Sequence record: SRR31156797_9257
Length of the DNA: 38,288 nucleotides
Strand: one strand, 5' to 3'
The translations under genes and the position numbers were made by a program. Numbering within the stretch: the stretch's first letter is position 1; every line of letters starts with the position of its first letter. The notes under the pieces are model-generated. The model ran no database searches. It saw only the letters and a list, made by a program, of their open reading frames with translations, and had not been told where the DNA came from. Below, in pieces: positions 1 to 38,288 of this stretch.

Positions 1-17
1 CATAACATTTACCTCTT
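1..17 (-). other. Start codon and RBS of a minus-strand gene running off the left edge
   Basis: Minus strand reads AAGAGGT-AAATGTT-ATG with the ATG at 3..1. A sigma28-like motif lies 56 nt upstream. Confidence 0.65.
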
Positions 18-59
18 AGAAAATTCTTTTTGATACTTTCGTATCCCATTCACTAATCA

Positions 60-88
60 GTTACGGCAAAGCTTTTTTATTTATTTCA
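60..88 (-). promoter_or_regulatory. Variant sigma28 (FliA)-like promoter, copy 1
   Basis: TGAAATAAAT-aaaaaagc-TTTGCCGTAAC. Boxes and spacing are identical to the copy upstream of flgM. GCCGTAAC resembles the sigma28 -10 element GCCGATAA. Confidence 0.7.
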
Positions 89-112
89 GGAAAATTTGCC
101 AACAAGCGATTA

Positions 113-126
113 ACGGAATATTCCTA
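113..126. promoter_or_regulatory. 14-bp RcsB/NarL-type box
   Basis: ACGGAATATTCCTA, 11/14 to the RcsAB consensus TAAGAATATTCCTA. Shares TATTCCTACAC with the flgB box (18162..18172, reverse complement). Confidence 0.45.
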
Positions 127-326
127 CACAAAAACACATTTTACTTACAAGATGACAAATACTAATAACAAATAAGTAATTGAAAAATAATGATTTAATT
201 TATTTACACAAATTAAACCTCACCTAAATCCATATTTATCAACTTCAGTAAACTTCTTTTTATAAATGCCAAGGAACATAAACTCGCTTCTGTGGTTCCA
301 AATCTCACCCACAACCCCCGATATAA

Positions 327-368
327 TCAGAAATATCTGATAGTTTTATTCAGACATAAAAATAAAAT
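327..368 (+). promoter_or_regulatory. Putative activator box plus sigma70 -10 for flhA
   Basis: Palindromic TCAGAAATATCTGA (327..340), N22, TAAAAT (363..368). Confidence 0.5.
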
Positions 369-440
369 ATCTCACCTTATATTCATGAACTCGATACCTT
401 GTGGTGTCGTAAGTACCTACTAACTTAGTGAACCTGATAC

Positions 441-2528
441 ATGTTAAAAGGCATACAGATATTTAATTCCAAACTCGCGATTCCTATCGTGCTATTGATG
501 ATACTTGCAATGGTTATCTTGCCCTTGCCTGCTATCTTGCTCGATGGATTCTTCACTTTTAACATTATGCTCGCCATCGTGGTTCTGCTGGTAAGTAGCA
601 CTGTAAAGCGCGTTCTCGACTTTTCCGTATTTCCTTCGTTGCTGCTCATTGCGACACTGCTTCGTCTTACGTTGAACGTTGCCTCTACACGTATCGTACT
701 TCTTGAAGGTCATAACGGTGGTGATGCTGCCGGTAAGGTTATCCAGTCGTTCGGTGAAGTGGTTATCGGCGGTAGCTACGTTGTTGGTATCGTCGTATTT
801 ACCATTCTGATGATCATCAACTTCGTGGTTATCACCAAAGGTGGCGAACGTATTTCTGAAGTTTCTGCTCGATTCACACTTGATGCCCTTCCGGGTAAAC
901 AGATGGCAATCGATGCCGACTTAAACTCCGGTAACATCGATCAAGAACAAGCTCGCCTGCGTCGTAAAGAAGTCGGTGATGAAGCTGAATTCTATGGTGC
1001 GATGGATGGTGCGAGTAAGTTCGTTCGTGGTGACGCCATTGCGGGTTTGATGATCCTATTCATCAACTTGATTGGTGGTGTACTGATCGGTATGTTCGAG
1101 CATAACCTCACCGTTGCGGATGCATTCCAGACTTACGCCCTACTCACCATTGGTGACGGTCTTGTCGCTCAGATCCCATCACTATTACTCGCGACTTCTG
1201 CCGCAATCATCGTTACCCGTATCAGTGATAACGAAAACGACATTGCGCAGGTAGTTAACAAGCAGATTCTGGCTTCACCTTCTGTTCTTTATATGACTGC
1301 TGGTGTGATGTTTGTTATCGGTAGTGTGCCAAATATGCCTCACCTGGCGTTCTACACCTTCAGCTGTACTATCGGTTTTGTTGCGTGGCGGCAAAGTAAG
1401 AAAGACGACCATATAGAGCAGAAACTTAAGGAAGATGTTGAAGCACCGATTGATAACAAATCATTAAAGGAACAACCACTCGACTGGGGAATTATCCCGG
1501 CTGTTGATGCAATTGCTCTGCGCTTAGGTTTTAAACTCGTTCCGCTGGTCACAAACAAAGAACAAAACTCACTACTGAAAAGTATTCGCGGTTGTCGTAA
1601 AACGTTAAGTGAACAAATTGGCTTTGTGATTCCTGAAGTGGTGATTCGAGACGATTTAGCACTTAAACCTGCCGAGTACGTTATTTTGGTCGATGGCGAC
1701 GAAATTGAACGCGGAGATGTGTATCCGGATATGCTGATGGCCGTTGGCCCAGGTGTGACTTCTGCTAATTTAGACGGCACATTAGGCGTCGATCCTGCGT
1801 ACCGCCTTCCAGCTCTCTGGGTGAGTAAAGAAGACAAAACCAAAGCCATCAACTTAGGCTTTCAGGTCATTGATATTCACGATGTCATCGCAACGCACGT
1901 CAGTAAGGTGTGTACCGAGCATCTGGATGGAATCTTTAACTACGATGACGTTAAAGCACTGAATCTGCGGTTGTCGCATGAACATCCAGAGCTAGCAGAA
2001 AGCCTATCGACCACCATTACGCCAAACCTGCAAATGATGGTCATTCGTCAATTGTTAGCGGAACAAGTGCCTATCATTAACGTACGTACCATTGCTAACA
2101 CGTTAATTGAGAGTGGCGACAAGATTAAAGATCCAATCCTACTGGCATCGAATATTCGCGTTGCGTTAAAGCGTACTATCTTGAATTTGGTATCTCCACA
2201 TTCAAAAGCACTGAATGTGTTTACCTTAGGTGGACAAGTCGAACAGGACATTAAAGCTGGCATTACGCTCGCTCAACAGAACGACCCCAACACACCACTG
2301 GACGGCGTGCCACTCGCTCCGGAAATTTTGCAAAAGTTCCAGAACCGTATGCCTTCTATAGTGCAGACGATGCAGACTCAAGGTATGACACCCGTTCTGT
2401 TAGTCACGCCAATGGCTCGCCCTATCATCAGTAAACTGGCGAGAGCGTTTGCTAAAGGACTGATTGTTCTGTCGTTTAATGAGATTCCTAACGAGTATCA
2501 GATCAACCCGTTGGGTCAGATAGATTAA
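441..2528 (+). CDS. flhA: Flagellar export gate protein FlhA (lateral type)
   Basis: FPSLLL..TL.RL.LNVASTR, ITKGGERISEVSARFTLDALPGKQMAIDADL and FYGAMDGASKFVRGDAIAG motifs; 695 aa. Confidence 0.97.
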   Translation: MLKGIQIFNSKLAIPIVLLMILAMVILPLPAILLDGFFTFNIMLAIVVLLVSSTVKRVLDFSVFPSLLLIATLLRLTLNVASTRIVLLEGHNGGDAAGKVIQSFGEVVIGGSYVVGIVVFTILMIINFVVITKGGERISEVSARFTLDALPGKQMAIDADLNSGNIDQEQARLRRKEVGDEAEFYGAMDGASKFVRGDAIAGLMILFINLIGGVLIGMFEHNLTVADAFQTYALLTIGDGLVAQIPSLLLATSAAIIVTRISDNENDIAQVVNKQILASPSVLYMTAGVMFVIGSVPNMPHLAFYTFSCTIGFVAWRQSKKDDHIEQKLKEDVEAPIDNKSLKEQPLDWGIIPAVDAIALRLGFKLVPLVTNKEQNSLLKSIRGCRKTLSEQIGFVIPEVVIRDDLALKPAEYVILVDGDEIERGDVYPDMLMAVGPGVTSANLDGTLGVDPAYRLPALWVSKEDKTKAINLGFQVIDIHDVIATHVSKVCTEHLDGIFNYDDVKALNLRLSHEHPELAESLSTTITPNLQMMVIRQLLAEQVPIINVRTIANTLIESGDKIKDPILLASNIRVALKRTILNLVSPHSKALNVFTLGGQVEQDIKAGITLAQQNDPNTPLDGVPLAPEILQKFQNRMPSIVQTMQTQGMTPVLLVTPMARPIISKLARAFAKGLIVLSFNEIPNEYQINPLGQID

Positions 2529-2544
2529 ACCCATTCCAATACGC

Positions 2545-2573
2545 AAAAAGGCTTCTCAATGAGAAGCCTTTTT
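2545..2573. terminator. Bidirectional intrinsic terminator between flhA and flgA
   Basis: AAAAAGGCTTCTCA-A-TGAGAAGCCTTTTT inverted repeat between convergent genes. Confidence 0.9.
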
Positions 2574-2596
2574 TATCCGCTGAAACCTTGAACAGT

Positions 2597-3277
2597 CTAT
2601 CTTTGCTCTACACTGTTTTCGCCCGTCACGACAACACTCAGTTCACGGCCAGATTCAGAGTTCACCACTTTAATTCGATCACCGACCATTCCGTTTTCTA
2701 ACGCCACACCCATAGTTTCTAATGAGAAGCTTTGCGAACGAAACGTAATAGTCACGTGATGGCCTTTTGTTACCGTATGTGCCAGCTCCAAGTGCCTTTG
2801 CGTTAACACCTGATCCGCTCTGACTGAACGTCTTAAGCGGTTGCCGACAACATCTTCAATGTACTGGTATACCGTACCTTTTAGTCTCAGTGTTTCCATA
2901 CGAAGGTTCAGATCTTCCGCCACAATACGGTGACCTTTTTTGAGAGGACCTTTGGTTGCAACCACCTTGGTATCAATGCTCACTGTCGTAACAGCTTTGA
3001 CTCGCCACTCACTACCGCACTCAATCCACCAGGATTCCGTACCCAAGTAACTGTCATTGGCTTTATCGGAAAATAAAGGCCGTTCGCAAGCCGGCAAGCT
3101 GTTAACCGCGTTGGCTATTCTGAAGTTGATTTGCAGGTTTTCATAAGCAGAAAACCGCCCGTTAAGAGCAGTTTCAATTCGATGTGATAAGTATGATTCA
3201 ACTTGTTGCTGTGCAGAATCCGCCCATGCAGGCACACAGGCTATCAGAAGAGATAAGGGGAGCAGTGATTTACGCAT
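2597..3277 (-). CDS. flgA: Flagellar P-ring chaperone FlgA
   Basis: Signal peptide, Cys pair, SAF-like region, C-terminal G.ALE.G..GD.I.V.N..S.R motif. Confidence 0.92.
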   Translation of the reverse strand: MRKSLLPLSLLIACVPAWADSAQQQVESYLSHRIETALNGRFSAYENLQINFRIANAVNSLPACERPLFSDKANDSYLGTESWWIECGSEWRVKAVTTVSIDTKVVATKGPLKKGHRIVAEDLNLRMETLRLKGTVYQYIEDVVGNRLRRSVRADQVLTQRHLELAHTVTKGHHVTITFRSQSFSLETMGVALENGMVGDRIKVVNSESGRELSVVVTGENSVEQR

Positions 3278-3689
3278 TCACCTCTACTCGCAGAGACTCA
3301 ACAGCATCTTGAATCACTTGCTGTTGTTGCATCACCAATCGAGTATGTAAATCCGTTTTATTCTGACACTCTAATACAAGTTCATGGAGCTCGTCGGTCG
3401 CTTTCTTAATCGTTTCCTGAGCTTTACCACTCATTCGATGGATCAGTTCAGTGGCATAACGATTGTGGGTACAACCGAGTTGTTCTGCTAACGCTTTGCG
3501 CTCGAAGTGTAACTTGCGCAAAGATTCACTCAGATCCGTCGCCTTTTGGTTATATTCGCTCACTTTTTCATGGTCGAATTTCAAACTATACTGGCGAATT
3601 TCATCAAGCGTTGAAGATAATGTTTTTGCTACTTTTGCACTTTCTACAGTGGCTTGAAAGTAGACTTTTAACAGTTGTTTTTTATCCAT
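3270..3689 (-). CDS. flgN: Flagellar chaperone FlgN
   Basis: 139-aa helical protein directly after flgM, with an FlgN-like C-terminus (L..LV.ECQ.K...). Confidence 0.75.
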   Translation of the reverse strand: MDKKQLLKVYFQATVESAKVAKTLSSTLDEIRQYSLKFDHEKVSEYNQKATDLSESLRKLHFERKALAEQLGCTHNRYATELIHRMSGKAQETIKKATDELHELVLECQNKTDLHTRLVMQQQQVIQDAVESLRVEVNA

Positions 3690-3719
3690 TATCTTATTTT
3701 ACCCATCAGCCTTTATTCA

Positions 3720-3998
3720 TTAATCAAGGTTGGCTAGCACCTTAGCTAACTCACCCATATCAAATTTAATGCTACCGTCAGCAATTTTTTCTTTGATTTC
3801 AGCGACACGGGTAAAATCAACGTCATCCATTGCTTTTAATGATTCACTACCGGCCGCAATGATGTTTTGTTCGTGCATATTGATGTCTACTTGCTGTTTA
3901 GCAGGAGCAAGCGACTCTTGAGTGCTTTTCGTTACAGTTTGAGCGGCTGTTTGCACTTCTTGTAAACTGTAAACTGCGTTGTTTGCTTCAATTTTCAT
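3720..3998 (-). CDS. flgM: Anti-sigma28 factor FlgM
   Basis: MKI start; C-terminal VDFTRVAEIKEKIADGSIKFDMGELAKVL FlgM signature. Confidence 0.9.
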   Translation of the reverse strand: MKIEANNAVYSLQEVQTAAQTVTKSTQESLAPAKQQVDINMHEQNIIAAGSESLKAMDDVDFTRVAEIKEKIADGSIKFDMGELAKVLANLD

Positions 3999-4036
3999 GG
4001 TCGGCTCCTACCTATCGTTAATCTCTTCAATAATAC

Positions 4037-4065
4037 GTTACGGCAAAATTTTAAGATTTATTTCA
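4037..4065 (-). promoter_or_regulatory. Variant sigma28 (FliA)-like promoter, copy 2 (flgM)
   Basis: TGAAATAAAT-cttaaaat-TTTGCCGTAAC, 38 nt upstream of the flgM ATG. Confidence 0.7.
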
Positions 4066-5091
4066 CTTTTTTATTAAAGAAACGACATTTTCTCTGTTTG
4101 GCCCAACATAGTGCTTTTGAATCGCTTTCAAAGCCGACATCCCGTTACTCTCAAAAAGGGATTTGATGGTAGTGCCAATTTCCTCGTTCGCGGTATGGCA
4201 AAAGCCAATCAGCTTATCGGCCACGTGGCTTTGAGATTTTAGGACTTCTAACGCAAACGCGTGCATCTCATTCACGCGTTCAATAACACAATCAATCGCC
4301 ACAATGGCATCCGCCGCTCTGATATCCAGCATGGTAATCATTTCTACCGTTGCAAATCGGGTTTGAGCCGCTACGGTAATCGGGTTGCCTTCCGGGTAGC
4401 GTCCACCCTGCCCAGAAATGAAGATGTTGAGATCCCATTTACGCCACATTGAGTCAGGCATTGCGATCACTAACCCATTCTGCTCATCGCGACGCAAACG
4501 CATGTGGCCGAATGCAAACATAGCGGAGAACTGCTCGAAAAGACCTTGATCAGATTCAACACGGTCAAACGCTAGCGGAATCATTTGGTTGTTCACATAA
4601 AGCGTAACCAGCTCATTGGTTAGCCTTTCACGCGTCAAATCCAAGCCCGGTACATAGAACTCAATTTCGGCGATTCCAGAAGTCATCGGTGCAAAAGAAG
4701 AGTCGATAACTTTTCGACCAAACAATTCGCTGTTGACCGCGGTCATGATGCTGCGTTTGTGAATATCAATATCGTTCAAATCAGCGGCAGATTCTGCTCC
4801 TGATGCAACCAAACGTTTAATCTCAACCATAGAACGCGCAATGGTTTTCAACAGCTCAACCGACAACATCAACCCGTTAACCGTTCGGTGGGAATCTGCC
4901 AGCTCGGCAATTAAACGAGGGCGTTCTTTTAAACGACTTAGGGCCTGATTCGATAACGTATGGGTTGCGCCGACCTTGCTGACCGAACTGGTTTGTTCAG
5001 TTTTCGATAAGCGCCCCGCCGCTACGCGAGACGTGTTTTGTCCGCGTAACGGTGAAGTTGTGGTTGAATTGGAAATGGATTGAGAGCGCAC
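4063..5091 (-). CDS. Lateral-flagellum-associated protein, probably LafW-like (divergent flagellin/hook-associated fold)
   Basis: 342 aa, GTG start, Ser/Thr-rich N-terminus, helical termini, central ISGQGGRYPEG motif. Family assignment is from recalled similarity only. Confidence 0.5.
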   Translation of the reverse strand: MRSQSISNSTTTSPLRGQNTSRVAAGRLSKTEQTSSVSKVGATHTLSNQALSRLKERPRLIAELADSHRTVNGLMLSVELLKTIARSMVEIKRLVASGAESAADLNDIDIHKRSIMTAVNSELFGRKVIDSSFAPMTSGIAEIEFYVPGLDLTRERLTNELVTLYVNNQMIPLAFDRVESDQGLFEQFSAMFAFGHMRLRRDEQNGLVIAMPDSMWRKWDLNIFISGQGGRYPEGNPITVAAQTRFATVEMITMLDIRAADAIVAIDCVIERVNEMHAFALEVLKSQSHVADKLIGFCHTANEEIGTTIKSLFESNGMSALKAIQKHYVGPNRENVVSLIKK

Positions 5092-5103
5092 GGAACCCTA
5101 CCC

Positions 5104-6123
5104 TTACGACAAGCGAATTTCGTTAGAAATACTGAGCTGAATCGTACCTTCGCCTTGCAGACGACGAACGATGTCCAGAATTTCCTTACGGGCTCCTTCC
5201 ACTTGGCTAACAGGTACCGCTCCGATACGCTGGATGTTCTCTTTCAACTGAGTGGCCAGACGGTTAGGCATGGTATTGAAAATGAACGCACGGTTTTCTT
5301 CCGGCAACCCTTTCATTGCAAATGCCCACTGCTCGATAGTCACTTCGTTGTTAATCACATCGATGGTTTCCTGACTCTGAGTAAACAGCGAATAGAAGTC
5401 GAACATCGCGTCCTGAATCTCTTCTGCCATCTTCTCATCACGTTCAGTAAGATAGTCAAAGATTGCTGTTTTATCACCTTGCAAACGGTTGATAATATCA
5501 GCAACAACCTTAGTACTCTTAATTGTCTGCGGCGCACCATCGTTGTAGTTATCACGACAACGGGTAATCAAATCTTTCAGCGTCTCAGTGATACCTGATG
5601 TTAACACCTGAGTTTGAGAGATCTGGTAAATCAGCTCATTGCACTCTTCGACACTGTATTGCTCTAGAACCTTCGACGCGTAGTCGAGTGGTAGGTGAGC
5701 CACCAGCAATGCCTGCATAGTGATATGTTCATGGCGCAAATCTTCAACCAGAATATCCGCGGGGATCCAAGCCAATGGTTCAGCATGGGTACGAATTTCA
5801 TCACCATAGATCTCTGAAACCAGATCTTTCGCCAGATTGCCGTTAAGCGTTTTATCCAGAACATTAGTCAGGTACTGACGCGTACCACCAATGATACCTG
5901 AGTGCATACGGAAATCTTCAAAGAAGCCAACAATAGAGCGCAGTGCATCATTGGCCTTGATGTCTTTCATTTTACTCATTGAGTGCGCTAAACGCTTGAT
6001 TTCATCATGCGTAAAGCCTTTAAGCACTTCCGAGCTGATATCTTCACCTAAGGTCAAGATAAGCAGTGCTACACCTTCAACATTTTGGTGAGCACTTCTT
6101 GAGTTTTCTATTTGTTCACTCAT
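5104..6123 (-). CDS. fliG: Rotor/switch protein FliG
   Basis: ALLILTLGED, MFDF, AMKG and GAVPVSQVE..RKEIL..VRRL..EG motifs; overlaps the fliF stop. Confidence 0.93.
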   Translation of the reverse strand: MSEQIENSRSAHQNVEGVALLILTLGEDISSEVLKGFTHDEIKRLAHSMSKMKDIKANDALRSIVGFFEDFRMHSGIIGGTRQYLTNVLDKTLNGNLAKDLVSEIYGDEIRTHAEPLAWIPADILVEDLRHEHITMQALLVAHLPLDYASKVLEQYSVEECNELIYQISQTQVLTSGITETLKDLITRCRDNYNDGAPQTIKSTKVVADIINRLQGDKTAIFDYLTERDEKMAEEIQDAMFDFYSLFTQSQETIDVINNEVTIEQWAFAMKGLPEENRAFIFNTMPNRLATQLKENIQRIGAVPVSQVEGARKEILDIVRRLQGEGTIQLSISNEIRLS

Positions 6124-7802
6124 GCATGCATCCAGGTTCTTAGAATTTCAGTTACACGCTTAGGATCATTTTGCGCAATCATCTTCAGATGTTGAATCTG
6201 AACTTCCAGCGGACTATCCGACTCCGGTAAGTTGTCATCCATTGCTTTAATTCCTGCAGCATCAAGGGACAGAGAATCCGAACTGTTTGGCAGTGCCGCC
6301 GCACCTGGGCCATTATCGGCTAGAGCTGCCATCTCAGCTGAGCCAGCTTCCAGCAGATTCTCACCTTCACTCTCTTGCTCTTCACCTTTCGTTAGGTACT
6401 GAGCCAGAGGTCGCAGAACCAATACGATCAATAACACCGCCACTAAAGCACCAAATAGGTATTTAACTGGCTGTAGAATGTCCTGATCTTTGTACCAAGC
6501 CAGTTGTTGTGCATCTGGCATATTTGAAGCAACAAACGGGAAGCTGGTCACGTAAATCACATCACCACGCTCTTGTTCAAAACCCACCGCGCTACGCACG
6601 ACATTTTGCATACGTTCCAACGTCGCATCTGACCATCCAGCCTCGCCAGCCATGCTTTCGTTCACGATCACAGAGATAGTCAGCTTTTCAACCACGCCCT
6701 GTTGATGCTGAACATGGGTGACTTTACCGCCGACGGCATATTCGCGTTTTGATTCGTTACGACTTGCTTTGGCCTTATTCGGCTGACCTTGTTCTGCTTT
6801 GGCCTCTTCATCCGTCACCGGAGGCGTATTACTCAATGCCCCCGGAATACCAAGCGCTAAACTGCCGTTGTTCTCATCGTTCATCAGCGTTTCAGCACGC
6901 ACAACAGGATTTGAATACGTCTCTTCAGTTTCTTGACGTTTTGAAAAGTCAACTTTGGCAGACACCTGAACTCGGAAGTTCGATGCGCCCATAATGGGGG
7001 TCAACATATCTGAAGCTTGAGAAACCAAGTGCTTCTCGATGTTACGACGATACTCAGTTTGACGATTGGTAGAAACCGCCAAATCATCCAGCGATGTGTC
7101 TTTTGATAGCAGGCGACCATATTGATCAACAACGCGGACGTTTTCAGCTTTCAAACCAATCACAGCGCCTGAAACCAGATTGACGATAGAATCCACCTGC
7201 CCGGCTTTTAGATCCATTCCTTCAATAAGCTGAACCATTACAGAGGCACGTGCTTGTTCTTGGTCTTTACGCTTAAACAGCGAAGCCTTTGGCACAGCTA
7301 AATGCACGCGAGCAACAGCGATCGATTCCATCGTTACAATACTGCGCGCCAACTCACCTTCAAGCGCGTGACGGTAACGTGCTGTTTCCATAAATTGGCT
7401 TTCACCCAACGAATCCGTACTCGCCAGAGTATCGAAACCACTAGGTAACTGCTGCTTAAGGCCTTTCGCCGCCAAGATCATGCGTGTTTTGGCGACTTCG
7501 TTCGTCGGCACCATGATTTGGCCGTTATCGCTATTCAGCTCATATTTAAGGCCAGACTGATCTAACAGTTGCAGTACCTGACTAGAGTCATAATTTGATG
7601 AAGTACTGTAAAGCGGGCGGTAGCCTTCTGCTGACGCCCAAAGCATAACGACAATGATCGCTGCAGAGATCATTGAGAATATTGTGATAATGACAACGTT
7701 ACGTTGCGAGCTGCTCCAGAACGACTTTACACTCTCCACGGCAGAATGTAATTTGTCGGACGCATTAGAAGCTACAACCGTAACCCCTTTCTCATTTGCC
7801 AT
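6120..7802 (-). CDS. fliF: MS-ring protein FliF
   Basis: Two TMs; ARYRHALEGELARSI, ARVHLAVPK.SLF and GIPGALSNTPP motifs. Confidence 0.96.
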   Translation of the reverse strand: MANEKGVTVVASNASDKLHSAVESVKSFWSSSQRNVVIITIFSMISAAIIVVMLWASAEGYRPLYSTSSNYDSSQVLQLLDQSGLKYELNSDNGQIMVPTNEVAKTRMILAAKGLKQQLPSGFDTLASTDSLGESQFMETARYRHALEGELARSIVTMESIAVARVHLAVPKASLFKRKDQEQARASVMVQLIEGMDLKAGQVDSIVNLVSGAVIGLKAENVRVVDQYGRLLSKDTSLDDLAVSTNRQTEYRRNIEKHLVSQASDMLTPIMGASNFRVQVSAKVDFSKRQETEETYSNPVVRAETLMNDENNGSLALGIPGALSNTPPVTDEEAKAEQGQPNKAKASRNESKREYAVGGKVTHVQHQQGVVEKLTISVIVNESMAGEAGWSDATLERMQNVVRSAVGFEQERGDVIYVTSFPFVASNMPDAQQLAWYKDQDILQPVKYLFGALVAVLLIVLVLRPLAQYLTKGEEQESEGENLLEAGSAEMAALADNGPGAAALPNSSDSLSLDAAGIKAMDDNLPESDSPLEVQIQHLKMIAQNDPKRVTEILRTWMHA

Positions 7803-7822
7803 ACTTTAAATGCCTATTGCCA

Positions 7823-8173
7823 CTAAACAGACATCTTGATGATGTCATTGAAGTTCGTCACCATCTTGTTTCGAACTTGCATTAATGCAGAAAAAGAAAG
7901 CTGCGCCTTCTGCGCAGCCACTGTCGCGCCAATCAGGTCGTCACTCTGACCTAGCTCAACTGCTGTAATTTTTGCTTCTGCAGTCTTTTGGCGGGCGTCA
8001 ACAGTATCAAAAATTCCTTTTAATGTGCTGCCAAACTCAATCCTTGAGGACATTCCTACGCGACTATCAGATATTTCGACAATATTAGTTAACGGGTTCT
8101 GAGTTATCGCCTGATTTTCCGCCAGACGATTGATCATTGATTGCTCAATGGCAGTTAACGCATTAATTTCCAA
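7823..8173 (-). CDS. fliE: Hook-basal body protein FliE
   Basis: QKAQLSFSALMQVRNKMV...DII.M.V. Start moved to the TTG at 8173, which follows an AAGGAG RBS (ORF track starts at 8212). Confidence 0.92.
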   Translation of the reverse strand: MEINALTAIEQSMINRLAENQAITQNPLTNIVEISDSRVGMSSRIEFGSTLKGIFDTVDARQKTAEAKITAVELGQSDDLIGATVAAQKAQLSFSALMQVRNKMVTNFNDIIKMSV

Positions 8174-8215
8174 AATCTTCTCCTTACACCTTTCTGTTTG
8201 AAAAGCATACAAAAA

Positions 8216-9049
8216 TTATTTTCTTACCAGTTCAATCTCAACGCGGCGGTTTTGGTCACGCCCTTGTTCTGTGCTGTTGGTTGCAATTGGATAACGTGAA
8301 CCGTGGCCTCTTAGCTCCATCATTTCTTCAGGCACGCCAGCCAGCATCATCCAATAAGAAACATCTTGTGCACGTCGTTTAGAGATACTTAAATTCACTA
8401 CGGTATCGCCATGACTGTCGGAGTGACCGCTGATCATGACCTTTTTAATCTTCTTATCAAACAGCACCAACTGTGAAATTTCTGCTAGCTGCTCTCTCTG
8501 CTCAGGCGTAATCGCTAATGCGCCGGATTTAAAATTAAATACGGTTTTACGCGCTTCCTGAAAGCTCACTGGCGGCAACGCAGTGGTACAAGTTTGGAAT
8601 GTACGTAGCGCTTCATCCATATTGGCCGTCGGGAACGTCACACTATGGAAGTCATCACGAATTGTCAGCCAGGCTCCGCCCATGACATCGCGGTAAACGA
8701 AATCAGCACCTTGCTGAACTTCGGCCGATTTTTTCTTACGAACAAACTCGGTCACCATAGTGGATTCATACAGGTTGTTCCCCCATACCGGTGGCTCGGT
8801 TTCAATCACCATACTGTCGTCAAACGAGCCAACACTACGACCAGAGATAACTAAAGTGATCGGCTTACCCGCCACAACATCAAACTCGGCGTTAATGCCA
8901 GAGTGCATGTCGTCCACAGATAAGTTACAGGTATCGTCTTTCTTTACCGCCTGCCAGTTCACCTCATCAAAAGGCACAACATAATCAGCAGCAGAAGAGA
9001 CAAAAGCAGCGCTAGATAGCGCTGCCATTATTAGGGCTTGGTATTTCAT
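8216..9049 (-). CDS. motY: MotY-like protein (MotY N-domain plus OmpA-type peptidoglycan-binding domain)
   Basis: Signal peptide, Cys pair, GHSD..G...N..IS..RA and N.T..GR..NRRVEI motifs; lies upstream of fliE as in lateral loci. Confidence 0.82.
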   Translation of the reverse strand: MKYQALIMAALSSAAFVSSAADYVVPFDEVNWQAVKKDDTCNLSVDDMHSGINAEFDVVAGKPITLVISGRSVGSFDDSMVIETEPPVWGNNLYESTMVTEFVRKKKSAEVQQGADFVYRDVMGGAWLTIRDDFHSVTFPTANMDEALRTFQTCTTALPPVSFQEARKTVFNFKSGALAITPEQREQLAEISQLVLFDKKIKKVMISGHSDSHGDTVVNLSISKRRAQDVSYWMMLAGVPEEMMELRGHGSRYPIATNSTEQGRDQNRRVEIELVRK

Positions 9050-9055
9050 GTTTTC

Positions 9056-9961
9056 TTATATCAAATCAAACAATGATGAACTGTTCATCACACTGGAGAA
9101 TACCGTTTGCGATGCTTGCAGAGTCGTCATACTTTGCGTTAAACGAACCGAAGCTTCCGCGTAATCCAAGGCATTAATGTCGGTTTTTACCGTCTCCGCG
9201 TAGAGTGCAACATCCGCGTTGTTTACGGCCATACGATCCAATGAATTATAATTCGCACCGAGAATGGTCACGGTGTTCAACACGTTTTTTTGTGTCGAGT
9301 TCGTGGTATCAATCGCGTTAGCTAACGCTGTTTGATAATCCGCTGTCGGACTTTTCAGCTCTGCAATTGCCGCATCCAGATGAGTGAAAAAGTCCAAGCT
9401 GCCTTGCAAGGCTTCTTGAGCGGTAAAGTTATTGTTCATAGAACCGTCTTCACTCACTTTGGTTTGACGGTGGTCAGCATTACCGCCAAATGAGTAACTC
9501 ACCGGATCCGTCGAGTCATCAACAATGATGGTTTGTTCATACACATCGGTACCAGAAAAAATATAAATCCCTTCAGATTTTTTGTTGAATGTATCTAGTG
9601 CTTGCTGGCGCAAAGACTCCAGCTCAGCCACGATACCTGCACTCGAATCTGTCGTGATAGTGCCATTACTTGCTTGGAGCAACAGATCATGAACGTCCAG
9701 TGCCAAATCATTAAATGACATCAGGTAGGTTTCATATTCGGTGTATTTCGCCTGAACGTTACCAATGTTACTGGAGTACTGTTCAGCACTAGAGATTGTT
9801 TTATCCAAGCCTAATAGCTTCATTGAACCACTAGGATCATCCGACAAACTGTTGATTTTGTTACCGGTAGAGATTTGCTCTGCTACTTTATTTATTTCAA
9901 CATTCGAGCTCATCATGGCTCGCGTCATCATCGATGAAAATTGTGAATCCGTTACGCGCAT
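9056..9961 (-). CDS. flgL: Hook-filament junction protein FlgL
   Basis: MRVT...Q.STG.KI...SDDP and YIFSGT; short 301-aa lateral-type form. Confidence 0.93.
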   Translation of the reverse strand: MRVTDSQFSSMMTRAMMSSNVEINKVAEQISTGNKINSLSDDPSGSMKLLGLDKTISSAEQYSSNIGNVQAKYTEYETYLMSFNDLALDVHDLLLQASNGTITTDSSAGIVAELESLRQQALDTFNKKSEGIYIFSGTDVYEQTIIVDDSTDPVSYSFGGNADHRQTKVSEDGSMNNNFTAQEALQGSLDFFTHLDAAIAELKSPTADYQTALANAIDTTNSTQKNVLNTVTILGANYNSLDRMAVNNADVALYAETVKTDINALDYAEASVRLTQSMTTLQASQTVFSSVMNSSSLFDLI

Positions 9962-9973
9962 AACGTTCTCCTA

Positions 9974-11350
9974 TTAAAATGAGTTCAGCACAGTGTCGAA
10001 CATCTGGCTGGCAGTCGAGATAACTTTCATGTTCGCCTGATAAGCATTCATGTACATCATCAGGTTAGCGGCTTCTTCGTCAGAGCTAACCGCACTGATG
10101 CTGTCGCGAGCGGTCTGCGCTTCGCTGATGCTGATTGACGCTGTGTTGAAATTGTTCTGTGCTTGTTGAGTCGCCACACCTACGTAACCGTTAATCGCCG
10201 CGTAAGCGTCGTAAACGTTCAGCTCTGAACCACCGATAGCAATCGCTTGGTTAGCCAAATCCGCTAAGGCAGTAGCATTGGCGCCGTCACCGACACTTCC
10301 GGTCATAGAAAACGCCAGCTCTTCAGGAGTAATACCTGTCAGGCTCAGCGAACTCGCTGGGTTCTCTGAGTCATAACTAAACAACGCTTTGCCCGGATTG
10401 CCATTCAAATCAGTGGCACTTGGATCAGTTAAAATGGCGTTTACCGCATCAGCAAAGCCCGCTGCGATGTTGTTCAGGTCTTCCATAATCGGGAAGTACT
10501 GGTCGTTTTTCAGATCAGCAATCGCACCCAGTTCACCACCTTTCGGATCATTTAACGCAACCGTCTGACCATTAAAGTTCAACACTAAATCTGTGTTATA
10601 TGCACCACCGACGGAATCATCGACCGCAATTTGAGCCACGCTTTGACCAGAAACCAGTGGCTGGCCCGATTTGGTTGATAGCTCAACCGTGCCGTCACTT
10701 TTGGTCAAAACGTTCAAGCCAATGGTTTTAGAAAGCTCATTCAATTGCAGATCCATGGCATCTTGCAGGCTTGCGATATCTTGCCCTTGCCCCGATGCTG
10801 CGCGGATTTGCTCATTCAGTTTTGCTACGTTATCAAGCTGACTGTTCAGTGACTCAATCGCCTGATTCTGAGATTGCATCAATGTGCTGAGTTCACTTTC
10901 AATCTGGCTCATGGTGCCATTAAAGCGTGAAGCCAAGCTTCCTGCTGTTGTTAGAACCTGATTTCGGTAAACCAACGATTCAGGGCTTAATGTTGCTTCA
11001 TCCAATGCGGCGAAAAGTTCATCGAAACCCTCACTGATGTTCAAACCTTCCATACCCAGTACATTTTCAATACCCTGCATACCAACCATGTAGGTTTGTG
11101 TGTACTGCATATCCTGACCAGCTGTGCGCAGACGGTTAATCGCCGCTTGATCAGAAACACGACGAATACTGGCAACCGTGACACCGTCACCCGCACCATA
11201 GTTGCCCGAACCACCGTAAACGACAGTTGCCTGATCCACCACTTTGCGGGTGTAACCCGTTACTGTCATATTCGCGGTGTTTTGCGCTGTCACATTCATC
11301 GCAATTTGGTTGGTCATCAAACCAGACAAACCAATGTTATACATACTCAT
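9974..11350 (-). CDS. flgK: Hook-filament junction protein FlgK
   Basis: GLSGL...NTAN....GYTR and S.VS.DEEAANLM.Y..AYQAN; short 458-aa form. Confidence 0.95.
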   Translation of the reverse strand: MSMYNIGLSGLMTNQIAMNVTAQNTANMTVTGYTRKVVDQATVVYGGSGNYGAGDGVTVASIRRVSDQAAINRLRTAGQDMQYTQTYMVGMQGIENVLGMEGLNISEGFDELFAALDEATLSPESLVYRNQVLTTAGSLASRFNGTMSQIESELSTLMQSQNQAIESLNSQLDNVAKLNEQIRAASGQGQDIASLQDAMDLQLNELSKTIGLNVLTKSDGTVELSTKSGQPLVSGQSVAQIAVDDSVGGAYNTDLVLNFNGQTVALNDPKGGELGAIADLKNDQYFPIMEDLNNIAAGFADAVNAILTDPSATDLNGNPGKALFSYDSENPASSLSLTGITPEELAFSMTGSVGDGANATALADLANQAIAIGGSELNVYDAYAAINGYVGVATQQAQNNFNTASISISEAQTARDSISAVSSDEEAANLMMYMNAYQANMKVISTASQMFDTVLNSF

Positions 11351-11352
11351 TG

Positions 11353-11934
11353 TTATACACTCCCCACTGCTTGACCTGACAACTGTTGATACAACATTTC
11401 AGCAAGGCCAAATGAGCTTTGTTTGGTCACGGAGATGGCTATTTGATTATCGAGTAAGCCTTGAAACATCCCGTTAGAATTATTTGATAATGGGTTCTCT
11501 TCGTCACCCAGTGCTTCCGTCGCTGTTCTCATACGCTTAAACATTTCCTGAACGAATATAGCTTCGAACTGTTTAGAAACCTCTCGCAGGGCGGCGTCTT
11601 CATCGTCGTGATACTTAAGAGAGTTCAGTGACGTTGGGTCAAATTGCAGTGCTCTATTGTCATCAAATTTGACTGACGACAAATCCCCCGCAGACACCAA
11701 CGCTCCATCATAAAGTGACGCCATATTTTCGTTTAGCGACGAAGCCATTAACTGCTGTGCTGTACTAGTAACATGCTCAGCAGAGTTTGATAATGGCTCT
11801 GACACAGAAGCAGAAATCATTGAAGAATAATCAGCAATGCCTGACACCTGAGATGGATTGCTGCTGATATTTTCCACGTCACTGGTGGACGTTATGGCTT
11901 TTGTTGAATCAACGGCCAAAATCGGATTTGTCAT
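11353..11934 (-). CDS. flgJ: Rod cap FlgJ (rod-binding domain only)
   Basis: ALREVSKQFEAIFVQEMFKRMR...LD.QIA...GLAEMLYQQLS; no muramidase domain. Confidence 0.88.
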   Translation of the reverse strand: MTNPILAVDSTKAITSTSDVENISSNPSQVSGIADYSSMISASVSEPLSNSAEHVTSTAQQLMASSLNENMASLYDGALVSAGDLSSVKFDDNRALQFDPTSLNSLKYHDDEDAALREVSKQFEAIFVQEMFKRMRTATEALGDEENPLSNNSNGMFQGLLDNQIAISVTKQSSFGLAEMLYQQLSGQAVGSV

Positions 11935-13058
11935 TAGATCACCACCAACTCACCGTTAATCGCACCGACTTCATCCAATGCCTGTAGGATCTGCATTAAT
12001 ACCGTTGGTGACGCGCCAATTTTGTTCACCGCGTCCACGATTTCCTGAAGCTGAGTGCCTTCCGGCCACACCATTGCGCCGTTATCGACTTCTGTAATAC
12101 TAATGTTTGAATCGTTGACAACCGTGGTTTGACCCGGAGCATTAAAACTGCCCGCAGAATTTGGCTGAGAGACATATTGATCTTCACGAATCGAGACGGT
12201 TAAACCGCCTTGAGAAACAATCGCTTCACTTACAGTAACGCCTTTGCTCATTACAACCGTGCCAGTACGAGAGTTAAACACGATCTTCGGTGTCTCAGCG
12301 CCTTCATCGACGTCAAGCTTTTCAATCATCGACAAGAACATGATGCGGTCTTCGCTATCATGAGGTGCCGCCACTTCGACCAAACCTTTGTTAACCGCTT
12401 TTGCCACGCCGCGACCAAACGTTTTGTTGATCGCTTTTGAGATATTCAAAGCTGTTTGATAATTCGGCTTTTTAAGCTGTAGATGAAGCGTTGGATCATC
12501 ATCTTCAGCACCAATAGCTGAACGCTCTAACGTGGCACCATTTGGAATTCGAGCCGCAGTAGGTGTGTTATTCGTCACGCTTGAACCATCATTGGCAGTG
12601 ACTTTGTAGCCACCAACCACAAGGTGCCCCTGAGCAACCGCATAAACGTTACCATCGACACCTTTAAGCTCCGTCATCAATAGCGTTCCGCCTTTCAGGC
12701 TTTTTGCATCACCAATAGAAGCGACGGTAACATCCAGAGTCTGACCCGGGCCTTTGTGAGAGCTTACTACCGCTGTAACACTTACCGCGGCAACATTTTT
12801 GGTCTTTGGTTTGGTGCCATCTTCTAGTTGAACACCAAATTGCTGAACCATGTTTACAATCGATTGTTGAGTGAACTTCACCTGTGATTTATCACCGGAG
12901 CCATCCAGACCAACCACCACACCGTAACCAATTAACTGGTTAGTTCGGTCGCCATAAACATCCGTGATGTGACTGATCGGAGCCGCCATCGCTGCCCCAG
13001 AAAATAAACTGACAAACACTGCCATCATGCAGTGTTTGATATTAACTATGCGCTTCAT
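11934..13058 (-). CDS. flgI: P-ring protein FlgI
   Basis: NQLIGYGVVVGLDGSGD, KNVAAV and SIGDAKSL.GGTLL. Probable ATG overlaps the flgH stop (TAATG). Confidence 0.96.
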   Translation of the reverse strand: MKRIVNIKHCMMAVFVSLFSGAAMAAPISHITDVYGDRTNQLIGYGVVVGLDGSGDKSQVKFTQQSIVNMVQQFGVQLEDGTKPKTKNVAAVSVTAVVSSHKGPGQTLDVTVASIGDAKSLKGGTLLMTELKGVDGNVYAVAQGHLVVGGYKVTANDGSSVTNNTPTAARIPNGATLERSAIGAEDDDPTLHLQLKKPNYQTALNISKAINKTFGRGVAKAVNKGLVEVAAPHDSEDRIMFLSMIEKLDVDEGAETPKIVFNSRTGTVVMSKGVTVSEAIVSQGGLTVSIREDQYVSQPNSAGSFNAPGQTTVVNDSNISITEVDNGAMVWPEGTQLQEIVDAVNKIGASPTVLMQILQALDEVGAINGELVVI

Positions 13059-13753
13059 TAGAACGGCATCCACGGAGAATTAAAGAACTGTGTTAACCAA
13101 CCGGCAGAGTTCGTATCAGCAAACGTGCCTCGCCCGGAATACGTAATTCGGGCATCGGCAATACGTTGTGAAGAGAGCGTATTGTCAGAGCCGATATCAC
13201 TGGCGCGGACGTTACCGGTTAATCGGATGAATTCGTCACCCTGATTCAACTTCAACCACTTTTCACCACGAACACGCAAAACACCATTGGGCATAACCTG
13301 ATAAACCGTCACAGTGATCGAGCCACTCAAACTGTTACCTTGTTTTGAAGCTGCGCTGCCACTGAAATCACGATCACCATCAACGCTGGCACCAAATCGA
13401 TCATAGGTTCTGTTGCCAATGGTCGGAACACTCAATGATGCGCCAGAGCTCTTACCGTACTTCGTCGTTGCGCTCTTGTCTGATTCTGTTTTCTCGTCCA
13501 GAAGGACCGTTAAGATATCGCCAACACGATACGCTCGGCGGTCTTGAAACAGCGTCATTGAAGCGTTACCAGCGTATAAACTGCCTTTACTCACGCGCTC
13601 TACTTCGTAATTCAACTCCGGTGGCGCATACGCTTCGTCATCCGGTTTTGGCGGAATGAAATCATCGGTACGGCCAGCACATCCCGCCAATAAAGCGATT
13701 GAGGCAATCACCATGACTTTCTTTGCGATGCCCGCGAGGTTCGTTAAACACAT
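13058..13753 (-). CDS. flgH: L-ring lipoprotein FlgH
   Basis: Lipobox LLAGC; LFQDRRAYRVGDILTV, S.RIADARITYSG and GWL..FF motifs. Confidence 0.96.
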   Translation of the reverse strand: MCLTNLAGIAKKVMVIASIALLAGCAGRTDDFIPPKPDDEAYAPPELNYEVERVSKGSLYAGNASMTLFQDRRAYRVGDILTVLLDEKTESDKSATTKYGKSSGASLSVPTIGNRTYDRFGASVDGDRDFSGSAASKQGNSLSGSITVTVYQVMPNGVLRVRGEKWLKLNQGDEFIRLTGNVRASDIGSDNTLSSQRIADARITYSGRGTFADTNSAGWLTQFFNSPWMPF

Positions 13754-13769
13754 ACAGCTAACCTTTTAC

Positions 13770-14555
13770 TTAGGTGTGATTAGCAAGGTATTGCAGCATG
13801 TTGTCCGCCGCACTAACCATTTTTGCGCTCATCTCGTACGCACGCTGAGTCGAGATCATGTCCACCATCTCTTCAACAACTTGCACGTTCGATGTTTCTA
13901 AAGCGCCTTGCTTAATGAAACCTGCGCCTTCTGTACCTGCGGCCAGTTCCATCGCTTCACCAGAAGCTTCCGTTTCACCCAGTAAGTTACCGCCAAGTGC
14001 TGTTAAGCCCTGAGGGTTCATGAACTTAACCAGAGTAATTTCACCCAGGTTTTCCGGCTCAGTTTCACCGCTAACCGTTGCGGTTACTGTGCCGTCTTCT
14101 GCAATTGATACTAGCGTCGCGTCATCAGGCACCGTAATTTCAGGCTGCAGTAAGTAACCCTGATTGTTCACCAGTGAGCCATCCGCATTCACATGAAACT
14201 CACCGTTTCGTGTGTACAGCATTTCACCATCAGGGCCTTCAATCTGGAAGAAACCGTCTCCCATGATCGCTAAATCATATTGTTGCGAAGTATTGTTAAT
14301 GTTGCCTTGAGTAAAGACTTTCGCCGTTCCCGCAACACGCACACCGTTACCTAACTGGATACCCGTTGGGTGAACGTTAAGGTCTTCAGTACCTGTACCT
14401 GCTTGTTTTTCGATCGCGTAAAACAGATCTTCAAACTGTACTCGGTCACGTTTAAAACCCACCGTGTTTACGTTAGCAAGGTTGTTCGAAATAGCAGTCA
14501 TTTTTGAATCTTGAGCTGCCATACCGGTTTTTGAAATCATTAATGCGCTATGCAT
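13770..14555 (-). CDS. flgG: Distal rod protein FlgG
   Basis: ISNNLANVNT.GFK, FEDLFY and LE.SNVQVVEEMV.MI..QRAYE motifs. Confidence 0.96.
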   Translation of the reverse strand: MHSALMISKTGMAAQDSKMTAISNNLANVNTVGFKRDRVQFEDLFYAIEKQAGTGTEDLNVHPTGIQLGNGVRVAGTAKVFTQGNINNTSQQYDLAIMGDGFFQIEGPDGEMLYTRNGEFHVNADGSLVNNQGYLLQPEITVPDDATLVSIAEDGTVTATVSGETEPENLGEITLVKFMNPQGLTALGGNLLGETEASGEAMELAAGTEGAGFIKQGALETSNVQVVEEMVDMISTQRAYEMSAKMVSAADNMLQYLANHT

Positions 14556-14575
14556 AATCTACCTATAAATTCTTG

Positions 14576-15310
14576 TTACGCTTTCAGCAACTGATTGCCA
14601 AGCTTGTCAATTTCAGATGCTGTCGCCATTGCTTTTACTTGCATTTCATATTGGCGAGAGAGAGACATCATGCTGACCAACTCTTCTAAGCTGGAAACGT
14701 TGCTCGACTCCAAATACCCAGAACGCACTTTCACATCGGGATCAGCAGCCAAGGTGTTGCCATCTTTGGCGACAAACAGACCTGATTTATCTAATGTCAT
14801 TGCAAAGTAATCAGGATTGACGGTTTTTAATGTGTCGATTTCCATCTCAGCACCACCGCCCGGAGGCGTTATGCTCAACACACCGTCAACGGAGATGTTG
14901 ATCGCCTGATACTCAGGAACCACAATCGCGCCACCTTCACCCATGACCTGACGATTCCCCAACATTAGGTTACCTTCCGGCGTTAACATGAAGTTGCCAG
15001 CGCGGGAATACAGTTCTTCCGGCTCACCATCTCGGCCTTCTAAAGCAAAGAAACCCGTGCCGTTGATTTGCACGTCGAGCGCGCGGTCAGTACGAATTTC
15101 TGTACCATGAGCAAAGTTGTTGGTCGCTGAGTTAGTACGTGTGGTTGTAGACGAAGTAAAACCCGAACCCTCGACGCTCATCGGAGACGAGTGTTCCATG
15201 ATGGCTTTAAAGCCCACGGTATTAACTTGTGCAAGGTTGTTGGCTCTTACTTCTTGAGCCAACATCACACGTTCAGCGCCTTTCGCAGCGGTAAAAAGAA
15301 TCGGATTCAT
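14576..15310 (-). CDS. flgF: Proximal rod protein FlgF
   Basis: ANNLA..NT.GFK, YSRAG and LESSNV motifs; position in operon. Confidence 0.94.
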   Translation of the reverse strand: MNPILFTAAKGAERVMLAQEVRANNLAQVNTVGFKAIMEHSSPMSVEGSGFTSSTTTRTNSATNNFAHGTEIRTDRALDVQINGTGFFALEGRDGEPEELYSRAGNFMLTPEGNLMLGNRQVMGEGGAIVVPEYQAINISVDGVLSITPPGGGAEMEIDTLKTVNPDYFAMTLDKSGLFVAKDGNTLAADPDVKVRSGYLESSNVSSLEELVSMMSLSRQYEMQVKAMATASEIDKLGNQLLKA

Positions 15311-15312
15311 AA

Positions 15313-16521
15313 TTAAACTGCGTTAAACAGCGACTGCATCAATTGGTCAGCCGTAGAGATTGTTTTTGTGTTTGCCTGATAGTTACGCTGCGCTGTCATC
15401 AAACTGACTAGTTCACCCGTCAAATCAACGTTTGAACTTTCAAGTGCGCCTGACGCTAACTCACCAAATTGACCCGAACCCGGAACACCATATACAGGGT
15501 TACCTGATGCGAATGTTTGAGTCCAAGACGTGTTGGATGATTGCAGCAACTCTTGAGGTGCGGTGAAGTTAGCAAGAACCAACTGACCTTGAAGCAGAGA
15601 CTGACCGTTGCTGTATGTCGCGTAAACCATACCGTTTGATTCAATACGGATATCGGCAAAGTCACCGGCTGTGTAGCCGTTCGCGCTGTTTTGTGATACC
15701 ACGAAGTCACTGCCATATTGGCTCATAGAAGAAATATCTACGTTGATAGATAGAGCATCCGCACCAGCTGCATTTGCTGCTACTGTATAAGATGTCGCTG
15801 ATGTGAGTTTACCTGAGTTGTCAAACGTTACCGGTGACACTGTGGTAGCTGTTGCAGTATCGCCATCAACGATCGCATGAATCTGCCACTCTACATCACC
15901 AGTACCATTTTCTGTTTTTACAAAATACTGAGTTAACGTGTGCTCATTACCTAGCGAGTCATAAACAGGTGTTGTATATGAGTTGGTATAAGAGTTTGAG
16001 TCTGCTGGGTCAAACGGGTTTACTGTTGTATCAATGATATCTGCGCGAGCATCAAGGTTAGACGTAAACGTCATGCTGTCTGTCGCCTTTGCAGGTAAAG
16101 ACGCACTGTCGACTTGCAGATTGTCCATTGAACCTTCTTGCAATTGGTTGTCACCATTTACGGTATAACCCTGAAGGTATCCACCAGTATTCGACACGAT
16201 GTAACCGTTAGAATCCATAGCGAAAGCACCGTTACGGGTATAGCTCATCTGACCGTTGCCTTCTTGTACGACAAAGAAGCCACCGCCAGTTAACGCCATA
16301 TCTAAAGAACGACCCGTACCAGAAATAGAACCTAATGAGTCAAAGTTCTGGCTGATACCGTTCACTTGTACACCACCAGCTTGGTTACCGTTATAAACCG
16401 AACCGAACTCAGTACGCGACTCTTTAAAGCCAGTAGTACTTGAGTTTGCGATGTTGTTTGAAATTGTATTTAGCTCTTGGTTAGAGGCATTCAGGCCACT
16501 TAGGGCGATATTAAAGCTCAT
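15313..16521 (-). CDS. flgE: Hook protein FlgE
   Basis: MSFNIALSGL, ISNNIANS.T.GFK, VYDSLGN.H and LESSNVDL..ELV..M.AQRNYQAN. Confidence 0.97.
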   Translation of the reverse strand: MSFNIALSGLNASNQELNTISNNIANSSTTGFKESRTEFGSVYNGNQAGGVQVNGISQNFDSLGSISGTGRSLDMALTGGGFFVVQEGNGQMSYTRNGAFAMDSNGYIVSNTGGYLQGYTVNGDNQLQEGSMDNLQVDSASLPAKATDSMTFTSNLDARADIIDTTVNPFDPADSNSYTNSYTTPVYDSLGNEHTLTQYFVKTENGTGDVEWQIHAIVDGDTATATTVSPVTFDNSGKLTSATSYTVAANAAGADALSINVDISSMSQYGSDFVVSQNSANGYTAGDFADIRIESNGMVYATYSNGQSLLQGQLVLANFTAPQELLQSSNTSWTQTFASGNPVYGVPGSGQFGELASGALESSNVDLTGELVSLMTAQRNYQANTKTISTADQLMQSLFNAV

Positions 16522-16538
16522 AATTAAACTCTCTAAAA

Positions 16539-17222
16539 TTAACTACTTTTCTCGCCGAAAGAGGCAATTTCGTAAAATGGGATATCACCGATACCGTTAA
16601 TGCTGACGACACTTGAGCCACCTGTAGATGGAATAGAAACCATCTCAACTTTTCCTTTTAAAGTGATCTCAGGAGCATAAGACTGACCTTCATCCAACAG
16701 AACTGCCATCGAGTAATTACCCTCTAAGCCTAATGCTGCGGTATCAATAGAAAAATCTATCGAACCTGAAGGGTGGCTTCCCAAAGCGATGTTAGTCACG
16801 TTGCCTTGCTCATCCGTCAGTTCAAGCGTCACAGTGTTAGATGGGGAAGTCAGTTCGATTGAACCATCAAACACTGTCTCGCCATCTGCTTTTAAGCTGT
16901 CTGTACGAACCGCCACGGTTTGGCCAACCAAATCTGCTGTGGTTAATACTTGCAGGTTATCCATCATGATTGCGTTGTTGTTCAAAATGGTAACCATGTT
17001 TTCAGTACTCTGCACCTGAGCAAACTGTGCCAATTGAGATACGTATTCAGTACCGTCTGCAGGGTTTAACGGATCCTGATTTTGAACCTGTGCCACCATC
17101 AAGGTAATAAACTGGTTGTACAGTGCATCTGCACTATTTTCGTTTGAGGTTACTGTGGTTGCAGATGTTGCAGCCGAAGTAACCTGAACGCTTGTATCCG
17201 CACCTGCTACTACTGTCGTCAT
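16539..17222 (-). CDS. flgD: Hook cap FlgD
   Basis: F..LMVAQ..NQDPLNP.D...Y.SQLAQF motif. Confidence 0.95.
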   Translation of the reverse strand: MTTVVAGADTSVQVTSAATSATTVTSNENSADALYNQFITLMVAQVQNQDPLNPADGTEYVSQLAQFAQVQSTENMVTILNNNAIMMDNLQVLTTADLVGQTVAVRTDSLKADGETVFDGSIELTSPSNTVTLELTDEQGNVTNIALGSHPSGSIDFSIDTAALGLEGNYSMAVLLDEGQSYAPEITLKGKVEMVSIPSTGGSSVVSINGIGDIPFYEIASFGEKSS

Positions 17223-17225
17223 TGA

Positions 17226-17651
17226 TTACACCTCCCAAATGCGCATCAGAGACTGTTGCATAGCTTTCACATTGCTCAGTACTTCAACGTTGGCTTCAAA
17301 ACTGCGGGTTGATGACATCATGTCTGCCATTTCATTCACAACATTAATACCAGTGTGGTAGACATAACCTTGATCGTTTGAGAGTGGATTGTTGGGCTCA
17401 TAACGAGTTTGAGCTAAACCATCCACCTCAATCACATCAGCAATTTTTACCGGTACTAAACCTTGATCTTTTTGCGCTGCTGATAATGAGTTGAATGCCG
17501 CCGAAAACACCGGCTTTAGAGGCTTGTAAACATCATTAGGATTACTTGCCACAGAGTCCGCGTTCGCTAAGTTGCTTGAAATGGTGTTCAAGCGAATAGT
17601 TTGCGCTGTCATGGCTGAGCCAGATGTTTCGTAAATGCCAGTAAAAGACAT
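17226..17651 (-). CDS. flgC: Proximal rod protein FlgC
   Basis: AQ..RLNTISSNLANADS, YEPNNP and NVV.EMADM....RSFEAN. Confidence 0.96.
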   Translation of the reverse strand: MSFTGIYETSGSAMTAQTIRLNTISSNLANADSVASNPNDVYKPLKPVFSAAFNSLSAAQKDQGLVPVKIADVIEVDGLAQTRYEPNNPLSNDQGYVYHTGINVVNEMADMMSSTRSFEANVEVLSNVKAMQQSLMRIWEV

Positions 17652-17696
17652 ATTGCACCTTAAATTAAAATACTTAGGGTTCTGGGTTCAGAACGA

Positions 17697-18044
17697 CTAT
17701 TGACCTTCAATGGCTCTTTTCAGCCCAGACACTTTTGATTTCAGGAACTGTAAACTTTGGTGATACTCCATACTGTTCTGTGCAAACCGAGCTTGCTCAG
17801 ATTGCAGCTCAACCGTATTGCCATCGCGTGAACGCTGCACAGGGATACGATACAAAGTATCGGTTTGAATTTGTGTTGATGACGTGCCGCCAATTTCAGA
17901 CATCACAGCATTAAACGTAATATCTTTTGCTTTGTAGTTTGGTGTATCTACATTGGCGATATTCGACGCTAACACAGCCGTACGTTCAGTACGGAACTGC
18001 AACATCGTAGGGTGAATACCTAATGCATCATCTAAACTAATCAT
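17697..18044 (-). CDS. flgB: Proximal rod protein FlgB
   Basis: LASNIANVDTPNYKAKD and DGNTVE...E...F..N...Y motifs. Confidence 0.96.
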   Translation of the reverse strand: MISLDDALGIHPTMLQFRTERTAVLASNIANVDTPNYKAKDITFNAVMSEIGGTSSTQIQTDTLYRIPVQRSRDGNTVELQSEQARFAQNSMEYHQSLQFLKSKVSGLKRAIEGQ

Positions 18045-18135
18045 GAAGTGACTTCTTTGTTCCTGAAATTAATTTCTATATTGTGATTTTTGAATTCACA
18101 CAGTGAAATCAACACCACTTTATCTAATGATGTGT

Positions 18136-18178
18136 ATTATAAATAAATAGCCAAAGAACGAGTGTAGGAATAATCTCA
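18136..18178 (-). promoter_or_regulatory. Putative activator box plus sigma70 -10 for the flgB operon
   Basis: Minus strand TGAGATTATTCCTA (18178..18165), N23, TATAAT (18141..18136); no recognisable -35. Confidence 0.6.
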
Positions 18179-18233
18179 AACTAGTTCGTAGTTCTTCCTA
18201 ACAATCCTTACATAGCAATATATTATGAATAAT

Positions 18234-18276
18234 TAGGGCTATTCCTATTTGAAGTAATAATCGCCTTATGTATAAT
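18234..18276 (+). promoter_or_regulatory. Putative activator box plus sigma70 promoter for the fliM operon
   Basis: TAGGGCTATTCCTA (18234..18247), N23, TATAAT (18271..18276); TTGAAG -35 at 18249 with a 16-nt spacer. Confidence 0.62.
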
Positions 18277-18329
18277 CGCCGCCCTATTTCCGAACCTCAT
18301 AATTCGATTTAGTTCTTTGGAGTATTTTC

Positions 18330-19091
18330 ATGCAACATATCGCAATAACCGATATTGGCAATCCAAAAATTGCCATTAAAAAAAGGATTATTGAGTTTCT
18401 TCAAGAACATGCGAACGTAATTAAACGTCAGCTACGTGGTACCTTCAACGGTGCACCCGTCCAAGTAGAGCCAAGAGATGAAGGCTCTTTAGAAGAAGAC
18501 TTACATGAAATATGCCTGGATATTAGTAATATCGGGGTTATTTCTTTTTCATTATCTAATAAGACTTTAGATAAGCTTTTCTGTAAACATCTGAATATTC
18601 CTACAAACATGTCAGATAGCAATGTGGGCAATATTTCGATTACAGTTTCACACAACAAATTCTTCGATCGTTTTGTTAGTAAAATAGTGAATTGTTTATT
18701 CCCAAACGAAAATATAAATACAATTCAATGTGAGAAAATAAAACGATCTGACATCAGAATTAATTGCGAGATCTCAGCGGGTGATCTAAACGAAACCATG
18801 TTTATTACCTTCAGTGAAGAAGCACTTAATTATTTTTCAAATGGTTTAAGAAAGAATAAACCATTCACCAAAAAAGACGTTGTGACTACCTTGAATCAAG
18901 TACCTGTAGATATCAACGCGATTCTGATGAAAACGGAATTATCACTTGATCAGGTTGATTCTATCTCGGTTGGGGATGTCATCAATTTGCAGAAAACGGA
19001 ACAAATTGACGTACAAGTCAGCGGTAACACGCTGTTTAAAGGTCAACTTGTGGTAGACGAACATGCTCAGCTAGGAGTGAAGTATGAGTGA
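18330..19091 (+). CDS. fliM: Highly divergent FliM (C-terminal SpoA domain)
   Basis: C-terminal L..VPV.I.A.L....LSL..V.....GDVI...V.V....LF.G; first gene of fliM-N-P-Q-R-flhB. Confidence 0.78.
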   Translation: MQHIAITDIGNPKIAIKKRIIEFLQEHANVIKRQLRGTFNGAPVQVEPRDEGSLEEDLHEICLDISNIGVISFSLSNKTLDKLFCKHLNIPTNMSDSNVGNISITVSHNKFFDRFVSKIVNCLFPNENINTIQCEKIKRSDIRINCEISAGDLNETMFITFSEEALNYFSNGLRKNKPFTKKDVVTTLNQVPVDINAILMKTELSLDQVDSISVGDVINLQKTEQIDVQVSGNTLFKGQLVVDEHAQLGVKYE

Positions 19092-19452
19092 TTTAGACCA
19101 ATTTGATGATCTTGATCTACTGAATGAAGATCTGGATTTTGACGCACAAGATTCAGCGCTGACTTCTAGTAAAGCGCCAGACACTTTAGATGCGCCGACC
19201 AGCAAATCAAACATTAGCATGCTGCGCGACATTCCTGTTGAAGTCACAGTTGAAGTCTCTCGCCGCAGCCTGCCGTTAAAAGAGGTGATGGCGATTGAAC
19301 CATCGTCGGTCGTGATGCTGGATAAGCATGAAGGCGAGCCAGTCGATATCAAAATCAACGGTGTATTATTTGGTACAGGAAGCATTATCACTAAGGATGG
19401 CAAATACGGCGTTCAAGTCTTGTCCCTTGTTGATAGTGGAAACCATGAGTAA
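19084..19452 (+). CDS. fliN: C-ring protein FliN
   Basis: DIPVEVTVEV, LDK..GEPVDI..NG.L...G and YGV motifs. Confidence 0.93.
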   Translation: MSDLDQFDDLDLLNEDLDFDAQDSALTSSKAPDTLDAPTSKSNISMLRDIPVEVTVEVSRRSLPLKEVMAIEPSSVVMLDKHEGEPVDIKINGVLFGTGSIITKDGKYGVQVLSLVDSGNHE

Positions 19453-20197
19453 AAAGCATTTAGGATGGCTTTTAGTCATCCTTTTTTTATTGTTGCCCAA
19501 CATCGCTTCAGCTGAGCAGGAACTGAGTTTATTTACGATAAACGACGCTTCTGGTTCCAGTGAGTATTCGGTAAAACTGCAAATTCTGATCCTGATGACA
19601 ATGCTGAGCTTCATTCCAGCATTCATCATCATGTGTACCTGTTTTACCCGAATCATCATTGTGTTAGGTATTCTGAGACAAGCTTTAGGTCTTCAGCAGT
19701 CACCACCGAACCAAGTGTTAGTTGGACTTGCGTTAATCTTTAGCATCCTCATTATGCGTCCGGTATGGACGGATATATACGAAAATGCTTACCAGCCTTA
19801 TGCAGCCAATGAAATCAGTCTGGTCGACGCACTTCAACGAGGAAGTGTACCGCTACGTGAATACATGCTGGATCAAACCCAAACGCAAACTCTTGAGCAA
19901 GTCACCAAAATCGCCGATGAACCCATGGCGGATAATCCAGAAGACATTCCATTTTTGGTGTTACTTCCAGCTTACGTTCTGAGTGAACTAAAAATTGCCT
20001 TCCAGATTGGCTTTATGGTGTTTCTGCCATTTTTGATTATCGACCTGGTTGTCGCATCGGTATTGATGTCGATGGGTATGATGATGCTATCGCCACTGAT
20101 CGTTTCTCTGCCATTTAAGCTACTGGTATTCGTCGTTGTTGATGGTTGGGGAATGCTGCTTGGGAGCTTGTCACAAAGCTTCTGGATAGGAGGATGA
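19445..20197 (+). CDS. fliP: Export gate FliP
   Basis: T.FTRIIIVL..LRQALG.QQ.PPNQVL, ELK.AFQIGF and SLPFKLL.FV.VDGW. Start set at ATG 19445, overlapping the fliN end. Confidence 0.96.
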   Translation: MSKKHLGWLLVILFLLLPNIASAEQELSLFTINDASGSSEYSVKLQILILMTMLSFIPAFIIMCTCFTRIIIVLGILRQALGLQQSPPNQVLVGLALIFSILIMRPVWTDIYENAYQPYAANEISLVDALQRGSVPLREYMLDQTQTQTLEQVTKIADEPMADNPEDIPFLVLLPAYVLSELKIAFQIGFMVFLPFLIIDLVVASVLMSMGMMMLSPLIVSLPFKLLVFVVVDGWGMLLGSLSQSFWIGG

Positions 20198-20198
20198 T

Positions 20199-20468
20199 AT
20201 GACTCCAGAAGTTTCTGTCACCATCGTCGCTCGTGCGCTGTGGGTAGTAGTTTCTATGGTATCGGTATTAATCGTACCCAGTTTGCTTGTGGGCTTATTG
20301 GTCGCTGTTTTACAGGCGGTCACCCAAGTCAACGAGCAAACACTCAGCTTTTTCCCTCGCTTGATTGTCACTATGCTCAGCATCATCTTTGGCGGGCACT
20401 GGTTACTAATGCAAGTCTCTGAGTTTTTTGAGTACATCTTTTTCACTGTACCCACGCTTGCTCAATAA
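20199..20468 (+). CDS. fliQ: Export gate FliQ
   Basis: VGL.VAV.QA.TQ.NEQTLSF.PRL motif. Confidence 0.96.
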   Translation: MTPEVSVTIVARALWVVVSMVSVLIVPSLLVGLLVAVLQAVTQVNEQTLSFFPRLIVTMLSIIFGGHWLLMQVSEFFEYIFFTVPTLAQ

Positions 20469-20486
20469 TCATTAAGAGCTGGCACA

Positions 20487-21260
20487 ATGCATGATTTAAC
20501 CTTCACACAAATAACAGAGTGGCTCGGCTTCGTTTGGTGGCCATTTGTGCGCTTCAGTGGTTTTTTCTTAGTGGTTCCCTTTTTTGGCGACACAAGAATT
20601 CCCGTGATGGTGCGTATTCTGTTATCGATGATTTTCTCCATCATGTGTGCCGGAATTATTGACAACGTACCTTCATTCAATCCGTTCTCAATCCAGGCGT
20701 TTGTGTTTGCAATTTACCAATTCAGCTTTGGCTTCATCCTTGGGATGATTGTGTTGCTGTTCATGAACATTTTTACTATTGCGGGTCAGGCCGTTTCGAT
20801 GCAAATGGGTCTGGCGATGGCGGTGATGAATGACCCGAGCAGTGGCGTGAGTGTTCCAATTACAGCGCGGATTTTTAGCATCACTTCGATGTTACTTTTG
20901 CTCTCATTTGATGCGCATTTAATTATTTTAGATATCTTCGTCGACAGCTTTCGCTATTGGCCGTTTGATACAGAGTATCCATTTGAGGGCATCAAGCATG
21001 TTCTCACTATGTTTGGTTGGATGTTCTCTTCTGCACTGATTATTGCCATTCCAGCCATGTTGACCATGATGCTCAGTAACGTGACGTTTGGCTTTTTGGG
21101 TAAAGTTGCCCCTTCTTTAAACATATTTACTTTGGGTTTCCCGATGACCATGCTTTTGGGGATGGTGGCACTTATGCTGTCCATCTATGGTGTCGGTGAT
21201 ATTTTCTTTGATCTGGTTAGCGAGATGCGAGACCACATGAACTATGTGTTGAGTCTGTAA
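20487..21260 (+). CDS. fliR: Export gate FliR
   Basis: AGQ..SMQMGL.MA...DP..G and AP.LNIF..GFP motifs; multi-TM. Confidence 0.95.
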   Translation: MHDLTFTQITEWLGFVWWPFVRFSGFFLVVPFFGDTRIPVMVRILLSMIFSIMCAGIIDNVPSFNPFSIQAFVFAIYQFSFGFILGMIVLLFMNIFTIAGQAVSMQMGLAMAVMNDPSSGVSVPITARIFSITSMLLLLSFDAHLIILDIFVDSFRYWPFDTEYPFEGIKHVLTMFGWMFSSALIIAIPAMLTMMLSNVTFGFLGKVAPSLNIFTLGFPMTMLLGMVALMLSIYGVGDIFFDLVSEMRDHMNYVLSL

Positions 21261-22379
21261 ATGAGCCAAGGGGATAAAACCGAACAGGCCAGTAGTAAAA
21301 AGCTCAGTGACGCGCGCGGCAAAGGCCAAATAGCGCGTGCGAAAGAGTTTACGACAGCTATTACCATGATTGTTGCGGTGAGTTATTTCTACATGTATGG
21401 CGGCGAACTGAAGAACGCCATCTTTATGCTGTTTGAAACTGCCTATACCTTCGACACTACCAATGTGTTCAACTTGGACCCGACCATCGAACTACTCGGA
21501 CAAAGCCTTTTCATTATCATCAAACTGTTCGCTCCCATGATGCTGTTCGTTGTGCTAACAGCGGTTGCAGCAAGCAGCATTTTGGGTGGTGTGAACTTTA
21601 ACTTTAGTCAAATCAGCCCGAAGTTCTCCAAAATTAACCCGATGGCTGGTATTAAACGTATTTTCTCCAAACAGACCTTTGTTGAGTTTCTCAAAAGCGT
21701 GGTTAAAATCGCCATCATTCTGTTTCTGCTTTATACCACGCTCAATAACAACGTTGGCGTGATTACCGGCTTAGTAAGAGCCTCTTTCCAAACAGTTATT
21801 CAGATTGCCTTTGGGAACCTGCTGACGCTAATCATCATGCTGATTTCTGTCGCGGTGATTTTTGGTCTGATTGATGTGCCTTATCAGAAAATGACCTTCA
21901 GCAAACAGATGATGATGTCAAAAGAAGAGCTTAAACAAGAGCATAAGCAGCAGGAAGGTAGCCCAGAGGTCAAAGGCCGTCGTCGTCAGATTCAGATGCA
22001 GTATGCCCGCAACTCAGCCAATAAAACGGTTCCTACCGCCGATGTAGTGCTAATGAACCCAACCCACTATGCCGTTGCGCTCAAGTACGATATCAATAAA
22101 GCAGAAGCTCCTTTCGTGATTGCAAAAGGTAAAGATGAAGTGGCCTTTTATATTCGTTCGCTGGCCGATAAACATGAAATCGAAGTGCTGGTTGTGCCGG
22201 AAATCACCCGATCGATTTACCACACCACGCAAATTAACCAGATGGTGCCGAACCAGCTTTATCTCGCGGTCGCGCAGATTCTTAAATATGTTCAGCAACT
22301 ACAGGCGTGGCGCAGTGGTCAACAAGCAAAACCGAACAAGCTGCCGAGTTTCACCATCCCTGAGAACTTACGTTATTGA
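21261..22379 (+). CDS. flhB: Export substrate-switch protein FlhB
   Basis: DKTE.A...KL..AR.KGQ, EG.PEVK.R.R and NPTH autocleavage motif. Confidence 0.97.
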   Translation: MSQGDKTEQASSKKLSDARGKGQIARAKEFTTAITMIVAVSYFYMYGGELKNAIFMLFETAYTFDTTNVFNLDPTIELLGQSLFIIIKLFAPMMLFVVLTAVAASSILGGVNFNFSQISPKFSKINPMAGIKRIFSKQTFVEFLKSVVKIAIILFLLYTTLNNNVGVITGLVRASFQTVIQIAFGNLLTLIIMLISVAVIFGLIDVPYQKMTFSKQMMMSKEELKQEHKQQEGSPEVKGRRRQIQMQYARNSANKTVPTADVVLMNPTHYAVALKYDINKAEAPFVIAKGKDEVAFYIRSLADKHEIEVLVVPEITRSIYHTTQINQMVPNQLYLAVAQILKYVQQLQAWRSGQQAKPNKLPSFTIPENLRY

Positions 22380-22421
22380 TACCAGCTCCAACAAAGACCC
22401 GATCCAGTAAAAAGAAGTGAC

Positions 22422-22448
22422 AAAAAAGCCAGCATCAAATGCTGGCTT
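22422..22448. terminator. Intrinsic terminator (U-tract on the minus strand, after the parR-like gene)
   Basis: AAGCCAGCAT-CAA-ATGCTGGCTT stem preceded by an A-run, between convergent flhB and parR-like genes. Confidence 0.82.
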
Positions 22449-22471
22449 ATATCGTTTCTTAGCGGAGCGGT

Positions 22472-23527
22472 TTAAAACACACCTTTCTTTTTCAGTTTCT
22501 GAACTTTTTCTAATCGTACTTCCACTGACTCTTGAGGCTCCCCAAGATTGGCAGGTTGCGTCACGACACCACCCTGCTGTTTGATTTGCTGCATCAGCTG
22601 ATTAATGAGCGTGTTCTGCTGCGTCACCACACTCTTAAGCTCAGCGATTTGCTGACCATGATCGAGCTTATCGCCAATGGCCTGAGCAATATCATGGCTA
22701 AGAGCTTGCTGATCAAGTGCAGAAACTTGTGAGGCGCCGGTTCCTAAACTCTGTTGATGTTCAATCAACTGGCTACTGATGATGGTGGCGATATCATGAC
22801 TAAGCGTTGATGTATCAATATCATTCGCTGCTGCCGAGCTTGGCATTAAGCTAATCAAATCACGCAGCGCCTGCTCATTTTCAGCGAACTTGCCACTCAT
22901 CGAATCGACGATTTCCTGGCTTAACGCCTGAGCATCTATTTTGTTTTCAAAACCAGAATTCGCTTGCGCAGAAATATGCTCGTATAACGACTGCTGATGC
23001 TGCGCTAACTGTGAAGTCATATGTTCAGTGATGTGACTAAAATCAGGCAGTTCAATGGGTGCTTCTGCGGGCAAGGTTAACTGAGACAAATGCTCGGAGA
23101 GTTTCATCTCAAGCAGGTGCTCGATCTTTTCAGAAACCGTATCAATCACAGAATCAACATCAGTCGTCGAGCTTTGTGCACTGTTTAACTGAGCGTTAAC
23201 TTGTTCAAAGCTCGGCTCAGGGGCAATCTGATGGACTTTTAGAATGTCTAATAAAGACTGCTCAGTAATCGAGTCATTAGAAAGTGCCGCTGCAAAACTG
23301 GTCGCCAACTCTGGCTTTAAGCAATGCAGGAACATACCACTCATATAGATATCTTTGTGGATATGAACTAACTGATGCAATTCCATCGCAGCGGTAGAAT
23401 CCGCTGCGAGTTCTTTACGCTTCTTCGACCAACCGATAAAGGTGTTGTAAGCAAAGCTATCTGGAATCGATTGCAATGGATCGAGGTAAATTGCCAGTGA
23501 TACGCGTTTAAAGCGCTTATTCATCAC
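22472..23527 (-). CDS. ParR/StbB-like adaptor with a long internal repeat insertion
   Basis: N-terminal K.R.....YL.P and SGM.LH.L.P.L motifs plus basic C-terminal tail (VRLEKVQKLKKKGVF) resembling plasmid ParR/StbB; directly downstream of parM; 351 aa. Confidence 0.7.
   Translation of the reverse strand: MMNKRFKRVSLAIYLDPLQSIPDSFAYNTFIGWSKKRKELAADSTAAMELHQLVHIHKDIYMSGMFLHCLKPELATSFAAALSNDSITEQSLLDILKVHQIAPEPSFEQVNAQLNSAQSSTTDVDSVIDTVSEKIEHLLEMKLSEHLSQLTLPAEAPIELPDFSHITEHMTSQLAQHQQSLYEHISAQANSGFENKIDAQALSQEIVDSMSGKFAENEQALRDLISLMPSSAAANDIDTSTLSHDIATIISSQLIEHQQSLGTGASQVSALDQQALSHDIAQAIGDKLDHGQQIAELKSVVTQQNTLINQLMQQIKQQGGVVTQPANLGEPQESVEVRLEKVQKLKKKGVF
22646..23056 (-). repeat. About four degenerate 35-40 aa repeats inside the ParR-like protein
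   Basis: IELPDFSHITEHMTSQLAQHQQSL / IDAQALSQEIVDSMSGKFAENEQAL / IDTSTLSHDIATIISSQLIEHQQSL / LDQQALSHDIAQAIGDKLDHGQQI. Confidence 0.75.
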
Positions 23528-23537
23528 CTATAGCCTC

Positions 23538-24539
23538 TTATTCGCTATCAGCATGGTATAGGCACATTTCCTGAGCGAGCGCAGATTGTGCGTTATCAAC
23601 CAGAATCACACGCTCACCTAACGATTGATAGGCGTTTTTCACTGCGTCAAAAATTAATGATGCACCACCACCCACTAAGTAAACACGGTTCGGGTTCTTA
23701 GCGAATTTCTTCGCTTCAGTGACGACTTGCTTACCCAGTTCGTGAATTTTTGCGTTCATTTTTTCACGAACCATCTCGATTTGAGACTCATCATTGATCA
23801 CTTCAGAAGCGAACTCATCATCTTCACGACGACGAATCAATTCATTAGCCACAAGGTAGCTTGAATCGCTATCAGCAAACGCTAATGCTTTACGAACCGT
23901 GTTGGTGACCATTGAAACGCCGATTTCATTGTTGCCGTAAACGCCAGATACTTCGTCGAATTCACCAACGACAATGCCCATATCCAGAGTTGTACCACCC
24001 AGGTCAATAACCAGAGAACGGGTAAACTCATTGCAGTTTGAGTTCACTAATGTTGAAAGAACAGCCGGTAAGCTTTCTGGCATTACTTCAACATCAACTA
24101 CATTGAACGTTTCACCCTTGTTTAACGTAATCTCACGCATCAAGTTTTGACGTTTACGCTCGATGTTCTTCTCGTTTTTCTGGCAGTCTTCAAAACGGTA
24201 GTATTCAGTAATCGGCAAAGTCACAACTAAAGATACGTCGCGAGGCTCTAGACCTGTTTGTAGCAGTGCATGGTGAACCGCCAATAAGTTAAGATCATCG
24301 TATTGATAATCCACATGGGTCGTTTCCAGTGCTTTGTCAGACGTCGCATCGTAAGTGTATTTAAAGCCATCAATGGTGTAGTTGTAGACTTTCTTGTCCT
24401 TTCTTAACGCTGCACTCTTCCAATCTTTTCTAAAAGAGTTTGGTGATACCAAACTTTTAATTTCACCGTCAGCCAGCCAACTTACTTTTACGTTTGTTGA
24501 ACCATCATCAACAGCAAATTTCATCAAAGTATTAGTCAT
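23538..24539 (-). CDS. parM: ParM/StbA-family actin-like ATPase
   Basis: VDDGSTNVK, SPNSF, AVHHALL, TLP.TEYY, VMPES.PA, IDLGGTTLD and VGGGA, matching plasmid R1-type ParM. Start set at ATG 24539 after AAGG. Confidence 0.93.
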   Translation of the reverse strand: MTNTLMKFAVDDGSTNVKVSWLADGEIKSLVSPNSFRKDWKSAALRKDKKVYNYTIDGFKYTYDATSDKALETTHVDYQYDDLNLLAVHHALLQTGLEPRDVSLVVTLPITEYYRFEDCQKNEKNIERKRQNLMREITLNKGETFNVVDVEVMPESLPAVLSTLVNSNCNEFTRSLVIDLGGTTLDMGIVVGEFDEVSGVYGNNEIGVSMVTNTVRKALAFADSDSSYLVANELIRRREDDEFASEVINDESQIEMVREKMNAKIHELGKQVVTEAKKFAKNPNRVYLVGGGASLIFDAVKNAYQSLGERVILVDNAQSALAQEMCLYHADSE

Positions 24540-24789
24540 GTGTGTAACCTTAAGATAAAAAAACAACTAAATAAGAGCGAGGGCGGATGTTAACTGAAGC
24601 AGCCGCAAATAACCTAACTGAGCTCAAAAATCAAAAAGCACGGAAAATAAACATAACACCATGAATTTAAAAGATTTAAATAGATCGCAACCTAAACAAA
24701 CCCTAAGGATGACAACAAAATAAGAAAAGACGCACAAACAGTAACTTACGCGCTTACAGCCGAAGCTTACCTCTCCTAATAAAACAAAT

Positions 24790-24805
24790 AGACGTCTAGA
24801 TGTTT
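24790..24805. promoter_or_regulatory. Tandem MET boxes (MetJ operator)
   Basis: AGACGTCT (perfect) plus AGATGTTT, upstream of metR. Confidence 0.88.
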
Positions 24806-24874
24806 ACAGCTCCAAAAAATCAGCGTAAGTTATAGTTTTACTCAAGTTCATTAAATCTATGATGAGGGAATTTC

Positions 24875-25786
24875 ATGTTAGAGCTTAAACATCTGCGGAC
24901 ACTCGCCTCCCTTCGGGATACAGGTTCATTAACTTCTACCGCGACTGCGCTGCACTTAACTCAATCTGCACTTTCTCATCAAATTAAAGATCTTGAAGCT
25001 CGTTTAGGTGGGCAACTGTTTCTGCGTAAAACACGTCCTGTGAAATTTACTTCTGAAGGCGAGATCATTCTTAAACTTGCTGACGAGATACTGCCCAAAT
25101 TCGCCAAAGCTGAAAACGAACTCGCCAGCTTAAAAGAAGACGTCAATGGCAGGCTACACATGGCGATTGAATGTCACTCCTGCTTCCAATGGCTCATGCC
25201 CGCGCTAAGGGAGTATCAAGTGGCATGGCCGAGTGTTGCCCTAGACTTCTCATCCGGTTTTGGTTTTGAGCCACTGCCTGCGCTGATGGCAGGAGAGCTG
25301 GATTTGGTCATTACATCAGATATTCAGCCAAGATCCGAAGTTCATTATGAGCCTCTGTTTGATTTTGAAATGCGCTTAATTACCGCAACGAATCATCCTT
25401 TAGCCGACAAAGAGTGTATCGAACCACAAGACCTAGCCGACCAGACTCTGATGAGTTATCCGGTGCAAAAGCAGAGGTTGGATGTCGTAAAACACTTCTT
25501 ACAACCAGCAGGGGTTGAACCAGCAAAATGGAAGCAAGCAGACAATACCCTAATGTTGGTGCAGATGGTGTCAGCAGGGCTTGGGGTAGCCGCATTACCA
25601 AACTGGGCAATCAGCGAGTTTTCACGTCAGGGGTTGATTACCAGTAAACCATTGGGTAAAGGACTTTGGAGAAGACTGTTTGCAGCAACCCGCCACAGCG
25701 AGAAAGATAAACGTTATCTCCAAACCTTCTTCGCTACCGCGCGCCAACAATGTAAAAGCCACCTTGAAGGGATCAAAGTGGCTTAG
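24875..25786 (+). CDS. metR: LysR-family regulator MetR
   Basis: LELKHLRTL..LHLTQSALSHQ HTH; AIECHSCFQWLMP MetR signature; MET boxes upstream. Confidence 0.96.
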   Translation: MLELKHLRTLASLRDTGSLTSTATALHLTQSALSHQIKDLEARLGGQLFLRKTRPVKFTSEGEIILKLADEILPKFAKAENELASLKEDVNGRLHMAIECHSCFQWLMPALREYQVAWPSVALDFSSGFGFEPLPALMAGELDLVITSDIQPRSEVHYEPLFDFEMRLITATNHPLADKECIEPQDLADQTLMSYPVQKQRLDVVKHFLQPAGVEPAKWKQADNTLMLVQMVSAGLGVAALPNWAISEFSRQGLITSKPLGKGLWRRLFAATRHSEKDKRYLQTFFATARQQCKSHLEGIKVA

Positions 25787-25812
25787 TAAAAATGCTTTTC
25801 TACAAACTTAGG

Positions 25813-26013
25813 TTAATGCCCAGAAGATTTAAATTGGTTGGTCAGTGGGTCGTATCGGAATCCGAGATGGCTTAACTTACCAACCACACTATCCACATCC
25901 ATTTCATACATCGACACCAACTCATCTAAACTGTCGCATTCTAAGCGCAACTTTTCATTGACGATACCCAGCAGAATATTACTGTCGAATTTACTCACAT
26001 TACTCAGATCCAT
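25813..26013 (-). CDS. DUF4250-family small protein
   Basis: D..ILL..VN.KLR....SLD.L...GF.YD...NQF pattern; GGAG RBS. Confidence 0.8.
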   Translation of the reverse strand: MDLSNVSKFDSNILLGIVNEKLRLECDSLDELVSMYEMDVDSVVGKLSHLGFRYDPLTNQFKSSGH

Positions 26014-26110
26014 AGAGACACTCCTTTGGACTATATGTAACCTCTTAAGGTAAACAGGCTTTAGTAAGGATAGTCGGGATTTGGCGCAATAAAAGTGATT
26101 TTGCTCGACG

Positions 26111-26794
26111 TTAGTACATCAAATACAAGCTGTGAAACCCAGTACTGGCTAAAAGCACCAATAATGTCGCCACCGCTAGCTGCCCTTTCTCCGCCTTTTT
26201 AGCTGTGATGATGTGCCAGCTCCAGAAAACAATACCGACAATCATCAAACTGAAACTGATCAGTAATGGCATGGTCAGGCTTTTCAATTGTTCACTATCA
26301 AGAGAGTACGCATATGGGACAATACAAATCGTCGCGGCCATTGCGGACAAAATACCAACCACGGGCAAAATACGGTGAAATGCATCCAACCGAGTACGCG
26401 CAATGGTCAACAGTAGATGACCGAACATCGCACCCAGTAACGCAATCATGATAAATAGCGATAAAGATGCACTCCAAACAGGCGCTTCACTAATCAAAAT
26501 GCCTACATACGCCAGCGATAGACCATTCACCATGTACATGACCCAAAGAGGGCCTTCATCACGTGTTTTAGTGGTTTTGACTCGTGAGTAGAAATAAAAA
26601 ATCGCAAACACGACCATAAAGGCTTCAATTTTAATCGATGCTATGGCTAACCACATGACACCTAGAGCGGGTAAAACCTTGTGGATACGCCCACGTTGAC
26701 CGGGACAAATCTCCCCTTTCACCAGAACCAGAGTTAAAATAATTTGAGCCCCCAGTAGCATTGGGGCAAATACAGAAAGCAGTGAATAGACCAT
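26111..26794 (-). CDS. Hypothetical multi-pass membrane protein
   Basis: 227 aa, about 7 hydrophobic segments, ICPGQRGRIH motif. Confidence 0.75.
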   Translation of the reverse strand: MVYSLLSVFAPMLLGAQIILTLVLVKGEICPGQRGRIHKVLPALGVMWLAIASIKIEAFMVVFAIFYFYSRVKTTKTRDEGPLWVMYMVNGLSLAYVGILISEAPVWSASLSLFIMIALLGAMFGHLLLTIARTRLDAFHRILPVVGILSAMAATICIVPYAYSLDSEQLKSLTMPLLISFSLMIVGIVFWSWHIITAKKAEKGQLAVATLLVLLASTGFHSLYLMY

Positions 26795-27003
26795 AATTTA
26801 AAACGTATGTGCGACTTTAGAGTGAAGGCGATAATAACAGAAGGTTATAAACCAAGTAACCTCAAGATACTTGTTCTGAAAGAATTTGGCTTAAGCTTAT
26901 TGAGCAAAAGCTTATTTGTCTTAGATAAAGTGAGGTTATGTTCCGCTAGATACTCCCTGAGCAAGTCGTTATAATGCCCGCCTATAAAATACAAGGTCAA
27001 AAT

Positions 27004-29268
27004 ATGTACAGCGATATCACACCTATTCATGAACACAAAAAGTACTGGGCAGAATGCTTTGGTACTGCGCCATTCTTACCAACAAGCCGTAAGGAGATGG
27101 ATGCGCTTGGATGGGACAGCTGTGACATTATTATCGTAACCGGTGATGCCTATGTGGATCATCCGAGTTTCGGTATGGCGATTATCGGTCGTTTATTGGA
27201 AGCTCAGGGCTTCCGCGTCGGTATTATTGCCCAGCCAGAATGGCAGAATAAAGACGCTTTCATGGCGTTAGGCCAACCAAATTTATTCTTTGGTGTGACC
27301 GCCGGTAACATGGATTCCATGATCAACCGCTACACATCAGACAGAAAACTGCGTCACGATGATGCATACACACCGAACAACGAAGGCGGCAAACGCCCTG
27401 ATCGTGCAACCTTGGTGTACTCTCAGCGCTGTCGTGAAGCCTATAAAGAGACACCTATCGTATTAGGTGGTATTGAAGCGAGCTTACGTCGTGTTTCTCA
27501 CTACGATTACTGGTCCGATAAAGTCCGCCGCTCCGTGCTGTTTGATGCCAAAGCAGACATCCTGCTGTTTGGTAATGCAGAGCGTGCACTGGTTGAAGTG
27601 GCTCATCGCCTAGCCGACGGTGAATCCATTAGCGAATTAACTAACGTTCGCGGAACAGCAGTAAACCTACCTGCCGTTCCTGAAGGTTATAAAGTGATTG
27701 ATTCATCTCGTATCGATAAACCAAGTACGCCGTTCGTACCAACCAACCCGTACGAAGTGGAAACGCAGTGTGAAACGAAAAAAGCCGACGAGAACGAAGC
27801 AAAACCGATTGTTGTTCGCGCATCTCGTCACGACTCAAAAACCACTGCGGTACGTCTGCCTTCTTATGAAAAGTTAGTTAATGACCGTATCTTGTACGCT
27901 CACGCAAGCCGTGTTCTGCATCTGGAAACCAACCCATACTCAGGTCGTGCGCTGATTCAAAGCCACGGCAACCGTGAACTGTGGGTAAACCAAGCCCCGA
28001 TTCCGTTGTCGACCGAAGAGATGGATTACGTGTTTGATTTACCGTACGCACGTGTTCCTCACCCTATGTATGGCAAGGCAAAAATTCCTGCCTACAACAT
28101 GATCAAAACATCCGTGAACATCATGCGCGGCTGTTTCGGTGGTTGTTCTTTCTGTTCGATTACCGAACACGAAGGACGCATTATTCAGAACCGTTCAAAA
28201 GAATCGATCATCAATGAGCTGAAAGAGATTCGCGACAAAGTTCCAGGATTTACCGGCACGATTTCAGACTTAGGCGGCCCAACAGCAAACATGTATCGTT
28301 TGGGTTGTTCTGATCCAAAAGCAGAAGCGAACTGTCGTCGTCCTTCATGTGTGTTCCCGGGTATCTGTCATAAGTTGAACACCGACCATAAACACACCAT
28401 TGATTTGTATCGTGAAGCGCGCAAAGTGGAAGGGGTTAAGAAAGTGATGATCGCCTCCGGTGTTCGTTACGACTTAGCGATTGAATCTCCAGAATACGTA
28501 AAAGAGCTGGTTACACACCACGTGGGCGGCTACCTGAAAATAGCCCCTGAACATACTGAAAAATCACCACTCGATTTGATGATGAAACCGGGTATGGGCA
28601 CTTTCGATCGCTTCAAAGAAATGTTCGACAAGTACAGCGCGGAAGCAGGTAAGAAACAGTACCTGATCCCTTACTTTATCTCTGCTCACCCGGGTACAGA
28701 AGATGAAGACATGGTGAATTTGGCACTATGGTTAAAGAGCCACAATTACGAGTGTGACCAGGTACAGAACTTCTACCCGTCACCCATGTGTAACGCGACA
28801 GCGATGTACCACTCTGAAGTGAACCCGCTTAAGCGCGTTAAGTACAAAAAGCGTGAAGATGTACCCGTGCCGAAAGGTGACCGTCAACGCCGTTTGCACA
28901 AAGCACTGCTGCGTTACCATGACCCACTGAACTGGCCGCTGATTCGTGAAGCATTAATTAACATGGGCAAAAAGCACTTGATTGGTGATAAACCAAACTG
29001 CTTAGTTCCAGCAGAAGATGCCGACAAGCAAACACCAGCGCAGCGTCGTAAGTCGGGTCGTCACGGTTCAAACCGTTTTGCGACTAAGCACACTAAATCT
29101 CAACCGGGGTTTGATGCATTACGCGGTGAAAAATCTAAAGGTGAGAAACCTCGCGGGGAGAGACCAAAAGGTAAAAATAACGGCGGTAAATCGTCAGTAG
29201 GTCGCTCAAACAGTAACTCACGTCCAAACAACAAAGGCAAAAGTCAGCAGCGTAACGCTCAACGCTAA
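27004..29268 (+). CDS. ygiQ: YgiQ (UPF0313) radical SAM protein
   Basis: [11 protein letters not shown] and [10 protein letters not shown] (CxxxCxxC) motifs; basic low-complexity tail. Start set at ATG 27004. Confidence 0.93.
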
Positions 29269-29306
29269 TTATCTTTAATTTTCGAATATCGAAAAATAAA
29301 CCCAAC

Positions 29307-29336
29307 AAAAAGCGCAGCTCGATGGCTGCGCTTTTT
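29307..29336. terminator. Bidirectional terminator between ygiQ and serC
   Basis: AAAAAGCGCAGC-TCGATG-GCTGCGCTTTTT. Confidence 0.9.
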
Positions 29337-29356
29337 AATATTGATATCCGCTGAAA

Positions 29357-30451
29357 TTAAGCGTACTTCTCTTCAAACTCTTTCATGAAGTCAACAAGCG
29401 CTTGAACACCTTCCAATGTCATTGCGTTGTAGATAGATGCACGCATACCACCGACAGCACGGTGACCTTTCAGTGAGGTTAAACCACGTGCTTCAGCCAA
29501 CTCAAGGAAAGTGGCGTCCAGTTCAGGTTTCGCAAGTTGGAACGGTACGTTCATCAGTGAACGGTTGTCTGCGTGGACACCATTACGATAGAAATCAGAT
29601 GAATCGATATAACCATACAGTAACGCGCCTTTATCACGGTTGATCTTCTCAATCGCTTTAACGCCACCCTGCTCTTTCAACCACTTAAATACAAGTCCAG
29701 ATAGGTACCATGCGTAAGTTGGTGGTGTATTAAACATTGAATCTTGCTCAGCCAGTACTTTGTAATTCAAAACACCCGGAACAATATCACTAGCGAGTTC
29801 TAGCAGATCATCACGAACGATCGCGATGCAAATACCAGCAGGGCCGATATTCTTTTGAGCACCTGCGTAGATAACACCGTACTTAGACACATCGATTTCA
29901 CGAGAAAGGATTGTCGAAGACATATCAGCAACGATTGGTTTATCGGTTACTGGCAGGTCATTAATTTCAATACCGTCGATAGTTTCGTTCGGGCAAAAGT
30001 GTACATAAGCCGCTTCAGGATCGATTTTCCACTCACTCGCCGGTAAAATACCGATTTTACCGTCTTTGTTGACTTTCGCGTCAAAAACGTCTGTTTCACA
30101 ATATTTTTTAGCTTCTTTTACTGCACTTTCCGCCCAGTAGCCGCCATCAATATAAGTGGCCTTCGTTGCTTTACCCATAAGGTTCATTGGTACAGCGGCA
30201 AACTGCGCACGAGCGCCGCCCTGACAGAACAAAACTTTATAGTTGTCTGGAATATTAAGTAGGTCACGGAGATCTTGTTCCGCTTCTTCAGCCACTTTAA
30301 TAAAAGGTTTACTACGGTGACTAATTTCCATAACCGAAACGCCCATACCGTTCCAATTCACAAACTCAGCTTGTGCCTTTTGCATAACGGCTTTTGGTAA
30401 CGCTGCTGGACCAGCACTAAAGTTATAAACAGTGTCCGTGTTCGGTTCCAT
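29357..30451 (-). CDS. serC: Phosphoserine aminotransferase
   Basis: NFSAGPA, EISHRS, AGAQKN.GPAG, NTPP and GHR.VGGMRAS.YNA. Start at ATG 30451 after AGGAG. Confidence 0.97.
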
Positions 30452-30517
30452 GTGTTTTTTGCTCCTGCTATCTAGATTATTTGTGATTAATACCACTTTT
30501 TCACTTAGATAAAAAGC

Positions 30518-30547
30518 AAGAAAAGAGGTCTTTAGACCTCTTTTCTT
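30518..30547 (-). terminator. Intrinsic terminator after the DUF945 gene
   Basis: AAGAAAAGAGGTCT-TT-AGACCTCTTTTCTT inverted repeat. Confidence 0.8.
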
Positions 30548-30571
30548 CAACTAAGCCGTTTCCAATAAAAT

Positions 30572-31846
30572 TTAGTAACTTTGAGTCATCATCGCGGACA
30601 TAAATAATGCAAACAGTGGAACCTGATTTCCATTAGCGAAAACCAAATTCCCTTCTTTAATTTCAGCGTTAAGATGATAGCCCTCTGGCTTCTGAGTCAT
30701 CATCTCCATGACCACCAGTTCATCAACACCTTGGCGAATCGCTGGCATGTCTGTCGCAAGTTGGTTAGAAACAAAAGTTTCAACATTACCGCCAAGCGCT
30801 GACAACAGAACACTTGGATCACTCAGCACGTTATTGGTGCCTTGAGGAACATTAAGGGTCATCTTTGAAGAAAACTCACCTTCCCCAACTTTAAAAGACA
30901 GTTGGTCCAAAGACATAAAGAACCCTTGAGAGAACAAAGTATCCACGTACGGCAAGGCCCTTTCAAAATCGCTATTGGCTAAATCGGGATTGCTCTGATA
31001 AATATCAGAAAGCGCGCGGAAAGAAGCACTGTCTAAGTCACCCATCGTAAAATTAAACGTCAAATCGTTCACTTCACTATTTCCATCAACGTCAATCTTT
31101 GCGAAATTGATGTTGTGAATGCTGGTAAAGCGAGAAGAAACAGAATCCATCTCAGACTCAAAATCATAAGAGACATTTTCTATATTAAACAGCTGGTATC
31201 CTGAATCCGTATCCGCACGCATGCTGTCGAACTTAACGCTCTGCTGGCCAATCCAAAAACCAGCGTCATATTTTCCATCGCCTTGTCCAGTTAAATTGGA
31301 CAGTAGCATTTTCTCATTAGTAGAGAAGGTTATTGCAATCGAAGGAACAGACATCTCATACGATGCTTCACCTAACGGTGTTACCTTGCCGTTGAACTGT
31401 GAAGCTAACATTGAAATCGCGACCGCATCTGGGCCTTGAGTCTGATAGTGCCAATCTTCTACCGTCGTTGTAAAACTGGTCGTGCCATTAAGCTGAGTGT
31501 TCGTTTCGATCACGACCGGAGCATCAGGATACTCTGGAAATGTCGATAGCGCCGAGATAGCAACCAGTCCATGGCTGACTGCACTTTCAACCACAATCTC
31601 TGTTGGTAGCCCTTCGGCTACAAACTGCTGCTTCAAAACGGGATTGATAACGCTGTAGCGGGTTTGTACCTTTGATGACAGGTAACCACGGTCATACTCA
31701 ATAAGTTCTGCCGAGATATCATTATTACTCAGATGAGCTAAACCATCGGTAACAACATTTTGCCCAATTTGACCAACGGCTAATGGCCAACAAAGCACAA
31801 GAGAAATAGCGCCGCCAACTGCACCAATCAATTTCAAATTCTTCAT
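30572..31846 (-). CDS. DUF945 (YdgA-like) exported protein
   Basis: N-terminal anchor with WP...G, YDRGYLSS, and C-terminal G.L...NG...PL. Confidence 0.8.
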   Translation of the reverse strand: MKNLKLIGAVGGAISLVLCWPLAVGQIGQNVVTDGLAHLSNNDISAELIEYDRGYLSSKVQTRYSVINPVLKQQFVAEGLPTEIVVESAVSHGLVAISALSTFPEYPDAPVVIETNTQLNGTTSFTTTVEDWHYQTQGPDAVAISMLASQFNGKVTPLGEASYEMSVPSIAITFSTNEKMLLSNLTGQGDGKYDAGFWIGQQSVKFDSMRADTDSGYQLFNIENVSYDFESEMDSVSSRFTSIHNINFAKIDVDGNSEVNDLTFNFTMGDLDSASFRALSDIYQSNPDLANSDFERALPYVDTLFSQGFFMSLDQLSFKVGEGEFSSKMTLNVPQGTNNVLSDPSVLLSALGGNVETFVSNQLATDMPAIRQGVDELVVMEMMTQKPEGYHLNAEIKEGNLVFANGNQVPLFALFMSAMMTQSY

Positions 31847-32128
31847 AAAAGCAGATTCCTTATTGTTTTCCGCAGTCTACCGATTAGATTTCATCAGCTC
31901 AAGAAACTAAATGAGACACTGTCTATTTAGATGTTCTCAACGTCACTTTAATCGCAACCACTCACGTAAGCGTTCACTGTCTGTAAAGAATATTTCGTCT
32001 GCTCAGGTAAAAAAGTATGAGTTATTTCAGACTATTGACACAAATTGAGCATTCTTAAACCTCGCTCTCAGTTCAATTCTCCGTTGCTTGCTAGAGTGGT
32101 GAGAACATGATGACTTGATGAGAAGACT

Positions 32129-34069
32129 GTGAATCAATACGCCCTACTCTGTTTAGACAATAACCCCGTCAGCGTTGAGCAATGGCGCAATGAACTGCAA
32201 GAATTTTCAACCAAATTTGACTTGCATACTGCTGATTCTTTTGAAGAAGCACAGCAAGCGTTAGATTACCTGGAAGCACAAAATCAGACCGTCGCCCTCG
32301 TCATTGCCAGCCACAGTCAAAGTCTCAATGGTGCAGATTTCTTAATTCAACTCGATCGTTTAGAAAGCACAAAAAATGCACGCAAGGTACTCATCAGTTG
32401 CGGTCAGGATATTCAGGCGATCTTAAATGCGGTTAATGAAGGAAGGCTTGATTACTGCCTCACTAAACCTCTGCAAGACAGAGTGCTCTACAAAACGGTT
32501 CAGAAAGAGTTAACAACGTATATTTTACAGCACGACATAGACAATGTTCTTCAATACAGTACCGTGCTTGAACAACAACGAATCTTGCGCTGCCACATTG
32601 ACAACAAGATGCACTCTTATCGTCAGGGGTTTATCACTGAGTATCATCAACTGTCAGATATGGAATTGGCCGATCAAGTCGTTGGCGCTCTTTATCAGTT
32701 TTTTGAAAAACAAGACGATACCAAAGCTTGTCGCACCTACTCAGCCGAGCATTTATTAACGATTGAAGGTCAACCTAACCAGTTCTTGTGGTTTATTACC
32801 GAAGGTGAAGTGGCTTTATATAAAAAAGATAAACACGGCCAACAAAAGGAAGTGGTGCGCCATCAAAAAGGCAACATTGTTGGCGGGATGTCCTTTGTGA
32901 CTGGCGAATGTTCATTTTCGACCGCGGTGACATTAACCAAAACCGAAGTCATCAAGTTAGATCGCGATATCTTTGCCAAGGTCATGCACACTGATACCAC
33001 ACTACTGCCTTTGTTTACCAACTTGCTACTGCGTCACTTTAACCGTCGCCTTCAGCGCAGTATCAATACCAAAATACAACTGCAAGAAACATTAGAATCT
33101 TTAGAGTCCGCCCACCAGCAACTGATCGAAGGTGAAAAAATGGCCATGCTTGGTCAACTCGTTGCTGGCGTTGCTCATGAGCTTAATAACCCTGTTTCTG
33201 CAATTTTACGTGGCACGGAAACCCTATCGAATAACATTGAACGAATTATCGATGAATATCAGGATTGGGATACCAGCCAGCAAGGAGCGCGACTACTGAA
33301 ATCTGCGCGGCAGTCTAAACCCGTTTCCACGTCAGAAGAGCGTGAACTGGCCAAGCAATTAGAAGCGTTAATCCGCCATCGTTTACTCGCTAAAAAAATG
33401 GTCAAGCTCGGTTTGAATCATGATGAAGAGATGATTAAGCAAGCCAAATCTTCCCCCGACGCAACGTTAAAAGCATTGGAATCACTCGAACGCTACCATG
33501 TTACTGGTAGTACATTACGATCCATTAAAGTTTGTGCTCAACGCATTACCGATATGGTGAAAAGCCTTAAAGGTTACGCCAGAGCCGATGATGAAACGTT
33601 CCACTTTACCGATGTGCATGAAGGAATAGAAGATACGCTGGTCATTTTTGAAAACAAATTAAAACTGCACAAACTCAACAAAGAATACAGCGAGATTCCT
33701 CCAATTCGATGTTTGCCAATTGCTTTACAGCAGGTATGGACAAACTTAATCTCCAATGCCATTGATGCCTTTCCTGAAAAAGGCGTCTTGGAGATCAATT
33801 CATACATAGAAGAGAAGAATGGGCAAAAATTTGCCGTCATTAGCTTCAAAGATAACGGACACGGTATTCCGGAAGAATCCAAACAACAAATTTTTGCACT
33901 CAATTATACAACCAAACGAGAAGGCAACTTCGGTTTAGGTATTGGGCTGTCTGTTTGTCAACAGATTGTCCATCAACACAAAGGCTGGATTGATGTTGAA
34001 TCCAAAGTTGGGGAATACACCGATATGCAGGTTTGGCTCCCATTAACGCCCCACGAACTTGATAAATAA
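32129..34069 (+). CDS. Cytoplasmic sensor histidine kinase (REC-like, cNMP-binding, HisKA, HATPase)
   Basis: EKMAMLGQLVAGVAHELNNP H-box; NLISNAIDA, DNGHGI and GLGIGL boxes; central cNMP-like fold; GTG start. Confidence 0.9.
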   Translation: MNQYALLCLDNNPVSVEQWRNELQEFSTKFDLHTADSFEEAQQALDYLEAQNQTVALVIASHSQSLNGADFLIQLDRLESTKNARKVLISCGQDIQAILNAVNEGRLDYCLTKPLQDRVLYKTVQKELTTYILQHDIDNVLQYSTVLEQQRILRCHIDNKMHSYRQGFITEYHQLSDMELADQVVGALYQFFEKQDDTKACRTYSAEHLLTIEGQPNQFLWFITEGEVALYKKDKHGQQKEVVRHQKGNIVGGMSFVTGECSFSTAVTLTKTEVIKLDRDIFAKVMHTDTTLLPLFTNLLLRHFNRRLQRSINTKIQLQETLESLESAHQQLIEGEKMAMLGQLVAGVAHELNNPVSAILRGTETLSNNIERIIDEYQDWDTSQQGARLLKSARQSKPVSTSEERELAKQLEALIRHRLLAKKMVKLGLNHDEEMIKQAKSSPDATLKALESLERYHVTGSTLRSIKVCAQRITDMVKSLKGYARADDETFHFTDVHEGIEDTLVIFENKLKLHKLNKEYSEIPPIRCLPIALQQVWTNLISNAIDAFPEKGVLEINSYIEEKNGQKFAVISFKDNGHGIPEESKQQIFALNYTTKREGNFGLGIGLSVCQQIVHQHKGWIDVESKVGEYTDMQVWLPLTPHELDK

Positions 34070-34079
34070 GGAATACAAC

Positions 34080-34577
34080 ATGAACAAACTCATGATTTTA
34101 TGCATAGATGATGAAAGAGAAGTTCTAGACAGCGTGGTGCAAGATATTGAATGTTTTGAAGAAAATTTTATTATCGAAGCCGCTCAATCTGTAGCTGAAG
34201 CGAGAAGTGTTATCGATGATTATCGGTCACAAGATGTCCCGTTAGCTTTGGTGTTGTGTGACCATATCATGCCTGAACAAACCGGCATCAGCTTTCTGAT
34301 TGAACTCAATGAACAAGATGATACGAATAAAACGCGTAAAGTGTTACTAACAGGGCAAGCCGGCTTGAATGATACCGTCGAAGCCGTCAATCATTCGAGT
34401 TTAGATTTCTTTATCGCAAAACCTTGGGTTGGAGAAGAGCTTCGTAAAGTTGTCAAAGAGCAACTCACCCACTATGTCATCGAGAATGAAAAAGATCTAA
34501 TGCCATGGGTTCAAGTGCTTGATACAGAGAAAATTCTTAATGCAATTTCTGATAAACGAATCAGTTTTGGTGAATAG
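34080..34577 (+). CDS. Single-domain response regulator
   Basis: IDDE, LCDHIMP, LLTG and AKPW. Start at ATG 34080 after AAGGA. Confidence 0.9.
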   Translation: MNKLMILCIDDEREVLDSVVQDIECFEENFIIEAAQSVAEARSVIDDYRSQDVPLALVLCDHIMPEQTGISFLIELNEQDDTNKTRKVLLTGQAGLNDTVEAVNHSSLDFFIAKPWVGEELRKVVKEQLTHYVIENEKDLMPWVQVLDTEKILNAISDKRISFGE

Positions 34578-34748
34578 TTTGCCGTTTTTTGGCATTTAAA
34601 TTGCTTCAGCTCTATAAAATCGACAAAACAATGACATTTTTGATGGTTTCTCAATACATCAATGATTTATGATGTCATCAGTGACTAAGAAGCAGTGCCT
34701 TCTTATCGACCATGGAATTAACTATAAAGATACAGGTTTACCGTAACT

Positions 34749-35297
34749 ATGCGTAAAACAATCATTGCAGCAGCACTACTTATTGCTTCGGGACAGAGCT
34801 TAGCCGAAGTTGACCGTAACAGCCCGTCAGTCATGAGCAACTTTAGCTACGACTATGCAGAAGCACGTATCGGTGCTAGTCCAATGACTTTTGGTGGCGC
34901 TTTAAGTAAATCCATTCACCCAAACGCTCATGTGATTGGCCGTATTGATTCTGAACTGGAAAGTGATTACGCAGCAGCTGCTGGCTTTGGCTTCCATGCA
35001 CCAGTCAACAACTGGGCGGACTTCACTGGTGAAATGTTACTGCGCCTAGAAGATAAAGATGATGGAAGAAGTGCTGACACAGGCATGGAACTTAACGTGG
35101 GCATTCGCCAATGGTTAGGTCCACAACTTGAGGTTGGTGGTAAAGCGGGCTACGTATCACTTGACGAAGAAGACGATTGGATTGCTTCGTTCTACGGCCG
35201 CTTCCACTCTACAGAGTTGTTCTCGATTGGCGCTGAAGCGCGTTTCAACGATTCATACGGTGATCAAATCATGTTCACTACACGCTTTAAGCTGTAA
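34749..35297 (+). CDS. Small outer-membrane beta-barrel protein
   Basis: Signal peptide, FSYDY.E, alternating beta strands, C-terminal RFKL. Confidence 0.75.
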   Translation: MRKTIIAAALLIASGQSLAEVDRNSPSVMSNFSYDYAEARIGASPMTFGGALSKSIHPNAHVIGRIDSELESDYAAAAGFGFHAPVNNWADFTGEMLLRLEDKDDGRSADTGMELNVGIRQWLGPQLEVGGKAGYVSLDEEDDWIASFYGRFHSTELFSIGAEARFNDSYGDQIMFTTRFKL

Positions 35298-35316
35298 TTG
35301 AAATCTTAGAGATATG

Positions 35317-35347
35317 AAAAAGCCGAGGAACATTTCCTCGGCTTTTT
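35317..35347. terminator. Bidirectional terminator between the OMP gene and tfoX
   Basis: AAAAAGCCGAGGAA-CAT-TTCCTCGGCTTTTT. Confidence 0.9.
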
Positions 35348-35366
35348 AGTTTTAATCGTTAGTAAA

Positions 35367-35969
35367 TCAGTTGAAACCCGCTTTGCTACTTTGGCAACTG
35401 TCTAAAAGTTGACGTTTTCTTGGCTCTTGAATCAATTTCCAATGAATACCATCAATAGCACCAGCAAACTTCCAAAGAAGCTTAATATCTACATCGTTGC
35501 CATAGATTTGGCAAACTTTGTTAAATACTTCTGGAGCACCCAGTTCGATAAATGTATCAACATCATCGACACCCGCTTTTTTAACCATTCTTTCCAAAGT
35601 TAGCTGCATGTTTGGTAAATCACGTAAACGACGATTCGTTGACGATTTTTTTACCACTCTCTGGCTAACTGCGTTCTTGATAGACAAGCCGACAATATCA
35701 TCTAGGCCTTGATAATTTTCTTCGTAAAGTGCCGTAATGTCGTAATAGTTAACAGTCGCAACCGTTTGCTTTTTAACATGGCGGTACTTCTCACAGCCTA
35801 GTGCATTCAACTTGTCATCTAAATCCTTTCCACCGCGAATATAAATGCAATCGTTAGTCAAAAGCGCGTACATCGCATCTTCTTGGAACAATCCTATTCC
35901 ACCAAACATTGAACGTTCTTGGCTTTCACCAAACTTATTTACATAATCGAAAAATGTTAGCTCTACCAT
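35367..35969 (-). CDS. tfoX: Competence master regulator TfoX (Sxy family)
   Basis: RSMFGGIGLF, KYRHVKKQT.ATVNYYDIT, RLRDLPNMQLTLERM and LLWKFAGAI.G.HW, matching Vibrio TfoX. Confidence 0.92.
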   Translation of the reverse strand: MVELTFFDYVNKFGESQERSMFGGIGLFQEDAMYALLTNDCIYIRGGKDLDDKLNALGCEKYRHVKKQTVATVNYYDITALYEENYQGLDDIVGLSIKNAVSQRVVKKSSTNRRLRDLPNMQLTLERMVKKAGVDDVDTFIELGAPEVFNKVCQIYGNDVDIKLLWKFAGAIDGIHWKLIQEPRKRQLLDSCQSSKAGFN

Positions 35970-36172
35970 AGCTATTGACCCTATTAATCAAAAACCCCCG
36001 ATTAAGAAAGATCACCAGATAGCAGTACAATTTAGCGAATAAAATTAATATTTTACTTATTAGCATTCCCAATATTTATGGAACGCTGATCTTGTTATGC
36101 GGTCATCATAATTAATGATGAAAATTAAGTCAGGACCTAATTCACATCCAGAAACGTTTTTTTTGGACGATT

Positions 36173-36188
36173 TGAGATATGACTCGCA
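36173..36188. promoter_or_regulatory. Candidate CRP site upstream of tfoX
   Basis: TGAGA-N6-TCGCA (8/10 to TGTGA-N6-TCACA). Confidence 0.45.
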
Positions 36189-36641
36189 CAACTCCCAGAT
36201 ATCATCACTCAACTCAATGATATCTCAATAAAAAAACAGTCGTCTTTATATTGAGAGTTTTTGCCTATTAATTTGGGACACTGACAAAACAGGTTGGCAG
36301 TGAGCAATAACCGACCAAATTGCTGTTAAAAACATCGGTGCGGTTCAACATTCTTACTTTGATAGTAATAAAGTGAGCTGTGTTTGATTGAATCAGTTGC
36401 GTATCTACATTAGCGAAAGTTAAAATGGTGTTTCATCAGCTCACATAAGCAGTTAGGCACTATTGACCTCATTGCGAATAGTTTCTCTAATGTGAGCATG
36501 TCCTATAAGGCACCATTGAACCTGTGTCGCCATTGTCTAAACGATAACGTTGGATAATACGCTCATCAGTGCTGCCAATAAGGTTTGAGTGAATACATTT
36601 AACTCGAACAGAACTTAACCGCAAAAGGTCAACAGACCCTC

Positions 36642-37562
36642 ATGAATCACTTATCTTTCTATTGGCTTCCTGACAACAAACAGCTTCTTCTTGAAGGAGT
36701 TGAAAGCGAGTTCGCTGAATTGGTAGAACGTTCCATCAGTACAGGAAAAATCACGCTACCGCCAATTCCTAATGTTGTATTAACCATCCAAAAGATGACG
36801 TCTGATGAAGCAACAACGGTTTCAGATGTGGCCAACTGCCTCGCCGATGACCCTAGTCTCGCGGCGATTGTGATTCGTATTGCTAACTCGGTCGTGTTTA
36901 ACCGTCGTAACATCACCTGTAATGATTTACTGACTGCTGTTTCTCGACTGGGGATCCTCCGGGTACGTGACATCGTTACCGCGCAAGCGATTGAGCAGTT
37001 AAAACATTCCGTTAACCTAAGCAATGAGTGCAACAAAATACTGGTACATAGCGCTGCTGTATCACGCGAACTTGGTGCGACAATGGTACTCGTCGTACAG
37101 GCATTCAAAGCGCTAGAACCACAGAAATATCAGCATCTAGAGCAAGAAAAAGCTCTGCTGGTCGGTCTACTGGCTGATATAGGTTTGTTCTGTTTGGTCA
37201 ACGAGTACCACGTTTATCTTGAAAACGGCAACTATCTTGATCAGGACATCGCGTTACAGATATTTCATTCTCGTTGTGCCGACACCAGCCACTTAGTGCT
37301 TAAGCATTGGGGGTTTGATGAGGACTTCCTTGAGGTTTGCGGCAATAAAGAATTACTAGAACACCCTTGCGAAGTAAGCTATCTTGATGTCGCGCGAATA
37401 TCAAACCACTTGCTTATGTTCAGAAAGCAAGACGAAGATATTGATGAACATGAAGTGGAAATCAATACCACAGGTGCGGAGGTTCTCTACCAGCTCAGCA
37501 ACCTGACTGATTCAGACTTTCAATCTAAACTCCGCGCCGTAATCAACGCCAGTGGTTTTTAA
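36642..37562 (+). CDS. HDOD domain protein
   Basis: LPPIP.V, DP.LAA...R.ANS, AVSRLG, GLLADIG and L..WGF motifs. Confidence 0.88.
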   Translation: MNHLSFYWLPDNKQLLLEGVESEFAELVERSISTGKITLPPIPNVVLTIQKMTSDEATTVSDVANCLADDPSLAAIVIRIANSVVFNRRNITCNDLLTAVSRLGILRVRDIVTAQAIEQLKHSVNLSNECNKILVHSAAVSRELGATMVLVVQAFKALEPQKYQHLEQEKALLVGLLADIGLFCLVNEYHVYLENGNYLDQDIALQIFHSRCADTSHLVLKHWGFDEDFLEVCGNKELLEHPCEVSYLDVARISNHLLMFRKQDEDIDEHEVEINTTGAEVLYQLSNLTDSDFQSKLRAVINASGF

Positions 37563-37691
37563 ACAGCCACATTGAACGACTTCAAGTTCAAACAACAGCG
37601 ATAAAAATATATAACCCACAGGAACAGAACCTGCCCGACTTAAGTTAAGTTGGCAGGTTCCAAAGTGGGACTAAGTACTTTTGAGGAATGT

Positions 37692-38288
37692 ATGCTTTCA
37701 GGGATGTTATTTATCTTTGCTCCACTCGTTGTGGGGTATCTTTTTTCAACCCAAAATACCCAACTGCTGTCAAAAATTAATAGCGCAACATCATCACTGA
37801 TCTACGTTATTCTGTTTCTGATGGGGTTAAGTCTCGCCGCTCTGGATAACTTAGGCAGTAATCTCCAGCTCATTGTTAAATATACTGCGGTGTTTTTCTT
37901 TGTGTTAGGGGCGTGCAATTTAGCGGTACTGCCCTTTGTTGATAAGCTTCTCCCCCTGAAAACCGACGAGAACCATACTAAATTGCCGCTTTCAAGCATG
38001 GCGCTTGAGTCTGCAAAACTGATTCTTGTTGTGGGTGGTGGGTTAATTGTCGGCGTTATGCTCGGGTTTGATCTACGCTGGGTGGATACCGCGAGTGAAT
38101 GGATTCTATTTTTATTACTGTTCTTTATTGGTATTCAACTGCGTAATAGCGGACTTTCACTTAAACAAATTCTCCTCAATAAGCACGGCATGGTGATCGC
38201 CTGCGTTATCGTCGCTACCAGCTTGTTCGGTGGTGTTATCGCCGCTTTAATACTCGACATCTCTATCTACCAAGGATTAGCCATGGCT
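37692..38288 (+). CDS. lysO: Lysine exporter LysO/YbjE family (partial, runs off the right edge)
   Basis: Hand translation MLSGMLFIFAPLVVGY...LIYVILFLMGLSLAALDNL; GAGG RBS; absent from the ORF track because it has no stop in the window. Confidence 0.85.
   Translation, partial: MLSGMLFIFAPLVVGYLFSTQNTQLLSKINSATSSLIYVILFLMGLSLAALDNLGSNLQLIVKYTAVFFFVLGACNLAVLPFVDKLLPLKTDENHTKLPLSSMALESAKLILVVGGGLIVGVMLGFDLRWVDTASEWILFLLLFFIGIQLRNSGLSLKQILLNKHGMVIACVIVATSLFGGVIAALILDISIYQGLAMA

Follow-up and report, generated by a model that had tools for sequence, protein, structure and literature searches.

A lateral-type flagellar lineage of Vibrionaceae whose locus lacks fliH, fliI, fliJ and lafK

The closest described systems to the locus reported here are the canonical Vibrio lateral (laf) system and enterobacterial Flag-2. 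For Flag-2, part of PMC6993521 gives the gene order lfhAB-lfiRQPNM-lafK-lfiEFGHIJ / lfgNMABCDEFGHIJKL / lafWZABCDEFSTU. In the V. harveyi chromosome 2 locus (L002), our reference for canonical laf, a 444-aa sigma-54 activator (LafK) is encoded between motY and fliE, fliH, fliI and fliJ follow fliG, and flgM, flgN and flgA are divergent from flgB. In Salmonella, flagella form without ATPase activity once PMF and substrate levels are raised, with ATPase loss reducing export efficiency (in part of PMC4230889), and without the ATPase complex the export gate is able to use Na+ (in part of PMC4778876). The FliH/FliI(/FliJ)-less bypass mutants covered in sections of PMC4230889, PMC4778876 and PMC7955116 are laboratory strains of reduced efficiency; their ATPase-free export involves FlgN and the cytoplasmic domain of FlhA, with Na+ as a possible fuel.

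We analyzed a 38,288-nt stretch of DNA from record SRR31156797_9257 (the window). Its flagellar genes belong to a lineage labeled T3 here, for which FliF serves as the marker. The best overall explanation, to which we give a probability of about 0.72, is that T3 is a distinct lateral-type lineage encoding a functional flagellum whose export gate has no ATPase of its own.

Gene content and lineage of the locus

Positions 441-22379 hold 26 intact flagellar genes, which cover the basal body, hook, C-ring and export gate. Pfam and NCBIfam bear out the gene set and order given in a preliminary description: a single minus-strand run of ~15.4 kb (2597-18044), a solitary flhA and a divergent fliM-flhB block (18330-22379), both on the plus strand (Table 1). 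The lateral hallmarks listed there are also real. FlgK and FlgL are short, fliO is absent, and the PF10135 rod-binding domain is the sole domain Pfam detected in FlgJ, with no muramidase domain. The position of flgN is kept in related loci. Identity of the motY-like product to lateral MotY is 30-40%, and its MotY_N match is weak (E 2e-5, 25.0 bits against a cut-off of 26.3) compared with 64 bits in the V. harveyi control. The start of fliP is probably 19445, because the signal peptide begins at M40 of an open frame whose long 5' end overlaps fliN. FlhB has its NPTH motif at residue 265.

Table 1. Features found in the window, with the evidence for each
Feature	Position	Strand	Evidence or remark
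Flagellin start codon	1-3	-	gene leaves window at left end
Palindrome ATCAGA-N4-TCTGAT, candidate operator	326-341	.	~100 nt upstream of flhA
flhA, export gate	441-2528	+	PF00771 E 2e-229
flgA, P-ring chaperone	2597-3277	-	PF13144 E 3e-29
flgN, FlgK/FlgL chaperone	3270-3689	-	PF05130 E 4e-6, below cut-off
flgM, anti-sigma-28 factor	3720-3998	-	PF04316 E 8e-7; TIGR03824 41.1 bits
LafW-like putative hook-associated gene	4063-5091	-	BLASTP, Atlas; 342 aa
fliG, rotor	5104-6123	-	FliG_N, FliG_M, FliG_C domains
fliF, MS ring	6120-7802	-	PF01514 + PF08345
fliE	7823-8212	-	PF02049 E 5e-19
motY-like OmpA-family gene	8216-9049	-	OmpA E 5e-18
flgL	9056-9961	-	TIGR02550 over cut-off; 301 aa
flgK	9974-11350	-	TIGR02492 over cut-off; 458 aa
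flgJ	11353-11934	-	PF10135 at residues 133-184; 193 aa
flgI, flgH, flgG, flgF, flgE, flgD, flgC, flgB	11934-18044	-	Pfam match per gene
Predicted sigma-70-like promoter of fliM	18249-18276	+	TTGAAG, 16 nt, TATAAT; ends 54 nt before ATG
fliM	18330-19091	+	compact form, 253 aa
fliN	19084-19452	+	PF01052 E 2e-19
fliP, fliQ, fliR, flhB	19445-22379	+	Pfam matches
Perfect 10-nt hairpin	22426-22448	.	inverted repeat between convergent flhB and parR-like genes
ParR-like adaptor gene	22472-23527	-	conserved ends, position next to parM; 351 aa
parM, plasmid-type actin-like ATPase	23538-24566	-	PF06406 E 5e-66

As described earlier, FliM lacks the CheY-binding N-terminus; Pfam detects only its C-terminal FliN-like domain. 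Its AlphaFold model (pLDDT 79.8) matches Salmonella FliM (8umx_C, E 2e-11) and FliM middle domains, and its profile aligns over the full length with the 272-aa V. harveyi lateral FliM (E 1e-31). Model and alignment together identify the compact protein as a true FliM. Canonical Vibrio lateral FliM is equally short (~250-270 aa), and the short form is therefore not a novelty of T3.

The 342-aa gene, left unnamed in the preliminary description, has no Pfam or NCBIfam match. By BLASTP its product is 25% identical (E 2e-11) to a 346-aa open frame after flgL in the V. harveyi lateral locus, and it scores 0.98 in the Atlas to clusters auto-named flagellar hook-associated protein or putative flagellin. 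We took the name LafW from part of PMC6993521; by that source Flag-2 also has such a gene, as does canonical laf. In T3 it occupies the position held by fliH in canonical loci.

At the left edge, the homologous flagellin frame in the genome G395 (89% nt identity) opens MAISLHTNYANLV. Flagellin genes are divergent from flhA in G297, G303 and G234. Upstream of flhA, G297 and G303 both encode an operon of flagellin, fliD, fliS, a fliT-like gene, fliK, fliL, fliA, motA and motB, with the same flagellin-to-motB order as canonical laf. Going by these relatives, a filament and stator operon probably adjoins the window on the left, outside it. The preliminary description had missed this lafA-to-motB operon just beyond the edge.

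To place the system, FliF was surveyed in 401 sampled Vibrionaceae genomes. It is 55-99% identical in 21 of them, and the next class reaches at most 45%. We read the layout in nine of the 21 (G395, G297, G303, G234, G330, G360, G015, G275 and G277), and all nine chromosomal loci share that of the window. A mobilizable (MOBH) 341-kb plasmid of V. breoganii has the T3 layout too, with a FliF identity of 42%. Window proteins are 25-67% identical to canonical Vibrio lateral proteins (FlhA, 59-60%). In quick FlhA trees with SH-aLRT support only, T3 forms a clade (100%) whose stem is 0.5-0.7 long and whose sister is canonical Vibrio lateral FlhA (97%). The 100%-supported lateral clade also holds the Flag-2 FlhA of Enterobacter sp. 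kpr-6 (54% identity).

The T3 order also departs from both known plans. Unlike in canonical laf, flgM, flgN and flgA follow the LafW-like gene on the same strand, and flhA is detached from flhB. Compared with Flag-2 as given in part of PMC6993521, LafK and LfiHIJ are absent and the operon order differs. Because of the low identities, the separate FlhA clade and the recurring gene order, the proteins do not nest at high identity within ordinary Vibrio lateral systems, and the distinct lineage proposed earlier stands. By these sequence comparisons the T3 genes make up a lateral-type (Flag-2 family) flagellar family of their own in the Vibrionaceae, and a well-conserved one. A scrambled canonical laf locus is ruled out by the FliF gap, the common layout and the FlhA tree.

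The missing export ATPase genes

None of fliH, fliI, fliJ and lafK is encoded at the nine T3 loci read or at the V. breoganii plasmid locus. The gaps, 12 nt from fliG to the LafW-like gene and 3 nt from motY to fliE, are too small to hold remnants of these genes. The absence of lafK agrees with the preliminary description. It had missed that of fliHIJ, a more striking feature than those it listed.

T3 might borrow FliH-FliI-FliJ from a co-resident polar or canonical lateral system, and could then afford to lose its own copies. Another flagellar system to borrow from exists in 17 of the 21 T3 genomes, which show two or three FliF matches plus one or more of the FliI family. In the window's closest relative, G395, polar fliH, fliI and fliJ are still present on contig C4. 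FliI was fully scored, for every candidate, in 10 T3 genomes. G395 has one FliI-family match against two FliF and two FlhA matches. G297, G303, G234, G275 and G360 each have two against three FliF matches; of their two FliI-family matches, one is found 1.8-3 kb away from the canonical lateral FliF. In a family-wide tally, where four candidates were scored per genome and injectisome ATPases were counted too, G378 has three FliF and three ATPase matches. However, T3 is the sole flagellar system in G015, G099, G277 and G330, which encode a single FlhA and a single FliF, both of T3. These four genomes have no FliI, with F1 ATPase subunits only, and no FliH or FliJ family match over cut-off. Their T3 genes are full-length open frames, and G015 and G277 have megabase contigs. 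The V. breoganii plasmid also has no FliI match. We therefore regard borrowing as possible but unlikely.

A T3 export gate working without its own ATPase invites comparison with the Salmonella bypass mutants. Both elements involved there are also of interest here: FlgN is retained in T3, and the cytoplasmic domain of T3 FlhA carries changes specific to the lineage. T3 and Vibrio lateral FlhAs are 73% identical in the membrane domain and 46% in the cytoplasmic domain, versus 65% and 53% between Vibrio lateral and Flag-2 FlhAs; on these figures the cytoplasmic domain is disproportionately diverged in T3. Nineteen FlhA columns at least 90% conserved in 77 other FlhAs are altered in T3, and the changes Y479F, V482I and T486D (E. 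coli numbering) adjoin T490. Unlike the mutants, T3 is a natural, conserved gene set, and D456 and T490 are unchanged in its FlhAs, which therefore lack the known bypass changes. In FlhB, the position of P28T, which we take to be a bypass change, is uninformative because it is P or A across all flagellar types.

The ParM/ParR-like neighbor

Next to the flagellar genes the preliminary description placed an actin-like ParM/ParR pair. ParM is genuine: its profile matches R1 ParM (1mwk) over the full length (E 1e-84), and it is 52-55% identical to Serratia and Providencia plasmid ParM. Its 351-aa neighbor may be ParR-like, going by architecture. In eight loci this protein (228-352 aa) is always encoded directly downstream of parM. 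As in the ParR layout, it has a conserved N-terminal domain (RFKRVS..YLDP) and a conserved basic C-terminal tail (VQKLKKKGVF); the long, low-complexity middle is variable. Its weak matches include StbB (2jd3_A, E 0.017), and PF10784 occurs in 14% of the members of its Atlas cluster. Unlike R1 ParMRC, the pair is chromosomal, its putative partner has this long middle, and no parC-like iteron array was found upstream of parM.

The description further suggested that a plasmid delivered T3 and that parM/parR is what is left of its partition module. The R1 type of ParM and its identity to the ParM of real plasmids would fit. Plasmid carriage of T3 is real, because a diverged cluster sits on the V. 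breoganii plasmid, with its flhB end ~3 kb from a ParA gene. The argument from parMR is nevertheless weak. ParM was not found in 14 of the 21 T3 genomes, and the T3 locus lies in multi-megabase contigs (G303 C1, 3.2 Mb; G015 C1, 3.07 Mb). In G007 and G070 the same pair comes after motB in another type of lateral cluster, and in G326 and G150 no flagellar gene lies within 10 kb of ParM. Over about 40 other Vibrionaceae genomes ParM is 74-79% identical, far more conserved than FliF there (36-42%). The cluster has a GC content of 0.44-0.48 and its flanks one of 0.41-0.46, and no PLSDB plasmid has a FliF of at least 60% identity. Delivery by plasmid is thus improbable. Judged across these genomes, the pair is a neighbor and not a component of T3. 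It would be a conserved chromosomal pair of plasmid ancestry, a recurrent neighbor of lateral flagellar loci that T3 does not require.

A possible mode of operation and regulation

Alternatively, lineages that abandoned chemotactic motility might have repurposed T3 for secretion, for adhesion or for a surface structure with no part in swimming. Neither CheA nor polar flagellar genes occur in the sole-T3 genomes, which would fit, as would a FliM without its CheY-binding segment and the lower export efficiency that ATPase loss would bring (in part of PMC4230889). Against this, FliG, MotY and the hook and rod genes are kept in the window, flagellins, FliD, FliK, MotA and MotB are kept in relatives, and canonical Vibrio lateral FliM is just as short. 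Every window gene is under purifying selection, with dN/dS against G395 of 0.00-0.17 across all 26 flagellar genes and 0.014-0.088 for nine flanking genes. Repurposing appears quite improbable. Decay of a lateral system after deletion of fliHIJ and lafK is highly improbable: four canonical genes are missing, and in Enterobacterales partial flag-2 deletions are frequent (one or more genes are lacking in 22% of strains, in part of PMC6993521), but the same reduced set recurs at all nine loci, with FliF identity down to 55%, and on the plasmid, the dN/dS values are low, no internal stops were reported among FliF and FlhA matches, and the tight junctions hold no pseudogene remnants.

Under the preferred explanation, a distinct lineage with a functional flagellum, T3 would have branched from an ancestor of the canonical Vibrio laf system and lost fliH-fliI-fliJ and lafK. 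The flgAMN genes and the LafW-like gene would have moved behind fliG, and flhA separated from flhB. Strong purifying selection would then have kept T3 as a second, third or only flagellar system. FliF, FliG, compact FliM and FliN would form the rotor, driven by MotA/MotB (encoded in relatives) with MotY. As FliM lacks the CheY-binding peptide, rotation would probably not be switched by chemotaxis. That T3 makes a filament and moves a cell is predicted from its genes. The parts were read from the window and related loci; by analogy with Salmonella, FliPQR-FlhB-FlhA may draw on ion-motive force to export rod, hook and filament proteins, with no ATPase complex dedicated to them and with the aid of FlgN, FliS and FliT, chaperones that T3 has kept. 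In seawater the power could plausibly come from a sodium-coupled FlhA engine. If true, T3 would provide a test, set by nature, of whether membrane ion gradients suffice to build flagella.

Contigs of 92-99% identity from four seawater RNA libraries, all of a single study, span 23-28 of 30 bins, a weak signal taken without a silent-region control and with DNA carry-over possible.

The rewired regulation suggested earlier is plausible. The absence of lafK and the predicted sigma-70-like fliM promoter, a conserved element, are consistent with it; both hexamers are kept in the window, G395, G297 and G303, with TTGAAC in G234. A strict sigma-54 motif scan does not discriminate, because it gave no match at canonical loci either. 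Transcription may start from sigma-70-type promoters under a regulator other than LafK, with the sigma-28 and FlgM of the system itself acting next. The palindrome upstream of flhA, a candidate operator by its sequence, is near-identical together with the following sequence in the window, G395, G297 and G303, and diverged in G234. The hairpin beyond flhB is likely a terminator.

Gene content of the window and the T3 lineage

ORF listing and scans with Pfam and NCBIfam models upheld the gene map of the preliminary description. The lateral-type traits it had listed are also present: FlgK and FlgL are 458 and 301 aa long, FlgJ has the rod-binding domain only, fliO is absent and FliM is 253 aa. 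FlhB retains its NPTH autocleavage motif. The great length of the fliP ORF is an artefact caused by overlap with fliN; the signal peptide begins at M40. None of fliH, fliI, fliJ, lafK, flagellin, fliD, fliS, fliK, fliA or motAB lies inside the window. The junctions from fliG to the 342-aa gene (12 nt) and from motY to fliE (3 nt) are tight, and therefore nothing is hidden there.

Features of the window (genes of the long minus-strand run in order of transcription)
Feature	Position	Strand	Basis or remark
flagellin start codon	1-3		by homology to G395
flhA	441-2528	+	ORF listing, Pfam/NCBIfam
flgB-C-D-E-F-G-H-I-J-K-L, MotY-like OmpA gene, fliE-F-G, 342-aa gene, flgM, flgN, flgA	2597-18044	-	15.4 kb
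342-aa gene (LafW-like)	4063-5091	-	
fliM-N-P-Q-R-flhB	18330-22379	+	divergent run; ORF listing, Pfam/NCBIfam
351-aa gene, parM	22472-24566	-	ORF listing, Pfam/NCBIfam
351-aa gene (ParR-like)	22472-23527	-	
hybrid sensor kinase overlapping a 172-aa receiver-only gene	32129-34577	+	pair kept in G395 and G297
sigma-54 -24/-12 element	34590-34605	+	near consensus, one mismatch
182-aa ORF	34749-35297		weak OmpO/Ax21-family match

The 342-aa gene resembles a 346-aa ORF located after flgL in the lateral locus of V. harveyi (E 2e-11, 25% identity), and scores 0.98 to Atlas clusters that bear the names hook-associated protein or putative flagellin. In the Flag-2 nomenclature, as given in PMC6993521, that post-flgL position belongs to lafW, which codes for a putative hook-associated protein. 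In T3, the lineage represented by the window, the LafW-like gene has been shifted to a place behind fliG.

Relatives were found by searching 401 Vibrionaceae genomes with FliF and fetching the surroundings of the matches. A FliF 55-99% identical to that of the window is encoded in 21 genomes; the next class is at most 45% identical. The window layout is common to all nine of the 21 T3 loci that were examined, with flgN and flgA relocated in one of them (G015). Compared with their canonical lateral counterparts in Vibrio sp. HA2012, V. harveyi and V. hepatarius, the window proteins show 25-67% identity. The lateral clade of an 87-row FlhA tree (21 rows, 100% SH-aLRT) has three parts: an Enterovibrio-type group (type C), Enterobacter Flag-2 with betaproteobacteria, and canonical Vibrio lateral together with T3. 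The last pairing has 97% support and T3 itself 100%, on a stem of 0.51. The same picture emerged from a tree of 30 rows built with a mixture model, its supports coming from a quick tree. Across these quick trees of one protein, the lateral clade of 21-22 rows is separated with 100% support from the 66 remaining FlhAs, polar ones included. The FliF gap, the FlhA clade and the common layout thus support the distinct lineage proposed in the preliminary description, and the proposal can be extended: T3 lacks fliHIJ, occurs as a third or sole system and includes a member on a plasmid.

The type C cluster (L121-L126; G007 C1:110001-170000; G070 C1:3510001-3570000) is a third, contiguous lateral kind in the Vibrionaceae and branches at the base of the lateral clade of FlhA. 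Its FlhA is about 50% and its FliF 36-40% identical to those of the window, and a ParM/ParR-like pair directly follows its motB.

T3 FliM proteins form a small, fast-evolving family, with 18 matches among 1.84 billion representative proteins, nearly all of about 250 aa. A FliM profile detected no full-length T3-type FliM outside the Vibrionaceae in the 399 scored genomes of a small Gammaproteobacteria sample (one further genome was unscored); the sole full-length match was V. harveyi (G002) and the others covered the C-terminal domain only. The open-licence literature yielded no account of a Vibrionaceae lateral-type cluster without fliHIJ, or of a third such cluster, though subscription papers may have one.

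Three FliF matches are present in 13 of the T3 genomes, two in four and one in four. Some Vibrionaceae accordingly hold three flagellar gene sets, and lineages without polar flagella and chemotaxis can still keep one, which bears on the ecology of surface colonisation. In the wider sample, 24 of the 401 genomes have no FliF match (E<=1e-30) and 28 no FliI-family match (E<=1e-100). Most genomes on these lists are common to both and are 3.4-4.4 Mb in size. The four genomes with T3 as their sole system are of similar size, which suggests that a lineage which lost its polar flagella has retained T3 or gained it.

Absence of the export ATPase complex

Arguments over the share of FliH-FliI-FliJ in flagellar and injectisome export have drawn on engineered mutants of Salmonella. 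A natural, conserved system that does without the three proteins would give a wild-type model. The three genes (lfiHIJ), expected after fliG, are missing from the window and from all nine related loci. We scored every candidate against a FliI/YscN family model with a cut-off of 379.5 bits. In G395, the closest relative of the window, one FliI-family protein exceeded the cut-off, that of the polar locus on contig C4, and two FliF were found. Five genomes with three systems (G297, G303, G234, G275 and G360) have two FliI-family proteins over the cut-off and three FliF; the canonical lateral FliF has one of these FliI at a distance of 1.8-3 kb, and none is near T3. Four genomes (G015, G099, G277 and G330) have one FliF and no FliI-family protein over the cut-off, their best candidates being F1 ATPase subunits at 225-234 bits. 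All four encode a single FlhA, of the T3 type, and none codes for CheA or for a FliH or FliJ over the cut-off, G099 having two chance-level FliJ matches in very long ORFs. As the contigs of G015 and G277 are megabase-sized, assembly gaps are an unlikely cause of the missing FliI. In a family-wide tally, with four candidates scored per genome and injectisome ATPases also counted, FliF matches exceed ATPase matches by one in 20 of the 21 T3 genomes. The exception, G378, has three of each.

Indirect evidence that T3 may assemble a rotating filament comes from its intact genes and low dN/dS; on these the system looks functional. All 26 flagellar genes have dN/dS values of 0.00-0.17 against G395, highest in flgM, fliE, flgJ and fliM, and nine flanking genes have 0.014-0.088. 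Against G297, dS is saturated and dN still low. A hint of expression comes from contigs of four seawater RNA-library runs of one study, which cover most of 441-20440; these are contigs only, with no silent control. Selection has maintained T3 in at least 21 species, four of which have no other flagellar system.

Fold and profile matches identify the T3 FliM as a real FliM. It seems to lack any N-terminal segment like the CheY-binding peptide. Canonical lateral FliM is equally short, making the short form an inherited trait. Between T3 and Vibrio lateral FlhA the membrane domain is 73% and the cytoplasmic domain 46% identical, versus 65% and 53% between Vibrio lateral and Flag-2 FlhA, and hence the docking domain has changed out of proportion. 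T3 has replaced 19 FlhA columns that are at least 90% conserved in 77 other FlhAs; 12 of these are within window residues 362-547. In the numbering of E. coli FlhA (692 aa), the replacements include Y479F, V482I and T486D, all three adjoining T490. The FlhA of the plasmid-borne member also has D at 486. Neither D456 nor T490, the FlhA bypass positions, is changed in T3, which makes T3 a parallel to the Salmonella bypass and not the same solution. FlhB gave no signal at the position of what is presumably the P28T bypass, P and A alternating there across all system types.

Export without FliHIJ might run through a Na+-coupled gate, an attractive hypothesis given the sodium of seawater. The Salmonella export gate is reported to be able to use Na+ without the ATPase complex (PMC4778876), and flagella to form without ATPase activity once the proton motive force and substrate levels go up (PMC4230889). 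A more far-reaching reading, to which we give a probability of about 0.45, is that T3 is a naturally ATPase-free type III export system: at least four Vibrionaceae species lacking FliI, FliH and FliJ would build working lateral-type flagella on ion-motive force alone, with export probably sodium-coupled via the altered FlhA cytoplasmic domain. If true, evolution would have achieved in stable form what Salmonella bypass mutants do poorly. Such a model would permit studies of ion-driven export, a search for compensating FlhA changes and imaging of a motor without the ATPase density under the C-ring.

Regulation and the filament operon

The preliminary description had called the system LafK-less, and this holds: none of the 39 window proteins matches Sigma54_activat, and the short motY-fliE gap leaves no gene there. 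In the V. harveyi control locus, in contrast, a sigma-54 activator of 444 aa is encoded between these two genes. LafK, a sigma-54-dependent activator, is a distinguishing factor of the lateral/Flag-2 family according to PMC6993521. Sigma-54 motifs with at most two mismatches number 28 in the window, against 39 expected, with none in the flagellar intergenic regions. The strict pattern is absent from the T3 loci and also from four control loci (three canonical, one type C), and these scans are therefore uninformative either way. In the window, G395, G297 and G303, fliM is preceded by a sigma-70-like TTGAAG-16 nt-TATAAT promoter (TTGAAC-16 nt-TATAAT in G234), a stretch of some 40 nt separating the promoters of flgB and fliM is nearly the same, and a palindrome upstream of flhA is conserved. 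The conserved intergenic block of flgB and fliM is at 18150-18245. T3 has kept FlgM and, in relatives, its own sigma-28-type factor. The lateral/Flag-2 family also has a transmembrane regulator, LafZ, whose gene would be outside the window.

Elsewhere in the window, the sigma-54 element lies 144 nt before the 182-aa ORF, and G395 and G297 have the same 16-mer. The nearby hybrid sensor kinase has receiver, cyclic-nucleotide-binding, HisKA and HATPase domains.

The filament and stator genes lie beyond the left edge. The G395 DNA is 87-89% identical to the window over its full length, and the G395 contig begins about 100 nt further left; those 100 nt encode a flagellin N-terminus on the minus strand. 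The first gene of a lafA-to-lafU-type operon (flagellin, cap, chaperones, FliK, FliL, sigma-28, MotAB) thus starts in the first three bases of the window, and the remainder is outside. The operon is whole in G297 and G303, where a Maf-type glycosyltransferase gene, flagellin, fliD, fliS, a FliT-sized gene, fliK, fliL, the sigma-28-type factor, motA and motB lie upstream of flhA. By tblastn, the same flagellin-to-motB operon is present in G234, G330, G360, G015, G275 and G277.

Between flagellin and flhA, G297 (L099:7835-13287) also codes for NeuB, a cytidylyltransferase, an aminotransferase and a dehydratase, enzymes of nonulosonic-acid synthesis, along with the Maf-type gene. In G303 this interval holds the Maf-type gene without the sugar genes; in the window, from the flagellin start to flhA, both are missing. 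The sugar and Maf-type genes beside flagellin in G297 imply that the T3 flagellin may be glycosylated in some members.

A plasmid-borne member and the ParM/ParR-like pair

The preliminary description had suggested delivery by a plasmid, given the adjacent parMR. The argument from parMR is weak; ParM was not found in 14 of the 21 T3 genomes. Independently of it, plasmid carriage of T3 is shown by a member on a plasmid of V. breoganii FF50. The FlhA encoded on this 341-kb MOBH plasmid falls inside T3 on a very long branch in the 30-row tree. Its annotated cluster has the T3 order without fliHIJ or lafK, and no FliI match was found on the plasmid. As the FliF of this plasmid reaches only 42% identity, the 21 T3 genomes are a minimum. 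No plasmid in PLSDB encodes a FliF at least 60% identical to that of the window. The complete T3-layout cluster on this mobilizable plasmid (L135; NZ_CP016179.1, 1-39918), with several proteins annotated only as hypothetical, begins about 3 kb from the plasmid ParA gene and adjoins a PL7 alginate lyase gene.

The window ParM (PF06406 and PF21523) is of the R1 type (1mwk, E 1e-84) and is 52-55% identical to Serratia and Providencia plasmid ParM. A ParM at least 72% identical to it is encoded in 47 of the 401 Vibrionaceae genomes, plus one split copy. It abuts T3 flhB in five genomes (G395, G297, G303, G234 and G275). In 15 others it lies on the same contig, 25-31 kb from a 36-39% identical FliF; in the two examined, G007 and G070, it comes immediately after the motB gene of the type C cluster, which has FliI-family matches nearby (G054, G126 and G154). 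In G326 and G150 it stands alone. ParM is far more conserved than the adjoining flagellar proteins. We take ParM and its partner to be a pair of genes with plasmid ancestry that has become fixed on the chromosome. The adjacency to lateral loci reflects either an old synteny or a functional tie. A bolder proposal is that the pair, flanking two lateral cluster types, might take part in the spacing or inheritance of lateral flagella. No link between ParM and lateral flagella was found in the open-licence literature; subscription papers may have one. An actin-like partition pair fixed on chromosomes as a recurrent neighbour is a separate small puzzle.

Of the parts of a type II ParMRC system, the window has the actin-like ATPase ParM, and the architecture of the downstream gene would fit a ParR adaptor. 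Direct reading of the sequence revealed no parC-like tandem iterons upstream of parM, and no repeat family of more than two copies was found in 22380-24900. The partner gene is always downstream of parM, with conserved ends and a variable middle, and its sequence links to ParR are weak (2jd3_A, E 0.017; Atlas 0.85). The AlphaFold model of the 351-aa protein is too poor to use (pLDDT 48.8). A complex prediction of ParM with residues 290-351 scored 0.65 and one control 0.53, which speaks neither for nor against binding. The middle of the ParR-like protein is repetitive, Q/S/A-rich and helical, and the length of the protein ranges from 228 to 352 aa between species.
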